Positions 1 through 64,000 of a stretch of DNA of 64,000 bases are shown here, one piece after another. Under the pieces are notes generated by a model. That model did not search any database. It worked only from the letters and a program-made list of their open reading frames with translations, and was not told where the DNA came from. The stretch's first letter is position 1, and each line of letters begins with the position of its first letter. This stretch comes from an uncultured bacterium. Lineage in GTDB: Bacteria > Bacteroidota > Bacteroidia > Chitinophagales > UBA10324. Where the stretch lies: positions 4,833-68,832 of the forward strand of contig CAXBPY010000004.1 of assembly GCA_963977675.1 (NCBI GenBank), read 5' to 3'. The position numbers were made by a program, and so were the translations under genes.

Positions 1-454
1 TTGTTTCAGTTTCCAGATGTTCGAAGTAAACTGCATTCTGATACCACACTCCGGAATCGAGATATGTTTTTGCATCCATCGGATTGTAAATGGAAACACC
101 GTTCATCCAAACACCAATGTGGCCAAACCACGGAGCTACAAGTTGTCCGGTATTTTGTTGCGGGTTCAAAGTGATTTTGAAAGTGAAACCCATGTCTTGC
201 GGAAACCACGGATTGTTAGGCCAGTCATACCCAACCGGAATCCACGAAGCAATGTCAGAGCAATTCACATATACATTATTAGTTGAGTATTGAACCAACT
301 GAACATTAGTCGAAATTCCTGCGAAGCCATTGGTGCCATCATTCATTACCCAGTGAGTAATGGCAGGTGAAAGTTGAGCGAAGCATTTTGAGCTGCCTCC
401 GAAAAAATCGGAGCAAGTCAGGGTGACTGCAATAACAAGTAAAATTTTTTTCAT
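1..454 (-). CDS. Secreted protein, truncated by window edge (YHYH-domain-like, tentative)
   Basis: ATG at 454-452, open to position 1 (151 codons). Absent from the supplied track because no stop lies in the window. Signal-peptide-like N-terminus MKKILLVIAVTLTC. The segment GHIGVWMNGVSIYNPMDA resembles YHYH-domain proteins. Confidence 0.7.
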   Translation of the reverse strand, partial: MKKILLVIAVTLTCSDFFGGSSKCFAQLSPAITHWVMNDGTNGFAGISTNVQLVQYSTNNVYVNCSDIASWIPVGYDWPNNPWFPQDMGFTFKITLNPQQNTGQLVAPWFGHIGVWMNGVSIYNPMDAKTYLDSGVWYQNAVYFEHLETET

Positions 455-555
455 GCGGATGAGATGTAATGTCAAAGAAAAAGTTTAATGAATGGAAATG
501 AAAAAATTTTGAAACAAACAGCACGAACAATGTTTCCGAAAATGCTCATGGATTC

Positions 556-563
556 TATTTTTG
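556..563 (+). promoter_or_regulatory. Putative Bacteroidota -7 box TATTTTTG upstream of tdh
   Basis: Exact TAnnTTTG match ending 20 nt before the ATG at 583. Confidence 0.45.
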
Positions 564-582
564 GTCACCCAACCAAATACGC

Positions 583-1539
583 ATGAACACAAGCGACACG
601 ATACTCGTAATCGGAGCTTGCGGGCAAATCGGTTCAGAGCTTACTCTCGAACTCCGCAATCGTTACAAAAATGTTATTGCTTCTGATTTGAAAGAACCGG
701 AAGGAGAACTGAAAGACAGCGGACAGTTTGAACGGCTTGATGTGTTGAATAAAAATCAACTCGCTGAAATTATTTCGAAGAATAATGTGACTCAGGTGTA
801 TCACCTCGCAGCAATTCTTTCTGCCACCGGAGAAAAAAATCCTGAACTCGCGTGGCGTGTAAACATGAAAGGGCTGCGCAATGTGCTTGATGTGTGCACG
901 GAGAGCGATGTAAAAAAACTTTTTTGGCCCAGCACAATTGCAGTGTTTGGTCCAACTACTCCGCGCACAAATACTCCGCAGTGGACGGTGATGGAGCCGA
1001 ACACCATTTACGGAATCAGTAAACAAGCAGGAGAGCGGTGGTGCGATTACTACTGGCAGAAGAAAAAATTAGATGTGCGCAGTGTTCGTTATCCCGGTCT
1101 CATCAGTTACAAAACTCCCGGCGGCGGCGGCACTACTGATTATGCAATCGATATTTATTTCGAAGCGAAGAAGCACGGAAAGTTCACCAGCTTTCTGGCC
1201 GAGAACACTCGCCTGCCGATGATGTATATGCCCGATGCTATTCGCGCCACGATTGAATTGATGGAAGCACCGATTGAAAAAGTGAAAGTGCGCAGCTCGT
1301 ATAATATTTCTGCAGTGAGTTTTTCTCCGAAAGAAATTGCCGCGAGCATTCGAAAATTTATTCCTGAATTTGAAATCAGTTATGCTCCTGATTTCAGGCA
1401 GAAGATTGCAGAGAACTGGCCTGAGAGTATTGATGATTCAGTGGCGCAAAAAGATTGGGGCTGGAAACCTGAATACGATATGGATGCCATGACCAAGGAT
1501 ATGCTGGAGCATGTACCGGGGGAGGTTGAAGTTCATTAA
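583..1539 (+). CDS. tdh: L-threonine 3-dehydrogenase, NAD-dependent epimerase/dehydratase (extended SDR) type
   Basis: 318 aa; Rossmann motif ILVIGACGQIGSEL; YGISK catalytic motif; overall resemblance to epimerase-fold threonine dehydrogenases. Confidence 0.85.
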   Translation: MNTSDTILVIGACGQIGSELTLELRNRYKNVIASDLKEPEGELKDSGQFERLDVLNKNQLAEIISKNNVTQVYHLAAILSATGEKNPELAWRVNMKGLRNVLDVCTESDVKKLFWPSTIAVFGPTTPRTNTPQWTVMEPNTIYGISKQAGERWCDYYWQKKKLDVRSVRYPGLISYKTPGGGGTTDYAIDIYFEAKKHGKFTSFLAENTRLPMMYMPDAIRATIELMEAPIEKVKVRSSYNISAVSFSPKEIAASIRKFIPEFEISYAPDFRQKIAENWPESIDDSVAQKDWGWKPEYDMDAMTKDMLEHVPGEVEVH

Positions 1540-1585
1540 CAGCAATTAGTTTTTAGTTATTTGTAATAATTAAATACAAATACAC

Positions 1586-2215
1586 TTGCCTTTAATTTTT
1601 CAGGAAAAGTTTTCAGAATTTGAAATCGCTGTTTGGCGAATAAATGAAGATGAAAATTTTTTTCGGTTACAACTTCAACTCAGCGAAGAAGAAAAAATAT
1701 TTCTTCAAAACATAAAAGCTCCAAACAAAAGATTGGAGTGGCTGGCATCGCGCCACCTGATTCGTTCGCTTTTGAAAACAGATTTGTTTATTGACAGCAA
1801 CTTTAAACAAAAAGGAAAACCTGAATTGCTCAGCCATAAAAAGGAAATTTCTATTTCACATTCGTCGGGTGTGTGTGCGGTAATTGTGAGTGAAAAAAAA
1901 GCGGGGGTTGATATTGAACTGCTCGGAAGAAATGTTTCTTCCATGGCTCATAAATTTATTTCTGATGAAGAGAAAAAGAACCGCGAACTTACCGGTGATG
2001 AATTGCTTTTCATCTGGTGTGTGAAAGAATGTTTGTTTAAACTCTATGCAAAAGGCGGAGTGGATTTTCAACGCGATTTGTTTGCTGAACTTCCTATTGA
2101 AAAATCAGGAATCTCAAAAGCAGAAATCCGTAAAACAGATTTTTCGAAAACACTAACAATATATCACCGAATAATTGAAAATAATTTTTTGCTCTGCTGG
2201 ACAGTTGACAATTAG
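1586..2215 (+). CDS. 4'-phosphopantetheinyl transferase (Sfp-type)
   Basis: 209 aa, TTG start; motifs ISISHSSGVCAVIVS, GVDIE and WCVKECLFK typical of the PPTase superfamily. Confidence 0.8.
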   Translation: MPLIFQEKFSEFEIAVWRINEDENFFRLQLQLSEEEKIFLQNIKAPNKRLEWLASRHLIRSLLKTDLFIDSNFKQKGKPELLSHKKEISISHSSGVCAVIVSEKKAGVDIELLGRNVSSMAHKFISDEEKKNRELTGDELLFIWCVKECLFKLYAKGGVDFQRDLFAELPIEKSGISKAEIRKTDFSKTLTIYHRIIENNFLLCWTVDN

Positions 2216-2245
2216 TAATTGACAATTGACAGTTGACAATTGACA
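2204..2245. repeat. Tandem heptamer array (A/G)TTGACA x6
   Basis: GTTGACA ATTAGTA ATTGACA ATTGACA GTTGACA ATTGACA. The first units supply the last codons and the TAG stop (2213-2215) of the PPTase gene. Confidence 0.9.
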
Positions 2246-2279
2246 TCGTTCTTTCACCTTTGAGAAAAATATTTTCATT

Positions 2280-2711
2280 GTGAAAAAGCCAAAGCGCGAA
2301 GTGCTGGATGTGGAGTTTGATTTTAATTTCAAATTATTTGCACTCTCCACCACACTGCGTGACTACCAATTGTGTTATCAGATCAATAAAAATTTCCTAT
2401 ACAATCTCCGCCGGGTCAATGACATTGAAGTGAACCAGCCAAAGAAGCAAGTGGCATCTGTTCACAGTCATTTCAGTTTTTGCATTGAAGAATTGCAAAG
2501 AGAAATCCATCTTATAACAAACCATTCTAACGGAAGTTACTTTCTGTCTGAATTAAAAATTGCTGACTACTTGCTTAAATTAATGGGAGAAGTTTCGGAA
2601 GAGGAGGAAACCGAAATTTTAAATCGCTTGAGAAAGATTCAATCTGTTAATTTAGTAAAAGAGATTCCGGTGGATAGCATCAGGCAGAAGAATAATCTCA
2701 TCTTTGACTGA
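2280..2711 (+). CDS. Conserved Bacteroidota hypothetical protein (IPExxxVDY-family-like)
   Basis: 143 aa, GTG start; N-terminus [26 protein letters not shown] and C-terminal EIPVDSI resemble this family; function unknown. Confidence 0.65.
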
Positions 2712-2730
2712 CAAAAAAAATATTTCAGTT

Positions 2731-2964
2731 ATGTGGGAAGAAAAAAACAATGCACTCTGCAAAAAATTTCTCTTTAAAGATTTTTCAGAAGCATTCGCTT
2801 TCATGACAAGAGTGGCAATTATTGCCGAAAAAATGAACCACCATCCGGAGTGGAAAAATATTTACAACACAGTTGAGTTTCGCCTCAGCACGCACGATGC
2901 CGGTGATACTGTAACCGAACGCGATCACAAACTCGCTAATGCGATTGATGCGCTGAGTGCTTAG
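2731..2964 (+). CDS. phhB: 4a-hydroxytetrahydrobiopterin (pterin-4-alpha-carbinolamine) dehydratase
   Basis: [27 protein letters not shown]...STHD is the PCD/DCoH signature. I prefer the ATG at 2731 to the track's TTG at 2704, which overlaps the upstream gene. Confidence 0.88.
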
Positions 2965-2981
2965 AATTCTCCTATCACTTT

Positions 2982-2989
2982 TACATTTG
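2982..2989 (+). promoter_or_regulatory. Putative -7 box TACATTTG upstream of tRNA-Pro
   Basis: Exact TAnnTTTG followed by GCG, as at other promoters in the window; 106 nt upstream of tRNA-Pro. Confidence 0.4.
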
Positions 2990-3003
2990 CGTCCCTTCTT
3001 TAA

Positions 3004-3087
3004 AAAGTTATTCGGAATTAGTTATCGGTTATTGGTAATACAGTTGTTAGCATTTACGAATAACTAATAACCTATAACAAATAACGA
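3004..3087. repeat. Inverted pair of heptamer arrays (nnnGTTA x4-5 facing ATAACnn x4), forming an imperfect long palindrome
   Basis: AAAGTTA TTCGGAA TTAGTTA TCGGTTA TTGGTAA ... ATAACTA ATAACCT ATAACAA ATAACGA. The arms are about 70 percent complementary over about 30 nt. Confidence 0.85.
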
Positions 3088-3095
3088 AAGAATCA

Positions 3096-3169
3096 CGGGG
3101 TGTAGCTCAGTTGGCTAGAGTGCTGCGTTCGGGACGCAGAGGTCGGAAGTTCGAGTCTTCTCACCCCGA
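3096..3169 (+). tRNA. tRNA-Pro (anticodon CGG)
   Basis: 74-nt cloverleaf folded by hand: acceptor CGGGGTG/CACCCCG, anticodon stem CTGCG/CGCAG, loop TTCGGGA, T-loop TTCGAGT; no encoded CCA. Confidence 0.93.
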
Positions 3170-3173
3170 CATT

Positions 3174-3201
3174 TTAAGTTTCAGGTTCCGAGTTTCAAGT
3201 T
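3174..3201. repeat. Tandem heptamer array TCAAGTT-type x4
   Basis: TTAAGTT TCAGGTT CCGAGTT TCAAGTT, starting 5 nt after the tRNA-Pro 3' end; related to the tract at 25728-25748. Confidence 0.8.
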
Positions 3202-3235
3202 TCACATACTTCACATATTTATATTCGTCGCGATT

Positions 3236-4615
3236 ATGAGTAAGCAAAAACCATCTGTTCCCAGCGGCACAAGAGATTTTAATCCAACCCAGGTAGCTCG
3301 GCGCAGATTTATTTTCGATACAATACGAAGCGTATTTGAAAAATATGGATACCAGCCAATTGAAACTCCTTCATTTGAAAATCTTTCTTCTCTAACCGGA
3401 AAATATGGAGATGAAGGAGATCAGCTTCTTTTTAAAATTCTGAATTCAAGATTGCACGATGCGAAAGACAAAGACAAAATCAAAAATGATTTTGAGAAAA
3501 TGCTTTCAACTTCATTTAACTCTGAATATATAACTGAGCGTGCACTTCGATATGATTTAACTGTTCCATTTGCCCGTTATGTAGTAATGCACCAAAATGA
3601 AATTTCGTTTCCATTTCGCCGCTACCAGATTCAGCCTGTATGGCGTGCCGACCGGCCGCAGAAAGGGAGATACCGTGAATTCTATCAATGTGATGCGGAT
3701 GTTGTAGGGAGCAATTCGCTCGTTCTTGAAATGGAGTTGGTAAGAGTTTATGATGAAGTTTTTTCTGCTTTAAAAATTCCTGTTGTAATCAAACTCAACA
3801 ATAGAAAGATTCTTTCCGGAATTGCCGAAGCAATGAATGCCTCAGGCAAATTCACTGAAATCACAATTGCAATTGACAAACTGGATAAAGTTGGGTTGCA
3901 AGGTGTTCGGCAGGAACTTGCTGTTCGCGGAATCAGTGAGAGTCAGATGCAAACACTTGAAAAATTTTTCTCGCTAAAAGGAAATGCAACTGAGCAATTA
4001 CAGCAAGCCGGAGCATTGCTTGAGAATTCTGAAGCAGGAAAGCAAGGAGTGAGTGAATTGCAAACTGTTTTGAATTATCTCAGTGTAAGCGGCGCAACCA
4101 ATTTTCCGATTGAAATTGATTTCACACTCGCACGCGGATTGAATTACTACACCGGTGCCATCATTGAAGTGAAACCAACTTCCATTCAAATGGGAAGTTT
4201 AGGAGGCGGTGGTCGTTATGATAATCTCACCGGAATGTTTGGACTCGAAGGAGTGAGCGGTGTTGGAATTTCTTTCGGCGCCGATCGGATTTATGATGTC
4301 ATGGAAGAGTTGAATATTTTTCCGTCATCGGCATTGAATCAAACAAAAGTTTTGTTCTGCTGCTTTGATGATAAAGGGATTGAGTATTCGCTTCCGCTTG
4401 TTCAGCAACTGAGAGAAAAAAATATTGCAACAGAAATTTATCCTTCACCCGAAAAAATGAAGAAGCAGATGAAGTATGCAGATGACAAAAAAATTCCTTA
4501 TGTAATTGTGATTGGCGATAATGAAATGCAAACCGGAAAACTTGCTTTCAAAAACATGACAAGTGGTGAGCAAAAGTTACTTGCGTTCGAAGAAATAATT
4601 TCTTCTCTGGAATAA
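3236..4615 (+). CDS. hisS: Histidine--tRNA ligase
   Basis: 459 aa; GTRDF, class II aaRS motifs (RYDLTVPFARY, FYQCDAD, GGGGRYD) and a C-terminal anticodon-binding domain. Confidence 0.95.
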   Translation: MSKQKPSVPSGTRDFNPTQVARRRFIFDTIRSVFEKYGYQPIETPSFENLSSLTGKYGDEGDQLLFKILNSRLHDAKDKDKIKNDFEKMLSTSFNSEYITERALRYDLTVPFARYVVMHQNEISFPFRRYQIQPVWRADRPQKGRYREFYQCDADVVGSNSLVLEMELVRVYDEVFSALKIPVVIKLNNRKILSGIAEAMNASGKFTEITIAIDKLDKVGLQGVRQELAVRGISESQMQTLEKFFSLKGNATEQLQQAGALLENSEAGKQGVSELQTVLNYLSVSGATNFPIEIDFTLARGLNYYTGAIIEVKPTSIQMGSLGGGGRYDNLTGMFGLEGVSGVGISFGADRIYDVMEELNIFPSSALNQTKVLFCCFDDKGIEYSLPLVQQLREKNIATEIYPSPEKMKKQMKYADDKKIPYVIVIGDNEMQTGKLAFKNMTSGEQKLLAFEEIISSLE

Positions 4616-4616
4616 A

Positions 4617-4637
4617 TGTGAAAGGTGAAAAGTAAAA
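4617..4637. repeat. Heptamer tract TGTGAAA GGTGAAA AGTAAAA
   Basis: Begins 2 nt after the hisS stop; same GGTGAAA family as 42411, 44715 and 48818. Confidence 0.7.
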
Positions 4638-4652
4638 ACTTTGAATCTGGAA

Positions 4653-5132
4653 CTAACTTTTATAGATGAGTGCAACAGCGCTTGCATTCACACCTTCTTC
4701 TCTTCCTACATATCCTAATTTTTCATTGGTGGTTGCTTTAATTGAAACGCAATCTTCATCTATCTCAAGTATTTGTGATAATACTTTTTGCATTTCAGGG
4801 ATATGATTGTTCAGCTTTGGTTTTTCGAGTGTAACTGTTGCATCAATATTTCCGACGCGGTAATTTTTTTTATGGATGAGTGCGAGAACTTCTTTCAACA
4901 AAATTTTGCTATCAATGTTTTTATACCGCTCATCCCAATTTGGGAAATTATATCCAATGTCGCGCAAGTTAGCGGCTCCAAGAAGCGCATCGCATATGGC
5001 ATGAATCAGCACATCAGCATCGCTATGGCCATCAGGTCCTTTATTGCTTGAAATAGAAACGCCCCCGATAATGCAGGGGCGCCCTTCTTTTAGCTGGTGA
5101 ACATCGAATCCAAATCCGACTCTGAAATTCAT
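4653..5132 (-). CDS. ispF: 2-C-methyl-D-erythritol 2,4-cyclodiphosphate synthase
   Basis: 159 aa; FRVGFGFDVHQL and GHSDADVLIHAICDALLGA motifs. The start codon directly abuts the porV stop. Confidence 0.95.
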   Translation of the reverse strand: MNFRVGFGFDVHQLKEGRPCIIGGVSISSNKGPDGHSDADVLIHAICDALLGAANLRDIGYNFPNWDERYKNIDSKILLKEVLALIHKKNYRVGNIDATVTLEKPKLNNHIPEMQKVLSQILEIDEDCVSIKATTNEKLGYVGREEGVNASAVALIYKS

Positions 5133-6329
5133 TTACTCTGTTGTGGTGTTGTTGTCAGGCGCTTTCACATTCTTCTCTTTGAAATCAAATATTAAACTAA
5201 AGCGAAGTGTGTTATCAAGAGGATTCTTTTGATTACTGGTTGGAATCAGGTAAGAAAAATTTAAACCAAACACATTGTACTTAATTCCAATTCCAGCTGT
5301 CAGATATTTTCTGTTTCCCTTGGTTGCATGCTCATTGAAATATCCGGCGCGAATGGCAAACTGACTTTTATACCAATATTCAGTTCCGACAGAATACATT
5401 AACTCATGTAATTCTTCTGAAGCACCGCCCGGTGCATCTGAAAAAGAAGAAATGATTCCTGCAGGAACACTAAGTGTTCTGAAATTTCCGGCACTGTCTG
5501 GAGTCGGAACCAGGAGTTTATTTATTTCAGCACCGATATGAAGTGAGTTGTATTCGTCGAAATTAAAAGTTGGTCCTCCGCCAATTCCCAAATTAGTAGG
5601 TATGAAATCTTTGTTCTCTGCAGATTGAGTGTAAGTGATTTTATTTCCGATATTAGAAATGGTAAGTCCAATGTTATAATAGCTTTTCTGCTTTGAATCT
5701 TTCATCTTAAAATCTTTATGATACATAAAAGAAATATCAGCAGCGGCTGCTATACCAGGTTTTATAGGAACATTATTTACTGACTGTCCGGAGGCAAGGT
5801 TTGAATAAATATAACCAAGGTTGATTCCTGTAGAAAAATTATCTGCAATCTTGCGGCTGTAGCCTGCAGTGAATGTGAATTCGCGGGGATTGAAATTGCC
5901 GATGATTTGTCCTGTAAAATTGGTAAAGGTGATGCTTCCGAGAGAGAAATAGCGGAGTGATGCAGTAATCGCCTGATCACCGTCATTCAGTTTTTTGTAT
6001 CCGGAAACATCAGCAAGAAAAATGTCATTCACTAATTCCTTAAGCCATGGAGTATATGTAACTGAAAGCGCAGTAGGAGCATCTGCAAAAGAAAGTTTCG
6101 CGGTGTTCCAATAAATCGAATTCGCATCCGCAGAAAGTGAAATTCCTACATCGCCCATTGCTCCGGAACGCGCATCCGGATCAATGCGCAGAAATGGAAC
6201 TGCGGTATTGATAGTGTTGATTCTTCCGTCTAACTGATCGGTAGATATCTGTGCGGAAACTGATACCGGGAGAAAACTTGCAGTGCACACACATACACAA
6301 AGCAAATTTCTAAGTGTTTTAATATTCAT
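5133..6329 (-). CDS. porV: Type IX secretion system outer-membrane shuttle protein PorV (LptO)
   Basis: 398 aa; signal peptide; FLRIDPDARSGAMGDVG motif; beta-barrel sequence ending in a terminal F-rich strand; located immediately downstream of porU as in other Bacteroidota. Confidence 0.9.
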   Translation of the reverse strand: MNIKTLRNLLCVCVCTASFLPVSVSAQISTDQLDGRINTINTAVPFLRIDPDARSGAMGDVGISLSADANSIYWNTAKLSFADAPTALSVTYTPWLKELVNDIFLADVSGYKKLNDGDQAITASLRYFSLGSITFTNFTGQIIGNFNPREFTFTAGYSRKIADNFSTGINLGYIYSNLASGQSVNNVPIKPGIAAAADISFMYHKDFKMKDSKQKSYYNIGLTISNIGNKITYTQSAENKDFIPTNLGIGGGPTFNFDEYNSLHIGAEINKLLVPTPDSAGNFRTLSVPAGIISSFSDAPGGASEELHELMYSVGTEYWYKSQFAIRAGYFNEHATKGNRKYLTAGIGIKYNVFGLNFSYLIPTSNQKNPLDNTLRFSLIFDFKEKNVKAPDNNTTTE

Positions 6330-6350
6330 GTTTTTTAGGAGGGTTCAAAG

Positions 6351-9300
6351 CTATTTTAAAAGGACTAATTTTTCAAAGGCAGTGGCGGAAAGACCATCAT
6401 CACTTTTTACGCTGACTCTATAAACATAAACTCCTTTCGCCAAAGGGTCTCCATAATCATCATTTCCGTCCCACATAATTCCATTTACACGAAATGAACC
6501 GGAATTGGTTACCCCGGTGCAAACATCGCATCCGGCTGAACCGCTTTGGTTGATTTCTGTCATTATTGTCTTCACCAGTTTCCCGCTAACCGAATATATT
6601 TCAATCTTTACTTTCAGAGTTCCTGAAGCAATGTTGTTTTCAAACATAAATTCAGTTTGCGATGTAAATGGGTTTGGAAAATTTAACACATGGCTTAGTG
6701 CCATCGACTCAGAAGTAGCCACCACAAATTCAGTGTAAGCATCTGATGAGTTATTATAAACATCCCAGGCTTTTACAGTTACGCTGTGCCTTCCGGCAGA
6801 AATATTCTTTAGCGGATATTTTACTACACCAGATTGGTAGTCATCCAGGTTTGCTTCGTAGAAATCATTCATCACAAATGATGATTGTGAATTTTCATCA
6901 AGCATTCCGGTGAGGTCGTGACCAATTCCATTTCCTACGGTGTTGATTCCATTTTCATCTTTCAGTTTCACATATAGCATCGGGCTTTCATCAGTCATCC
7001 CTCCAAAAACAAATTTTTCATCGTTCATATAAATTTGAATTTGTGGTCCGCTGTTGTCCGAAACAAAACCTGCTGCAGTGCCTCCAACAATTACCGAATC
7101 AAAGTACCCGCTGGCTGATGATATTCCATTCTGTGCATAGTAACTGAATTTGCCAAAACCAAATTGATAATTGATATCCTTTGGAACCACAAATGTGAAA
7201 CTGAAATCTCCATTTGTAACGCTTGCTTTCCCATTGTAGATTAGGTTTTTTCTTAGAGAGAAATTTTTTACCGGGCTCTCACCTGGATTGTTTGAAAGCG
7301 TTTTATAAGTAACAGACTTATCATATACAGTTGGATAAATTATTCCATTGTAATCAGTGATTTTATTTCCGTTTACATCGGCAACATAACCAGTCACGGT
7401 AATTTTTTCCAAAGCTTTTAAAGTATCTGGAGTTGAATTGAGGGGCTGAGATTTTATTGTTGAAGTCAAAACTTGATTAGAAGAATTTATAAGAGAGATA
7501 GCGGGATCGCCAATCAAAGTGAATTTGCGATTATTGATTGCATCACTGGTGACATTGTTCTTTCCGCGGCGTAATGCTTCACCCATTGAAATTGGATTTC
7601 CATTTTTTGTTTCAAAAACCTGTTTCATGAAATTTAGATTCAAATCTTTATTGGCGAATGAATAAACAAGTCGAACTGTAGTTACCAGGCCTATAGCTCC
7701 ACCGTTTGGATTTAGCATGAGGTGTTCGCCAGCCGAAACAATTTCCGGATTGTCAAATCCACTGAAGTCACAGGTAGCAGTTATAAATAATGGAAGTTTA
7801 CAGATGTTGGTCCAACTGTCAAAATCTTCGTTGCTTAATATGCGTTCATGTGCAAGGCCAGTGGCGCCGCCATGGCCAAGGTAATTAAAGATCAAAGTCC
7901 CCTCGTAAATACGATTGTTGATTGCAGTGTTTACATCAGGATATCGTTCACCTCCCGGAGTCGAAATCTGGCGGTAAGCATCAAGATAAATTTTATCAAT
8001 ATTAAAAAGCGGGTAGTGCAGCGATACATAATTTGCAATTTCTTCACAATCGTTTATATGCGTGTCACTGTCGCCATCATCTGCTGAAAATGTGACCATA
8101 TTTCGCCATGATCCTAATGAACTTGATGATTTATAAATCTTGATTTTGTTAATTACATCTTCAGCCTCGGTTTCATTTTTCACAGGCAGGCGGCCCACAG
8201 CAATATCCATTTTAATAGAAAGAGTGTTCATGTTTCCGCCTTCGTTGTTATCTAGAAATCCGAAGTAGTCATCTGTGTTGTAGGAAGTAACTGTACTAAG
8301 AGATTCATAGCTTTCAAATGTTGGGACAAGATTCGTGTTGTCGCTTTCACGGTTCTTGTAGTCGAATGATGCATCACCAAAAAGTAAAAGATATTTCGGC
8401 ATCAGCATGGTGTCACCATTTGCTCTGTCATAAAACATTTTTACAAAGTCACGAATCGCAGTTGGGTCAGGGCTTCCACCACCAAATTCATTATATATCT
8501 GTTCGGTGGTAAAAACTTTTACTTTCATATTATCAGAGGATCTGTGTAATTCAGCTAACTCATCCGCACTGGATTTTAATTTCGAGGGAGTAACTATAAT
8601 CAAATCTGTTTCCGAAGAACCATGCAGATTCTGATTCTTTACTTTCCCAAATGAAACAGGAGGCGGGAAACTGCTTCCGGTGAACGAAATATATTCATTC
8701 AATACATCAGATTTTTGGATGAATGAATATCCATTTCCCAAATCAACCAAATTGATTTGTTTGGGTTTGAAAGGATCAGTTACATTCCAGACTAAAATAT
8801 CTGATGAAGATTGGATCTTGTATTGTGAAACATTACCTGAACCGATCGAAGAAATAACTCTGAACGGCATTTCATTTCCAGCCATGGTGAGTGCGCGCTT
8901 CACATTAATCTCAATGTAATTCAACCAGCCGCTCGCATCATTCGCATTGCTGCTATAATTCAGGATTATGTTTATTGCACTCGAAGAGTTCGGAACGAAT
9001 GAAAAAACCCGGACAGCACTATCAGCAGCAGGACAGGTATAATCTGCACATGTTTCTCCAATTGTAATATCCGGAACAGACGCTCCATTGATTGAAGTTG
9101 AGAAATACCGCGACCCTTGGCCTGTAATAGTGTGAGAAGCAACTGCCATTCTGATTTTGCCTGAAGTTTGGCTAAGCATGTTAGGAAAGTTGAAACCAAA
9201 ATTTTGCGTTAGAATGTATTTGAAAGATTCGCCATACCAGTCTCGTCCGCTCTTTAAAAGATTGGCGGTATCAGCTTCATGAAAAGCATAGTCATCAAAC

Positions 9301-10235
9301 GCGGTGAAAGTTTGATTTGGAAGTAAGTCATCACCATTAACTGTTTGGACTCTCTTACCGGCAATCGATCCAATGTTTAAAAAATAATAAGTGTAATCAG
9401 AATAAATATTTTGGTTATGAATGAAAATATTTTTTGAAGTATCAAGCATCCAGCGATGTGGTCCTTGACCGTAAAAAAGAACAAAATCATTATCGTCAAA
9501 CTGGCCATCACTTTCGCCGCTTACCATTATTGAAACCTCTGAAAGGTCGTCTACTCTTGGGCTGCTGTTTGGTTCGGGCAGCATGCCTGCTCCGGCTGAA
9601 AAAATTCTTATTCTTTTTGGATTAATCTGATTTGTATTGATACCAAGCGAGGTCAAAAAATTTTTGTCAATCTTATAAACGCCATCAGTAGATACAGCTA
9701 TTTTATACCAAGTTCCGGATGAGAGAACCGAATTAGTAGCATAACTTTTTTGAAAATCTTTTTCAGGCAAATTGGAATTGTCGGAGACAAACGAATATGA
9801 CAATTGAAATGAGAGAAGTTTTTCTATTTCGCCTGTTGACTTATTTTTTTTCAGCGCCGGAACATAAATGTCGGCAACTCTTTTACCTTTTTCATATGCA
9901 ATTGTGTAATCAATATGAAGGTCTGAAGGGAAAATAAATTCGTCATTCAATTCTACAGATTTATAAACCGGATTCACTAATTCTATTATCGGAAGTGAAT
10001 TTACAGGAACATTTATAGTTGTGGTGTACACCGGAATACTTCCGAATCTTGAAAAATCAAATTCAGCACCGGTGAAGTCTAGCGTTTTTCTTTGCTGAGC
10101 ATCGGGAAATACAACATCACTTAAATCCAAACTCCAATCCGGTTGGATAACCGACGAAATCAAAGCTTGAGCGAATGCTCCTGAATAATAAATTCCGGAA
10201 AAAACTAACGAAAGAAAAAAAAGTTTGACTTTCAT
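6351..10235 (-). CDS. porU: Type IX secretion system sortase / C-terminal signal peptidase PorU (peptidase C25-like)
   Basis: About 1294 aa from MKVKLFFLSLVFSG (ATG 10235). The track ORF extends 32 codons further upstream with no signal peptide. Gingipain-like caspase-fold region (FNYLGHGG, ITATCDF) and C-terminal FPNPF...YVYRV beta-sandwich. Confidence 0.9.
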   Translation of the reverse strand: MKVKLFFLSLVFSGIYYSGAFAQALISSVIQPDWSLDLSDVVFPDAQQRKTLDFTGAEFDFSRFGSIPVYTTTINVPVNSLPIIELVNPVYKSVELNDEFIFPSDLHIDYTIAYEKGKRVADIYVPALKKNKSTGEIEKLLSFQLSYSFVSDNSNLPEKDFQKSYATNSVLSSGTWYKIAVSTDGVYKIDKNFLTSLGINTNQINPKRIRIFSAGAGMLPEPNSSPRVDDLSEVSIMVSGESDGQFDDNDFVLFYGQGPHRWMLDTSKNIFIHNQNIYSDYTYYFLNIGSIAGKRVQTVNGDDLLPNQTFTAFDDYAFHEADTANLLKSGRDWYGESFKYILTQNFGFNFPNMLSQTSGKIRMAVASHTITGQGSRYFSTSINGASVPDITIGETCADYTCPAADSAVRVFSFVPNSSSAINIILNYSSNANDASGWLNYIEINVKRALTMAGNEMPFRVISSIGSGNVSQYKIQSSSDILVWNVTDPFKPKQINLVDLGNGYSFIQKSDVLNEYISFTGSSFPPPVSFGKVKNQNLHGSSETDLIIVTPSKLKSSADELAELHRSSDNMKVKVFTTEQIYNEFGGGSPDPTAIRDFVKMFYDRANGDTMLMPKYLLLFGDASFDYKNRESDNTNLVPTFESYESLSTVTSYNTDDYFGFLDNNEGGNMNTLSIKMDIAVGRLPVKNETEAEDVINKIKIYKSSSSLGSWRNMVTFSADDGDSDTHINDCEEIANYVSLHYPLFNIDKIYLDAYRQISTPGGERYPDVNTAINNRIYEGTLIFNYLGHGGATGLAHERILSNEDFDSWTNICKLPLFITATCDFSGFDNPEIVSAGEHLMLNPNGGAIGLVTTVRLVYSFANKDLNLNFMKQVFETKNGNPISMGEALRRGKNNVTSDAINNRKFTLIGDPAISLINSSNQVLTSTIKSQPLNSTPDTLKALEKITVTGYVADVNGNKITDYNGIIYPTVYDKSVTYKTLSNNPGESPVKNFSLRKNLIYNGKASVTNGDFSFTFVVPKDINYQFGFGKFSYYAQNGISSASGYFDSVIVGGTAAGFVSDNSGPQIQIYMNDEKFVFGGMTDESPMLYVKLKDENGINTVGNGIGHDLTGMLDENSQSSFVMNDFYEANLDDYQSGVVKYPLKNISAGRHSVTVKAWDVYNNSSDAYTEFVVATSESMALSHVLNFPNPFTSQTEFMFENNIASGTLKVKIEIYSVSGKLVKTIMTEINQSGSAGCDVCTGVTNSGSFRVNGIMWDGNDDYGDPLAKGVYVYRVSVKSDDGLSATAFEKLVLLK

Positions 10236-10294
10236 GAAACAAAATTCAATGTTTAAAAGTATAAACCGTCTTGCGAAAAGAAGATTATTGTTGC

Positions 10295-10326
10295 ACAACG
10301 CAATTAAACAATCAATATTGCGTTGT
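10295..10326. promoter_or_regulatory. Perfect 10-bp inverted repeat ACAACGCAAT-N12-ATTGCGTTGT in the porU / sprF-like divergent intergenic region
   Basis: Read directly; lies between the divergent starts at 10235 (-) and 10352 (+). Confidence 0.5.
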
Positions 10327-10351
10327 ATCAAAATAAATTTTCCTCATTCGC

Positions 10352-11341
10352 TTGAACCACACAAAGCACCTTTACCTCTTGATTCTATCTCTCATTTATA
10401 GTGGATCAATCAAAGCGCAGGATGCTGAGTTTACTCAGTTTCTAAATGCTCCTTTGTATTTGAATCCTGCCTTTACTGGAGTTGCAATTGGTCCGCGATT
10501 CATGATAAATTATAGGAATGAATGGCCTGCGCTTGATAAAGCTTTTATCAGTTATCATGTTTCTTTTGATCAGGATATCGACAAAATAAATGGAGGTGTT
10601 GGTTTATCAGCTTTCAATGATGTACAGGCAAATGGATTATATTCTCAGTTACAATTTACAGGTAGCTATGCTTATCAGTTCAAAATGGACAACGAGACTG
10701 CAGTTCGCATAGGACTTAGTGCTTCCTACTCACAGATTAAGATAGATTTTAATAAATTGATTTTCGGAGATATGATTGATCCTGGAACCGTAACAGTTTC
10801 GATTCCAACAGGAGAACTTGTGCCATCAACTCTGACAAAGAGTTACTCCGATTTTGGCGCAGGTTTTTTATTATATAGCAAAAAACTTTTTATAGGTGGC
10901 GGAGTGAAGCATATTACTCAGCCTGCCCTCTCATTTTATAGTACAGATGACGGGCATTTACCTGTCAGGTTTGCTTTTCATTTCGGATATGAGTTTAAAA
11001 AGAACAGGCGATCTAAATCTTTTTTTACACCGAATGCCATGTATGCGATGCAGGGAAGATTTCATCAATTAAATGTTGGAGTAATGTCCGGAAGGGGAGT
11101 TTTAATCGGAGGATTAAATTATCGCCACGATTTCTCTAATCCAGATGCCTTCATTTTTATTTTGGGAATCAAGAAGGGCGTGTTTAAAGTAGCCTACAGT
11201 TATGATGAAACTTCTTCTGACCTAAAATCTAAAACTGGTGGCGCACATGAGATTTCAATATCAATTAATCTTGCGGATCAGAAAAATGCCGAAAAAATAA
11301 GACGATTGAAAAGATACACTGAATGTCCTTCAATTCTTTGA
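10352..11341 (+). CDS. PorP/SprF family type IX secretion system membrane protein
   Basis: 329 aa, TTG start; signal peptide followed by AQDAEFTQFLNAPLYLNPAFTG, the family's N-terminal hallmark. Confidence 0.88.
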   Translation: MNHTKHLYLLILSLIYSGSIKAQDAEFTQFLNAPLYLNPAFTGVAIGPRFMINYRNEWPALDKAFISYHVSFDQDIDKINGGVGLSAFNDVQANGLYSQLQFTGSYAYQFKMDNETAVRIGLSASYSQIKIDFNKLIFGDMIDPGTVTVSIPTGELVPSTLTKSYSDFGAGFLLYSKKLFIGGGVKHITQPALSFYSTDDGHLPVRFAFHFGYEFKKNRRSKSFFTPNAMYAMQGRFHQLNVGVMSGRGVLIGGLNYRHDFSNPDAFIFILGIKKGVFKVAYSYDETSSDLKSKTGGAHEISISINLADQKNAEKIRRLKRYTECPSIL

Positions 11342-11358
11342 CGATACAATAGTTTGAA

Positions 11359-11366
11359 TAAATTTG
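11359..11366 (+). promoter_or_regulatory. Putative -7 box TAAATTTG (with TTTG at 11337-11340) upstream of gldJ
   Basis: Exact TAnnTTTG followed by CG; -33-like TTTG 18 nt upstream; 33 nt before the gldJ ATG. Confidence 0.5.
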
Positions 11367-11399
11367 CGTTAATCCAATTTCACAATAAATCTAAAAGCA

Positions 11400-12929
11400 A
11401 TGCTTAAAAAGATTTCTCTCATATTGGCAGCCTCTGTGTTTGTACTTGCATCCTGCAAGAAGGATAAATCTTCTGTTACAGGATGGAACTATAATGACAA
11501 AAAATGGGGTGGCTTCCAGGTTTCTCTGAAGTTTAAAGGACAAGAAACCGGCCCTAATCTGGTATTGGTTCAAGGCGGCCGTTTCACAATGGGACAAACA
11601 GAACAGAATGTTAATTACAGTAACGATAATTTTCCACGATCTGTGTCTGTCGCTTCATTTTATCTTGATGAAACAGAGGTAGCTAATGCCCACTATCGTG
11701 AATATCTTTACTGGGTAAACAGGGTTTTCGGTGCAGATTTTCCTGAAGTTTATCGTAATGCTCTTCCAGATAGTTTATCATGGAGAAGAGAACTGGCCTA
11801 TAACGAACCATATGTTGAATATTATTTCCGTTACCCTGCATATGACTTTTATCCGGTTGTGGGTGTTACCTGGGTTCAGGCAAATGAATTCTGCAAATGG
11901 AGAACAGACCGAGTAAATGAAATGATAATGATTCGTGAAGGAATTTTGAAAGGCGGAGGTCAGCAAGTTGGACAGGATAACTTCAATACGGGCGCATATC
12001 TGATTGGCCAGTACGAAGGATTACCTAAAAAAGGAGTTAAGAGTTATGACCCACAGGGAAGCAGCCCAAGAAGAAAGGTGAGAGTTGAAGATGGAATTCT
12101 GTTACCAGAATATAGATTACCAACCGAAGCTGAATGGGAATATGCCGCACTTAGTTTAATAGGAAATAATATTTACACTGGAGAAGAAACCCAAACAGAT
12201 AGAAAAATTTATCCTTGGAACAACGATGTTCTTCGCGATTCAAAACATGGCACATGGCAAGGAGATTTTCTTGCTAACTACAAGCGCGACAGAGGTGATA
12301 ACATGGGTATAGCTGGTGGTTTAAATGATAATGCTGATATCACTGCTCCGGTATGGTCTTATATGCCGAATGATTATGGACTCTTTAACATGGCAGGCAA
12401 TGTAAGCGAATGGGTAATGGATGTTTACCGACCAATGACGCCCTATGATGAACAAGACTTCAACACATTCAGAGGTAATGTATTTTTTAAAGATAGCCTT
12501 GATGAAGATTATGCTCATGTTGATAAAGATTCATTAGGCCGTGTTGTGCAAATTCCGGTTACTGAATCTGAAAATATTAATCGCTTGAATTATAAAAAGT
12601 CAAATGTGATTGATTATCTGGATGGCGATACCTTGTCATGGGATGGTTATCAGTATGGAGTTTCATCTCTCATTAATAACAAAGCAAGAGTTTATAAAGG
12701 AGCAAGCTGGGCTGACCGCGCTTATTGGATGAGCCCCGGAACTCGCAGGTTCTTAGATGAAAATCAGGATTTGGCCACATTAGGTTTCAGATGTGCAATG
12801 GCTCGACTTGGAGGACCAGTTAGCAATGAAATGAAAGCCGGCGGATACTTTAAAGTTAAGGGACAAAAGAAAATTGATCCTAAAACTAAAAATGGTAAGG
12901 ACACTAAAAAGGATAAGACTTACTACTAA
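11400..12929 (+). CDS. gldJ: Gliding motility lipoprotein GldJ (FGE-sulfatase/SUMF1-like fold)
   Basis: 509 aa; lipobox LASC; GWNYNDKKWGGFQV N-terminus; SUMF1-type motifs (RLPTEAEWEYAA, GNVSEWV, RGASW); murF follows, as in Flavobacterium. Confidence 0.9.
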   Translation: MLKKISLILAASVFVLASCKKDKSSVTGWNYNDKKWGGFQVSLKFKGQETGPNLVLVQGGRFTMGQTEQNVNYSNDNFPRSVSVASFYLDETEVANAHYREYLYWVNRVFGADFPEVYRNALPDSLSWRRELAYNEPYVEYYFRYPAYDFYPVVGVTWVQANEFCKWRTDRVNEMIMIREGILKGGGQQVGQDNFNTGAYLIGQYEGLPKKGVKSYDPQGSSPRRKVRVEDGILLPEYRLPTEAEWEYAALSLIGNNIYTGEETQTDRKIYPWNNDVLRDSKHGTWQGDFLANYKRDRGDNMGIAGGLNDNADITAPVWSYMPNDYGLFNMAGNVSEWVMDVYRPMTPYDEQDFNTFRGNVFFKDSLDEDYAHVDKDSLGRVVQIPVTESENINRLNYKKSNVIDYLDGDTLSWDGYQYGVSSLINNKARVYKGASWADRAYWMSPGTRRFLDENQDLATLGFRCAMARLGGPVSNEMKAGGYFKVKGQKKIDPKTKNGKDTKKDKTYY

Positions 12930-12953
12930 TCATAGTTGAAAACAAATTTGAGA

Positions 12954-12987
12954 GTCCTCCGAAGAAATTCGGGGGACTTTTATTTTT
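12954..12987 (+). terminator. Rho-independent terminator after gldJ
   Basis: 10-bp stem GTCCTCCGAA/TTCGGGGGAC (one G-U pair), GAAA tetraloop, then TTTTATTTTT. Confidence 0.8.
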
Positions 12988-12998
12988 AGTCCCTGACA

Positions 12999-14300
12999 AT
13001 GGATATCAGTCAGCTTTATAACATTTTTAAAGGGTCAACAGGTGTTTCAACAGACACACGAAAAATTCAAAAAGGTAATTTGTTTTTTGCACTTAAAGGA
13101 CCAAACTTCAATGCTAACTTTCTGGTAAAGCAAGCCATTGAATCAGGAGCTTCTTATTGTGTAATTGATGAAAAAGAATTTTTTATTCCTGAAAAAACTA
13201 TTCTGGTGAAAGATGTTTTGCAAACACTTCAGCAGCTTGCACTTCATCATAGAAAAAATTTTTTGTTTCCTGTAATTGCAATTACAGGAAGTAATGGAAA
13301 AACAACTACGAAAGAACTGGCATCTGCCGTTCTTTCCACTTCATTTAAAACTTATTCGACTCCGGGAAATTTTAACAATCATATTGGAGTTCCAATCACC
13401 TTACTTTCTGTTCCAGCTGAAACGCAAATGCTGGTTATTGAACTAGGTGCAAATCATCTGGGAGAAAATAAGTTTCTCTGTGAATTATCTGAACCGGATT
13501 ATGGAATTATCACTAACAATGGGAAGGATCACCTGGAAGGTTATGGAGGATTAGAGGGTGTGAGGAAAGGAAACGGCGAAGTATATGAATACTTAAAAAG
13601 GAAAAATGCGAAGGCATTTGTTTCATCGGTTCAAGAGGATTTAATGGTTAATTCACAGACTATGAACCGGATCATTTATGGCGCGCATAAGAATTCAATT
13701 GTCAGTGCTCAAATCATCAAGTCTTTTCCTTTGTTACAAGTAAAATTATTGTTTGAAAATAATGAGACAGCCGAAGTTCAAACCCAACTGACAGGAGACT
13801 ATAATCTCGAAAATATTCTTGCCGCTTCAGCAATTGGTTATTATTTCAAGGTGAGTGTTTCGAAAATAAAATTCGCTATTGAAAATTATCGGCCGGCAAA
13901 TAATCGTTCTCAATTTTTAGAGAAGGATGGAAACAATTTTATTTTGGATGCTTACAACGCAAATCCAAGTAGCATGAAACTCGCTCTTGAAAATTTTTCA
14001 TTATTACCGCTTGAAAATAAAATTGCTGTGCTAGGAGAAATGGCAGAACTTGGAAAATATTCACTGGAAGAACATCAACTGATTTTGGATTTGTGTTCCT
14101 CAATTGAATTTAAAGAAATTTGGTTAGTTGGCAAAGAGTTTTCCATTGCTAAAACATCGAGTCAGCTTAAAAACAAAGAGGTAAAATTTTTTCAGGATGT
14201 TGAAGAAGCAAAAAAATATTTTCTGAAAAAAAAATTCACTGGATATTCGTTTTTGTTTAAAGGGTCAAGAAAAAATAAACTGGAACAAATGATTTTATGA
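12999..14300 (+). CDS. murF: UDP-N-acetylmuramoyl-tripeptide--D-alanyl-D-alanine ligase
   Basis: 433 aa; Mur ligase P-loop ITGSNGKTTTKE, DAYNANPSSM motif. Confidence 0.92.
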   Translation: MDISQLYNIFKGSTGVSTDTRKIQKGNLFFALKGPNFNANFLVKQAIESGASYCVIDEKEFFIPEKTILVKDVLQTLQQLALHHRKNFLFPVIAITGSNGKTTTKELASAVLSTSFKTYSTPGNFNNHIGVPITLLSVPAETQMLVIELGANHLGENKFLCELSEPDYGIITNNGKDHLEGYGGLEGVRKGNGEVYEYLKRKNAKAFVSSVQEDLMVNSQTMNRIIYGAHKNSIVSAQIIKSFPLLQVKLLFENNETAEVQTQLTGDYNLENILAASAIGYYFKVSVSKIKFAIENYRPANNRSQFLEKDGNNFILDAYNANPSSMKLALENFSLLPLENKIAVLGEMAELGKYSLEEHQLILDLCSSIEFKEIWLVGKEFSIAKTSSQLKNKEVKFFQDVEEAKKYFLKKKFTGYSFLFKGSRKNKLEQMIL

Positions 14301-14408
14301 TTTGTTTTCTGAACAAAAATTTATTCAGCGCTTAATAAACTCATTTACCTGAACAATACTTCTTCTTTTTTTTATCTCTGAATTATTGATTGGCTCCAAT
14401 TAAATTTC

Positions 14409-15615
14409 ATGCTAAAATTTCTTCGGCTATTCTTTCTCCATGCGGTCGTTTTTTCATTTACTGATTTAGCTGCCGCTCAGTCCGCTGATTCAACCGGACT
14501 TAATATGGAAACAGTTTATAACCGGCCTGCATTTCATTCATCAGGAAATCACACCGCAATCGGGGGGTATTCAGAAATGAAGGCAGAAAAATTTTTTGCT
14601 GACGGACAGCCCGAACCAATGGAATTCAATCTCCAGCGAATCTCTTTTTTCTTGCGCACGAAGGTGTCAGATAAAATTAGGTTTTTGATAGAAGGGGAAT
14701 TTATTGATGGAGGCAAACAAATCAATCTTAATTGTTCCGCTGTTGATTTCAGGTTTTGTTCATTGTTTAATCTGCGGGGCGGTGTAATTATAAATCCAAT
14801 CGGAATATTTAATCAGGTTCATGACGGACCTTTATATGAATTTACTGATCGACCGTTTTCATCAACTGAAATATTGCCCTCTACATTCAGCAGTGCAGGT
14901 TTTGGATTCTATGGTTTGAAGAAAATAAATAATTGGGCAATCGGATATGAAGCGTATATCACCAATGGATTCAGTTACGCAATTATCGATAATGAAAGCA
15001 GGCACACTTTGCTAAGCGCCTCTGTTGAAAATGGAATGTTGCCTATGAAAGAAACCAACGGACAAATGATGATGAATGGAAAATTTTCTGTAAGGCAAAA
15101 AAATGCAGGTGAGCTTGGGTTAAGTTGGAGGGGAGGGTGTATACAATACTTTTCAAATTCAGGGATTACAACTTGACGCACCGCGCCGTTTAGATGTAGC
15201 AGCCATGGATTACTCCAATGAAATTCATAAACTCAAAACAAAAATTACAGGAGAGTTTGCTTTTGTTTTTGTTCAGGTTCCATCAACATACACGCAGGTT
15301 TATGGATCTCAACAATATGGCGGGTTTCTGGATATTGCTCAACCAATTTATTCAGGTAAAATATTCAGAATTGAAAACTCGTCGATCGTTCTAGCTGCCA
15401 GGTTTGAGTATTTAGATCGAAATGTTGGTGTCTTCCGCGAAACAGGAGACAATATATTTGATGATATGTGGAGTATAACTGGTGGGCTAAATTTCCGGGC
15501 AAGCCAAAATTCTGTTCTCAAGCTGAATTATCTTTTAAAATCTCAGCGCGACATACTTGGAAATGATATGGGATTAGATTCCGGATTTATTTTTGGGATG
15601 TCGACTTATTTCTGA
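14409..15615 (+). pseudogene. Outer-membrane beta-barrel porin-like gene interrupted by a +1 frameshift
   Basis: Track ORFs 14409-15176 and 15205-15615 form one protein (signal peptide ... C-terminal GMSTYF). The second frame is open back to 15124 and reads GGEGVYNTFQIQGLQLDAPRRLDVAAMDY. The frames switch inside the G-run TGGAGGGGAGGGTG at about 15127-15138. Confidence 0.75.
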
Positions 15616-15701
15616 GCACATATTTTCAGAGTGAAAATCAAATCTTTTTCTGCGAAACAAGATTTGAATCATAGCGTATCAATTTCAAATTTTTCGCCAC
15701 C

Positions 15702-16166
15702 ATGCGTGGGATTGTACGCTTATTATTTATTCTTTCTCTTTTATTTTTTTCAAGAGAAAAATCCTTTTGCCAGAATTCAACTTCAGCTAAGGATAAATCT
15801 ATTTTACTGAATTTTCATCTTCAGAAAACTACTTCTGATCGCGAATTAGAATTAAAAGGCTTTGAAATAATCAACTACCGGAACAAGCAATTTGCTGCTG
15901 AACAGAAAATGAGTTCAGGCGATTTGCTGGCAGTGGTAAAGAGTCAAACCGGTGAAATTATTTCTCAGCAGATCATAGCTTCACCTCTTACTGAAACACT
16001 TGAAATTCCTTCAGCTGATGGTTCAATTAGTCAGTTAAAAGTTTCGAAAGATCAAAACGATTTCATAGTTCGGCTTTCTTACAATAATTCAGCTCAGAAA
16101 GTTGAGGTCTATCAACTGAATGAGAATAATCAACAAACACTACTCGCATCTTTCATTCTTAGATGA
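15702..16166 (+). CDS. Hypothetical secreted protein, translationally coupled to the M64 peptidase gene
   Basis: 154 aa; signal peptide MRGIVRLLFILSLLFFS; its stop overlaps the next start (ATGA at 16163-16166). Confidence 0.7.
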   Translation: MRGIVRLLFILSLLFFSREKSFCQNSTSAKDKSILLNFHLQKTTSDRELELKGFEIINYRNKQFAAEQKMSSGDLLAVVKSQTGEIISQQIIASPLTETLEIPSADGSISQLKVSKDQNDFIVRLSYNNSAQKVEVYQLNENNQQTLLASFILR

Positions 16167-19039
16167 AGAAAATATTACAAAAACTTTTTTTGTTCGCCTT
16201 GATTTCTCAGGCTCTGAGTTCGGAAAAAACTTCGGCTCAGATTGTTGTCGGCGTTGACACCCTGATTAACCATGGAAATAAGAACAACCGAATCAATCTG
16301 GTTTTTCTTGGAGATGGATACACTTCATCTCAGCAATCACAATTCAATTCTGATGTACTGACAATCGTAAACAAACTTTTCATCACTGCACCGTTTAATC
16401 GCTACCAGAATTTTTTCAATGTGTATGCAATTCATGTGGTATCAGCGGAGAGCGGGGCTGATCATCCACACACCGCTTCTGATTGTGCTTCGGCAAATCC
16501 TCAGGTTCCTGCCACAACAGTGAATACTGCACTTGGCGCAACATTCGACTATGGAGGAATTCACCGATTGCTTTATTGCACCAATACAACCAATATCACC
16601 AGCATTCTGAACTCGTATACTCCTTTTTTTGATAAAGGAATGATCGTTGTGAACTCACCGTACTATGGAGGTTCCGGCGGAATTTATCCTACATGCTCAG
16701 TTGAGGCAAACAGTGCTGAGATTATGATTCATGAACTCGGTCATTCATTTGCAGCATTAGGTGATGAGTACGGAGGAACAAGTTGCGGTGGAACTGAAAA
16801 ACCAAATTGCACAACCGAAACAAATGCTTCGTTGGTAAAATGGAAGAGTTGGTTTCCGAATGGAATTCCAATCCCAACTCCTCCCGGAACAAACTGTTCT
16901 TCAATCGGGCTTTACCTCGGCGCAAATTACTGCAATACCACCTGGTACCGACCCAAGTGCAATTGCAAAATGAATCAGCTGAACAATCCATTCTGCGAAG
17001 TATGTGCGCAAGAATTAATTTATTGCATTAACAATGGAGTGAATCTGATTGAATCAGTTTCTCCTTCTACTTCAACCGGAATCACATTGGGAAATGGTCA
17101 GTCGCAAACATTCAATTCAACCGTAGTAGCGCCGACACCTAATTCACTTTTGGTTCTTTGGAAACTTGATAACAACATTGGAGGAATCAACACATCAACT
17201 TTTACGGTTGATGGAACTTCACTCACCACAGGCACACACACTCTCGTTCTTACGGTGAGCGACACAACTTCTCTGTCGAAAAAGACAATGCCGCAATACA
17301 CGGCATCGTGGACGATCACAAAAACAGGAGTCACTGTTACACTCAATCCGTTCAATCCTGTTTGCTCAAATGCTTCAGCATTCACCCTCACCGGAGGAAG
17401 CCCGGCAGGAGGCACTTACAGCGGAACTGGAGTTTCGAATGGAACATTTAATCCGGCAGTTTCGGGCGCAGGAACTTTCAACATCACCTATACATACAGC
17501 GGAAGTTCTGCAACACAACCTATCACTGTTAATCCGCAACCAAATGTTACTGTGAGTGCGAATGCAACAATTTGCTCAGGTTCATCAACAACACTTAATG
17601 CAGGCGGAGCAACAACTTACACCTGGTCGCCAAGCATTGCACTGAATTTAACTACCGGCGCAAGCGTTAATGCAAATCCAACAAGCAATCAGGCATACAC
17701 TGTTACAGGAACAACAAATGGGTGCACGAAGAGCGCAACAACTTTTGTATTTGTCAATTCAATTCCAATAGTGAATGTAAGCGGAGCCAGTTCTATTTGC
17801 AGCGGAAGCAGTACAAACCTCACTGCAAGCGGAGCTACTACCTATTCATGGTCACCTTCTTCTTCATTGAATCAATCAAGCGGGGCAACAGTACTAGCAT
17901 CACCAACAGTTAATACTACTTACACAATCATTGGAAGTAATAACGGATGTAATGGGTCTGCCACGAAAGTGATAATCATGAATACAAAACCAGTTATCAG
18001 TGTAAGCACTGTTCCTACATCATGCCCTTCATCAAGTGATGGAACAATTGATATCACCATTACACCTTCGGGACAAACATTAACTTACTTGTGGTCAAAT
18101 GGAAATTCATCACAGGATCTATTAAATGTGATGGGCGGAAATTATTCTGTGACTGTTACTAATTCACTTGGATGCAGTTCATACAAGAGCACCGCAGTTA
18201 CAGCACCTGCATGTTCAGGTGTGATCGGAATTACAATCTCAAATATTAATTCTTCTTCAGCAACCGTGAATTGGAGTGCGAATAATTGCGCAGCAATTTA
18301 TAAGTTGAGGAGAAAGGCAACTACTGAACCTAACTGGAAGTATGTTGAAGTAAATGCTGCTACTTTTTCTAAAACTTATTCCAACCTTGCTCCAGGTAAA
18401 ACTTATGAAGTGCAGATGATGAGTTATTGCAACAGCAGTAAAACAGACTCGTCCGGATTCAGCAGTTCCATATACTTCAATACACTGAATACATGCGTAC
18501 CCGCAACCAACACCATAGCTTCAACTATTACAGGAACTTCAGCAATTCTGAATTGGAGTGGCAGCGCTGAGAAATTTATTCTCCGATGGAGAGTTTCCGG
18601 CGGAACATGGCATTTGGTAACTGTGAGCGGAAATCTGAATCAATATACTTTGACAAATCTTTCTCCAAACACCACCTATCAATGGACAATAAAATCAATA
18701 TGTGATTCTGTCGCAAATGATTTTTCAGCATTTACCGGCGCAAAGTATTTCACTACTCTTTCATCTTCAAAAATTGAAAATGCTTCTTCTTTAGCATCTG
18801 ATTGGAAAATTTTTCCCAATCCGACAACAGATAAAATTTATTTCTCTATCGAAAATTCTCAACACGAAAAAATATCTGTTGTGCTGAACGATATTTTCGG
18901 GAAAGAAATTTTGAGAAAAGAAATTTCAAATTCATCTGATGAAAATGAAATTGATATTTCAAATTATGGAGCAGGGATTTACTTCATTCAGATAAAATCT
19001 GAATCAGGAACGCAAGTGAAAAGAATTATTAAACAATAA
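16163..19039 (+). CDS. M64-family (IgA-peptidase-like) zinc metallopeptidase with Ig-like, SprB and FN3 repeats and a T9SS C-terminal sorting domain
   Basis: 958 aa; NRINLVFLGDGYT and HELGHSFAALGDEY (HExxH); two repeats of about 75 aa (ICSGSSTxLxAxGATTYxWSPS); SprB-type repeat (SCPSSSDGTIDITI); two FN3-like units; CTD FPNPTTDKIYF...GIYFIQIK. Confidence 0.88.
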   Translation: MKKILQKLFLFALISQALSSEKTSAQIVVGVDTLINHGNKNNRINLVFLGDGYTSSQQSQFNSDVLTIVNKLFITAPFNRYQNFFNVYAIHVVSAESGADHPHTASDCASANPQVPATTVNTALGATFDYGGIHRLLYCTNTTNITSILNSYTPFFDKGMIVVNSPYYGGSGGIYPTCSVEANSAEIMIHELGHSFAALGDEYGGTSCGGTEKPNCTTETNASLVKWKSWFPNGIPIPTPPGTNCSSIGLYLGANYCNTTWYRPKCNCKMNQLNNPFCEVCAQELIYCINNGVNLIESVSPSTSTGITLGNGQSQTFNSTVVAPTPNSLLVLWKLDNNIGGINTSTFTVDGTSLTTGTHTLVLTVSDTTSLSKKTMPQYTASWTITKTGVTVTLNPFNPVCSNASAFTLTGGSPAGGTYSGTGVSNGTFNPAVSGAGTFNITYTYSGSSATQPITVNPQPNVTVSANATICSGSSTTLNAGGATTYTWSPSIALNLTTGASVNANPTSNQAYTVTGTTNGCTKSATTFVFVNSIPIVNVSGASSICSGSSTNLTASGATTYSWSPSSSLNQSSGATVLASPTVNTTYTIIGSNNGCNGSATKVIIMNTKPVISVSTVPTSCPSSSDGTIDITITPSGQTLTYLWSNGNSSQDLLNVMGGNYSVTVTNSLGCSSYKSTAVTAPACSGVIGITISNINSSSATVNWSANNCAAIYKLRRKATTEPNWKYVEVNAATFSKTYSNLAPGKTYEVQMMSYCNSSKTDSSGFSSSIYFNTLNTCVPATNTIASTITGTSAILNWSGSAEKFILRWRVSGGTWHLVTVSGNLNQYTLTNLSPNTTYQWTIKSICDSVANDFSAFTGAKYFTTLSSSKIENASSLASDWKIFPNPTTDKIYFSIENSQHEKISVVLNDIFGKEILRKEISNSSDENEIDISNYGAGIYFIQIKSESGTQVKRIIKQ

Positions 19040-19092
19040 AATCAGCATGATAATTTTTATTACTTATAAACTGATTTCGTTTCTGAGAAAAT

Positions 19093-19710
19093 TTATTTCA
19101 GCTCTATCGGCTTGAAAGAATAGCCTTCGTCTTTCAGATAATTGAGCACTCGCGGCAGTGCATACTTCAATCGCGGTTCAGCTTTTGCACTATCATGAAA
19201 CACAACGATGCTGCCTGATTCAGTGTTGTTCAGCACATTCTTCACCACTTTTTGTTTCGGAAGTTCAGTATCAAAATCGCCGCTTAGCACATCCCACATA
19301 ATTATTTTAAAACGATTGCCAAGGCGACGGGTTTGTGCACGGGTAATGCGACCATACGGCGGGCGGAATAAATTTCCGGGAACAACTTCACCACACTTCA
19401 ATGCACTTTTTGAGTAAGTGGAGAGCGGAGTGCGCCAGCCATTCAGGTGATTGAAAGTGTGATTGCCAATAGAATGGCCTTCGCTCACAATTCGCTCCAC
19501 CAGTTCGGGATTGTTCTTCGCATTATTTCCAACAAGAAAGAAAGTTGCTTTTGCTCCAAATTTTTTCAAGGTGTCAAGCACCCATTCTGTAACTCCTGGT
19601 GTGGGGCCGTCATCAAAAGTCAGAAACACAGATTTATCAGGAACCGGAATGCTCCATACCTGCTGAGGAAAAATGTTTTTAAGGAGAGTGGGCGTCTTGA
19701 TGAAATACAC
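19093..19710 (-). CDS. Polysaccharide deacetylase (NodB homology domain)
   Basis: 205 aa; FLTFDDGP, HSIGNHTFNH motifs. Confidence 0.9.
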   Translation of the reverse strand: MYFIKTPTLLKNIFPQQVWSIPVPDKSVFLTFDDGPTPGVTEWVLDTLKKFGAKATFFLVGNNAKNNPELVERIVSEGHSIGNHTFNHLNGWRTPLSTYSKSALKCGEVVPGNLFRPPYGRITRAQTRRLGNRFKIIMWDVLSGDFDTELPKQKVVKNVLNNTESGSIVVFHDSAKAEPRLKYALPRVLNYLKDEGYSFKPIELK

Positions 19711-19792
19711 TTGCTCAATGGAATTCAGTTACACAGACCTGAAGCATTGCTGAAAAGTTGCACACGATAAAAAAATATTTAAGAGAGAAATT

Positions 19793-20317
19793 CTACACCA
19801 ATTTTTTCGGTGGTTCCATTACATGCCCACAGTTCTTGCAGGTTCGTAAATCAATGCTACCGTAATAGCGATCGAATACTCCGCCGAAATCTTTTTCAAT
19901 ATCTTTCAGTTCAAAATATTCTTCATAGAGCTTGTTGTTGCAGTTTTCGCAAAACCAAAGCAGTCCGTCTTTTTCATGATTGTGTTTCTTGTGTTCAATC
20001 ACTAAACCTATTGTGTTTGGTCCGCGTCGCGGCTGATGCGGTGTTCGTGGAGGAAGCATAAAAATTTCTCCTTCATTAATCGGAATATCCACTGCTTTTC
20101 CTTCTTCCTGAATTCCTACCACAATATTTCCTTCGAGCTGATAATAGAATTCTTCTCCTTCATTGAAGTGATAATCCTTGCGTGAGTTAGGTCCGCCGAC
20201 TACCATGATAATGAAGTCGGCATCTTTATACACCACTTTATTTCCAACCGGTGGTTTCAGCAAGTGACGGTTATCATCTATCCATTTCTTGAAATTGAAA
20301 GCTCTTTGAATTGGCAT
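19793..20317 (-). CDS. nbaC: 3-hydroxyanthranilate 3,4-dioxygenase
   Basis: 174 aa cupin; FNFKKWIDDNRHLLKPPVGNK, DYHFNEGEEFYYQLEG, and a C-terminal CxxC...CxxC rubredoxin-like site (CENC, CKNC). Confidence 0.9.
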   Translation of the reverse strand: MPIQRAFNFKKWIDDNRHLLKPPVGNKVVYKDADFIIMVVGGPNSRKDYHFNEGEEFYYQLEGNIVVGIQEEGKAVDIPINEGEIFMLPPRTPHQPRRGPNTIGLVIEHKKHNHEKDGLLWFCENCNNKLYEEYFELKDIEKDFGGVFDRYYGSIDLRTCKNCGHVMEPPKKLV

Positions 20318-20411
20318 GAGAAAAAATTTTCAGCAAAGTATAAATGTTCAGGCAGAAAGCAAAAATTATTGATGCGAACAATTTACTTTCGTAAGGCAAA
20401 TCAATTTCTTA

Positions 20412-20612
20412 ATGAGAACAACAAGCACACAATTCATAACTGACGGCAAGGGCAACAAGCAATCTGTAATCATTTCTATGAAGGACTACAAAAAAATATT
20501 GGATGAACTTGAAGAACTTGAAGACATTAGAATGTATGATGAAGTGAAAAGCAGGAATGAAAAGAGTATTCCTTTTGATGAATATCTGAAAAAGAGAAAC
20601 ACAAAGAAGTGA
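20412..20612 (+). CDS. Type II antitoxin (RelB/Phd-like)
   Basis: 66 aa, acidic, directly upstream of and overlapping a RelE/ParE toxin gene. Confidence 0.75.
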   Translation: MRTTSTQFITDGKGNKQSVIISMKDYKKILDELEELEDIRMYDEVKSRNEKSIPFDEYLKKRNTKK

Positions 20613-20869
20613 TGCCTGTCTATAAAATTTTCATCACTTCAACTGCGCAGCATCAGTTAGACAAATTGCCGGAAAATGTTTCAATGATTCTTATTGAAAC
20701 CATTTCTAAACTGAGTAATAATCCGAGACCATTCGGTTGCAAAAAATTAAAGGGAAGAAACGGTTACAGAATCAGAAAAGGTGATTTTAGAATCATTTAT
20801 GAAATCACTGACAGAATTTTGCTTGTAGAAATAATTGCTGTCGGGCATCGGAAAAATATTTATGAATAA
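20609..20869 (+). CDS. Type II toxin, RelE/ParE family
   Basis: 86 aa; GYRIRKGDFRIIYEI...VEIIAVGHRKNIYE is the RelE/ParE C-terminal signature. The start is GTG 20609 or ATG 20612; both overlap the antitoxin stop TGA 20610-20612. Confidence 0.85.
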   Translation: MMPVYKIFITSTAQHQLDKLPENVSMILIETISKLSNNPRPFGCKKLKGRNGYRIRKGDFRIIYEITDRILLVEIIAVGHRKNIYE

Positions 20870-20923
20870 AAATCAATATGAAGCATTCATGAATTTCAAT
20901 TTTTCAATCTTCATTTTCGCCTC

Positions 20924-21709
20924 ATGAACTTTTCACTTAAAGGAAAAAATGCTCTCGTGTGCGGAAGCAGCAAGGGAATCGGGAAAGCAATTGCGATTGC
21001 TTTTGCTCAGCAAGGAGCTAATGTTACACTCGTTGCACGCAACAAAGACAAACTCGCCGAGACGAAGAAAGAACTTGATGCTTCTCTTGGACAGAATCAC
21101 GATATCTTGATTTGTGATTTCAGCAAGCCTGCCGAGCTGAAAGAAATTATTCAATATCATTTGAAGAATATTGACTATCACATTTTGGTAAACAACACCG
21201 GCGGGCCGCCAGCCGGAAATATTTTTGATGCGAAAGAAGAGCAATTCATCACTGCGTTTCAAAATCATCTTTTGTGCAATCACATTCTGGCGCAGGCACT
21301 CATTCCCGGGATGAAAAAAAATAATTACGGACGCATCATCAATGTGATTTCTACATCTGTAAAAATTCCAATAAAAGGATTAGGTGTTTCTAATACCATT
21401 CGCGCGGCAGTGGCTAATTGGTCGAAAACTTTTTCAAATGAATTGGCACCATTAGGAATCACAGTTAATAATATTTTGCCAGGAGCTACAAAGACTGAGC
21501 GCCTGGAGGAAATAATTCGAAATCGTGCAGCGCAATTAAAAACTTCAGCAGAAAAGATTGAAGAAGAAATGCTGAATGAAATTCCAATGGCTCGCTTTGC
21601 AACTCCTTCTGAAGTTGCAGCGGCAGCGGCTTTCCTGGCTTCACCGGCTGCATCTTACATTACTGGAATTAATATTCCTGTGGATGGAGGAAGGACAGGA
21701 TCATTGTAA
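20924..21709 (+). CDS. SDR family oxidoreductase (3-oxoacyl-ACP reductase-like)
   Basis: 261 aa; GSSKGIGKAIA, NNTG, C-terminal ASYITGINIPVDGG. Confidence 0.88.
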   Translation: MNFSLKGKNALVCGSSKGIGKAIAIAFAQQGANVTLVARNKDKLAETKKELDASLGQNHDILICDFSKPAELKEIIQYHLKNIDYHILVNNTGGPPAGNIFDAKEEQFITAFQNHLLCNHILAQALIPGMKKNNYGRIINVISTSVKIPIKGLGVSNTIRAAVANWSKTFSNELAPLGITVNNILPGATKTERLEEIIRNRAAQLKTSAEKIEEEMLNEIPMARFATPSEVAAAAAFLASPAASYITGINIPVDGGRTGSL

Positions 21710-21782
21710 CCAAACAGTTTTTTTTCATTATTAAAAAAAGAGTTTAAGTTCATTTCCAATCAAAACCACAACCTGAAAAATC

Positions 21783-22808
21783 ATGAGCCAGCAAACAGAA
21801 GAAGTTCTCATCCCTGAAACCAAAGCAAAACAAAAAGTAGTGGTTGAAGAAGCCGATGGTAAATGGCGTGGCAGCAGCGTTAGCGAAAAAGATGGTCAGC
21901 ACTGGGACAAGTCGAAGGAAATGAATTTCACTTACACCAACCTCGACAAATTTGTTCGTTACAGTTTGGGTGAAAATGCACATTTCAGCAATGCATTTTA
22001 TGATGGTGATTATTCCCTCACGCTCGATCAGGCTCAGGAAAAGAAATATCGATTTGTTGCCGAACAATTACGAATCACAAAGGACAGCAAGGTGCTTGAT
22101 CTTGGTTGCGGCTGGGGTGGATGGCTGATGTGGCTGAAAAAAAATATTGGCTGTCGTGCTATTGGAGTTAATCTTTCAGAAGGACAAGCCGCAGCGTGCC
22201 GAAAGAATGGATTGGAAGTTTACCTGAAAGATGCACGCTTCGTAACTCCCGATGATTTCGGAATGTTTGATGCTGTAACTGCTTTCGGAAGTTTCGAGCA
22301 TGTGGCATCAGTAAAAGATTTTCTTGACGGCAAACAGGATGCTGTGTATGATGATTACTTTCATCATGTTTTCAATTTACTTAAACCCGGCTGCCGCTTT
22401 TACATGCAGGCAATGGTGTTCAGCAAGAACATGCTGCCTTACGAAAAATTTGACATCAATGCACCAAAAGGTAGCGATGCATATATACTAGCTCTACTTA
22501 CTAAGCACAATCCTGATTCCTGGTTGAGCTATGGTCACGAGCACATCATCCGCTGTGCGGAGCCATACTTAAAGAAAATTTATTACAGCAGCGGACGCCT
22601 TGATTACATTAAAACAAATCGTGAGTGGACGAAACTTTATTACAAGTTCCAGTGGAAAAAATATTTGTGGTATCTCTCACTCATCCCGAAATATTTTACT
22701 GATAAAGAATTTCGATATCAGTATGATTTGCTTCGTGTGCGTCCGAATCGTGTGTGCTTCGAGCGCGAGATCATAGATCATGCGCGATTAGTTTTTGAGA
22801 AGAAATAA
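21783..22808 (+). CDS. Class I SAM-dependent methyltransferase, cyclopropane-fatty-acyl-phospholipid-synthase-like
   Basis: 341 aa; VLDLGCGWGGW motif I; overall CMAS-family layout. Confidence 0.8.
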   Translation: MSQQTEEVLIPETKAKQKVVVEEADGKWRGSSVSEKDGQHWDKSKEMNFTYTNLDKFVRYSLGENAHFSNAFYDGDYSLTLDQAQEKKYRFVAEQLRITKDSKVLDLGCGWGGWLMWLKKNIGCRAIGVNLSEGQAAACRKNGLEVYLKDARFVTPDDFGMFDAVTAFGSFEHVASVKDFLDGKQDAVYDDYFHHVFNLLKPGCRFYMQAMVFSKNMLPYEKFDINAPKGSDAYILALLTKHNPDSWLSYGHEHIIRCAEPYLKKIYYSSGRLDYIKTNREWTKLYYKFQWKKYLWYLSLIPKYFTDKEFRYQYDLLRVRPNRVCFEREIIDHARLVFEKK

Positions 22809-22862
22809 TTTTCTTAATTGAATTAAGAAGACCGAGGCAATAAAAATTGTGTCGGCCTTTTT

Positions 22863-23597
22863 TTATAGAAGATTTTTCAGCGGAGAAAAATCTTTCTTCA
22901 CTTCAATCTCCTGCTGAATAATTTTTCCTTTTACTTTTTTCACGCTGAAAGAATGAGCAGTTTTTTTTGACTGAAGAATGCGATATGAATTTTCATTCCT
23001 GATTTCAATAGCCGAACAATCATCGCAGGCAATTCCTTTTCCCCCAAACTTCGAAATCATTTTTCTGAAATGCGCATCACGCTTTTCTTTCAGATAGTGC
23101 GGACAAAAAGTTGTTTTGATAATTCCTAAACTTTTCACACGAATGTGTTCCCATTTATCGGGATGATAATAAGCCATTGAATCGCTGTGCCCATATTGAA
23201 ACCAGCAAATTGCTCCGGCACTTGTTCCAGTCACAATAGTTCCACTTTGATATGCTTTTAAAATAAGTTTATCAACTCCAAGCCATCGCCAGCGACGCAT
23301 CATTTTCAATGTATTTCCACCACCTACATAAATTATATCAGCACGCTCAATCTTGGTTTCAATTTCTTTCTTCGAAATTTTTTTATTGAGAAGAAATAAT
23401 ACTTCAGGCCGGCATCCCATTCTGTCTCCATAAACTTTCTGAAAATTTTCCCAATACTGTTTATCATCACTTGAAGCGGTAGGAATAAAAAGTGCGCGAG
23501 GATTTTTCTTTCCGGTAAGAGAAACAATATGTTCATCAATGGAGCGCGTAGCACCTTCAATCATGCTACCGCCGCCAATCGCAATCAGCGTGCGCAT
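22863..23597 (-). CDS. Peptidase S51 (dipeptidase E-like) family protein
   Basis: 244 aa; IAIGGGS, YVGGGNT, GTSAGAICW (nucleophile elbow). Confidence 0.8.
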   Translation of the reverse strand: MRTLIAIGGGSMIEGATRSIDEHIVSLTGKKNPRALFIPTASSDDKQYWENFQKVYGDRMGCRPEVLFLLNKKISKKEIETKIERADIIYVGGGNTLKMMRRWRWLGVDKLILKAYQSGTIVTGTSAGAICWFQYGHSDSMAYYHPDKWEHIRVKSLGIIKTTFCPHYLKEKRDAHFRKMISKFGGKGIACDDCSAIEIRNENSYRILQSKKTAHSFSVKKVKGKIIQQEIEVKKDFSPLKNLL

Positions 23598-23630
23598 TAA
23601 AACTGGGTGTAAATTTCTTTTTGAAAAAAA

Positions 23631-23723
23631 CTAACTGCCGTTATAGTCGAGCATTTGAAATGTAAAAGTCATCACAATGATGAAACCAATAATGGCGGCA
23701 ATTATCCAAAGGGCTTTTTTCAT
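23631..23723 (-). CDS. Possible 30-aa single-pass membrane peptide (not in supplied track)
   Basis: MKKALWIIAAIIGFIIVMTFTFQMLDYNGS; the ATG lies 19 nt downstream of an exact -7 box; 33 nt upstream of the S51 peptidase gene on the same strand. Confidence 0.4.
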   Translation of the reverse strand: MKKALWIIAAIIGFIIVMTFTFQMLDYNGS

Positions 23724-23742
23724 GGTAGAAATTTCTTGCGCA

Positions 23743-23750
23743 CAAATGTA
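23743..23750 (-). promoter_or_regulatory. Putative -7 box TACATTTG (minus strand)
   Basis: Exact TAnnTTTG on the minus strand followed by TGCGC; serves the small ORF and the S51 peptidase gene. Confidence 0.5.
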
Positions 23751-23875
23751 AAAATGAAATTGAGTTGAGGAAGCATACAAAATGGTCTGGTTGAGGATTG
23801 AAGTGAAAGGAATTGAAATAATGAAACATAAAAAATCATTTTGGTCAGGGCTGTTGGACAGAAAAAATGTATGAA

Positions 23876-23883
23876 TACATTTG
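23876..23883 (+). promoter_or_regulatory. Putative -7 box TACATTTG (with TTG at 23854-23856) for tRNA-Gln
   Basis: TACATTTGCGCCC ends 9 nt before the tRNA 5' end; -33 TTG at 19-nt spacing. Confidence 0.6.
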
Positions 23884-23892
23884 CGCCCTCAT

Positions 23893-23965
23893 TGACCGAT
23901 GGTGTAACTGGCAACACGTCTGATTTTGGTTCAGAAGAGTCTAGGTTCGAGACCTAGTCGGTCAA
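23893..23965 (+). tRNA. tRNA-Gln (anticodon TTG)
   Basis: 73-nt cloverleaf folded by hand: acceptor TGACCGA/TCGGTCA (U1-A72, as in bacterial tRNA-Gln), anticodon stem TCTGA/TCAGA, loop TTTTGGT, T arm CTAGG-TTCGAGA-CCTAG. Confidence 0.9.
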
Positions 23966-24032
23966 CAAAATATTGTGCAGCAACCCTAGCGGTTTTATTT
24001 TTTTACATACTTGCTCAAATAGAGCGGAACTT

Positions 24033-24040
24033 TATATTTG
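24033..24040 (+). promoter_or_regulatory. Putative -7 box TATATTTG (with TTG at 24011-24013) for prs-rplY-pth
   Basis: TATATTTGCGCCCCC; 19-nt spacing to the upstream TTG; 22 nt before the prs ATG. Confidence 0.6.
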
Positions 24041-24062
24041 CGCCCCCTGAATTTTACCATCC

Positions 24063-25007
24063 ATGTCAGCTTATATTGAATCAAAAGTTAAAATTTTTGC
24101 CGGTGATTCTTCCGAGTATCTTGCAAAGGAAATTGCGATGGAATATGGGGTGGATTTAGGTGAAAAGAAGGTACTTCACTTTAGCGATGGCGAAATGCAG
24201 CCAGTAATAAACGAAAGTATTCGTGGTGATTATGTTTTTATGGTGCAGAGCACTTTTGCCCCAACTGATAATTTATTTGAACTTTTGTTGATGATGGACT
24301 CTGCCCGTCGCGCCTCGGCAAAATATATAACTGCTGTGATTCCTTATTTCGGTTATGCACGCCAGGACAGAAAGGATAAGCCAAGAGTTTCTATTGGGAG
24401 TAAAATGGTTGCAAATCTTCTTACTGCAGCCGGTGCAAATAGAATAATGACAATGGATTTGCATGCCCCGCAGATTCAGGGATTCTTTGATATTCCTGTT
24501 GATCACCTTGAAAGCAATACTATATTCATTCCTTATCTTAAGGATTTGGATCTACCTGATATGACTTTTGCTTCTCCTGATGTTGGAAGTACAAACCGTG
24601 CTCGGATTCTTGCCACACATTTTCAAAAAGAGATGGTAATCTGTGACAAGTACCGCAAGCGCCCAAATGAAGTAGCGGGCATGACCGTAATCGGAGATGT
24701 GACCGGACGCAATGTTATTTTGGTAGATGATATTATTGATACTGCTTCAACACTTTGCAATGCTGCTGATCTGCTGATTCAAAAAGGCGCTAAAAGTGTT
24801 CGCGCAATGATTACACATCCTGTGCTTTCTGGAAAGGCATACGAAAAAATTGAAAACTCAAAGCTGACTGAATTGGTGGTGTGTAATACCATTCCATTAA
24901 AACAAAAGTCAGACAAAATAAAAGTGCTATCTGTTGCCCCATTGTTTGCATCAGCAATCCGGAACATGCATGAGCACAAATCAATCAGTTCATTATTCAT
25001 CAATTAA
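24063..25007 (+). CDS. prs: Ribose-phosphate diphosphokinase
   Basis: 314 aa; PYFGYARQDRK, DLHAPQIQGFF, VLVDDIIDTAST motifs. Confidence 0.96.
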   Translation: MSAYIESKVKIFAGDSSEYLAKEIAMEYGVDLGEKKVLHFSDGEMQPVINESIRGDYVFMVQSTFAPTDNLFELLLMMDSARRASAKYITAVIPYFGYARQDRKDKPRVSIGSKMVANLLTAAGANRIMTMDLHAPQIQGFFDIPVDHLESNTIFIPYLKDLDLPDMTFASPDVGSTNRARILATHFQKEMVICDKYRKRPNEVAGMTVIGDVTGRNVILVDDIIDTASTLCNAADLLIQKGAKSVRAMITHPVLSGKAYEKIENSKLTELVVCNTIPLKQKSDKIKVLSVAPLFASAIRNMHEHKSISSLFIN

Positions 25008-25022
25008 GAAAATTTTTTTAAA

Positions 25023-25724
25023 ATGAAATCAATAACAATCGAAGGAAAAGTGCGGGAAAATCTCGGCAAAAAGGCTTCGAAAGAAATTAGAAAACAAGGA
25101 GAAATCCCTTGTAATGTTTATGGTGCCGGAGAAAATATCTCCTTTTCTGCTCCATCAAAATCATTTCGCTCCCTTGTTTATACTCCTGATTTTCACACAG
25201 CAGAGATAAAAATCGGTGACAAAAGCTTTGAATGCATTATTAAGGAAATTCAGTTTGAGCCGGTAACTGATGCAATTATCCATATTGATTTTCTTCAACT
25301 AGTACCGAGTAAAAAAATTGTAGTTGAAATTCCCATTCGCTTAACCGGAACACCAGTTGGGATCAAGACAGGGGGAAAACTCATTCAACGATTAAAGAAA
25401 TTGAAAGTAAAAACTACTCCGGAAAAACTCTCAAAAGCGATTGAGGTTAATTGCGAGAATTTGGAATTCGGAAAATCAATTCGAGTAGATGAACTTTCTT
25501 TCGATGGAATTGAAATTCTGAATGCACCGCATATTCCGGTTGCATCTGTAATGATTCCAAGATTAATGAAGGAAGAAGTTGCGGCTACTACTGCTGCAGC
25601 TGCAACAACCGCTGAAGGTGCTGCTGCTCCAGCTGCGGGTGCTGCTGCTCCTGGTGCTCCTGCTGCCCCTGGTGCTCCGGCTGCGGGTGCTGCACCTGCC
25701 AAGGCAGAAGAAAAGAAAAAGTAA
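25023..25724 (+). CDS. rplY: 50S ribosomal protein L25/general stress protein Ctc with Ala/Pro-rich C-terminal tail
   Basis: 233 aa; two-domain L25/Ctc layout; sits between prs and pth; about 45 aa of A/P/G/T low-complexity tail ending EEKKK. Confidence 0.93.
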   Translation: MKSITIEGKVRENLGKKASKEIRKQGEIPCNVYGAGENISFSAPSKSFRSLVYTPDFHTAEIKIGDKSFECIIKEIQFEPVTDAIIHIDFLQLVPSKKIVVEIPIRLTGTPVGIKTGGKLIQRLKKLKVKTTPEKLSKAIEVNCENLEFGKSIRVDELSFDGIEILNAPHIPVASVMIPRLMKEEVAATTAAAATTAEGAAAPAAGAAAPGAPAAPGAPAAGAAPAKAEEKKK

Positions 25725-25727
25725 TAT

Positions 25728-25748
25728 CTAAGTTTCAAGATCCAATTT
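25728..25748. repeat. Heptamer tract CTAAGTT TCAAGAT CCAATTT
   Basis: Shares TAAGTTTCA.G.TCC with the tract at 3174-3201; lies in the rplY-pth spacer. Confidence 0.6.
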
Positions 25749-25758
25749 CAGGGGTTGA

Positions 25759-26322
25759 ATGAAATTTCTAATTGCAGGTCTTGGAAATATTGGTGACGAA
25801 TACACGAACACCAGACATAACATAGGATTTAAAATTGTTGAAGCACTTGCCGAAGATGCAGGTGCTTCTTTTTTTTCTGCAAGATTGGCTGATCATTGTA
25901 CTTACCGTTGGAAAGGAAAATCAATTCACCTGATTAAGCCGGTAACTTATATGAATGAAAGCGGGAAAGCGGTTCGGTACTGGATGAATGAATATCAAAT
26001 TCCTATTGAAAATATTTTGGTGATTGTTGATGACCTTGCGCTTCCTTTTGGGAAACTAAGACTGAAGGCAAATGGCAGTGATGGCGGACACAACGGGCTT
26101 ACAAGTGTTCAGCAATTACTCAACTCACAGAATTATCCACGACTTAGATTTGGAATTGGGAATGAATTCAGGAAAGGATCTCAAGTCAATTATGTTTTGG
26201 GAGAATGGAACGCTGATGAAAAAAAAATTCTGAATGAAAAAATTAAATCGGCTACCGAAGCAGTGAAAAATTTTATTTCAATTGGCATCGAAAGAAGTAT
26301 GAACCTTATAAACTTAAGGTGA
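25759..26322 (+). CDS. pth: Peptidyl-tRNA hydrolase
   Basis: 187 aa; LIAGLGNIGDEYTNTRHNIGF, GSDGGHNGL motifs. Confidence 0.96.
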   Translation: MKFLIAGLGNIGDEYTNTRHNIGFKIVEALAEDAGASFFSARLADHCTYRWKGKSIHLIKPVTYMNESGKAVRYWMNEYQIPIENILVIVDDLALPFGKLRLKANGSDGGHNGLTSVQQLLNSQNYPRLRFGIGNEFRKGSQVNYVLGEWNADEKKILNEKIKSATEAVKNFISIGIERSMNLINLR

Positions 26323-26338
26323 GTTTGAAAGAATAAAT

Positions 26339-26860
26339 TTGATTCACATTCGGCTCATAATTTTCATGAACTCGTTCAGCATACCGGCATACAGAATTAC
26401 CTATGAGCACTTCATGCGACGAATAGTTCTCTTTGCAATTTTTTGGATAGCAGTTTTAGGACTTACAGTTTTTGAGATCAAACAAAATGATTTATCAATC
26501 GCCCTTTCAATTTCACTTTTCATAAGTGTTTTTATTTTAAATACGATGGGGTTTGTGATGTATATCAGAAAAGTTTTGAAATCTGTGGAGCATCCGGTTT
26601 CCTGCACTATTTCAGATGAAGGCCTCTCATTGATTTCAAATGACCTAACGAATGAGGAAATTTTTATTCCTTACTCTGAGTTGTTTGATGTACAGCGAAT
26701 GAAATTTCCGTTTGATAGCGAAAAATTTTACTTAAGAATCAGCAGAAAAAAAATTAAAGAAGAGTTACTTGTTTATTCAAATGAGGTTGCAGCCAGAGAT
26801 TTTGATGAAACAGAAAAAATCATCATTGAAAAAATAAATTCAATCGAAACAACTCAGTGA
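26339..26860 (+). CDS. Hypothetical membrane protein (YcxB-like: two TM helices plus a soluble C-terminal domain)
   Basis: Two hydrophobic segments (IVLFAIFWIAVLGLTVF, IALSISLFISVFILNTMGFVMYI). Start uncertain: TTG 26339, ATG 26366 or ATG 26414. The 3' end overlaps the convergent HMG-CoA lyase gene by 7 nt. Confidence 0.6.
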   Translation: MIHIRLIIFMNSFSIPAYRITYEHFMRRIVLFAIFWIAVLGLTVFEIKQNDLSIALSISLFISVFILNTMGFVMYIRKVLKSVEHPVSCTISDEGLSLISNDLTNEEIFIPYSELFDVQRMKFPFDSEKFYLRISRKKIKEELLVYSNEVAARDFDETEKIIIEKINSIETTQ

Positions 26861-27726
26861 GATTCATATTTCGAAAAAAGTTGATCCGCTTCTCCTAATG
26901 CTATTCCAAGCTGGGCCTCATCTAAATTCAAATCGAAATTTTTACTTCTGAAAAAATTCACAAGGTTTTCTGTTGGCATATTACCGGTGAGCTTATCATC
27001 GGCCATCGGACAGCCACCATATCCTTTAAGTGCTCCATCAAATCTTCTGCAACCATTCATGTATGCAGCATCTATTTTTTCCTTCCACGCATTTGGTTTG
27101 GTATGAAAATGAGCCCCAAATTCAATCTGAGGAAAAGCTGGAATGAGAGAAGAAAATAAAGAACTGATGTCTTTTGGATTTGCCACACCAACTGTATCAG
27201 CAAGTGAAATAATTTTTATTCCCATATCAACTAATCTTGCCGTCCAGTTCAATACTATTTCAGAATTCCATTCATCACCATACGGATTTCCAAAACCCAT
27301 GCTGAGGTAAATCACTAATTGCTTTCTGTTTTGTTCACAAATATTCCATGCCTGTTCTACCGTATGCAGAGATTGATCAATAGTAGAATTAGTATTCCTT
27401 TTTTGAAAAGTTTCTGAAATTGAAAAAGGAAACCCAAGAAATGAAATCTCTTCGAACATGCTTGCTTCGCGGGCACCGCGAACATTAGCAACTATAGCAA
27501 GAAGTTTTGTCCCTGTCTTTTCAAGATTCAATTCTGGAAGAAGAAGGGCTGTGTCTGCCATTTGTGGAATTGCTGATGGAGAAACAAAACTTCCGAAGTC
27601 GAGTGTGTTAAATCCTACTTCAAGCAAAGAATTGAGATAAGAAATTTTTTCCTTCGTTGGAATGAATGCTTTTAAACCCTGCATAGCATCACGCGGGCAT
27701 TCAACAATATGAATTGACTCTTGCAT
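26854..27726 (-). CDS. Hydroxymethylglutaryl-CoA lyase
   Basis: 290 aa; VECPRDAMQG N-terminus, HFH metal site, GGCPMA motif. Confidence 0.92.
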   Translation of the reverse strand: MQESIHIVECPRDAMQGLKAFIPTKEKISYLNSLLEVGFNTLDFGSFVSPSAIPQMADTALLLPELNLEKTGTKLLAIVANVRGAREASMFEEISFLGFPFSISETFQKRNTNSTIDQSLHTVEQAWNICEQNRKQLVIYLSMGFGNPYGDEWNSEIVLNWTARLVDMGIKIISLADTVGVANPKDISSLFSSLIPAFPQIEFGAHFHTKPNAWKEKIDAAYMNGCRRFDGALKGYGGCPMADDKLTGNMPTENLVNFFRSKNFDLNLDEAQLGIALGEADQLFSKYESH

Positions 27727-27858
27727 TTAGTGCAAATAAATAGGTAAATGTGTCGGGATGTTTATGAGCTTCGAAACCTCAATTATTCAATTCACTAAAA
27801 TGAATTTACCTTTTTAGATTTTTAGATAAAAAGGTATCACAGGTTATATCAAGATAGG

Positions 27859-28206
27859 CTATTTCTTTTCTATGTCTGTCAATTTTGCGGGATTTCCCGT
27901 GGCGCATCCAGGTGGGTTTGGTCTCTTAAGCGGTTGGTAATTGAAATAAATTTCTAGTCCATCTTTATCTAAATCCGGGGACAAGGTGTCAAGAGGAATA
28001 AGTACAAATTCAGAATCTGGATGCTGCCAATTAACAATCACTACAGTTCCACAGCCTGTACTGATATATTTATGTGAAACTATACCGTGCGTTTTTCCTG
28101 TATGATAGTTCGTTTCAACAGGAGGGTCTACACGACCAGAATGCTTTTGAGTGCAACATGCGACCACAAAAGCAAATAAAACCAGAGGAAGAAATATTTG
28201 TTTCAT
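27859..28206 (-). CDS. Hypothetical lipoprotein
   Basis: MKQIFLPLVLFAFVVAC lipobox-like signal from ATG 28206 (track start 28215); lies 21 nt downstream of the T9SS cargo gene. Confidence 0.6.
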   Translation of the reverse strand: MKQIFLPLVLFAFVVACCTQKHSGRVDPPVETNYHTGKTHGIVSHKYISTGCGTVVIVNWQHPDSEFVLIPLDTLSPDLDKDGLEIYFNYQPLKRPNPPGCATGNPAKLTDIEKK

Positions 28207-28226
28207 AACTAACATCGTTCAGTCAA

Positions 28227-30083
28227 TTACTGAACCGCAATTTTTGCCACCCTCTGAAAATCGGGGGTACCAATTCTTACAATGTAAATTCCTGCACTTA
28301 GGCCGCGAGAGTCAATGGTGGTCTCGAATGAGCCTGAAGTTGGTGAGATATAACTGAATGAAATAAGCCGGCCGCTCACATCATAAAGCTGAACAACATT
28401 TTTTTCCTTAGTAGGAATGTTTGAAGCTTTTACATAAATCAAATCGTTGTTATATGAAACCGTAAGTTGTGCACCATCATTTACAGGTTCGGTTATTCCA
28501 GAACCCCACTGACAAGGAGCCAGCTGAAAAGAATAAATACCTGTAGCAGCTCCGCTGTTGCAATACATTCCGGTATGCCAAAACACACTGGGGTCTGCAG
28601 GATCAAGAGATGTTTGCGAGTAATCTCCAAAACGATTTCCACCTGTAATAGATCCAGTTCCGGTGAATACTACTGTTTCCGGAACAGTCATAGTGCCCAG
28701 CGGATCTCCGGCAAGACGGCCTGTGAATGCCAGGCTTACAGGAACCGAACTAGATGCTTTAGCATAACAGAGTGCAATGTCGCCATTGCAATCCATTGCA
28801 ATACTGCCGCACCAGCGGTTGGTGGAATCCGGAGAATAAATACCCTCCTGATAAAGTGACCATGTGCCCGAGCTTTGATCCTGACGCAATTCGACCCACT
28901 TAATTGTACGGTGAGTATTTGTGATTTTGATTCCCCAATTAAGTACCACACGATTAGTTCCAATGAAACTATTCCATTGTGCCCGGTACATACATACTCC
29001 ACCAATTCCATCTAATTTCTGACTGCCAGGTTGCGTAATATCGTTCCAATTGACATTGTATGAAGCATCGAACGCAGCTGTTGGAATTGTTGCATCAAGT
29101 GTAATGTTAGCAGTTGGAGTTGTGCCCCAGGTTACTCCCATTGACCAAATTTTTATTCCATCAATAGAGCCGCCACCCCAGCCATTATCAGTATAGGAGA
29201 ATAATGGGCAACGCTGACCAAATGGAGGAAGTACACCATCTGCGTCAGCCGGTAGAGGAAGCCAGAAGCCAAATCCGGCATTGTTTGGTTCGGTAAAACT
29301 TTTATTAATAGAGCGCGCATTTGGTGAGCCGGCTAACATTGAGTCGCGCTCAAAACAATAAACTGTTCCGTTCCCGTTATTAGAAGTCATGTAATAACCA
29401 TTTTCCCATACTGAGAATTTAAGATAATCGGGTGTTTGAAAATTGGGCATGTTGAATTGATAAGCATACCATGAACCAGCCGGATTATTTGTAGCTGACA
29501 CAGCCAATGCGAATCCGGAACCAAACCCATCGAGCTGAGCGGCGAACCAGCGATCAGCGAATTTGTCATACATGATTACAGGATCACCATCTGAGCCAGA
29601 CCCAGTAATGGTTCCGATGTTGCCATTAAACGCTGCTGCACCGTTTCCGCTCTTGTTGTAAACACGAAACGGAGTTGCATTCACTCCCTGAACATATTGT
29701 GTCAAACCAGCAGCCCCTGTGGGGTCAAGTGGAATTGCGGTACCGTTTTGCCCAGCCCATGATTTAATAACAGTAGCTGACCTACCGGTTCCCATGGTTG
29801 TTTGTATTGTTGATTCATCATTTCCATACTGAACTCCATCGGCTGCTGTGAACAAAAATTTTTGTGAAAGACGATGCTCACGATCGGGGCTTTCTTTTGC
29901 TTCTTTAAACTGATTGAGATCATCAGAGTTGAGTAACAGGTTTTCCGGTTGAGTAATTTGAAACTTCGCGGCTTTCTCTACAATTGTTGGACCTGCCACA
30001 TCATCAGTAGGAAGTGATACCTGCTGTGCCAGCAAAGTGTTAGTTGAAAATGCAACAGCCAGAAGAAAGAATGCCTTTTTCAT
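28227..30083 (-). CDS. T9SS C-terminal-sorting-domain protein, function unknown
   Basis: 618 aa; signal peptide MKKAFFLLAVAFSTNTLLAQ; C-terminal VQLYDVSGRLI...GIYIVRIGT...KIAVQ typical of a T9SS CTD. Confidence 0.8.
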   Translation of the reverse strand: MKKAFFLLAVAFSTNTLLAQQVSLPTDDVAGPTIVEKAAKFQITQPENLLLNSDDLNQFKEAKESPDREHRLSQKFLFTAADGVQYGNDESTIQTTMGTGRSATVIKSWAGQNGTAIPLDPTGAAGLTQYVQGVNATPFRVYNKSGNGAAAFNGNIGTITGSGSDGDPVIMYDKFADRWFAAQLDGFGSGFALAVSATNNPAGSWYAYQFNMPNFQTPDYLKFSVWENGYYMTSNNGNGTVYCFERDSMLAGSPNARSINKSFTEPNNAGFGFWLPLPADADGVLPPFGQRCPLFSYTDNGWGGGSIDGIKIWSMGVTWGTTPTANITLDATIPTAAFDASYNVNWNDITQPGSQKLDGIGGVCMYRAQWNSFIGTNRVVLNWGIKITNTHRTIKWVELRQDQSSGTWSLYQEGIYSPDSTNRWCGSIAMDCNGDIALCYAKASSSVPVSLAFTGRLAGDPLGTMTVPETVVFTGTGSITGGNRFGDYSQTSLDPADPSVFWHTGMYCNSGAATGIYSFQLAPCQWGSGITEPVNDGAQLTVSYNNDLIYVKASNIPTKEKNVVQLYDVSGRLISFSYISPTSGSFETTIDSRGLSAGIYIVRIGTPDFQRVAKIAVQ

Positions 30084-30332
30084 GAGTTTGGTTTTTTGTT
30101 TTTTTCCGCTAAGAGGGGAAGAGTTTGGGAATTGTATTAAACTATTAATTGGTTTGATCGCTGTAAGAGTATGAAATTTCTTTTTCTCAAAGAAAAAGAT
30201 TTTGCTATTGTTTATATAATAGAGGTAAAGGATTTGAATGAAATTGATTTGGCCGTATATCTGACGCGAAGCATAAACTGGAATTCAAAGTTTAACATTT
30301 AAAATAATTTGCCAGCAATTTGAAGCCAATGC

Positions 30333-31205
30333 TTATCCAAACTTAACCGAAGTCATAGTGACAGAACCCATCATAGCTTTTTCATTGAAGAATGATATAG
30401 CATCATTTTTCTCTTTCATTCCAAGAATGTATAGAAGCGGGTAATAATGATCAGGCGTAGGAATAGCAAGCTTTGAAGAAGGGCTAAGCGATTCGTAATT
30501 AATAAGAGATTTATGATCACCTTCATTAATTTTTTTTACAAATATCTCATTCATTTCCTTGGCCCAGTCGTAAGAATAATTTGTCTCTTTATCCCAGGCA
30601 ATCATTCTGAGATTATGCACCATGTTTCCGCTGCCGATAATTAGTACACCTTTTTTGCGTAGGGAATTAAGGTTTTTAGCAAGATCATAATGATACTGAG
30701 AATTTTTATAGTAATCAATTGAAAGCTGAAGAACTGGAATGTTAGCGTCAGGATACATTCGCTTTACCACACTCCATGTTCCATGATCGAGGCCCCAGTC
30801 ATGGTCGAGTCCAACATTGGTCTGCTTTACTATATTCTTTATTTCTGTTGCTAGTTCTGGATTACCGGGTGCAGGATACTGCACATCAAAGAGCTCCTGA
30901 GGAAAGCCACCAAAGTCGTGAATGGTTTTAGGATTCGGCATAGCAGTAACTTTAGTGCCTTGGGTGAGCCAGTGTGCGCTAATGCAAAGAACTGCTTTAG
31001 GTTGAATAATATCTTTTCCCATTTGCGACCACCGCTGACTGAATTCGTTTTCTTCAATGGCGTTCATGGGTGATCCGTGACCAATAAATAGTAAAGGCAT
31101 TTTTTCATCCTGTTCATTCAGGTTTTCAACCATGTTTTTAAATGCACCAAGAGTCATAAGCGAAGCGGCTCCTCCTAAAATTTTAATGAAGTTTTTTCTC
31201 TGCAT
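30333..31205 (-). CDS. Class III extradiol dioxygenase, 4,5-DOPA dioxygenase-like (LigB/YgiD family)
   Basis: 290 aa; LFIGHGSPMNAIE, AHW, DHGTW motifs; N-terminal Tat/Sec-like leader MQRKNFIKILGGAASLMTLGAF. Confidence 0.85.
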   Translation of the reverse strand: MQRKNFIKILGGAASLMTLGAFKNMVENLNEQDEKMPLLFIGHGSPMNAIEENEFSQRWSQMGKDIIQPKAVLCISAHWLTQGTKVTAMPNPKTIHDFGGFPQELFDVQYPAPGNPELATEIKNIVKQTNVGLDHDWGLDHGTWSVVKRMYPDANIPVLQLSIDYYKNSQYHYDLAKNLNSLRKKGVLIIGSGNMVHNLRMIAWDKETNYSYDWAKEMNEIFVKKINEGDHKSLINYESLSPSSKLAIPTPDHYYPLLYILGMKEKNDAISFFNEKAMMGSVTMTSVKFG

Positions 31206-31318
31206 AAAGAAAAGAAATGAAACCGCTGGAACATTCAGAAAGTTCAGAATTAAAAATTATATCAGATTGCATTTCACAAATTCCGGCAACATTTTGACCT
31301 GATTAAAAACCTTTTTTC

Positions 31319-32953
31319 TCAGCGTTCAATAATAAATTTCTGATTCAAATACTTTTCATCAGATAAATAAATAGCGAAGTAGATATCTGGGGCTAAGTGA
31401 GAAACATTTAATGAAATTTTTTGCTGGTCAATTGATTTGACATTTACAATGAGCAATTCCTGACCAATTGAGTTGAAGATTTTCAGAACACCGGGAAAGG
31501 AATTATCCGGGAGATTTATATAAATGATATCGTTCGCAGGATTTGGGAAAATATTTATTATAAAATTTTTGTTTTCAGTTTCATTCCTGATAGCCGGAGT
31601 GGTAAATGTTTTAACGGTAGCAAGCGCGCTCCACACCACAGGACTAACGCTGCACTTGCTTCGCACTCTCCATTGATATGAAGTTGAGGCAGTCAATCCT
31701 GTAAGTGTTGTTGTTCCTGTGTTTGAATTAATGTTTTTATTTGACCAGGTAGTAGTTCCTGTTTTCCTGTAAAGAACCTGATAACCTACTGCGCAGGAAT
31801 TTACTGTCCACGAGAGAACAACTGAACTTGCATTGATGACTGATGATGAAAGATTGGTTGGCTTTGGACAAGGACTGCAAACATTGGCCGGAGAAAAAAT
31901 TCGCTGATAGTTTTCTGCATATGAGTAAACACCATTGCATGAACCAACTGCATCCCAGTTTACTGACCAGGTCATCATTCCCCGAAGAGCAGGATATCCT
32001 CCCGCAAGCGATAATGTGTATGCACCCGGACGCGGACCTGTTCCGCGCAAGTTATCTATTGCGTCTTTTACAATAGCAGTATCAGTGTATCCGCCGCCGG
32101 CGGCTTGTGAGCACGCTGGTAATCCAACAGCAATTTTGCTTGCAGGTAATCCATTAAACATTCCTCCAGAAGTATTGAACCCGTGAATAACAGCTTCCGT
32201 TTGAGAAATGATAAAATCAGCTGTGCCTTGCGTGTAAATATTTCCGTCAATGCCATACATGCTCCCACTGTTGTAAAGCTGAACCTGCAACAAATCCAGA
32301 GAATCTCTCAATGAATTAATCACAGGGAGATAGGCGCCCCATATTCCACCATAAGCACTCATGCCGCCTTGCACAAAAGCTGTTTCGGGTGCCATGGTGA
32401 GCAAAAGTTTTTTGTTGTGTACATTCCGATAGTTAAGCATAATTTGTTTTATCGCATCAATAAGATTCAGAATCTTCGCGTCAGTTGGATTCGAAATCGT
32501 ACCGCCACTAACTGTTACAGAACTTCCTTCAAAGTCAATATCAATTCCATCGAAGTTATAAGTGTTGATGATGCTATTCATCGAAGAGATGAAACCACTT
32601 TTCTCATTTGCATTGTCGAGCGAAATTGCCGAAGTAGCTCCGCCCATACTGATCAAAATTTTCTTTCCCTGACTCTGCATCGTTTGAATCTGTGAAATGA
32701 GAGTTGCTTGTGTAACCTGATCCGGAGCGAATTGCATATTGTAATCAGTTCCGGAAACAGGGGTGGCAAACGAAATTTCAATTACATTATATCTAGAATC
32801 AACTGAAGTAAGTTGAATGTAAGGCGCGCCTGCGTCGTTCCAGTTATGCCAGTATCCAACAAGAGCAGGATTCGGAAGTTGAGCTGAAGAAATTCCAGAT
32901 ATAAGGATTAAAACAAAAAGCGAAATAGGAAGGAAGAAAGTTTTTTTATTCAT
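31319..32953 (-). CDS. GH18 chitinase with FN3 domain and T9SS C-terminal sorting domain
   Basis: 544 aa; catalytic FDGIDIDFEG (DxxDxDxE); FN3-like block (SWTVNSCAVGYQVLYRK...YQWRVRSKC); CTD IFPNPANDIIYINL... Confidence 0.9.
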   Translation of the reverse strand: MNKKTFFLPISLFVLILISGISSAQLPNPALVGYWHNWNDAGAPYIQLTSVDSRYNVIEISFATPVSGTDYNMQFAPDQVTQATLISQIQTMQSQGKKILISMGGATSAISLDNANEKSGFISSMNSIINTYNFDGIDIDFEGSSVTVSGGTISNPTDAKILNLIDAIKQIMLNYRNVHNKKLLLTMAPETAFVQGGMSAYGGIWGAYLPVINSLRDSLDLLQVQLYNSGSMYGIDGNIYTQGTADFIISQTEAVIHGFNTSGGMFNGLPASKIAVGLPACSQAAGGGYTDTAIVKDAIDNLRGTGPRPGAYTLSLAGGYPALRGMMTWSVNWDAVGSCNGVYSYAENYQRIFSPANVCSPCPKPTNLSSSVINASSVVLSWTVNSCAVGYQVLYRKTGTTTWSNKNINSNTGTTTLTGLTASTSYQWRVRSKCSVSPVVWSALATVKTFTTPAIRNETENKNFIINIFPNPANDIIYINLPDNSFPGVLKIFNSIGQELLIVNVKSIDQQKISLNVSHLAPDIYFAIYLSDEKYLNQKFIIER

Positions 32954-33104
32954 AAGGATTTTTTAGCAAGAAAAAAATGTATGAATCGAAAGTACTCAGG
33001 AGAAAGATTTTCAGAATCATTAATTTTTTTATCGGTGCTGTTTTACTGCTTTTATATTCGCCAACTCTTTTAATAAAAATTCATAGGATTTTTTTTGCTT
33101 TTCA

Positions 33105-33179
33105 GGGGAATTATCTCAGCTGGCTAAAGCACTCCGATAGCCATCGGAGAGGTCATCGGGGCAAAACAGTTCTTTAGAA
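33105..33179 (+). pseudogene. Decayed tRNA-Ala-like copy, in tandem upstream of tRNA-Ala
   Basis: GGGGAATTAtCTCAGCTGGCTAaAGC... aligns over its full length with the tRNA at 33187. The anticodon stem is intact (CTCCG/CGGAG) but the loop has 8 nt (ATAGCCAT). The D-stem is mispaired, and the T-arm and 3' acceptor strand are destroyed. Confidence 0.7.
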
Positions 33180-33186
33180 ATTAATT

Positions 33187-33260
<74 letters not shown>

Positions 33261-33262
33261 CT

Positions 33263-33290
33263 TTTACAATTGACAATTCACAATTGACAT
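33263..33290. repeat. Tandem heptamer array ATTGACA-type x4
   Basis: TTTTACA ATTGACA ATTCACA ATTGACA, starting 3 nt after the tRNA-Ala 3' end; same family as 2204-2245. Confidence 0.85.
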
Positions 33291-33323
33291 TTTTAATTCG
33301 ATAGAAAATAAACATTACATAAA

Positions 33324-34694
33324 ATGCAAAACACACAGAGCTACATCAACTCCAACAAGCAACGCTACCTCGATGAGTTATTTGAATTGCTTCGTATTCC
33401 TTCTGTGAGTGCTGATCCAAAGTTTAAGTCAGATGTACTGAAAGCTGCAGAGTATCTGAAAAAGAAACTTGCCGACGCAGGAATGGATAATACTGAATTG
33501 CTTTCGACAGATGGCAACCCGATTGTGTATGGAGAAAAAATTATTGATGCATCAAAACCAACTGTGCTTGTCTATGGTCACTACGATGTTCAACCAGCCG
33601 ATCCTTATGAGTTGTGGGATTCACCACCATTTGAGCCCGTGATTAAGAATGAAAAAATTTATGCTCGCGGCGCATGTGATGATAAAGGTCAAACCTATAT
33701 GCATGTAAAAGCGATTGAAGCAATGATCGCGAACAATGAACTACCGTGTAATGTGAAAGTGATTATTGAGGGTGAAGAAGAAGTCGGAAGCGCGAACCTG
33801 AATCCTTTTCTGAAAAAATATAAAGACAAACTGAAAGCAGATGTAGTGCTTATCAGTGACACTTCAATGATTGCAAATGATTGCCCAAGCATAACAGTGG
33901 GATTGCGCGGACTTAGTTATATGGAGGTGGAAGTGGTGAGTTGCAATCGTGATTTACACAGTGGAGTTTATGGCGGAGCTGTTGCCAATCCAATTAATGT
34001 GCTGGCAGAAATGATTGCTTCGCTGAAAGATGAAAACAAACACATCACCATTCCCGGATTTTATAATGATGTACGCGAATTGAGCGTTGATGAAAGAAAA
34101 GCTTTGAACTCAAGTCCATTCAATCTTGAAGAATATAAAAAAGAATTAAACCTCACTGAGATTGAAGGTGAAAAAGGTTACACAACATTGGAGCGCACTT
34201 CGATTCGTCCTACTGTTGACTGCAACGGAATTTGGGGTGGCTATCAGGGTGAAGGAGCGAAAACAGTTTTGCCCGCAAAAGCCGGAGCAAAAATTTCTAT
34301 GCGATTAGTTCCGAATCAATCTTCAGAAAAGATTTCAAAAATGTTTGAAGAGCATATGAAGAAGATTGCTCCGAAATCAGTGACTGTAAAAGTAACTGCA
34401 CATCACGGCGGTGAACCGGTGATTACGCCAACTGATACTGTTGCCTACAAAGCCGCTGCGAAAGCAATGGAAAAAACTTTTGGTAAAACTCCGATACCGG
34501 GTTACGAAGGAGGAAGTATTCCTATTGTTGCTTCATTTGAAAGCATTCTCGGATTGAAAACAATTCTCTTCGGTTTCGGATTGGATACTGATGCGCTTCA
34601 TTCTCCCAATGAAAATTATGGTTTGTTTAATTTCTACAAGGGAATTGAAACCATTCCATACTTCTATGAGAATTATGCGGAGATGAATAAGTAA
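33324..34694 (+). CDS. M20 family dipeptidase
   Basis: 456 aa; YGHYDVQPADP, GACDDKGQ, EGEEEVGS motifs. Confidence 0.9.
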   Translation: MQNTQSYINSNKQRYLDELFELLRIPSVSADPKFKSDVLKAAEYLKKKLADAGMDNTELLSTDGNPIVYGEKIIDASKPTVLVYGHYDVQPADPYELWDSPPFEPVIKNEKIYARGACDDKGQTYMHVKAIEAMIANNELPCNVKVIIEGEEEVGSANLNPFLKKYKDKLKADVVLISDTSMIANDCPSITVGLRGLSYMEVEVVSCNRDLHSGVYGGAVANPINVLAEMIASLKDENKHITIPGFYNDVRELSVDERKALNSSPFNLEEYKKELNLTEIEGEKGYTTLERTSIRPTVDCNGIWGGYQGEGAKTVLPAKAGAKISMRLVPNQSSEKISKMFEEHMKKIAPKSVTVKVTAHHGGEPVITPTDTVAYKAAAKAMEKTFGKTPIPGYEGGSIPIVASFESILGLKTILFGFGLDTDALHSPNENYGLFNFYKGIETIPYFYENYAEMNK

Positions 34695-34697
34695 AAC

Positions 34698-35213
34698 TTA
34701 TTTACGCTTCATCAGCGGAACATTTGAACAGGCTTCGCCATACATTAAACTTTTAACAACGGGAAGTAAAATCGATGATGCCTCAACAAAAACTGATTGA
34801 GGAACTTCCTTGTCGCCGCAGCCTTTTACCAATACTCTCTTTCCAAGATAATCCTGAATAGAAATTTTTTTTAGAGAATCTAAAAAGAGTTTTTCAAGAA
34901 CCTCTTTTTCGTTACCGGAATGATAGGTTGCTATTCCATTAAGATGAACACCAACTAACATAAAGGCCCACATGGGTATGATCGCATCTGCCGAACAATG
35001 AATCGCAACTGTTTTTCCTTTGTATTGTTCCCAGTCATGTGCCCTTAGTGCTTCACGAAAATCTTTTTCTTTCAAGACCAATTCATGGAAGAGATATTTT
35101 TTTAGATCGAATGGCACAATTTCTACCTTGGGAAAAAAATCTTCCAGATCTAAAGTAATAAGGTCGCTTTCGGCGACCTTATTAATTATTTTATTTTCTC
35201 CATTACTTTCCAT
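34698..35213 (-). CDS. Conserved hypothetical protein (DUF2480-like)
   Basis: 171 aa; N-terminus IINKVAESDLITLDLEDFFP resembles the Bacteroidota DUF2480 family (from memory, not searched). Confidence 0.65.
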   Translation of the reverse strand: MESNGENKIINKVAESDLITLDLEDFFPKVEIVPFDLKKYLFHELVLKEKDFREALRAHDWEQYKGKTVAIHCSADAIIPMWAFMLVGVHLNGIATYHSGNEKEVLEKLFLDSLKKISIQDYLGKRVLVKGCGDKEVPQSVFVEASSILLPVVKSLMYGEACSNVPLMKRK

Positions 35214-35264
35214 TGAACAAACGGTGTGAAATGCTCAATGCAATTTTAGAATCAATAGTTTCAA

Positions 35265-37391
35265 TCAGAGAAATAAATATCTATTGTCTTCTATTTTGAT
35301 TGCTTTTTTCAATGCTTCCTGATACTGATATTCCATATTAGGAGCAACTTTGCTCAGGAGTTCCTCTTTATATTGATTGTAATCGGCTACAGCAGCGGGT
35401 TTGCTTACTGATTTAAGAACTGCCACAAACACGGCGTTACGACCAATAATTGGTTTTGAAACTTTACCTTCTTTTAATTCAGGTAAAGCGCCATTAAGTT
35501 TTGGTTCTGAGCCAATATTGGCAAAGTAACCGTCATTGAAAGAAAAATTATTTCCGCTTTCTACTTTCTTTCCAAATTTTGCTGCGATTGATTCAAGGTT
35601 TGCATTGAATGCCAAAGTGGTACTAAGTTGAGCAGCAATTAAGTTACCTTTCAATTCCATCCTGACTTGTGGTTCTATCTGATTACGCACATCATCTACG
35701 GCCGGGGTTCCTTCTTTAGTAATCGAAATCAAATGAGCAACTACATAATTATCCTGAAAACTAAATACCTCTGAAATGGCGTCTTTGTTAGAATTAAAAG
35801 CCCACTTAACTAATTCGCGCGCCGATGAAAGTCCCGGAATCTGAAAATCATTTTTCTTTACTTGCTCAGCCATTTGATGATTGTAAGAAGCTTTTTTTAC
35901 AGCGGTATCAAATTTTTCCGGTGAGTTATTATCCTGTAAAAATTTGGCAGCAGCTTCATAATATTTGTTTTCTGTTTCAGAACTTGACTCAACCGTTTTA
36001 GAAACCATAATAAACTGTACCTGTGGAGAAGGTAGTGGTTCTGCTGTAATCTTTGCGATGATAGCTCCGTTTTTATTCATTATCTTTTTTACATCGCCAA
36101 CCTTTCCTGATTCAAAAATAAAATTATTAAGCTCCTTGTCCGTTCCCGGGTTATATCGCATATAACCAATATCGCCACCTTTTTCACCGGTTGATTTATC
36201 ATCACTATATTTTCGGGCCATGTCTTCAAACATTGCCTCGCCACTTGTAATAGCGGTAAGAATGCTGTCAGATTTAGTTTTTATGGCGGTGCTGTCCTTA
36301 CCTTGAAATGAGAGGAAAATCAAAGAAGCTTTAACTGAATCCGGCATCATCTTTCTGTCAAGCAAAATTGCTGTTTTGTAATCGCCATCTTCCATAAATG
36401 TAGCTACTGTTCCATTCAAAGGCATTTTCATCAAAGTGTCTTTCAACTTATTACTCGTGATCAGCGAAGAACTCCAATACATCTTATCATAACCGCGATC
36501 ACCTTTCATCCTGAAAAAATTTGTATCAGTTGGATCAGATACAAAATGATTGTAAGCAGTATTTACATAATCAAATGATTTAGCAGTATCATCTGATGAA
36601 GGTTTTGATGTGAAGATTACATACTCGAGCTTGCGGGATTCCTCTTGCTTCAACTCAACTTTGTGACGGTTGATATAATCCTGTAAATCTGCGTCTGTAA
36701 CCTTTACCGCTGAATCAGAAATATCAGTCAAAGGAAGTTTTACATATTCGATATCATATTTAGTTTCCTTGTTAATATATTCCATTTCTGCTTCCCACTT
36801 TGGAACATAAACTCCGCCTTTTAATAGTGCTTTATACTTATCAGCTTTTACTTCATTCACCAGGTATTCAACAAAGTTGTTCCAGCGTGCGCGCTTTTCT
36901 ACCGGGTCCTGGCCGCTTTGATCCTGTTTGTCCAGATTGTCGATATAATTTTTCACGATCATGGGATCATAAACTCCGGTGTTAGGATTTGTAAAAGATT
37001 TTTTCAGTTCAGGATATGGATTCACATAGAATAAATCCTGTAGTTGTTTTTCAGGAAGTGTTATTCCAAGCGCGTCAAACTCCCGATCGTTTAAGTAATC
37101 AGAAATCATTTTATTCCAGGCTTGCTCACGAAGGGAATAACTTAGGTTATCATCAATATTTGCTTTGTTATTCTGAAGCTTATATGATTCAGTTACTTTA
37201 TCTACGACAGTAAGGAAATCATTATAAGAAATTTTTTTTCCATCAATGTAACCTACGGTATCGCCCTTGCCGCCGAGTAAGCCGGAGTTGGAGTTCAATG
37301 CTGTTTGAAGAACAAATAATCCAAGTGAAAGTCCGATCAGAATTACGATAAAAGTTCCAAGTCTGTTTCGGATAAGCTGGATAAGAGTCAT
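35265..37391 (-). CDS. Periplasmic chaperone / peptidylprolyl isomerase, PpiD/SurA-like
   Basis: 708 aa; N-terminal membrane anchor LGTFIVILIGLSLGLFVL; parvulin-type segment KYSDDKSTGEKGGDIGYM. Confidence 0.85.
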   Translation of the reverse strand: MTLIQLIRNRLGTFIVILIGLSLGLFVLQTALNSNSGLLGGKGDTVGYIDGKKISYNDFLTVVDKVTESYKLQNNKANIDDNLSYSLREQAWNKMISDYLNDREFDALGITLPEKQLQDLFYVNPYPELKKSFTNPNTGVYDPMIVKNYIDNLDKQDQSGQDPVEKRARWNNFVEYLVNEVKADKYKALLKGGVYVPKWEAEMEYINKETKYDIEYVKLPLTDISDSAVKVTDADLQDYINRHKVELKQEESRKLEYVIFTSKPSSDDTAKSFDYVNTAYNHFVSDPTDTNFFRMKGDRGYDKMYWSSSLITSNKLKDTLMKMPLNGTVATFMEDGDYKTAILLDRKMMPDSVKASLIFLSFQGKDSTAIKTKSDSILTAITSGEAMFEDMARKYSDDKSTGEKGGDIGYMRYNPGTDKELNNFIFESGKVGDVKKIMNKNGAIIAKITAEPLPSPQVQFIMVSKTVESSSETENKYYEAAAKFLQDNNSPEKFDTAVKKASYNHQMAEQVKKNDFQIPGLSSARELVKWAFNSNKDAISEVFSFQDNYVVAHLISITKEGTPAVDDVRNQIEPQVRMELKGNLIAAQLSTTLAFNANLESIAAKFGKKVESGNNFSFNDGYFANIGSEPKLNGALPELKEGKVSKPIIGRNAVFVAVLKSVSKPAAVADYNQYKEELLSKVAPNMEYQYQEALKKAIKIEDNRYLFL

Positions 37392-37602
37392 GAGTGATTT
37401 TTACTTTTTATGAAGGTGTGCAAAGAAAATTCAACGCACTGAATATCCAAATCAGAATAACATTAACACAGAAGAGAAAATGACAGTGATTTTTTCTTTT
37501 AGAAAGACGGTTCAAAACAAAATTTAGAACTCAGATAAGCAATTGGCACAGGGCTTGGCTAAGGGGATATATTAATCGTAAACAAAAAGGAGCAAACAAG
37601 TT

Positions 37603-38349
37603 ATGAAAAAGAAAATTCTACAAGTTGTGTTAGTCGCTCTGATGGCTTTGCCTGCACAGGCATTCTGTTTTGGCGACGCGGCAATCAACATCCGCAATTT
37701 CGACAATGACTTAATTACAGTGATGATCGATGGAGTACAGTATCCGACAGCCGTGAATGAATTCCATCTTTCAGGGATTGATGCGGGCCGGCATTTAGTC
37801 AAAGTATTTACACGCGAACGCTACGGATGGAATTATTCAAATTTCACTCACCTTGCTTTCAACGGATCTGTGATGCTCAAGTGCGGCGAAGAAATTTTTG
37901 CTGAGATTGATCGATTTAATCAAATGCATATAAAAAGGGTGATGAGCTTTATTCAACCTGCACCTGTAACATTGATTAGTAAGCCCGGTTTGGCCTGCCA
38001 TAATTCTTTTGATAACAATTATCATCAGGACAACTGCAATCACATTGATTACAACTACGGCCCATTTGCCATGGATGATCAATCTTTTTGTGCGCTTAAG
38101 CAAAGCATTGCAGAAAAATGGTTTGACAGCACTAAAAAAGAACAGGCCGAAATGGCGCTGAAGTATAACTGGCTTACTGCACAACAGGTTGCTTCTATTA
38201 TGAACCTGTTTGACTTCGAAAGCACAAAACTCGACTTTGCAAAATTTGCATTCAGTCATACAGTGGACCCGCAGAATTACTGGATCGTGAATGATGCTTT
38301 CAGTTTTAGTTCAAGCATCAGCGATTTACAACACTACATAGGGTATTAA
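37603..38349 (+). CDS. DUF4476 domain-containing secreted protein
   Basis: 248 aa; signal peptide; C-terminal MDDQSFCALKQSI...FDSTKKE...LTAQQVASIMNLFDFESTKLDFAKFAF matches the DUF4476 pattern. Confidence 0.75.
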   Translation: MKKKILQVVLVALMALPAQAFCFGDAAINIRNFDNDLITVMIDGVQYPTAVNEFHLSGIDAGRHLVKVFTRERYGWNYSNFTHLAFNGSVMLKCGEEIFAEIDRFNQMHIKRVMSFIQPAPVTLISKPGLACHNSFDNNYHQDNCNHIDYNYGPFAMDDQSFCALKQSIAEKWFDSTKKEQAEMALKYNWLTAQQVASIMNLFDFESTKLDFAKFAFSHTVDPQNYWIVNDAFSFSSSISDLQHYIGY

Positions 38350-38472
38350 TAAAGTTTGGTTTGGTTAGTTAGGGAGGGAACAAAAAGCCGTTCGCAGGGG
38401 TGTGGGCGGCTTTCCCTTTTATAAGAAAGAATGATTGAAGAAAAATTATTTCGCGCCACTTACTTTCACTTC

Positions 38473-38817
38473 ATGAAAACATATTTTCTCATAGCGATTG
38501 TGATAGCATGTTCGTGTAATGCGCAAAAGCAAACCACTGGTGAGCTGCCTGTTTTTATCAAGGAGAAAATAGAAAAGTTTAAAACGGAAACAGTGACCAA
38601 TCCTCCGAGAAGCATTTACAGCTACACTTACATGGATACAAAAGTTTATTTCTTTCCCGCACCGTGTTGCGACCGCATGAGTGAATTGTACGATGCATCT
38701 GGAAATCTTCTTTGCAATCCTGACGGCGGCATTACCGGCAAGGGAGACGGAAGATGCAAAGACTTTTTTACAACCCGAACCAATGAGCAGTTGGTTTGGA
38801 AGGATGAGAGGAAATGA
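38473..38817 (+). CDS. Hypothetical Cys-rich lipoprotein
   Basis: MKTYFLIAIVIACSC lipobox from ATG 38473 (track start 38431); six further Cys residues. Confidence 0.65.
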   Translation: MKTYFLIAIVIACSCNAQKQTTGELPVFIKEKIEKFKTETVTNPPRSIYSYTYMDTKVYFFPAPCCDRMSELYDASGNLLCNPDGGITGKGDGRCKDFFTTRTNEQLVWKDERK

Positions 38818-38845
38818 GATTTGAAAATCTGAAATTGAAAATTGC
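38811..38845. repeat. Degenerate heptamer tract GAAATGA GATTTGA AAATCTG AAATTGA AAATTGC
   Basis: Spans the stop of the upstream gene. It is followed by the -7-like TATTTTTA (38850-38857) and the GTG at 38862. Confidence 0.55.
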
Positions 38846-38861
38846 TCTCTATTTTTATTCG

Positions 38862-39878
38862 GTGAAAAAAGAATTACTTTTTTTATTCTTTATAGTTTCT
38901 GCTAAATATTCTTTTAGTCAAAACTATCATCCATTTCCAGATTCGATTGCTAGGTGGAGCGAATGCTCATTTTTTGTTGGAGCACAAACAGGAGGAAACA
39001 CATATGATATTCATAGAGGATGGTTTTATGCTTTAGGAAATGATACATTAATTAATTCAATCAACTACACATTAGTTGGTGTTCAAAGCACTTGGGATTA
39101 TCAGCTAGATAACGGGGTAGTGACTAGTAAACACAATTCACCAATTAATCCTCCGGGAGAAATTTTTGGAGCAATCAGAGAAGACAGTTCTAAAAAAGTA
39201 TGGTTCAGGAATTTTTTTCATAACATGAATGAATTGTATTTAAGGTGCGGCGGGCTATATGAATTAGCTGCTGATACCGAAATCTTGCTTTATGATTTCA
39301 ATTTACACCTAGGAGACACAATTCATTTTGGATCTACTTTCAGAACGGTATTGAATATTGACTCAATCATGTTTAGTGATGGTATTTATCGAAAAAGATA
39401 TCAGGTAGATTGGGGCGGTCCTTGCATGAATGACTATTGGATTGAAGGTATGGGGAGTTCACTTGGGTTATTTGGTGCATATGAGGCAGCACCATGCAGC
39501 CAGGACAGTTATCAAGGTTGCAGTATGAATTGCTTTTGGTTGAATGAAGAGAACATGATTTCATTTCCTAATTACTCTTCAATGGTAGAATGTGATTCCT
39601 CCAATTATCCATGGGGTGTGGGAATTGATTTAATTGATGAATCAGATCCGGAATATCATTCAATCAATGGGAAGAAAATTGTCTTTCATTTAAAAGACAG
39701 GGAGTTTCTCGAAAACGAAATAGAAATTTATAATGAAATTGGGCAGTTGGTTCTAAATCATAAAATCGAAAATCAAAATGTAGAAATGGATTTATCAAAT
39801 CTTTCTGAAGGAATCTATTTTTATCGTATTGCTGATGATTATTCAAAAACCTTGGTTGGGAAATTTTTTATAGAATAA
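38862..39878 (+). CDS. T9SS C-terminal-sorting-domain protein, function unknown
   Basis: A GTG start at 38862 gives the canonical signal peptide MKKELLFLFFIVSAKYSFSQ. The track start at 38814 would read through the heptamer tract. CTD EIYNEIGQLV...GIYFYRI...GKFFIE. Confidence 0.78.
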   Translation: MKKELLFLFFIVSAKYSFSQNYHPFPDSIARWSECSFFVGAQTGGNTYDIHRGWFYALGNDTLINSINYTLVGVQSTWDYQLDNGVVTSKHNSPINPPGEIFGAIREDSSKKVWFRNFFHNMNELYLRCGGLYELAADTEILLYDFNLHLGDTIHFGSTFRTVLNIDSIMFSDGIYRKRYQVDWGGPCMNDYWIEGMGSSLGLFGAYEAAPCSQDSYQGCSMNCFWLNEENMISFPNYSSMVECDSSNYPWGVGIDLIDESDPEYHSINGKKIVFHLKDREFLENEIEIYNEIGQLVLNHKIENQNVEMDLSNLSEGIYFYRIADDYSKTLVGKFFIE

Positions 39879-39952
39879 CCCATAATAAAAAACCACCTTG
39901 TAATAAAACTGCCGCAATCCATTAGGTTGTTATATGCCGATAATTAATTTTA

Positions 39953-40035
39953 ATAGGAGTCATAGGAGTTTAGATAGGAGTCATAAGAGTTTAAACTCCT
40001 AATACTCCTTTTGTTTTTACTCCTATAACTCTTAG
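39953..40035. repeat. Composite repeat: 21-nt unit x2 (ATAGGAGTC ATAGGAGTT TAG / ATAGGAGTC ATAAGAGTT TAA) followed by four inverted copies (ACTCCTA, ACTCCTT, ACTCCTA, ACTCTTA)
   Basis: Read directly; lies between convergent gene ends at 39878 (+) and 40048 (-). Confidence 0.85.
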
Positions 40036-40047
40036 TTAAAGTACTCT

Positions 40048-42492
40048 CTAAAAATCCAGCTTGTAATAAAACAGTGGCAATCTTCCGAGTTGGTATTCAT
40101 AACGAATGGGTGAAGTAGTTCCCAATTGGTCGGGTGCGTAGGTGAGTTTCAAAATATTTTTTGTGTCGAGTAGGTTCACAATGTCAATTCCAATTTCATG
40201 AGAAACTTTTTTTCTGTTGATGCGGTAATTGATTTTCAAATCGGCGCGGAAGTATCCGGCAAACTGTTGTGTGTTCACGGTTGAGTCAATGTATGTCAGT
40301 TCCTTGAAGTAATCAGAAGCAAGCGTGTCCACACTGCCGTGCCATCTGCCGCCAGCCATCGTAATTTTTGTTCCGAGTTGCAGCGCATTTTTCTTTTTGA
40401 TGATAAACTCTTTCGCCAAAACAAAATTGCCCGCATACTGCCCGTTGAAATCAGTATTGCGCTGCACACCATCGCTGCCCGTGTAAAGCGAATTGAAAAC
40501 CGAAACTGTTAACAGAAAATAATAATTCTTGCTGAAACCTTTTTCGAGTGTTGCCTCTACACCGTAGTTCTCACCGGTGCCTGTGTTCTTCAGCGTGTCC
40601 GGAAAAAAGCGGCTGAAGCCCGCGCCCGTATTCACCAATGAAAAAGAAGAAGCATAAGTTGTGACAGGCACTTCATACAAATGCTGGTAGTATGTTTCTA
40701 ATTTCAGGTAAGTGTGCTTACCGAGTATGCGCTGGTAACCGAGCACTAAGTGTTCGCTCTTGGTTAATCCCATTTTCAAATTGTAAGGTGCTCCTCTATT
40801 CGCCGGGTCAAAGAAATACAAGTATGGTTGCTGAATCTGCGAATGAATTCCTGTTCCCAAACTCAACATATTTTTTCCAAACTCATATTGCAAGCCTGCA
40901 CGCGGCTCAACAAGCGAAGAACTATTGCTGAGTGAAAAATAAATGGCATGCCATCCGAGATTTATACTCAGCGCATCTGAAAATTTGTAACGCATTTGCA
41001 CATAAGGTTGAATCAACATCGCGTTGTCATTTGCATTCCAGCGATGATAAAAACTCCAGTAAGCATGAGTAAGTGTGTCAGCAGGAAGAATATTCCGGAT
41101 GCTGTCTTTGTAATTAAAAAAATATTCATCGGCATTCACACCGAGTTTGAAAGAAAGTTTGTTGCTCACCCTGTAATTAAGATACCAACCCACGCACGCT
41201 TTCGAAGTTGCGAAATTGTAACCGAGCAAGTGCACGAGTGAATCATTTACAAAAAGTGAATCGGCAGAAACATGACGATACACCAACTCGTGATGCGCAT
41301 TCTCTGCTTCGCCCTGCATCATGAAAGTTATTTTGGAAAATATTTTTTGCGAGAAAGATTTATTCATACTCAATCCAACCAAGCCCATCTTCGAGCGGAA
41401 ATACTGATCGCGGTCGTTCTCGCCGTAAATATTTACCGAAGGTTTTTTCTGATCGCTGATGAGGATATCCACTGCACTCATTCCGCCGAGACCAAAGAGC
41501 GAGAGGTTGAAATTTTTCTTCATCGGAAAATTCAAACGGAAACTTCCATCCTGATAATGCGGAATGGCATCAGTTCCGATTTTAATTCCAAGCGCACCAA
41601 ACAATGCAAGCGTGCTGTAACGGTAAGTAATCAGATATGAAGATTTTGTTTTCTTGCTGATGGGACCTTCAGCTAAAACTTCTGTTCCGAGAAAACCAAA
41701 CTGCCCGCTGAACTCATGATGCTCATTGTTTCCGTTTCGAAGTTTTAAATCGAAAGCACCCGCAACAGAATTTCCGAACTCAGCAGGAAAAGCGCCGGTG
41801 TAGAAATCAGAGTTCGCTAGAATTTTATTGTTGAGAATAGAAACCGGTCCGCCTGCCGTGCCGGGAATATTAAAATGATTCGGATTGAAAATGTCAACTC
41901 CTTCCACGCGCCACAAAACTCCTCCGGGAGAATTACCGCGAATCACAATATCGTTTCGTGAATCATCTGCCCCCTGCACTCCGGCGAAGTTGCTTGCCAT
42001 GCGTGCGGGGTCGCTTCGGCTGCCAGCATACAAATTTGTTTCGGCAACAGAAAAAGTTCGCGCACTCACCGTTGCCATTTCATTGCTGCTCTGCCCAACC
42101 TGACTTGCAGTGATTACAACTTCTTCCATTTGCTGCGCGCTTGATTCCATTTTCACATTAACTATTTCTTCTTTTCCAGAAGTAAGAATTATGTCACGCA
42201 TCCATGCGTCTTTGTAACCAACATAAATCAAATGCAAACTGTATCGACCGACAGTTATATTATCGAAACGATAACTGCCATCATCCTCTGTATATTTTCC
42301 TGAGACAGTAGAACTGTCCTTCATCAACACAACTGTTGCATCCAGCAGCGGATAATTATTCTCTGCATCTGTTACAACGCCGCGAATGGTTTGTGTTGGG
42401 GTTTGAGCTTGTGAAGTGAAAGGTGAAAAGTGAAAGGTGAAGAGGAATACAAGACCGAAGACAGAAGAGGGGAGACGGAAGATTTTTTTCAT
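40048..42492 (-). CDS. TonB-dependent receptor with N-terminal carboxypeptidase-regulatory-like domain
   Basis: 814 aa; IRGVVTDAENNYPLLDATVVL (CarbopepD_reg), plug motifs (DIVIRGNSPGGVLWRVEGVDI), C-terminal barrel ending YYKLDF. Confidence 0.88.
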   Translation of the reverse strand: MKKIFRLPSSVFGLVFLFTFHFSPFTSQAQTPTQTIRGVVTDAENNYPLLDATVVLMKDSSTVSGKYTEDDGSYRFDNITVGRYSLHLIYVGYKDAWMRDIILTSGKEEIVNVKMESSAQQMEEVVITASQVGQSSNEMATVSARTFSVAETNLYAGSRSDPARMASNFAGVQGADDSRNDIVIRGNSPGGVLWRVEGVDIFNPNHFNIPGTAGGPVSILNNKILANSDFYTGAFPAEFGNSVAGAFDLKLRNGNNEHHEFSGQFGFLGTEVLAEGPISKKTKSSYLITYRYSTLALFGALGIKIGTDAIPHYQDGSFRLNFPMKKNFNLSLFGLGGMSAVDILISDQKKPSVNIYGENDRDQYFRSKMGLVGLSMNKSFSQKIFSKITFMMQGEAENAHHELVYRHVSADSLFVNDSLVHLLGYNFATSKACVGWYLNYRVSNKLSFKLGVNADEYFFNYKDSIRNILPADTLTHAYWSFYHRWNANDNAMLIQPYVQMRYKFSDALSINLGWHAIYFSLSNSSSLVEPRAGLQYEFGKNMLSLGTGIHSQIQQPYLYFFDPANRGAPYNLKMGLTKSEHLVLGYQRILGKHTYLKLETYYQHLYEVPVTTYASSFSLVNTGAGFSRFFPDTLKNTGTGENYGVEATLEKGFSKNYYFLLTVSVFNSLYTGSDGVQRNTDFNGQYAGNFVLAKEFIIKKKNALQLGTKITMAGGRWHGSVDTLASDYFKELTYIDSTVNTQQFAGYFRADLKINYRINRKKVSHEIGIDIVNLLDTKNILKLTYAPDQLGTTSPIRYEYQLGRLPLFYYKLDF
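42411..42487. repeat. Eleven consecutive heptamer units inside the TonB-receptor signal-peptide coding region
   Basis: GTGAAGT GAAAGGT GAAAAGT GAAAGGT GAAGAGG AATACAA GACCGAA GACAGAA GAGGGGA GACGGAA GATTTTT (plus strand). The reverse strand encodes residues 2-27. Confidence 0.85.
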
Positions 42493-42602
42493 GAGAGAAT
42501 TTTTTGTTGACTCAAAAATTGTTTCGTGAATATGAAGTGGAGTTGACTTATGTCAAAAACTTTCCTTCAACAAGAAGCTAAATAATTTCTATAAAAAAAT
42601 TA

Positions 42603-43193
42603 CTACCTGTAATGATTCGCACGGATGTTTTTCGCTGCGAGTGAAATAGTTTCTTCAATTCGTTTGGCGCGTGTCTCCAGCCTTTTCGCTTCAGTTATCC
42701 AATGAAGAATTATTTTTTTTGAAGAGGGCGGAAACGCTTCGAAGTTTTTGAAAGCAGTTTTATTCTTCAGAAATTTTTTCTGAAGATCTTCCGGAATAAT
42801 GATGTTGTCAATTGCATCGAGCGCAAGCCATGTTCCGGTTTGCTTAGCGAGTTCAATCATTTCCATTCCTGCAGGAGCAATCAGTTTTTTCTTCAAAAGT
42901 TTTTCAACCCGCTCACGATTGAGTTTACTCCACTTGCTTTTCGGGTTTCGTTTCGAAAAAAATAAATAGAAACTTTCTGAATCGCGCTTGTTCGGTTTGC
43001 TGTCAATCCATCCGAAACACAATGCTTCTTCTACTGCTTCAGGATAGTAAACACTTTTTGTCGGCGATTGCTTTCGATAAATAATTAACCAAACATTTTT
43101 TTCTTTCAGATGATTTGCAGCAAGCCACTTTCTCCACTGCGCCCGCGTGGGAGCGTGAAATGTTTTGCTTCCGTTTTTCAGCGCTTCCTTCAA
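42603..43193 (-). CDS. YdeI/OmpD-associated family protein
   Basis: 196 aa; WRKWLAANH...VWLIIYRK...EEALCFGWIDS pattern; its start overlaps the stop of the upstream BNR gene by 4 nt. Confidence 0.75.
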   Translation of the reverse strand: MKEALKNGSKTFHAPTRAQWRKWLAANHLKEKNVWLIIYRKQSPTKSVYYPEAVEEALCFGWIDSKPNKRDSESFYLFFSKRNPKSKWSKLNRERVEKLLKKKLIAPAGMEMIELAKQTGTWLALDAIDNIIIPEDLQKKFLKNKTAFKNFEAFPPSSKKIILHWITEAKRLETRAKRIEETISLAAKNIRANHYR

Positions 43194-44785
43194 TGAATAA
43201 TTTTTTGCGTAAACGATTTTCCTTCTGAAAAAACAGTGAGAAGAAATATTCCGTGCGGCAGTTCGGTTAAATCAATATTCGCTTCAGTGGAGAAATATTT
43301 TTTCTCCATTATTTTTTTTCCGCTCATATCACTTACAATAATTTTTTCAATCGCATCGCCGCTGTTGGTGCGCACTGTAGATTTTCCATCAGAAGGATTC
43401 GGGAAAACAGAAATGAACTGCGACTCACTGGAAACAAGCGACACATTGGAAACGCAACCGTTGGTTGCTTTCATTCTTGTAAACCATATATCGAGCGAAC
43501 CATCGCGCGTGCTTCCCCATGCGGCGCTCAGTGTGTCATTACGCAAACACACACCCATAAAATCATTTCCGCTTTGCGAAAGAATATTGTTATACGCCAC
43601 CAACGAATCACTCAAATGAAAATTTGGAAAAAAATTGGCGGAGTCATGACATCGGAATGCGGCATAAAATTCTGAAGCGGTTGCATATCCTGTTCCCGCA
43701 GCATTCCGGCGATCGCGCCAGGTAATTACAAGGTCGCCGTTCAAATCAAAATCGCCCCACATCATATCCTGCATCACTCCGTTGTTTACTGCATCATCGT
43801 TTACGCGAACAGGCGAAGTCCAGTTTACTCCGGCATCAAATGACTCAATAAAATAGATATCAAAATCAGTGGACCCGCATGGGAAAATAAAACCAAGATG
43901 ATTTTGATTCGAAGGATCAGTGAGAAGTTTATATCCAAGCTTAGCTGAATCTGCTCCTCCGTTTGCAGTACAAATGTTCGAGGCAATAGCAGTATAATAA
44001 GCGAAGGAAGCCCCGTTGTTGGATGAGGAGGCAAGTATGTATTTCGGATAAATACTTTGTGAGGGGAGGTAACTTGGATACATCACAAAAAAATTATTTC
44101 CGCTGTAAGCCGGAGCAGGCATCGGTTGCGCAAGAATGTTTCCAACCAAAAATCCGGTTGTGTCAATATATCTCCATGGAAAAAAATTGGCTCCTCCATT
44201 TTCAGAATGCGCCATGTACGGGCGATTAGGAGGTGACACCCATGAAGGCGGTTTGCTTGTGACAAAAATTTTGTCACCTGCATTGTTCACTGCAATCCAT
44301 GGGCGATCAATTGGAAGTTTGTTCCCATCAGAGAGTCCGTCAATTGCCAGAACCGGTGCGCTCCAGTTCAAACCACCATTGGTTGATTTGCACACATACA
44401 CGCCACCTGAATCAGGACTCTGGCGGTAATCAATGTAACTGAGAAATAAATTTCCGCTGGCATCAAATGTCATTGACACATCAGCAGATTTAAAAGTCGG
44501 TCTCAGGTGCGGCATGTTCACTGCGTTGCTCCATGTTGCACCTCCATTGAAAGATGATTTCACTTTAATAGTGAGTCCGGTTCCCGAATTGAAAACAAAA
44601 CCCATCCAGGCAATCACCATGTTCTGTGTGTTTGTTGGATTCACGGCAATGTATGGTTCGCCATCAAAAACATTTCCGTTCGAAATGTCAATGTCTTGGG
44701 CAACTGAAGTGTTTGGTGAAAAGTGAAAGGTGAAAAGAAATAAGAGAAAGAAGATGGGTGAGGGATGAGGGATGAATCTTTTCAT
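43190..44785 (-). CDS. BNR/Asp-box repeat (sialidase-fold-like) protein with T9SS C-terminal sorting domain
   Basis: Asp-boxes SFNGGATWS, STNGGLNWS, SENGGANF, SFDAGVNWT; CTD VFPNPSDGKSTV...GIFLLTVFS. I prefer the start at ATG 44785 (MKRFIPH...) to 44809. Confidence 0.82.
   Translation of the reverse strand: MKRFIPHPSPIFFLLFLFTFHFSPNTSVAQDIDISNGNVFDGEPYIAVNPTNTQNMVIAWMGFVFNSGTGLTIKVKSSFNGGATWSNAVNMPHLRPTFKSADVSMTFDASGNLFLSYIDYRQSPDSGGVYVCKSTNGGLNWSAPVLAIDGLSDGNKLPIDRPWIAVNNAGDKIFVTSKPPSWVSPPNRPYMAHSENGGANFFPWRYIDTTGFLVGNILAQPMPAPAYSGNNFFVMYPSYLPSQSIYPKYILASSSNNGASFAYYTAIASNICTANGGADSAKLGYKLLTDPSNQNHLGFIFPCGSTDFDIYFIESFDAGVNWTSPVRVNDDAVNNGVMQDMMWGDFDLNGDLVITWRDRRNAAGTGYATASEFYAAFRCHDSANFFPNFHLSDSLVAYNNILSQSGNDFMGVCLRNDTLSAAWGSTRDGSLDIWFTRMKATNGCVSNVSLVSSESQFISVFPNPSDGKSTVRTNSGDAIEKIIVSDMSGKKIMEKKYFSTEANIDLTELPHGIFLLTVFSEGKSFTQKIIH
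44715..44784. repeat. Ten consecutive heptamer units covering the BNR-protein signal-peptide coding region
   Basis: GGTGAAA AGTGAAA GGTGAAA AGAAATA AGAGAAA GAAGATG GGTGAGG GATGAGG GATGAAT CTTTTCA (plus strand). Confidence 0.85.
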
Positions 44786-44881
44786 TATAAAATTTTTTTT
44801 GAAATCCAAAACCTATTGTGAATATCGAAACAGATGTGAAGTAATAAAATTATGATACAGACATAAGATGTAGATCATAGT

Positions 44882-45307
44882 TTAATTCATATTCTCATAT
44901 GCAATCAGTTTCTTTTTTCTTTCTTCAGAAAGCGGAACAGATTTCCCGGTTGCATAATCATAACACACCAAAACCGCACTTCCTTCAGCCGCAGTTTCTT
45001 CTTTAGAATTTTTTTCGCGGACAATTTTCCATTCGAGGTCAAAACTTGATTTACCAATTCGGGAACACCGGGTGTAAACAGAAACAATTTCACCAAAGAA
45101 AAGTGGAGCACGGAAATTCAATTCGAGTTTTGCAAGTATTAATCCTTCCTGCTTGCTCCAGTCAACACCATCACTCACTACATCTTTGAAATACTGAAGC
45201 CGGGCATATTCTACATAAGTAGCGTAAGCCGCATTGTTTACATGACCCATCATATCCGTGTCTTTGAAACGGACTTGTATTGGTGTTTTGTGTTTGAAAT
45301 TTTCCAT
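44882..45307 (-). CDS. Acyl-CoA thioesterase, 4HBT (YbgC/FadM-like) family
   Basis: Start at ATG 45307 (MENFKHKTPIQVRFKDTDMMGHVNNAAY). The 40-codon N-terminal extension in the track has no family counterpart. Confidence 0.85.
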   Translation of the reverse strand: MENFKHKTPIQVRFKDTDMMGHVNNAAYATYVEYARLQYFKDVVSDGVDWSKQEGLILAKLELNFRAPLFFGEIVSVYTRCSRIGKSSFDLEWKIVREKNSKEETAAEGSAVLVCYDYATGKSVPLSEERKKKLIAYENMN

Positions 45308-45337
45308 AGAATGGCGAATGTAATTGGAAGTTAAAAA

Positions 45338-47296
45338 ATGAATTTTCCCCTTCTGAAAAAAATCACAATGAAAGTTAAGTTTGCTTTCGTGTTCCGCAAT
45401 TACAATATAAAATCTCTCTGGACTCACTGGGCAGTAATGGCGGTGGATTGCCTGGTAGTAATTGTATCGATCATTCTTGCTTACCTTCTTCGTTTCAATT
45501 TTAAAATTCCGGATGCAGAAATTTCGCTGATACCAAGGGCTGTCGTTTCGCTGTTCGCTTTCCGATTTGTTTTCTTTTTGCTCTTCCGCACATATGCAGG
45601 TATGATTAAATACACGAGTTCGGAAGATGCGCAGCGGATTTTTATTTCAGTAACACTTTGCACTTCTACACTGGGGATTCTCAATTTTATTGTCGAACAA
45701 TTTCAGCCGCACTATTTAGTTCCGTTTTCAATTCTGCTGATTGATTATTTCATCAGTATGTTTTTGCTTGCAGCGTATCGCATTGCAGTGAAAACTATTT
45801 ATGAAGAAGTGGTGAAAAGCAAGAAACCAAAAACTACTGTGATTATTTATGGTGCGGATGAAAACGGAGTAATTACCAAACGAACGCTGGAACAAGACCG
45901 CAAGAAAAATTATGATGTAGTTGCATTTATTGACCGCAATCCGGCGCGACACACTTCTAAAATTGAAGGCGTGAGTGTGTATAATACCGACCGCGACCTG
46001 GATAAACTTTTGGCAACCGGCGAAGCTGAATTGCTGATTCTGAGTGATACAAGAGTAAGTGCTTCAGAAAAAAATAAAGTAATTAATACTTGCCTTAAGT
46101 ATGATGTGAAGGTGCTGACCGTTCCACCGGCTACAAAATGGATTAACGGAGAACTTAGCGTTAATCAGATTCGATCCATTCGCATTGAAGATATTCTGGA
46201 ACGGGATCCCATTGAGCTAAACAAAGAGAGCATTGAAAAACAAACGCGCGGAAAAAGAATTCTCGTTACAGGTGCCGCAGGCTCCATTGGTCAGGAAATT
46301 GTTCGGCAGCTTGCACACTTTCATCCTGAGTTGCTGATCTGTTTTGATCAGGCGGAAAGCCCACTGCACGAACTCGACCTTGAGCTGCAACATGATTTTC
46401 CTGAACTGCGATATGAAATTGTGCTGGGAGATGTGCGGGTATATGAGCGCCTTGAAAAAGTGTTCAAAGTTCTGAAACCGGAATTGGTTTTTCACGCGGC
46501 TGCATACAAGCATGTTCCGCTTATGGAAAATAATCCTTCGGAAAGCATACTTACCAATGTGCTGGGAACAAAAAATGCTGCGGACCTTTCAGTGAAATAT
46601 GGAGTTGAAGTTTTTGTTCTTGTAAGCACTGATAAAGCTGTAAACCCAACCAATGTGATGGGAGCAAGCAAGCGTGTTGCAGAAATTTATGTGCAGTCGC
46701 TTGATATGAAAATAAAAAAAGAAGCAAGAGAGAATCCGACTCGCTTTATCACCACCAGGTTCGGAAATGTTCTTGGATCGAATGGCTCTGTACTTCCGCG
46801 TTTTCGTCAGCAGATAGAATCAGGTGGGCCGCTCACCGTTACTCATCCGGAGATTACAAGATTCTTTATGACTATTCCAGAAGCATGTCAATTGGTTTTG
46901 GAAGCAGGCGCAATGGGAAATGGAGGAGAGATTTTTATTTTCGATATGGGCGAGCCGGTTAAGATTATTGACCTTGCGAAGAAGATGATTCAGTTAAGCG
47001 GACTTCAGTTGAACAAAGACATTAAGATTGAATTCACCGGTCTGCGCCCGGGAGAAAAATTATTTGAAGAGTTGCTGGCGAATGCTGAGAATACTATTCC
47101 AACACATCACACAAAAATCCTGATTGCAAAAGTGCGCGAGTATGAATTCGAACAAGTTGAAGATGAAATAAGAGAATTGATTTCTCTCTTTGATAAGCAA
47201 AACAATCATACAATTGTTGCGAAGCTGAAGCAGCTGGTGCCTGAATACATCAGTAATAATTCACCGTATGAGGAATTAGATATTAAAGTCATGTAG
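45338..47296 (+). CDS. Membrane-anchored nucleotide-sugar 4,6-dehydratase/epimerase (CapD/WbpM/PglF-like polysaccharide biosynthesis protein)
   Basis: 652 aa; four N-terminal TM segments; Rossmann motif VTGAAGSIGQEI; YKHVPLME; STDKAVNPTNVMGASKR. Start uncertain (45338 or 45368). Confidence 0.88.
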   Translation: MNFPLLKKITMKVKFAFVFRNYNIKSLWTHWAVMAVDCLVVIVSIILAYLLRFNFKIPDAEISLIPRAVVSLFAFRFVFFLLFRTYAGMIKYTSSEDAQRIFISVTLCTSTLGILNFIVEQFQPHYLVPFSILLIDYFISMFLLAAYRIAVKTIYEEVVKSKKPKTTVIIYGADENGVITKRTLEQDRKKNYDVVAFIDRNPARHTSKIEGVSVYNTDRDLDKLLATGEAELLILSDTRVSASEKNKVINTCLKYDVKVLTVPPATKWINGELSVNQIRSIRIEDILERDPIELNKESIEKQTRGKRILVTGAAGSIGQEIVRQLAHFHPELLICFDQAESPLHELDLELQHDFPELRYEIVLGDVRVYERLEKVFKVLKPELVFHAAAYKHVPLMENNPSESILTNVLGTKNAADLSVKYGVEVFVLVSTDKAVNPTNVMGASKRVAEIYVQSLDMKIKKEARENPTRFITTRFGNVLGSNGSVLPRFRQQIESGGPLTVTHPEITRFFMTIPEACQLVLEAGAMGNGGEIFIFDMGEPVKIIDLAKKMIQLSGLQLNKDIKIEFTGLRPGEKLFEELLANAENTIPTHHTKILIAKVREYEFEQVEDEIRELISLFDKQNNHTIVAKLKQLVPEYISNNSPYEELDIKVM

Positions 47297-47306
47297 GAAA
47301 AAAAAA

Positions 47307-47879
47307 TCAGCCAAGCCTTTTCAGAAGGATTCCTTCAATAAGTTCCGGGAGGAACTGCGGTTTCACAATTCTCCAATTGATTTCAGAAAATTTTTCACCC
47401 ATATAAATGAAATGCTCGAGGTGAACTCGGTGCATTTCCTCATATACATGCTCGCGGAAATTCACAGCAGCAATCCATCCGCCTTCTTCTGAAATATCTT
47501 CATACCATTCTTCATAATAGCAATCATCGGATGCATGAAAGTTCAAAACATTTTCTCCGATCAGCATGAACCGGTTGATTCCATTTTCAATAAACACATC
47601 AATTACTTCGCGCTTCAGAATCATAATGTCGTTGCTTAGTGCATCATTCCACTCACCAATCAATTCGATCACGGCAAAGCGATTTTCATAATCTGCAAAA
47701 AGAATTTTCATAAACAAAGTTGAAGAGCCAAACTCATCCCACTGAGGGTGTATGTAGAAATTGTAAATCTTGTTTGAGTATTCAAACTCACTGTAAGTCC
47801 GATGAAAGAATGGTGACCGCTTATCTTCTTCAGAAGTGTAGATATCTTTCCAGTTGTAATATGGTTCTATATCGTGCAA
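47307..47879 (-). CDS. Conserved hypothetical protein
   Basis: 190 aa, TTG start, no recognisable motif; coding-like composition. Confidence 0.6.
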   Translation of the reverse strand: MHDIEPYYNWKDIYTSEEDKRSPFFHRTYSEFEYSNKIYNFYIHPQWDEFGSSTLFMKILFADYENRFAVIELIGEWNDALSNDIMILKREVIDVFIENGINRFMLIGENVLNFHASDDCYYEEWYEDISEEGGWIAAVNFREHVYEEMHRVHLEHFIYMGEKFSEINWRIVKPQFLPELIEGILLKRLG

Positions 47880-47883
47880 GCTG

Positions 47884-47974
47884 TATCAGTTATTAGTAGA
47901 ATCGTTGTTAGTTATTAGCAATACAAAAATCTTCAATCATAAATATTCTAAAATCTAAAATCATAAATCTTAAA
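47884..47974. repeat. Two adjacent heptamer tracts: TTATTAG-type (47884-47918) and TCTAAAA-type (47947-47974)
   Basis: TATCAGT TATTAGT AGAATCG TTGTTAG TTATTAG ... TCTAAAA TCTAAAA TCATAAA TCTTAAA. The last unit contains the murQ stop codon. Confidence 0.8.
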
Positions 47975-48785
47975 TCTTGCGTTTGTGCATCTCCATCACT
48001 TTCCTCACACTTCCGAATTCAAGCAATATTCCTCTCGCTCTTTTATAATCCCATGCGAATTGCCGCATCAGCATTTTAGCACCGCGTTCAATCAGTTTTT
48101 CATTGGTGAGCTGCATGTCTACCATTTTGTTATCGAGCACTTTTCCCAACTGAATCATTACTGAAGTTGAAATCATATTGAGAACAAGTTTCTGTGCAGT
48201 TCCTGCTTTCATTCTGGTGCTACCGGTTACAAATTCAGGGCCCACAACTACCTCAACCGGGAAATCGCAAGCTGAAGCAAGCGGTGAATTCAAATTACAA
48301 GTGATTCCTCCTGTTTGAATTTTATTATTCCTGCATTGCTGCAACGCACCAATCACATAAGGGGTGGTTCCACTGGCTGAAATTCCAATTACCGTGTCAT
48401 TTTCATTCACACTATAAGATTGTAAATCTTTCCATCCCTGATTTGGATCATCTTCTGCAAACTCTTGCGCTTTTCGAATAGCTGCATCGCCGCCGGCAAT
48501 TATTCCATTTACTAATCCGTGTTCCACACCAAAAGTTGGAGGGCATTCGGAAGCATCTACAATTCCCAATCGTCCGCTGGTGCCACTTCCGAGATAAAAT
48601 ATTCTTCCGCCATTTTTCATTTTCGGAATAATATGATTCACTAAAGATTCAATTTGGGGAATGGATTTCTGCACCGCTTCGGCCACCGTTTTGTCTTCAC
48701 GATTTATATTGGAGAGCAGATCATGAACGCTCATTTGCTCTAATTGATTGTAGCGGCTATTTTCTTCAGTTGTTTTTTGCATCAC
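47970..48785 (-). CDS. murQ: N-acetylmuramic acid 6-phosphate etherase
   Basis: 271 aa; SIS domain GGRIFYLGSGTSGRLG, DASECPPTFG. Start is GTG 48785 or ATG 48782. Confidence 0.92.
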   Translation of the reverse strand: MMQKTTEENSRYNQLEQMSVHDLLSNINREDKTVAEAVQKSIPQIESLVNHIIPKMKNGGRIFYLGSGTSGRLGIVDASECPPTFGVEHGLVNGIIAGGDAAIRKAQEFAEDDPNQGWKDLQSYSVNENDTVIGISASGTTPYVIGALQQCRNNKIQTGGITCNLNSPLASACDFPVEVVVGPEFVTGSTRMKAGTAQKLVLNMISTSVMIQLGKVLDNKMVDMQLTNEKLIERGAKMLMRQFAWDYKRARGILLEFGSVRKVMEMHKRKI

Positions 48786-48787
48786 CG

Positions 48788-48795
48788 CAAAAGTA
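48788..48795 (-). promoter_or_regulatory. Putative -7 box TACTTTTG, only 5 nt upstream of the murQ ATG
   Basis: Exact TAnnTTTG on the minus strand followed by CGGTGATG. Confidence 0.45.
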
Positions 48796-48817
48796 AAAGG
48801 TGCATTGATGATTTTGG

Positions 48818-48845
48818 GTGAAAGAAGAAAAGTGAAAGGAGAAAA
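48818..48845. repeat. Heptamer/14-mer tract TGAAAGA AGAAAAG TGAAAGG AGAAAAC
   Basis: GTGAAAG family; on the minus strand it lies just upstream of the murQ -7 box. Confidence 0.7.
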
Positions 48846-48936
48846 CTTTTAGAAAAAAAATTCTGCCAACTGTCATCGCGATTTTCATCGGGATATTCGC
48901 TTTGCTTCGAACTGCTTACTGTATTTCTTTGCACGC

Positions 48937-50466
48937 TTGAAAAGTAAATTCACGATATGGATGCCGCTTGCATTTGCGGTAGTGCTCGCCATGGGAATTC
49001 AAATGGGAGTTCTTCTTTCCTCTCAACCCAAACTAGGCAGCAGTAAAAACATGAGCCCGATTGATGAAGCGCTCGCATATATCTCTGCTAAATATGTTGA
49101 CACCATTGACATCAGTTCACTTAATGAAAAAGGGATTGAAGCGCTGCTCCAGCAACTGGATCCGCACAGCATTTATATTCCAAAACCAGAATTGAGTGAT
49201 GTCAACAACCAGATCAAGGGAAGCTTCGACGGAATAGGATTAGAATTTTTTGAAGTCTTTGATACAGCTACTGTTGTGAGTGTACTGGATGGTGGCCCGT
49301 CAAAACTGGTGGGAATAACAAAAGGCGATAAGCTGGTGAGTATAGATGATTCGCTGGTAGCCGGAAAAAATTATTCGGAAGAAAGACTCAGATCCAAACT
49401 TAGAGGCGAAGGCGGAACAAAAGTGAAAGTGGGAGTAAAGCGTCGCGGACAAAAGGAAATAAAGTATTTCGAAATCACTCGCGGAAAAGTTTTGGTGTCA
49501 AGCATAGTTTCATCGTATATGATTGATCAAAATATTGGCTATATCAAAGTTGAGCGATTCAGCGAAACAGTTGCTGATGATTTGCATCGTTCATTGGAGA
49601 AACTGAATTCTTTGGGCATGAAAAAACTAATTTTTGACCTGCGTGGAAACGGCGGCGGAGTACTTGATATAGCAGTGCAGATGGTGGATGAATTTCTTGA
49701 TGAAAAAAAATTAGTTGTGTATACCAAGGGAAGAGTTTATCCGCGTCAGGATTATTATGAAAGCAAACCCGGCCTTTTTGAGAAAGGAGAAATGTGTGTG
49801 CTCATTGATGAAGAGAGTGCAAGTGCAAGCGAAATATTTGCAGGTGCTCTGCAGGACTATGACCGCGCAACCATTGTGGGCAGAAGAAGTTTTGGAAAAG
49901 GATTGGTGCAGGAACAATACATGCTGAGTGATAGCAGCGGGCTACGCATAACGGTTGCTAGATATTATACACCTTCCGGGCGCTGCATTCAGAAATCATA
50001 CAGCGATGGCCAGGAAAACTATTATCACGAAATGTTGAACCGATTTACAAAGGGAGAACTCACGAATAAAGACAGCATCAAAATCACTGACACAACACGG
50101 TATTACACTGTTTCCGGAAGGGTTGTTTATGGCGGAGGCGGAATTATGCCTGATCAGTTCGTTCCAATTGATACAGCCGAAATAAATTTCTCCATTTCAG
50201 GATTGAGTAATTACAGGATCCAGGAAGCAGGATATCAGTTTGCAATAAATTACAATCGTGTTTTCTCCGTACAGGATTTTCCAGTTGCAGAAAAACTTCT
50301 TGATTATTCGGTAGAAAAACTTTCAATCGAACAAAAAAACCTGCTTGGAAAAAAACTTGAAATGCTGAGTGCAAAAATTTTGTATGATGACAATTATTAC
50401 TATAAACTCATCAATCAAACTGACATGGATGTATTGAAAGCTTTGGAAGTATTGAAGAAAAAATAA
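48937..50466 (+). CDS. ctp: S41 family C-terminal processing peptidase
   Basis: 509 aa; PDZ segment; DLRGNGGG and SASASEIFAGALQD motifs. Start is TTG 48937 or ATG 48961. Confidence 0.9.
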   Translation: MKSKFTIWMPLAFAVVLAMGIQMGVLLSSQPKLGSSKNMSPIDEALAYISAKYVDTIDISSLNEKGIEALLQQLDPHSIYIPKPELSDVNNQIKGSFDGIGLEFFEVFDTATVVSVLDGGPSKLVGITKGDKLVSIDDSLVAGKNYSEERLRSKLRGEGGTKVKVGVKRRGQKEIKYFEITRGKVLVSSIVSSYMIDQNIGYIKVERFSETVADDLHRSLEKLNSLGMKKLIFDLRGNGGGVLDIAVQMVDEFLDEKKLVVYTKGRVYPRQDYYESKPGLFEKGEMCVLIDEESASASEIFAGALQDYDRATIVGRRSFGKGLVQEQYMLSDSSGLRITVARYYTPSGRCIQKSYSDGQENYYHEMLNRFTKGELTNKDSIKITDTTRYYTVSGRVVYGGGGIMPDQFVPIDTAEINFSISGLSNYRIQEAGYQFAINYNRVFSVQDFPVAEKLLDYSVEKLSIEQKNLLGKKLEMLSAKILYDDNYYYKLINQTDMDVLKALEVLKKK

Positions 50467-51609
50467 TCAATGTTTCAAAACCTCTCTTGCGATCACCAAC
50501 TTCTGAATTTCACTTGTTCCTTCTCCAATTGTGCAAAGCTTTGAGTCGCGGTAAAATTTTTCTACAGGAAAATCTTTTGTATAACCATATCCGCCGAAAA
50601 TCTGAACTGCATCAGTTGAAACTTTCACTGCTACTTCACTTGCATAATATTTTGCCATGGCGGCTTCCTTCGTCATTTTCTCTCCGCGGTTTTTCATATC
50701 AGCAGCTTGCAGGGTGAGTATTTCAGCTGCTTCAATTTGAGATTTCATATCTGCAATCTTGAAAGCAATTCCCTGGAAATGCGAAATTGGTTTATCGAAC
50801 TGGTGGCGCTCCTTCGAATATTTTATACTTGCTTCATAAGCGCCCTTTGCGATTCCTAGCGCGAGTGAGGCAATCGAAATTCTTCCGCCATCGAGAACTT
50901 TCATCGCCTGGATAAATCCTTCTCCTTCTTTCCCGAGCATATTTTCAGAAGGAATCCGGCAGTTGTCAAAAATCACTTCAGTCGTTTCTGAAGCGCGCAT
51001 TCCCAGTTTGTTTTCCTTTTTACCTGCACTCAATCCCGGTGTTCCCCGCTCTACAACAAAGGCAGTCATACCATGACTGTCGCGTACATCGCCAGTGCGG
51101 GCAATTACCACCATCGCATCGCTGCTGTTGCCATGAGTGATCCAGCACTTGGTTCCGTTAATAACCCAGTCATTACCATCACGCTTTGCTACACATTTCA
51201 TGTTCATGGCGTCGCTTCCTGTGTTGGGCTCTGTTAATCCCCAGGCGCCAATCCATTTTCCTGTTGCCAGCTTTGGCAAATACTTTTTCTTCTGCTCTTC
51301 ATTTCCGAAATACATAATGTGCCCTGTGCAAAGTGAATTATGCGCTGCAACAGAAAGCCCTATGGAGCCGCAAACTTTTGCAATCTCACTCACCACAGAA
51401 ATATATTCGAAGTAACCAAGACCGGCACCGCCATATTCTTCCGGCACCAGCACACCAAGGAAACCATGTTCACCCATCTGGTGGAATAAATCTTTCGGGA
51501 ATTGCTGCGATTCATCCCACTCCATTACATGCGGACGAATATGTTTTTCCGCAAAGTCGCGGACAGATTGAGTGATGAGCTGAAGATTTTCAGAAGTCGT
51601 GAATTCCAT
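50467..51609 (-). CDS. Acyl-CoA dehydrogenase (short-chain/butyryl-CoA type)
   Basis: 380 aa; [19 protein letters not shown]-like [15 protein letters not shown]-terminus. Confidence 0.93.
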
Positions 51610-51917
51610 TATACTTTTTTTTACTTGTCCCGAACTGGTTTTTGGGCGGGCGCGAATGTAATTGAAAGAAGAAATAATGATTCTTCGGCTAAAAGTGTGA
51701 GGCGATGAAGATTTATAAAATTATGCCCTTTAATCACCATTTATTTTTTGAAAATAATTTCTCAACTTTTAATGGTCCATTTTATCTCCCAAGATGTTTA
51801 GCCAAAAAAGATTATCATTTAGAAAGTTTTATAGATAATAAGCTTGTATAATTTATTGTAATCAAAAACTGTCCTAAATAATTTCTGCTCTGTATTTTGC
51901 AATGTGGATTGGGTTTC

Positions 51918-51925
51918 TATTTTTG
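51918..51925 (+). promoter_or_regulatory. Putative -7 box TATTTTTG (with TTG at 51897-51899) for rplA-rplJ-rplL-rpoB
   Basis: Exact TAnnTTTG followed by CCC; 18-nt spacing to TTG; 40 nt before the rplA GTG. Confidence 0.5.
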
Positions 51926-51965
51926 CCCTCCCAAAAATTTTACCCTCCTCTAAATTTTAATCAAA

Positions 51966-52661
51966 GTGCCAGTTACAAAAAAGAGAAAGGCAGCGAATGC
52001 CAAGGTGAAGGAAGGTGTGGTTTACACGCTTGAGCAAGCATCTGCATTATTGAAAGAAGTTTCAACTCCAAAGTTTGATGCTTCTGTTGATATACATATT
52101 CGTCTCGGAATTGATCCGCGCAAAGCTGACCAGAGTATCCGCGGCACAGTTGCTCTTCCTCACGGAACCGGAAAAACAAAACGAGTATTGGTTCTCTGCA
52201 ACCCAGATAAGGAATCAGAAGCAACAGGCGCCGGTGCTGACTATGCAGGTCTCGCAGAGTTTGTTGAAAAAATCGAAAAGGGCTGGGCAGATATTGATGT
52301 GGTAATTGCTACACCATCTGTAATGCCTAAAATAGCAAAGCTTGGTAAAATTCTCGGGCCGCGCAACCTCATGCCGAACCCTAAATCTGGGACAGTAACT
52401 GAAAATGTTGCTGATGCTGTTAAGGAAGTGAAAGGTGGTAAAATTGCATTCCGTGTTGACAAGCAAGGCATAATTCACGCTTCGATCGGACGCATATCAT
52501 TTACAAAAGAAAAGATTCGCGACAATGCTCACGAGTTGATTTCAACAGTTGTCCGCATGAAGCCATCTTCTGCAAAAGGTCAATATCTGAAATCTGTTTC
52601 CCTCGCAAGCACGATGAGCCCTGGTCTATATTTAGATGTTAAAACTCTCAGTGCAAACTAA
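51966..52661 (+). CDS. rplA: 50S ribosomal protein L1
   Basis: 231 aa, GTG start; [39 protein letters not shown]. Confidence 0.96.
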
Positions 52662-52667
52662 ATCGTC

Positions 52668-53189
52668 ATGACTAAAGAAGAAAAGAATAATATTCTAGAA
52701 GAGCTAAAAGGAGAGTTTGCAAAGCAGACCGTATTCTACCTTGCTGATACTTCAGATTTAACTGTGGCTGACGCAAGCAAACTGCGCCGTCTGTGCTTCA
52801 AAAGTGGTGTGAAAATTCGTGTAGCAAAAAATACACTGATCCGCAAGGCGCTCGAAGCAAACAATGTTGTGGATGCTGATTTGATTGCAACACTTCATGG
52901 TCCTACTTCAATTTTATTTAGCGAAGTAGCTAATGCACCTGCCAAGGTCATTAAAGAATTCAGAAAGACAAGTGAAAAACCCGTTCTAAAAGCTGCCTAT
53001 ATTGAAACAGCTGTTTTCATAGGCGACAAGCAAGTGGATAATTTAGCTTCCCTCAAGTCAAAGAATGAACTCATTGGTGAGATCATTGGCTTGTTACAAT
53101 CACCTGCTAAGAATGTGATTTCTGCTCTTCAATCCGGTGGGGGCAAAATCGCGGGAATTCTCAAAACGCTGGAAAACCGTGCTAATTAA
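52668..53189 (+). CDS. rplJ: 50S ribosomal protein L10
   Basis: 173 aa; position between rplA and rplL; LRRLCFKSGVKIRVAKNTL. Confidence 0.95.
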   Translation: MTKEEKNNILEELKGEFAKQTVFYLADTSDLTVADASKLRRLCFKSGVKIRVAKNTLIRKALEANNVVDADLIATLHGPTSILFSEVANAPAKVIKEFRKTSEKPVLKAAYIETAVFIGDKQVDNLASLKSKNELIGEIIGLLQSPAKNVISALQSGGGKIAGILKTLENRAN

Positions 53190-53220
53190 ATTTTAAACTT
53201 AAATCTCAAATCAAAATAAA

Positions 53221-53601
53221 ATGGCTGACATTAAAGCATTTGCAGAACAACTGGTTGGGTTAACTGTAAAAGAAGTTAACGAACTCGCAAAAGTTCTCAA
53301 GGAAGAATATGGAATTGAACCCGCTGCTGCTGCACCTGTAATGGTTGCAGGCGGAGGCGGTGCTGCCGGCGGCGCTGCTGCTGAAGAAAAAACATCATTT
53401 GATGTTATTCTAAAAAGTGGTGGAGCACAAAAGCTCACTGTTGTTAAGGTGGTAAAAGAATTGACCGGCTTAGGACTTAAAGAAGCAAAAGACCTTGTTG
53501 ATGGAGCACCAAAGCCCGTTAAAGAAGGTGTTTCTAAGGAAGAAGCTGAAACTCTGAAAGCGAAACTTACAGAGGCAGGAGCTGAGGTTGAAGTTAAATA
53601 A
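53221..53601 (+). CDS. rplL: 50S ribosomal protein L7/L12
   Basis: 126 aa; Ala/Gly hinge; C-terminal [31 protein letters not shown]-type domain. Confidence 0.97.
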
Positions 53602-53620
53602 CTTCTCCCGCTAAAGTCAT

Positions 53621-53653
53621 AGTAGGTGTGGTCTTGTGCCATGCCTACTTTTT
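53621..53653 (+). terminator. Stem-loop plus T-run between rplL and rpoB (attenuator/partial terminator)
   Basis: 11-bp stem AGTAGGTGTGG/CCATGCCTACT (two G-U pairs), 7-nt loop, then TTTTT; analogous position to the known E. coli rplL-rpoB attenuator. Confidence 0.65.
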
Positions 53654-53681
53654 CCATTTTTAACAAAGACACTTTTTATTC

Positions 53682-56600
53682 ATGGCATCTACACATTCCG
53701 GAACTAAAGAAAGAATTAATTTCAGCAAACTGAATTTCGGGATTGATTATCCTGACTTTCTTGAAATTCAACTCCGATCGTTCATGGAGTTTTTCCAGTT
53801 GGAAACCACTCCTGAGAACAGAAAACACGAAGGCCTATTTCGTGTGTTTAACGAGAACTTCCCCATTACCGATGCGCGGAATATTTTCGTTCTTGAATTC
53901 CTAGATTACTACATCGATCCACCTCGTTATACTATTGAAGAATGTATTGAACGGGGTTTGACATATGCCCTTCCATTGAAAGCGCGCCTCCGTTTATCAT
54001 GTAATGATCCGGAGCATATTGACTTCCAAACAATCGTTCAGGATGTATTCCTTGGAAATATTCCATATATGACTCCAAAAGGAACCTTTGTTGTAAATGG
54101 TGCTGAGCGTGTGGTAGTAAGTCAGCTTCATCGATCTCCCGGAGTATTTTTCGGCCAGTCGCTGCACCCAAATGGAACAAAGATTTATTCGGCACGCGTT
54201 ATTCCTTTCAAGGGGGCTTGGATGGAATTTGCAACTGACATCAACAATGTCATGTATGCCTATATTGATCGCAAAAAGAAATTCCCGGTAACTACTCTTC
54301 TTCGAGCTATTAACTGGCCTACTGACAGGGAGATACTTGACCTCTTTGAATTAGCCGATGAAACATCTGCTAAAAAAGAAAACCTGAAAAAACATATTGG
54401 ACGCCGTCTGGCAGCCCGTGTCTTAAAGAGTTGGATGGAAGATTTCGTTGATGAGGATACAGGAGAAGTTGTTACAATCGAAAGAAACGAAGTTATCCTT
54501 GAGCGAGATACTCAGTTAACTGAAAAGAATATTGAACAGATTGTAGAAGTAGGAACAGAGAAAGTAATTCTTCAAAAAGAAGTTCCCGGAATCGACTACT
54601 CGATCATCTACAACACATTGAACAAGGACACTTCAAACTCGGAATTGGAAGCTTGTCAATATATCTACCGACAACTACGCGGAACCGATGCTCCTGATGA
54701 TGAAACAGCTCGCGGCATTATTGATAAATTGTTCTTCTCAGATAAGAGATATGACCTCGGTGAAGTAGGCCGTTACAAAATCAACCGAAAACTCGGAAAC
54801 ACATCTGATCTTAATACAAGAATCCTTACTAAGGAAGATATTGTAGGAATTGTTAAATACCTTGTTCAGCTTACAAATGGTAAGGCCGAAATTGATGATA
54901 TTGATCATTTGAGTAACCGCCGTGTTCGCACGGTAGGCGAGCAGTTGTATGCTCAGTTTGGTGTTGGTCTCGCTCGTATGGCTCGAACAATTCGTGAGCG
55001 TATGAATGTTCGTGATAATGAAGTATTCACACCAATTGATCTGATTAATGCAAGAACGCTTGCTTCTGTTATCAATTCTTTCTTTGGAACAAGTCAGTTA
55101 TCACAGTTTCTTGATCAAACAAATCCACTTTCTGAAATCACTCATAAGCGCCGTATCTCAGCACTTGGTCCAGGCGGACTATCAAGAGAGCGCGCAGGAT
55201 TCGAAGTGCGTGATGTGCACTATTCTCACTATGGCCGCCTTTGCACAATTGAAACACCTGAAGGCCCGAACATTGGCTTGATTTCAACTCTTTGTGTTCA
55301 CGCTAAAGTGAATGACAAAGGATTTATTGAAACTCCTTATATGCGTGCAAAGGATGGAAAGATTGACAAGAAAAAAGTTGATTACCTGACCGCTGAGGAA
55401 GAAGATGTTAAAATGATTGCCCAGGCAAATGCTATTGTAAAAGACAATGGTGATTTTGCTGAAGATAAAGTGAAGTGCCGTCAGACAGGAGATTTCCCTG
55501 TTGTAGAACCTGATAAAATTGAATTTATGGATGTAGCTCCAAACCAAATTGTGGGAGTGAGTGCATCCTTAATTCCATTTCTGGAACATGATGATGCTAA
55601 CCGCGCGCTTATGGGTTCAAACATGCAGCGACAGGCGGTTCCACTTCTTAAACCATCTTCTCCAATCGTTGGAACTGGTTTGGAAAAACAAACAGCACTT
55701 GACAGTCGACTATTGATTAATGCAGAAGGAAACGGAGTAGTGGAATATGTTGACTCCAATGAGATTCATGTTCGATACGACAGAACATCAGAACAGCAGC
55801 TTCTTTCTTTTGAAGATGATGTAAAAATTTATTCTCTTCTAAAGTTTAAAAAGACAAATCAAAGCACCTGTATCAATATCAAACCTATTGTTCGCAAAGG
55901 AGATAAAGTTAAGAAAGGAACAGTTCTTTGTGAAGGTTACGCAACTGACCGTGGCGAACTCGCACTTGGACAAAATCTTCAAGTGGCATTCATGCCTTGG
56001 AAAGGTTACAACTTTGAGGACGCTATTGTGATTTCTGAACGAGTTGTGCAGGAAGATATTTTCACCAGTATTCACATTGATGAATATGAAATTGAAGTTC
56101 GCGATACAAAACTCGGAGAAGAAGAACTTACTGCCGATATTCCGAATGTAAGTGAAGAAGCAACTGTAAATCTTGATGAACATGGTATTATCCGTGTTGG
56201 TGCTCATGTTGGAGAGGGAGATATACTGATTGGAAAAATTACGCCAAAGGGAGAATCAGATCCTACCCCTGAAGAAAAACTTCTTCGGGCCATCTTCGGC
56301 GACAAAGCCGGCGATGTGAAGGATGCTTCCCTGAAAGCACCACCGAGTACAGAAGGTGTGGTGATTGATAAAAAACTTTTCTCCCGGGCTAAGAAGGATA
56401 AAAACTCTAAAGCCAAAGAGAAGGGTCTCCTTGAAAAACTTGATAAGGATTTTGAGAAAACAAGCAACGCTTTAAAAGATATTCTGGTTGAAAAACTGAT
56501 GAAACTTTTGAAGGATAAAACTTCAAAAGGTGTTCAGGATGTGTACAAGGAAACTCATATTGCGAAAGGAGTGAAATTCACTTCAAAGAACCTAACTGAC

Positions 56601-57491
56601 ATTGACTACCAGATTATTGATCCTGCTGACTGGACTAACGATGAGGAGACAAACTCGCTTATCAAAGTGATGCTTCACAACTTCATGATTAAGTTCAATG
56701 AAGAGATGGGCCGATACAAGCGTGAGAAATTCAACATCAGCATTGGGGATGAACTTCCTTCAGGTGTATTGAAACTTGCTAAAGTTTATCTTGCAAAGAA
56801 GCGGAAGTTGAAAGTGGGAGATAAAATGGCAGGTCGTCACGGTAATAAGGGTATTGTTGCGAAAATTGTTCGTGTAGAAGATATGCCATTCCTCGAAGAT
56901 GGAACGCCTGTAGATATAGTGCTGAATCCGCTTGGTGTGCCTTCGCGCATGAACTTAGGACAGATTTATGAAACTGTTCTTGGCTGGGCAGGCAAAAAGC
57001 TCGGGATGAAATTCGCGACACCGATTTTTGATGGAGCTACTCTTGATGAAATTGATTCTTATATCAAGAAAGCCGGTCTGCCTGAATATGGACAAACTTA
57101 TCTTTACGATGGAGACACAGGAGAGCGCTTCGATCAAAAAGCTACCGTTGGTGTTATCTATATGCTGAAACTTTCTCATATGGTGGATGATAAGATGCAT
57201 GCGCGTTCTATTGGTCCATACTCATTGATAACTCAGCAGCCACTTGGAGGTAAAGCACAATTCGGAGGTCAGCGTTTCGGTGAAATGGAAGTTTGGGCTC
57301 TGGAAGCTTATGGAGCTGCTAACATTTTGCAGGAATTGCTAACCATTAAGTCAGATGATATTGTGGGCCGTGCTAAGGCTTATGAAGCAATTGTGAAAGG
57401 TGAAAATCCACCTAAACCTACTGTTCCTGAATCATTCAATGTATTGGTTCATGAGTTACGCGGACTGACTTTAGACCTTAAGTTCGAATAA
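53682..57491 (+). CDS. rpoB: DNA-directed RNA polymerase subunit beta
   Basis: 1269 aa; full-length, with all conserved beta-subunit blocks (e.g. [54 protein letters not shown]). Confidence 0.98.
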
Positions 57492-57515
57492 TTCACTAAT
57501 GCTATAGTTAATGAA

Positions 57516-57553
57516 AATGGCTCTTCGGTTTTCGGAGAGCCATTTTTGTTTTA
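57516..57553. terminator. Strong bidirectional Rho-independent terminator after rpoB
   Basis: 13-bp stem AAATGGCTCTTCG/CGGAGAGCCATTT (one G-U pair), 5-nt loop, T-run downstream and A-run upstream; between convergent genes. Confidence 0.85.
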
Positions 57554-57569
57554 TGGATATTTCAATCAG

Positions 57570-58430
57570 CTATTTTTTTTGTAAAGTATTATAAAAATCA
57601 AGTGCAAGTTCTTTTGTCATTTCATTTGAGAATTGTTTTCCATTTAGTGCCTCAACTTTTCTAATTCCTTTTGAAATATTAGTCAGGAATATTTCATCAG
57701 CATTCAGCAATTCATTTTCTGAAATGGATTTTTCTGTAATGGAAATATTCTGAGCATGGCAAAATGCAATCAGGTTTTTTCTGGTAATCCCTCTCACAGC
57801 GCCATCGGAGAGAACAGGCGTGAATAGTTTTTTATTCTTCCAGAAAAAAACATTACTGGAAGTAGCATCACAAATATTCCCGGCAGCATTAACAATGAGT
57901 GCATCATCGAGGTTATTTTTTTTCTTCCATAATGAACCCATCACATATACCAGAGAGTTCGAAGTCTTAAATGACATCGATGGGTTCAATTCTTTTTTCC
58001 ATTCTGAAAAGATGCCAACGGAAATTCCTTTTTCATTCCAGATAAAACCATCAGCAGGCGCTGGTAGCAATTCGATCAGAAATTCAATTTCATTAGTTGT
58101 CGGTTCATATAGTCCTTCGCCTGAACGGAACACCTGAATTCGAATGAGCACATCATTTAAAATTTTATTCGCTCTTAATAATTCAGTAATCAAGGTGAAG
58201 AAATATGCGGAAGAAAAATTTTCAGGAATTGAAAGCTGAAGCGCATGCATTCCATCGAATAATCTTTCCATATGATTTTCGAAGAAAAGAATTTCTCCGC
58301 TCATCAATCTCATTCCTTCAAACAGCCCATCTCCATATCGAAATGCCCGGTTTGTAGAGGGAAAGTACTTTCCTCCGGCAGGAAAAATTTTCCCATTAAG
58401 ATTCAGGAATGAAAATTCACTCACTTGCAA
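57570..58430 (-). CDS. Class IV aminotransferase (aminodeoxychorismate lyase / branched-chain aminotransferase-like)
   Basis: 286 aa; FRYGDGLFEGMR motif; its start overlaps the TPR gene end by 10 nt. Confidence 0.82.
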   Translation of the reverse strand: MQVSEFSFLNLNGKIFPAGGKYFPSTNRAFRYGDGLFEGMRLMSGEILFFENHMERLFDGMHALQLSIPENFSSAYFFTLITELLRANKILNDVLIRIQVFRSGEGLYEPTTNEIEFLIELLPAPADGFIWNEKGISVGIFSEWKKELNPSMSFKTSNSLVYVMGSLWKKKNNLDDALIVNAAGNICDATSSNVFFWKNKKLFTPVLSDGAVRGITRKNLIAFCHAQNISITEKSISENELLNADEIFLTNISKGIRKVEALNGKQFSNEMTKELALDFYNTLQKK

Positions 58431-59710
58431 TAAGTCTTAATATCTGTATAGGCATCTACGCTGCCAAGTTCGCCTGCCTTGCTCAAATCAAGACAACCGC
58501 TATCGGTTTCTCCTTTACCAATTTCAGCTAATCCTTTCAGATGAAAGGCAAGAGCATATTCAGGTTTCATTTTGATAACTATATCATAATTAGCAATTGC
58601 CTCGTCATATTTTTTAATCTCTGTATTGGCTAGCCCGCGAGTGATGTAGCAGTCAATCAACTTTTGAAAATACACCATGTTCTTTTCTTTCGATGCCTGA
58701 TAAGCTCCATTATACATGTCTATAGCCGATGTGTAATCCTGAATAGCACCACGGTCATCATTCATTTTCGCTTTGTAAAATCCGCGGAAATAAAAGGCCT
58801 CAGCGCTGCTTACTGATTTGTAATTGTCCATCGCCAGAAATTTTGTATAATCCTGAATTGCCTGAATGAACTGACCGTTCTCTCCATTGCAATAAGCCCG
58901 ATAGAAATAACAATATTTTCTGTTTGAAAATGTGGTATCGTTTAGAAGAGAAGAAAATCCGACAGCCGCATCTGCATATCGTTGCTGACGGAAATAAATC
59001 TGTGCCTGTAAATATTTTGAATCCGAGCAATTACTGTTTTCACATTCATCAATAAACATAAAATTATTAATGTCATTCAGTGCAGAAGTATAATCGCTAA
59101 TTGCAAATTCAGCCTGGGCTTTCCAGTAAACGGCCATCTTGCTTTCCTCGGTGCCTGAGAAATTTTCAATTATATAATTGTAAACAAACACTGCACTGTC
59201 ATAATTTTTTTTTCTCAAAAACTCTTTTGCCGAATCCATGAAGATACTCTGTAAAGTTATGAGTGGCGTTCTCATGGAAGAATCTTCGACAGTAAATTCT
59301 TCTCTTTGAATTTTAACTGAATCCATTGAGGAGTCATATTTCTTCTTCTTCTTTTTCTTATTCAAATCTGTTTGAAAAGAAGAATCATTGGTTAAAACAA
59401 TTTGATTCTGAAAAGAAGTATCGCTTAACTCTTGCCGGCGTTTTTTCTTTTTCAATGTGTCTTCTTCATAACTGAAATTGTAAGTGCCGTCTTCCGAATA
59501 TTTTTTGTTTTCTGATTTTACTTCACCTGCATCTTTCTTCTGTTTATCTTCTGTTTGCTTTTCTTTTTTCTTATCATCCACCTTTTTTTCTTGCGAAGTT
59601 TGAGCGTCTATTCGTTCATCAATCTTAGTCATATACTGCTGTGCATGCGAGTTCATGCAAACACATACAAACACCAAAACAGGAAAATATTTTATAGAAA
59701 AAAACCTCAT
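58421..59710 (-). CDS. Tetratricopeptide-repeat protein with Lys/Glu-rich N-terminal region
   Basis: Start at ATG 59710 gives the signal peptide MRFFSIKYFPVLVFVCVCMNSHAQQ and sits 1 nt after the hmgA stop. Multiple TPR units follow (AEAFYFRGFYKAK..., YDEAIANYDIVIKMKP...). Confidence 0.8.
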   Translation of the reverse strand: MRFFSIKYFPVLVFVCVCMNSHAQQYMTKIDERIDAQTSQEKKVDDKKKEKQTEDKQKKDAGEVKSENKKYSEDGTYNFSYEEDTLKKKKRRQELSDTSFQNQIVLTNDSSFQTDLNKKKKKKKYDSSMDSVKIQREEFTVEDSSMRTPLITLQSIFMDSAKEFLRKKNYDSAVFVYNYIIENFSGTEESKMAVYWKAQAEFAISDYTSALNDINNFMFIDECENSNCSDSKYLQAQIYFRQQRYADAAVGFSSLLNDTTFSNRKYCYFYRAYCNGENGQFIQAIQDYTKFLAMDNYKSVSSAEAFYFRGFYKAKMNDDRGAIQDYTSAIDMYNGAYQASKEKNMVYFQKLIDCYITRGLANTEIKKYDEAIANYDIVIKMKPEYALAFHLKGLAEIGKGETDSGCLDLSKAGELGSVDAYTDIKTYCK

Positions 59711-59711
59711 C

Positions 59712-60869
59712 TTATTCCAGCCAGCTCTTGTAATAATCTTTGTCTTCAATTGCCAGAGCCTGCTCAGTTAACTGAAGTGGGTGAAAAGTATCAATCATCA
59801 CAGCAAGTTCTTTCGTTTCTTTTGCTCCAATTGATTTCTCAACTGTTCCCGGATGTGGTCCGTGCGGAATTCCACCCGGATGGAGCGAAAACATTCCTCG
59901 TTCCACATGCTTTCGGCTCATAAAATCACCATCAACATAATAAAGCACTTCATCCGAATCTACATTGCTATGATTATAAGGAGCAGGAATTGAAAGTGGG
60001 TGGTAATCATATAACCGCGGCACAAAAGAACAAATGACAAAATTATGCGCCTCGAAAGTTTGATGAATTGGTGGAGGCATGTGTATGCGGCCAGTTATAG
60101 GTTCGTAGTTATGAATGCTGAAACCAAATGGATAACAATACCCATCCCACCCAACCAAATCAAAAGGATGAAATGCGTAATGATATGGATACATCATTCC
60201 CTGCTTTTTGATGTAAATTAGAAAGTCGCCCTTCTGATCATGTGTTTCAAGTCGTTGCGGAGTTTTGATGTCACGCTCACAATAGGGTGAGTGCTCCAGC
60301 AATTGTCCCACTTCATTTAAATATCTTTTTGGAGAACGAACAGGCGAAAAAGATTCAATCACCAATAAGCGATTGTTTTGATTCTTAAATTCCATTTGAT
60401 AAATCGTTCCGCGAGGTATAACCAGGTAATCGCCATATTCAAAATCAATTGCACCATAATTCGTGTGCAGGGTTCCGTTTCCTTCATGAATAAAAAATAC
60501 TTCGTCAGCATCTGCATTCTTAAAAAAATAATCAGTCATGCTTTTTTGCGGAGCAGCAACAGCAATAGTGCAATCGCTATTACACATCAACACTTTTCTT
60601 GACTGCGGAAACTGTTCTGCCGGAGACACATTAAATCCGAGGAAGCTTCTATTTTGAAGTTGTTTTTGCAATGCAATCTTCGGTGAGACATCAAATGGAG
60701 CATCAACACTTTTAATTACTGTAGGCGGATGATGATGATAAAGCAGGGAATACACACTCGAAAAACCTTCAGTAGAAAACAACTGCTCTGAATAAAGCGA
60801 ACCATCTGGTTTGCGAAATTGTGTGTGTCGTTTTTGGGGAATCTCTCCCATGCGCATGTAATGGGGCAT
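59712..60869 (-). CDS. hmgA: Homogentisate 1,2-dioxygenase
   Basis: Start at ATG 60869 (MPHYMRMGEIPQKRHTQF), 25 nt downstream of a -7 box. Family-wide resemblance, including the HPGGIPHGPHPG segment. The track start at 60935 lies upstream of that promoter. Confidence 0.9.
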   Translation of the reverse strand: MPHYMRMGEIPQKRHTQFRKPDGSLYSEQLFSTEGFSSVYSLLYHHHPPTVIKSVDAPFDVSPKIALQKQLQNRSFLGFNVSPAEQFPQSRKVLMCNSDCTIAVAAPQKSMTDYFFKNADADEVFFIHEGNGTLHTNYGAIDFEYGDYLVIPRGTIYQMEFKNQNNRLLVIESFSPVRSPKRYLNEVGQLLEHSPYCERDIKTPQRLETHDQKGDFLIYIKKQGMMYPYHYAFHPFDLVGWDGYCYPFGFSIHNYEPITGRIHMPPPIHQTFEAHNFVICSFVPRLYDYHPLSIPAPYNHSNVDSDEVLYYVDGDFMSRKHVERGMFSLHPGGIPHGPHPGTVEKSIGAKETKELAVMIDTFHPLQLTEQALAIEDKDYYKSWLE

Positions 60870-60894
60870 TGGTGCTTTCTGATTTGGTCTGCAG

Positions 60895-60902
60895 CAAAAA
60901 TA
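60895..60902 (-). promoter_or_regulatory. Putative -7 box TATTTTTG (minus strand) for hmgA
   Basis: Exact TAnnTTTG on the minus strand. Confidence 0.45.
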
Positions 60903-60986
60903 ATGTGATCCGGCTAAGACAGATATGTATTGCATCGCGCACCTTAATTGTGCTTATTTACATTTACCGCAGAAAAATAATACAGG

Positions 60987-62066
60987 GTGATAATCGAAAT
61001 CAAAGTTCCGGTAGTCGGTGAATCCATAAATGAAGTGACGCTGGCCAAGTGGTTGAAAAAAGATGGTGAATCAGTTGTGCGAGATGAAATGCTGTGCGAA
61101 ATGGAATCAGAGAAGGCAACTTTCGAATTGAATGCAGAACAAAGCGGCAAACTGAAAATCATTGCGCAGGAAAAATCGGTTTTGAAAATTGGTGATGTGG
61201 TTGCATCGATTGATACAGAAAGTGCAGGAGTAGAATCAACTTCTTCTCCCGAAAAAAAATCTTCAACACCAAAACAAGTTGAAGAAAAAAAATCTGAACC
61301 TGAAGTTGAGCAGAAAAATATTTCGGTAGAACCAACCACTAGCCACCAGCCACCAACCACTAAACCCGGAACCCGCCGCGAGGCAATGAGTTCTCTGCGC
61401 AAAACTGTGAGTAAGCATTTAGTTGCAGCAAAAAATCAAACTGCAATGCTCACCACTTTCAATGAAGTGGACATGAGCGCGATTATGGAAATACGAGCGC
61501 AGTCGAAAGAACTCTTTAAAGAGAAGTACGGTGTGGGTTTGGGCTTCATGTCATTTTTTGTAAAAGCGGTATGCAAGGCAATCCAGGAATTTCCTGCAGT
61601 GAATGCAAGCATTGATGGCGACGATATTATTTACCACGACTACTGTGATATTTCCATTGCTGTTTCCACTCCGAAAGGTTTAGTTGTTCCTGTGATTCGC
61701 GATGCAGAAAAACTTTCGATGTCAGGAATAGAAATGAAAGTGGCTGAGCTTGCGAACAAGGGAAGAGAAAACAAACTTTCGATGCAGGAAATGAGTGGAG
61801 GAACATTCACCATTAGCAATGGCGGTGTGTTTGGATCGCTGATGTCAACACCCATCATCAACATTCCGCAAGTTGCAATTCTTGGAATGCATAAAATTCA
61901 GGAGCGACCTGTGGTGGTGAATGGAGAAATTGTAATTCGTCCAATGATGTATCTCGCGCTCTCGTATGATCACCGGATGATTGACGGAAAAGAATCTGTT
62001 TCATTCTTAGTGAAGGTGAAAGAGTATTTGGAAAATCCTTTGCAATTTATGATGAGTGAGATTTGA
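60987..62066 (+). CDS. sucB: Dihydrolipoyllysine-residue succinyltransferase (2-oxoglutarate dehydrogenase E2)
   Basis: 359 aa, GTG start; lipoyl domain ([12 protein letters not shown]), low-complexity linker, catalytic domain ([19 protein letters not shown]). No peripheral subunit-binding domain is recognisable. Confidence 0.9.
61329..61363. repeat. Heptamer array CCAC(C/T)A(A/G) x5 inside the sucB linker coding region
   Basis: GAACCAA CCACTAG CCACCAG CCACCAA CCACTAA, translated as [12 protein letters not shown]; same family as 63012-63039. Confidence 0.85.
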
Positions 62067-62090
62067 CAACTTTTTAAAAGTTGTCAAATC
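62060..62090. terminator. 31-nt perfect palindrome spanning the sucB stop codon
   Basis: GATTTGACAACTTTT-T-AAAAGTTGTCAAATC, all 15 arm positions complementary; no T-run follows. Confidence 0.55.
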
Positions 62091-62099
62091 TGACCCGGG

Positions 62100-62134
62100 A
62101 CTCATCCTTCATCTATCATCCTTCATCCATCCTT
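62100..62134. repeat. Heptamer array nnTCATC x4-5
   Basis: ACTCATC CTTCATC TATCATC CTTCATC CATCCTT, ending at the -7-like box TACTTTCG (62134-62141) before the engB ATG at 62146. Confidence 0.85.
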
Positions 62135-62145
62135 ACTTTCGCGGC

Positions 62146-62820
62146 ATGTTCAAAATAAATTTTGCAGAATACAAAGGCAGCTTCAGTACTTGGGACACTT
62201 GTCCGAAATTCAAAATCCCTGAAGTATCATTTATCGGGAGAAGTAATGTCGGGAAATCATCACTCATCAATATGCTGTGCGGCAGAAAAGATTTGGTGCG
62301 CGTGAGTAACACGCCCGGAAAAACTCAGTCGCTGAATTTTTTCTTAGTGAATGATAAGTATTATATGGTGGATATGCCCGGTTATGGTTTTGCACGCGTG
62401 AGTCAGGAAGAAAGAAAGAAATGGAAACGCATGATTGATAACTATTGTTTGAAGCGCGAGCAACTCGTGAACACATTTGTGCTGGTGGATGCGCGCCACG
62501 AGCCGCAAAAAATTGATATTGATTTTATCAAAACGCTTGGCGGATGGCAAACACCTTTTGCAGTTGTATTTACAAAAGCAGATAAAGTGAAGAGCGAACA
62601 GTTGAAAGCAAACCGCGCGCTCTTCGAAAAATATTTGCTGAGCGATTGGGAAACACTTCCTCCGATTTTCGTAACCTCATCAGAAGACCAAACCGGAAAA
62701 CAAGAATTGCTTGACTATATGGAGAAGTGCTACAACGCTTATGTGATTCCTCCAAAGAAGAAAGATGAGGAGTTGGCGAAGAATAAAAAACCAGCAGGTG
62801 AAAACAACAAGCGTGAATAA
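62146..62820 (+). CDS. engB: Ribosome biogenesis GTP-binding protein YihA/YsxC (EngB)
   Basis: Start at ATG 62146 (MFKINFAEYKG). G1 GRSNVGKSSLIN, G3 DMPGYG, G4 TKADK. The track's 30-codon N-terminal extension merely translates the heptamer array. Lys-rich C-terminal tail. Confidence 0.92.
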   Translation: MFKINFAEYKGSFSTWDTCPKFKIPEVSFIGRSNVGKSSLINMLCGRKDLVRVSNTPGKTQSLNFFLVNDKYYMVDMPGYGFARVSQEERKKWKRMIDNYCLKREQLVNTFVLVDARHEPQKIDIDFIKTLGGWQTPFAVVFTKADKVKSEQLKANRALFEKYLLSDWETLPPIFVTSSEDQTGKQELLDYMEKCYNAYVIPPKKKDEELAKNKKPAGENNKRE

Positions 62821-62832
62821 GAATTTTCATCA

Positions 62833-63003
62833 ATGGAACATCAACCAGAAAATGCAGATGAGAACCAAAAAAGAGTTAGAATCCTTCTTTACATATTGCT
62901 GTTTATTGCTGTAGTTGTAAGTTACTTTTTTGTAACAAGGAAAAATGAACCATATCAAGATTCTCGAAAGACAAATGATACTTTGATTATGGTTTCGCCT
63001 TGA
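62833..63003 (+). CDS. Possible 56-aa single-pass membrane protein (not in supplied track)
   Basis: MEHQPENADENQKRVRILLYILLFIAVVVSYFFVTRKNEPYQDSRKTNDTLIMVSP has an acidic N-terminus, one TM helix and flanking R/K residues. It starts 12 nt after engB. The competing minus-strand ORF 62830-63018 looks non-coding. Confidence 0.45.
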   Translation: MEHQPENADENQKRVRILLYILLFIAVVVSYFFVTRKNEPYQDSRKTNDTLIMVSP

Positions 63004-63011
63004 ACATGTAG

Positions 63012-63039
63012 CTACCAACCACTAACCACCAACCACGAA
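63012..63039. repeat. Heptamer array CTACCAA CCACTAA CCACCAA CCACGAA
   Basis: Same family as the sucB linker array. On the minus strand it supplies the last codons (FVVGG) and the TAG stop of the MBL-fold gene. Confidence 0.85.
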
Positions 63040-63792
63040 TTTCAATCCATCATAAGCCAACTCAATTCCTTCAGGTAATTCCTTATTCACTTCATCATGC
63101 AATCCCATTTGGTGGCTGATGTGAGTGAAATAAGTTTTCTCTGCTTTAAAATCATTGGCAACTGAAACTGCTTCCTCTAATGTGAAATGCGAAATATGTT
63201 TTTCGCGGCGCAGTGCATTGAGCACAAGAATTTTTGTTCCGTAAATTTTTTTCTTTTCTTCTTCCGGAATCATGTTCGCATCCGTGATGTAAGTGAAATC
63301 ACCAATGCGAAAACCAAGAACAGGCAAGCGGTGATGGAGCACACGAATCGGTTGCAGCTCTATTCCCGCCGCAAAAAATTTTTCAGAATAATTTATCGTG
63401 TGAAAATTCAACTCAGGAATTCCGGGGTAATTTCTTTCTTCAAAAATGTAAGAGAACTCGCGGCGCAAAACCTGCTGCGTAAATTCAGTTGCATAAACTT
63501 CCGTTGGCTGCTGCATGAAGTAATTGAAAGCACGGATGTCGTCCATTCCAGCTGTGTGATCTTTATGTGAGTGAGTGAACACGAGCGCATCAAGCCGCTT
63601 CACATTTTCGCGCAACATCTGCTGGCGGAAATCAGGACCGCTGTCAATGACCAAAACTTTTCCATCTTGTTCAATCATGATGGAAGCACGCAGTCGTTTG
63701 TTTTTGGAGTCAGATGAATTACAGATTTCGCACGGGCAGCAGATTACAGGAACACCCTGAGAAGTGCCGGTGCCGAGGAAGGTGATTTTCAC
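63022..63792 (-). CDS. MBL-fold metallo-hydrolase (PhnP/RNase-Z-like)
   Basis: 256 aa, GTG start; FLGTGTSQGVP, THSHKDH motif; the start overlaps the upstream stop (GTGA). Confidence 0.85.
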   Translation of the reverse strand: MKITFLGTGTSQGVPVICCPCEICNSSDSKNKRLRASIMIEQDGKVLVIDSGPDFRQQMLRENVKRLDALVFTHSHKDHTAGMDDIRAFNYFMQQPTEVYATEFTQQVLRREFSYIFEERNYPGIPELNFHTINYSEKFFAAGIELQPIRVLHHRLPVLGFRIGDFTYITDANMIPEEEKKKIYGTKILVLNALRREKHISHFTLEEAVSVANDFKAEKTYFTHISHQMGLHDEVNKELPEGIELAYDGLKFVVGG

Positions 63793-64000
63793 ACTTCAAG
63801 TTTTGCCTGCAGAAACGGAAGAAGCATTTGAGTTTCTTTTTCGTCAAGCAATGAGAAATTAATATCAAGCTCCGGAATCATTTCCAGAAAAGAATTGATG
63901 CGAGATTCGATATCGAAATATTTATTCACTACCACAACTCTTTTTTCCTGTAAGATGCAAAATCCACTCTTGAAGGTTCCTTTCTCATAACGAATGGTGT
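63789..64000 (-). CDS. Hypothetical protein, C-terminal fragment (5' end outside window)
   Basis: Open frame from the window edge to TGA 63791-63789 (…KYFDIESRINSFLEMIPELDINFSLLDEKETQMLLPFLQAKLEV), translationally coupled to the MBL gene; not in the supplied track. Confidence 0.6.
   Translation of the reverse strand, partial: TIRYEKGTFKSGFCILQEKRVVVVNKYFDIESRINSFLEMIPELDINFSLLDEKETQMLLPFLQAKLEV

Follow-up and report, generated by a model that had tools for sequence, protein, structure and literature searches.

Why do short tandem arrays with a 7-nt period recur throughout this stretch of DNA from an uncultured freshwater Bacteroidota, and what produces them? In the window, that is, the whole analysed stretch of 64,000 nt, Tandem Repeats Finder (TRF) returned 50 rows, 16 of which have period 7 and represent 15 distinct arrays. 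A diagonal scan (match +1, mismatch −2, cut-off score ≥9) with dinucleotide shuffles as control found nine period-7 tracts against 0.45 expected, and periods 4, 5, 8, 10, 11 and 13 gave 0–3 tracts each, near background. At scores ≥13 three period-7 tracts were found against 0 in the shuffles, and a strict test (≥18/21 matches) gave four against none. Pooled spacers of the source genome (7.7 kb) showed autocorrelation peaks at lags 7, 14 and 21 (z = 3.3, 4.0 and 4.2, respectively), and a lag-7 stretch with ≥15/21 matches was present in 8 of 42 spacers, compared with 0–2 of the same spacers for each of lags 5, 6 and 8–11. The preliminary description of this DNA had reported period-7 arrays across the window and had called for a shuffle control and a spacer autocorrelation; both bear it out, and its view that the common property is the 7-nt period was right. 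Of the 19 tracts it listed, 14 are real period-7 arrays and five, about a quarter, are weak. The tracts, microsatellite-like runs of three to seven unit copies, are very probably heptanucleotide simple repeats of the STRR/LSSR kind.

Heptanucleotide repeats are known as STRR in cyanobacteria and as GGGAATC in Xanthomonas, and the STRR analogy drawn previously is apt. The window arrays are a known, unexplained kind of bacterial repeat, and the class is not new. [quoted passage not shown] As cited in PMC4679880 and PMC4692102, Mrazek 2007 found heptanucleotides to be the most abundant class of long simple repeats in most prokaryotic genomes and proposed polymerase slippage as the cause. Burkholderia and actinobacteria are among the genomes that Mrazek names as heptamer-rich.

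Each tract was assessed by its lag-7 identity, TRF rows and diagonal-scan score. Six (A/G)TTGACA units (2204–2245; TRF 57 at period 7 and 64 at period 14; scan 16; lag-7 identity 0.74) cover the stop of an ACPS-like gene (1586–2215) and end 34 nt 5′ of an ORF at 2280. The array of four TTGACAA units at 33263–33290 (TRF; scan 11), which shares family D5 with it, begins 2 nt past tRNA-Ala, ends 33 nt before the ATG of an M20 peptidase gene (33324) and is identical in three other assemblies. Three GTGAAA(G/A) units of family D3 (4614–4638; scan 9; lag-7 identity 0.79) occupy the 37-nt spacer of the convergent genes hisS and ispF. The tract at 3004–3087 (plus strand), previously given as a single direct array, does have period 7 but consists of two inverted arrays, TTAGTTA then ATAACTA type (inverted repeat I1; 32-nt arms at 3007–3038 and 3047–3078), which form a hairpin in the predicted RNA fold (−20.9 kcal/mol, z = −3.8). 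It lies between a strict −7 box TACATTTG (2982) and tRNA-Pro (3096), and therefore probably in the leader of that tRNA. Between tRNA-Pro and the −7-like box TATATTCG (3220) of hisS are 4.7 TTTCAAG units (3172–3204, plus strand; TRF score 38).

Several arrays enter coding sequence. On the minus strand, four CTTTCAC units (coding strand; 42411–42441; TRF 45 and 56; translation and Pfam) encode part of the signal peptide MKKIFRLPSSVFGLVFLFTFHFSPFTSQAQ of a CarboxypepD_reg outer-membrane protein (40048–42492). A type IX secretion substrate (ORF 43190–44809, M-K-R start at about 44785) carries, in its signal peptide MKRFIPHPSPIFFLLFLFTFHFSPNTSVAQ, three units of the 42411 family (44715–44737, minus strand; TRF and translation; part of segment D2) and, in the n-region of that peptide, 2.4 perfect TGAGGGA units (coding CATCCCT; 44757–44784, minus strand; TRF 44759–44775 with 100% matches; scan 10). 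Five CCAC(C/T)A(A/G) units (61329–61363, plus strand; TRF; scan 12) encode the linker of the lipoyl and catalytic domains of a 2-oxoacid dehydrogenase E2 (Pfam residues 4–75 and 128–356), and four CCACNAA units (63012–63039; TRF; scan 10; context) cover the stop and last codons of a metallo-beta-lactamase-fold gene (63022–63792, minus strand). About four ATTGAAA-like units with indels (38811–38845, plus strand; TRF 38821–38844, 21% indels; lag-7 identity 0.61) lie at the junction of genes 38431–38817 and 38814–39878. About seven TCTAAAA/TCTTAAA units (reverse complement AAGATTT; 47926–47978; TRF 47926–47977 and 47947–47978; scan 16), reported before with the narrower extent 47947–47974, cover the stop of a murQ-like gene upstream of a 190-aa gene (47307–47879) and are identical in eight assemblies. 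Two copies of GTGAAAGAAGAAAA (48818–48845; TRF period 14, score 49), for which the true period is 14 nt (lag-7 identity 0.62), end 23 nt upstream of a strict TAnnTTTG box (48788–48795, minus strand) about 5 nt 5′ of the murQ-like ATG and are identical in four other assemblies. The 4–5 TCATCC(T/A) units at 62100–62134 (plus strand; TRF 39 and 53) are flanked by a 19-bp palindrome (I3, 62056–62094) and a −7-like box TACTTTCG (62134), past which the ATG of a GTPase gene lies at about 62146.

Four stretches are weak and individually indistinguishable from chance: 1541–1582 in spacer 1540–1585 (lag-7 identity 0.57; no TRF or scan detection); 20888–20915 after a parE-like gene (0.52; reverse complement AATGAAG ATTGAAA AATTGAA, which matches the ATTGAAR dimer with one mismatch); three units at 25728–25748 in spacer 25725–25758 (0.57; otherwise undetected); and 47884–47918, directly 5′ of the 190-aa gene, with TAACTAA and TAACTGA-like words (0.50; otherwise undetected). 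A tract at 44852–44879 is unsupported (0.38).

The arrays thus occupy spacers, the leaders of tRNAs and mRNAs, a linker between domains, a C-terminus and two signal peptides, in agreement with the earlier placement at gene boundaries with several entering coding sequence. A third signal-peptide array is present elsewhere in the source genome, and in Mucilaginibacter HisRS an array in a variable loop reads LTTHNSQLIT in frame. The arrays had also been placed next to tRNAs, which is true of two of the three tRNAs, and just upstream of −7 boxes, which is true of only three arrays (3174, 48818 and 62100); the pair at 3004–3087 is downstream of its box.

Within the species the arrays are stable: they are identical in eight or more strain-level assemblies (97–100% identity), and 12 alignments to other assemblies, with up to 50 differences each, contained zero differences inside any array. 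By our own arithmetic roughly 4–6 array substitutions would be expected under an even spread; since the strain differences are clumped, the observed 0 is weak evidence. Orthologous spacers of relatives (65–81% protein identity) have a different array or none. At the position of 3172–3204, relatives have an AACAATC AACTATC AACTAAT array instead, and L005 has a single-copy seed TTTCAAG where the source genome has 4.7 copies. Upstream of hisS, L006 differs from L008/L011 by exactly one 7-nt unit, and two Arcicella species (about 87% DNA identity) share the same inverted pair of arrays, although unit numbers differ, with about 14.5 versus about 8.5 in one arm. The comparison of unit copy number proposed in the preliminary description has two outcomes: none varies among strain assemblies, but whole units change between congeners. 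The arrays are fixed within the species and replaced in other species or genera.

To place the window in a wider context, a Bacteroidota set of 2.29 Mb from 161 sources (about 160 loci) was surveyed. It contained 5.46 period-7 and 3.54 period-8 tracts per 100 kb, against 0.9–1.75 for periods 4, 5, 10, 11, 13 and 17. As period 8 is also enriched in other Bacteroidota, the mechanism is not strictly tied to seven nucleotides. Array density was 3.39 per 10 kb in spacers versus 0.21 in gene interiors, a 16-fold difference, and period 7 exceeded other periods in gene interiors too. The units may over-use CTAA, AACT and TAAC cores across the phylum (2.3- to 2.9-fold excess after collapsing to 84 distinct units), with only CTAA staying borderline significant after correction for 128 tests.

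We give a probability of about one half to the whole of the following mechanism, in which units slip in place and are retained where sequence may vary. A local seed would grow into an array in place as whole units are duplicated and lost, probably through slipped-strand mispairing in replication or repair. Arrays would survive only in freely variable sequence, such as spacers, tRNA and mRNA leaders and promoter-upstream regions, and in permissive coding places, such as signal-peptide cores, an inter-domain linker or a C-terminal tail. Being short and imperfect, they would show no measurable slippage any longer and so would be fixed within the species, to be replaced over longer evolutionary distances. 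No dedicated trans-acting partner would be needed, and effects on expression would be incidental, for example through an unstructured G-poor leader or a long hairpin from inverted arrays. We infer that slippage generates the arrays and that they have no dedicated function, counting in favour the period-7 excess, phylum-wide spread, spacer enrichment, permissive coding sites, ortholog turnover, the one-unit hisS difference, the Arcicella copy numbers, the L005 seed, the zero array differences among strains, the lack of strand asymmetry and, as cited by later papers, Mrazek 2007. Counted against it are the preference for 7 (and 8) over 5, 6, 9, 10 and 11, which slippage alone leaves unexplained, within-genome unit recurrence, the over-use of CTAA, AACT and TAAC, the C>G bias before start codons, the Riemerella and N. 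punctiforme arrays beside PF05635 genes, the units kept across genera and, weakly, the zero substitutions among strains.

That the arrays are fragments of one mobile element (MITE, IS end or REP-like), or arise by chance from AT-rich composition, is very unlikely. Two of them, 42411 and 44715, do share a segment (D2; 116 nt, 73% identity between the two genes, including the copy at 42403–42518) and so are not the independent sites they were taken for, and inverted pairs look like the terminal inverted repeats that bound transposable elements. Apart from D2, array flanks are unshared, and the arrays are not pieces of one longer repeat or IS end; an Rfam search returned tRNAs only, and the dinucleotide shuffles and other periods exclude composition as the cause. 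The recurrence of unit families at unlinked sites is itself real, as the repeat finder groups the GTGAAAG sites (D3) and the TTGACAA sites (D5); the units of 12 of the 76 array pairs in the source genome agree to within one mismatch, versus 4.2% of between-organism pairs, and within genomes generally the share is 13% versus this 4.2%, about three times. Phase variation, in which copy-number change would switch neighbouring genes within a population, is hardly credible. Simple repeats near promoters or gene 5′ ends are its classic substrate, and long perfect arrays exist in other Bacteroidota (L017 13540–13619, L079 19947–20048); it is largely refuted by the 12 same-species alignments without array length change, the arrays are short and imperfect, and both genes with signal-peptide arrays are intact, although a 7-nt step there would change the reading frame. 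It is improbable, though less so, that the arrays are cis-regulatory elements read by another factor, whether they bind cold-shock-domain or S1 proteins, each monomer taking about 7 nt, or act as promoter-upstream or leader modules by which Bacteroidota tune transcription or translation that is independent of Shine-Dalgarno sequences. For the TAACTGA repeats, MacGregor suggests binding by S1, Csp or CsrA (PMC4679880). Three arrays end 0–23 nt 5′ of −7 boxes, at genes apparently leaderless or with short leaders, 17 of 73 upstream arrays end ≤10 nt from the start codon, and arrays ≤100 nt upstream of a start codon have C>G on the sense strand in 33 cases versus 15. Against this, only 4 of 18 arrays are near a −7 box, many different units are in use, relatives do not conserve the arrays in orthologous spacers, and some arrays follow a stop codon, separate convergent genes or lie within coding sequence. 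Relative to genes, neither stop codons nor the AACT core (orientation 3 versus 5) favour one strand, which argues against an RNA-level signal.

A possible but tentative alternative to slippage comes from PF05635/TIGR02436 genes, which encode small four-helix-bundle proteins (S23p/Avd-like). These proteins would form the core of IVS-like cassettes, and the arrays would be their cognate sites on nucleic acid or single cassette ends that have decayed; gene-flanking arrays would pair into an ORF-enclosing stem, like 23S rRNA intervening sequences, and gene-less arrays would be trans-acted sites or relics. Each 7- or 8-nt unit might be contacted by one subunit, there being five chains in 2GSC, a crystal entry for the homologue XCC0516; this would set the period and explain lineage-specific unit sequences. 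In the source genome, such a gene (L003 2650–3036), located 5.4 kb before the first position of the window, is bracketed by inverted ATTGAAG/ATTGAAA arrays that pair, enclosing the ORF, in the predicted fold (−138 kcal/mol, z = −2.9). However, the window itself contains no PF05635 gene, and in the Bacteroidota set >95% of arrays lack such a gene within 10 kb (3 genes versus 125 arrays). Six of ten gene-less source-genome arrays are within one mismatch of ATTGAAR, so that the differing units are not all unrelated as had been supposed, versus 8 of 112 elsewhere (p = 1.2e-4), in a unit-distance test chosen after the data were seen. TTGACA and GTGAAA are each internally consistent families, not variants scattered about ATTGAAR, and the window shows no enrichment of the ATTGAAR-ATTGAAR dimer (≤2 mismatches; 17 versus 12.9 expected). 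The gene-less Mucilaginibacter arrays AACTCAC and AACTGCC likewise mismatch the AAGTCTT unit of the one subfamily sampled there. The link of PF05635 genes to the window's gene-less arrays is only suggestive.

The bracketing of PF05635 genes is nevertheless a testable lead on why the unit is seven bases, and our literature search found no paper linking this family to heptamer arrays in general. Among 19 genes sampled from Bacteroidota, Cyanobacteria and Gemmatimonadota, 18 have 7- or 8-nt arrays at their flanks, mostly in inverted orientation. The 2.29-Mb set has three members of the family; inverted heptamer arrays lie on either side of each, and the unit differs among the three. Of 16 further loci fetched afterwards as a test, 15 have arrays (Algoriphagus, Chryseolinea, Cytophagales, Geminocystis, Riemerella, N. 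punctiforme, Pseudanabaena, Nostoc 7120, Gemmatirosa with 8-nt units, and Mucilaginibacter), the exception being Calothrix L185. A fixed criterion required ≥16/21 matches at lag 7 or 8 within 130 nt; of the first 15 loci, 11 passed it at one flank and 8 at both, far above 1788 control genes (7.9% and 0.45%; p = 7e-10 and 1e-15, respectively). Counted by independent lineage, 7 of 10 passed (p = 2e-6). Each protein subfamily has its own unit, which is kept across genera (ATTGAAR in six loci, AAGTCTT in five), and therefore these flanking arrays at least are under selection. N. punctiforme paralogues 2.4 kb apart each have their own unit, GGGTGTA and GAAGTCG. In 50-kb samples, both period-7 arrays of Riemerella and all but one of those of Nostoc punctiforme flank PF05635 genes, and therefore generic slippage makes few arrays there. 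In the Coxiella IVS, two to three GACAGAT repeats precede the S23p ORF, and RNase III cuts at the first repeat (PMC4990558).

Tandem Repeats Finder returned 16 period-7 rows in the window. A diagonal scan gave 9 period-7 tracts with a score of at least 9, against 0.45 expected from dinucleotide shuffles, which bears out the claim of the preliminary description that tandem heptanucleotide arrays are present; in the same scan, the remaining periods not divisible by three gave 0–3 tracts each. Under a strict test requiring at least 18 of 21 matches, four period-7 tracts were retained and the shuffles contained none. The autocorrelation of the pooled spacers peaked at lags 7, 14, and 21, and a strong lag-7 stretch was found in 8 of 42 spacers, compared with 0–2 spacers for neighbouring lags. 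Of the 19 tracts listed earlier, lag-7 identity individually supported 14, left four weak (1541–1582, 20888–20915, 25728–25748, and 47884–47918), and did not support 44852–44879. The tract at 48818–48845 proved to be mainly a 14-nt repeat.

Judging by its gene content, by proteins that recur unchanged elsewhere and by its HisRS relatives, the window is a chromosomal stretch of an uncultured Bacteroidota. Its G+C content is 39%, and it encodes the type IX secretion proteins PorV, a C25 PorU-like peptidase, and PorP/SprF together with housekeeping genes including those for HisRS, IspF, RpoB, and ribosomal proteins L1, L10, and L12. Window proteins were found unchanged in several metagenome assemblies and in the MAG GCA_003455275.1, and among species representatives the closest are Chitinophagales MAGs from freshwater, whose HisRS is 66–81% identical.

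We consider it highly probable (about 0.9) that the tracts are heptanucleotide arrays of the known STRR/LSSR class (STRR, cyanobacterial heptanucleotide repeats; LSSR, long simple sequence repeats). STRRs are tandem 7-nt units in several families per genome, dispersed and mostly intergenic, with CCCCAGT, TTGGTCA, and CAACAGT as the canonical STRR1–3 units; they were reportedly described in heterocystous cyanobacteria (Calothrix, Nostoc/Anabaena) by Mazel and colleagues in 1990, a paper that PMC4692102 cites. The analogy with STRRs drawn in the preliminary description is sound, as the window arrays likewise consist of tandem 7-nt units in several families at many unlinked sites, although they are far shorter (3–7 units), degenerate, from another phylum, and made of other units. 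They are not STRRs in the strict sense, because their units (TTGACAA, GTGAAAG, CCACCAA, TCATCCT, TCTAAAA, and TAACTAA) differ from the canonical ones and the host, which has type IX secretion genes, belongs to the Bacteroidota. LSSRs are defined as tandem arrays of 5–11-nt units whose length or frequency exceeds chance, and the period-7 tracts of the window exceed chance frequency. Heptanucleotides are the most abundant class of long simple repeats in most prokaryotic genomes according to Mrazek, Guo and Shah (2007, as cited in PMC4679880 and PMC4692102), who offered a polymerase-footprint account of slippage. As far as that work is relayed in the citing papers, the resemblance lies in 7-nt units that are over-represented among tandem repeats and mainly non-coding, with slippage proposed as their source; the arrays counted there were long and near-perfect, whereas most window arrays are short and imperfect, and in other Bacteroidota period 8 is enriched too.

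The belief that no equivalent had been described for Bacteroidota was wrong, as TAACTGA direct repeats are known from Beggiatoaceae, cyanobacteria, and five Bacteroidetes, where they stand beside "other heptamer direct repeats" (MacGregor 2015, PMC4679880). The window arrays are similar in being heptamers in Bacteroidota spacers, often directly upstream of starts, with other heptamers alongside. A TAACTGA tandem is itself absent from the window, where the best match (3018–3031) has two mismatches and was equalled in 35 of 100 shuffles. The families GGGAATC of Xanthomonas and GGGGA(T/C)T of Nostoc also form inverted pairs, and their arrays lie between the same genes in related species while differing in length and sequence (Rehm et al. 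2015, PMC4692102). These families share with ours the intergenic heptamer arrays, some of them as inverted pairs, but their units are G-rich and quadruplex-forming, while the window units are AT-rich and G-poor on one strand.

Nearly all window arrays sit at gene boundaries. The proposed association with tRNAs holds for two of the three tRNAs, the remaining one having no adjacent array, and an Rfam search of the window returned just these three tRNAs and no other RNA family. At 3004–3087 an inverted array pair forms a hairpin (−20.9 kcal/mol, z = −3.8), and since it has a strict −7 box on one side and tRNA-Pro on the other, it probably belongs to the tRNA-Pro leader. A truncated tRNA-like copy at 33105–33165 precedes tRNA-Ala by 82 nt. 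Its acceptor 5′ strand and D arm are 90% identical, its anticodon stem differs, it lacks the T arm and 3′ end, and neither ARAGORN nor Rfam called it. The placement of arrays just upstream of −7 boxes was true in part: three arrays end there, but only 4 of 18 are near a TAnnTT(T/n)G box. Boxes of the form TAnnTT(T/C)G are found at 48788–48795 (−) for the murQ-like gene, 3220–3227 (+) for hisS, and 62134–62141 (+) for a GTPase gene. These Bacteroidota-type −7 boxes lie merely 4–8 nt before the start codons, which suggests that the hisS, murQ-like, and GTPase mRNAs are leaderless or have very short leaders.

The arrays also spill into coding sequence, as had been claimed, and four of them are translated. 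Those at 42411–42441 and 44715–44784 encode the signal-peptide cores ...LFTFHFSPFTSQAQ and ...LFTFHFSPNTSVAQ, respectively, and a like array writes ...FFIFHLSHFTSQSQ in the similar signal peptide of a third secreted protein, encoded at 7491–7610 of L003, a contig of the same genome that reaches upstream of the window. The two arrays in the window are not independent events, because both lie inside a 116-nt segment, 73% identical, that two otherwise unrelated secreted-protein genes have in common (42403–42518 and 44696–44811); the segment spans the 5′ untranslated region, start codon, and signal peptide (...LFTFHFSP...). The other translated arrays encode the linker that joins the lipoyl domain of an E2 acyltransferase to its catalytic domain (61329–61363) and the last codons of a metallo-beta-lactamase-fold gene (63012–63039). 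A near-perfect 19-bp palindrome at 62056–62094 (GTGAGATTTGACAACTTTT / AAAAGTTGTCAAATCTGAC) overlaps the E2 stop and is followed directly by a heptamer array.

Occurrence across the phylum was assessed in 2.29 Mb, almost all Bacteroidota, made up of 80 hisS loci from species representatives, 80 murQ-like loci from metagenomes, and 72 kb of the present genome. Per 100 kb, this sample contained 5.46 period-7 and 3.54 period-8 tracts, period 8 being the second most enriched, and 0.9–1.75 tracts for each of periods 4, 5, 10, 11, 13, and 17. With 13 tracts in its 72.4 kb, the present genome stands at about 3.3 times the sample average. In the hisS set, period-7 density per 10 kb was 3.39 in spacers and 0.21 in gene interiors. 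Hairpins formed by inverted array pairs were common with both periods; spacers elsewhere in the Bacteroidota contain inverted octamer pairs, such as TGTTGAAA / TTTCAACA, that fold into long hairpins (L024 14812–14904, L030 2189–2312, L077 1124–1223, L137 9362–9470, and L160 4688–4835). HisRS of Mucilaginibacter and further Sphingobacteriales has two variable loops with in-frame heptamer arrays that are kept as protein between species (L016, L022, and L024 at about 10246–10276; L018, L023, L030, and L035 at about offset 850 of hisS), and CTCACAA units read LTTHNSQLIT in the HisRS of three Mucilaginibacter species. The arrays show that the process behind them operates all through Bacteroidota genomes, genes included, and writes signal-peptide cores (FTFHFSP) and enzyme surface loops (HisRS LTTHNSQLIT). 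A GTGAAAG array in Arcicella (L066) was considered as another signal peptide and was not supported as such.

Units were more alike within genomes than between them, 13% against 4.2% of pairs falling within one mismatch. In the 72 kb examined of the present genome, 12 of 76 array pairs fell within this limit, and the GTGAAAG and TTGACAA families recur. AACT occurred in 29 of 125 phylum units (9.2 expected), and after collapsing to distinct units the cores AACT, CTAA, and TAAC were in 2.3- to 2.9-fold excess, CTAA alone being borderline significant after multiple-test correction; Bacteroidota units may thus over-use these cores, which recall MacGregor's TAACTGA repeat. A forward-orientation bias has been reported for TAACTGA, whereas the AACT-core arrays of our sample had none relative to genes (3 versus 5).

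The contig L003 is 100% identical to the window over positions 1–2270, where the two overlap, and extends it upstream by 8.4 kb. At 2650–3036 it carries a gene for a 128-aa four-helix-bundle protein of PF05635/TIGR02436 (S23p, the 23S rRNA intervening-sequence protein), which ends 5.4 kb upstream of window position 1. Among solved structures X. campestris XCC0516 (entry 2GSC, five chains) is the closest, and the family includes Avd of diversity-generating retroelements (PMC10053308). ATTGAAG/ATTGAAA units flank the gene on the left and their reverse complement, twice, on the right, so that the gene is in an inverted bracket, and in the predicted fold the two sides pair with each other around the ORF. 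When all small ORFs of the 2.29-Mb set were searched with a profile, just two further family members emerged, both bracketed likewise, with the units AGTAGCT (exact reverse complement) and AAGTCTT (L015 8180–8721, L028 8640–9128). Further homologues were then fetched to test this. All five close homologues of the L003 gene, from Algoriphagus, Chryseolinea, and other Cytophagales, had ATTGAAR-type units to the left of the gene and their reverse complement to its right. The third gene has four homologues in Mucilaginibacter and its relatives, and all of these had AAGTCTT-type arrays and their complement. Among eight plasmid-borne genes found by tblastn, seven were flanked on at least one side by arrays of 7- or 8-nt units: AAAAGGG in Geminocystis, GGTTTAA in Riemerella, GGGTGTA in N. 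punctiforme, (AAAAGCT)x17 and (AAAAGCC)x10 in Pseudanabaena between cas6 and cas4, the octamer GAGGGCAG in Gemmatirosa, and CTTCTGC (two copies) in Nostoc PCC 7120. The Calothrix plasmid gene had no flanking array.

In total, arrays were present at 18 of 19 PF05635/TIGR02436 loci from three phyla and were usually inverted (L003 2596–3145, L015, L028, L177–L182, L183–L190, and L195–L198). With a fixed criterion applied to the first 15 loci, 11 had an array on one flank and 8 on both, compared with 7.9% and 0.45% of 1788 control genes. Both period-7 arrays in a 50-kb sample of Riemerella, and all arrays but one in a 50-kb sample of N. punctiforme pNPUN01, were at PF05635 genes; the like sample of the Geminocystis plasmid held two flanking arrays and a related gene-less array 2.7 kb off. 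One locus from a scan of viral contigs with a narrower alignment was left uncounted, its arrays being 185 and 435 nt distant. Units differ between paralogues, as on pNPUN01, where two genes 2.4 kb apart have their own units GGGTGTA and GAAGTCG. These results strongly support that 7/8-nt arrays flank PF05635 genes in three phyla and that the unit is specific to the subfamily (ATTGAAR; AAGTCTT), an association that stands in its own right.

Some of these genes lie within operons or gene pairs: between trpE and trpG in Algoriphagus and Chryseolinea (L177 554–3021, L179 1–2344), between cas6 and cas4 in Pseudanabaena (L189 1–1142), and directly before tag (3-methyladenine glycosylase) in Mucilaginibacter (L195–L198 1501–2461), where the right-hand array reaches into the called tag start. 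Between the two four-helix-bundle genes of pNPUN01 lie XisH and XisI genes (L192 26797–27533); TAACTGA repeats and XisH/XisI have been found to be similarly distributed across taxa (MacGregor 2015, PMC4679880).

In open-access text we found no link of the PF05635 family to heptamer arrays except for the 23S rRNA intervening sequence (IVS) of Coxiella, in which 2–3 strain-variable GACAGAT repeats precede the S23p ORF and RNase III cuts at the first of them (PMC4990558). Like the IVS of Coxiella and Leptospira (PMC4990558), L003 2596–3145 is a PF05635 ORF within stem-forming terminal inverted repeats, and like that of Coxiella it has heptameric repeats directly upstream of the ORF. Unlike an IVS, it lies outside rRNA, after an FAA_hydrolase gene, with sister cassettes between protein-coding genes, and in PF05635 cassettes both arms consist of tandem units.

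How the arrays come about is best explained by origin in place: an array would arise where it stands, whole units would be gained and lost, and arrays would survive where the sequence is unconstrained. We give this statement as a whole even odds. Orthologous spacers in other species and genera (65–81% protein identity) contained a different array, some of period 8, or none; the closest murQ relative in the metagenome scan was 81% identical and served to follow turnover, not polymorphism. Upstream of hisS, the locus L006 has AACTATC AACTAAT and L008 and L011 have one further unit; the TTTCAAG seed is single-copy in L005 where the present genome has 4.7; and two Arcicella species share the same inverted pair before the same gene with different copy numbers, its near-perfect (ACTGCTA)n arm having about 14.5 units in one and about 8.5 in the other. 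Other explanations are minor or refuted. Phase-variable contingency repeats would change copy number within a species; in 12 alignments to independent assemblies (97–100% identity, at most 50 differences each) every covered array was free of substitutions, insertions, and deletions, so that phase variation is ruled out by this constancy. As to fragments of a mobile or longer parent element (MITE, IS end, REP/BIME), the repeat families stop at the array borders without a longer consensus or common flanks, save for the 116-nt segment. As to a regulatory site, the sense strand of arrays just upstream of starts had C>G in 33 cases versus 15 of the opposite, and a stop-bearing unit in tandem stops all three frames; however, for a three-frame stop insulator the count was 19 sense versus 19 antisense arrays, and a directional function is unsupported. 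Chance is at odds with the shuffled controls and with the counts for other periods. Arrays built from the commonest heptamers do not fit units that are just moderately common as single copies.

The main rival, possible though rather unlikely, is that PF05635 proteins set the period and the unit families. The 7/8-nt arrays, cyanobacterial STRRs and the window arrays included, would then be nucleic-acid partners of PF05635/TIGR02436 proteins, a tentative proposal in which a 7- or 8-nt unit particular to each subfamily would be read by its proteins, one unit per subunit, and inverted arrays round the gene would form an IVS-like stem. Scattered arrays that lack a gene would be either targets of action in trans or relics. 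TRAP, a ring-shaped RNA-binding 11-mer, sits on 11 (G/U)AG triplets; the proposed likeness of a symmetric oligomer on a tandem array with one unit per subunit concerns the mode only, as PF05635 proteins have no homology to TRAP and their binding to arrays is a proposal. Within the present genome, 6 of 10 gene-less arrays were within one mismatch of ATTGAAR, compared with 8 of 112 elsewhere (p = 1.2e-4, in a test chosen post hoc), and 38811–38845, 20888–20915, and 47926–47978 read as ATTGAAA- or AAGATTT-type arrays. Nevertheless, a profile built from 120 homologues found no PF05635 member among window ORFs of 70–260 aa, so the window arrays stand alone and, unlike IVS cassettes, have no ORF. 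Stem-forming inverted repeats occur in the L003 cassette and in the ORF-less hairpin at 3004–3087; the other window arrays are single and direct. TTGACA and GTGAAA each make up a consistent family in its own right. The window shows no enrichment of the ATTGAAR dimer, a result that makes a single ATTGAAR super-family less likely. Because of the post hoc test, the separate families, and the unenriched dimer, the tie of the window arrays to a four-helix-bundle protein is a lead, not a result. The arrays alone are one more instance of a known, poorly understood class and mainly useful as strain or lineage markers. The PF05635 association, reproducible across phyla, offers a candidate protein for why the unit is 7 nt and what STRR-type repeats do; if the proposal were true, a common repeat recognition would join retroelement Avd, 23S rRNA IVS ORFs, and STRR-type arrays, three separately studied topics, because PF05635 includes Avd and the IVS ORFs.

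Other features of the window were also recorded. A coding repeat at 25579–25693, with periods of 9, 18, and 21 nt, encodes an Ala/Pro/Gly-rich tail at the 3′ end of the gene 25023–25724 and has no relation to the period-7 arrays. At 20412–20869 lies a pair of genes for a RelB-like antitoxin and a ParE-like toxin. Between the convergent genes 38814–39878 and 40048–42492, a 21-nt tandem repeat (2.2 copies) followed by an inverted copy (39949–40012) looks like a terminator hairpin.
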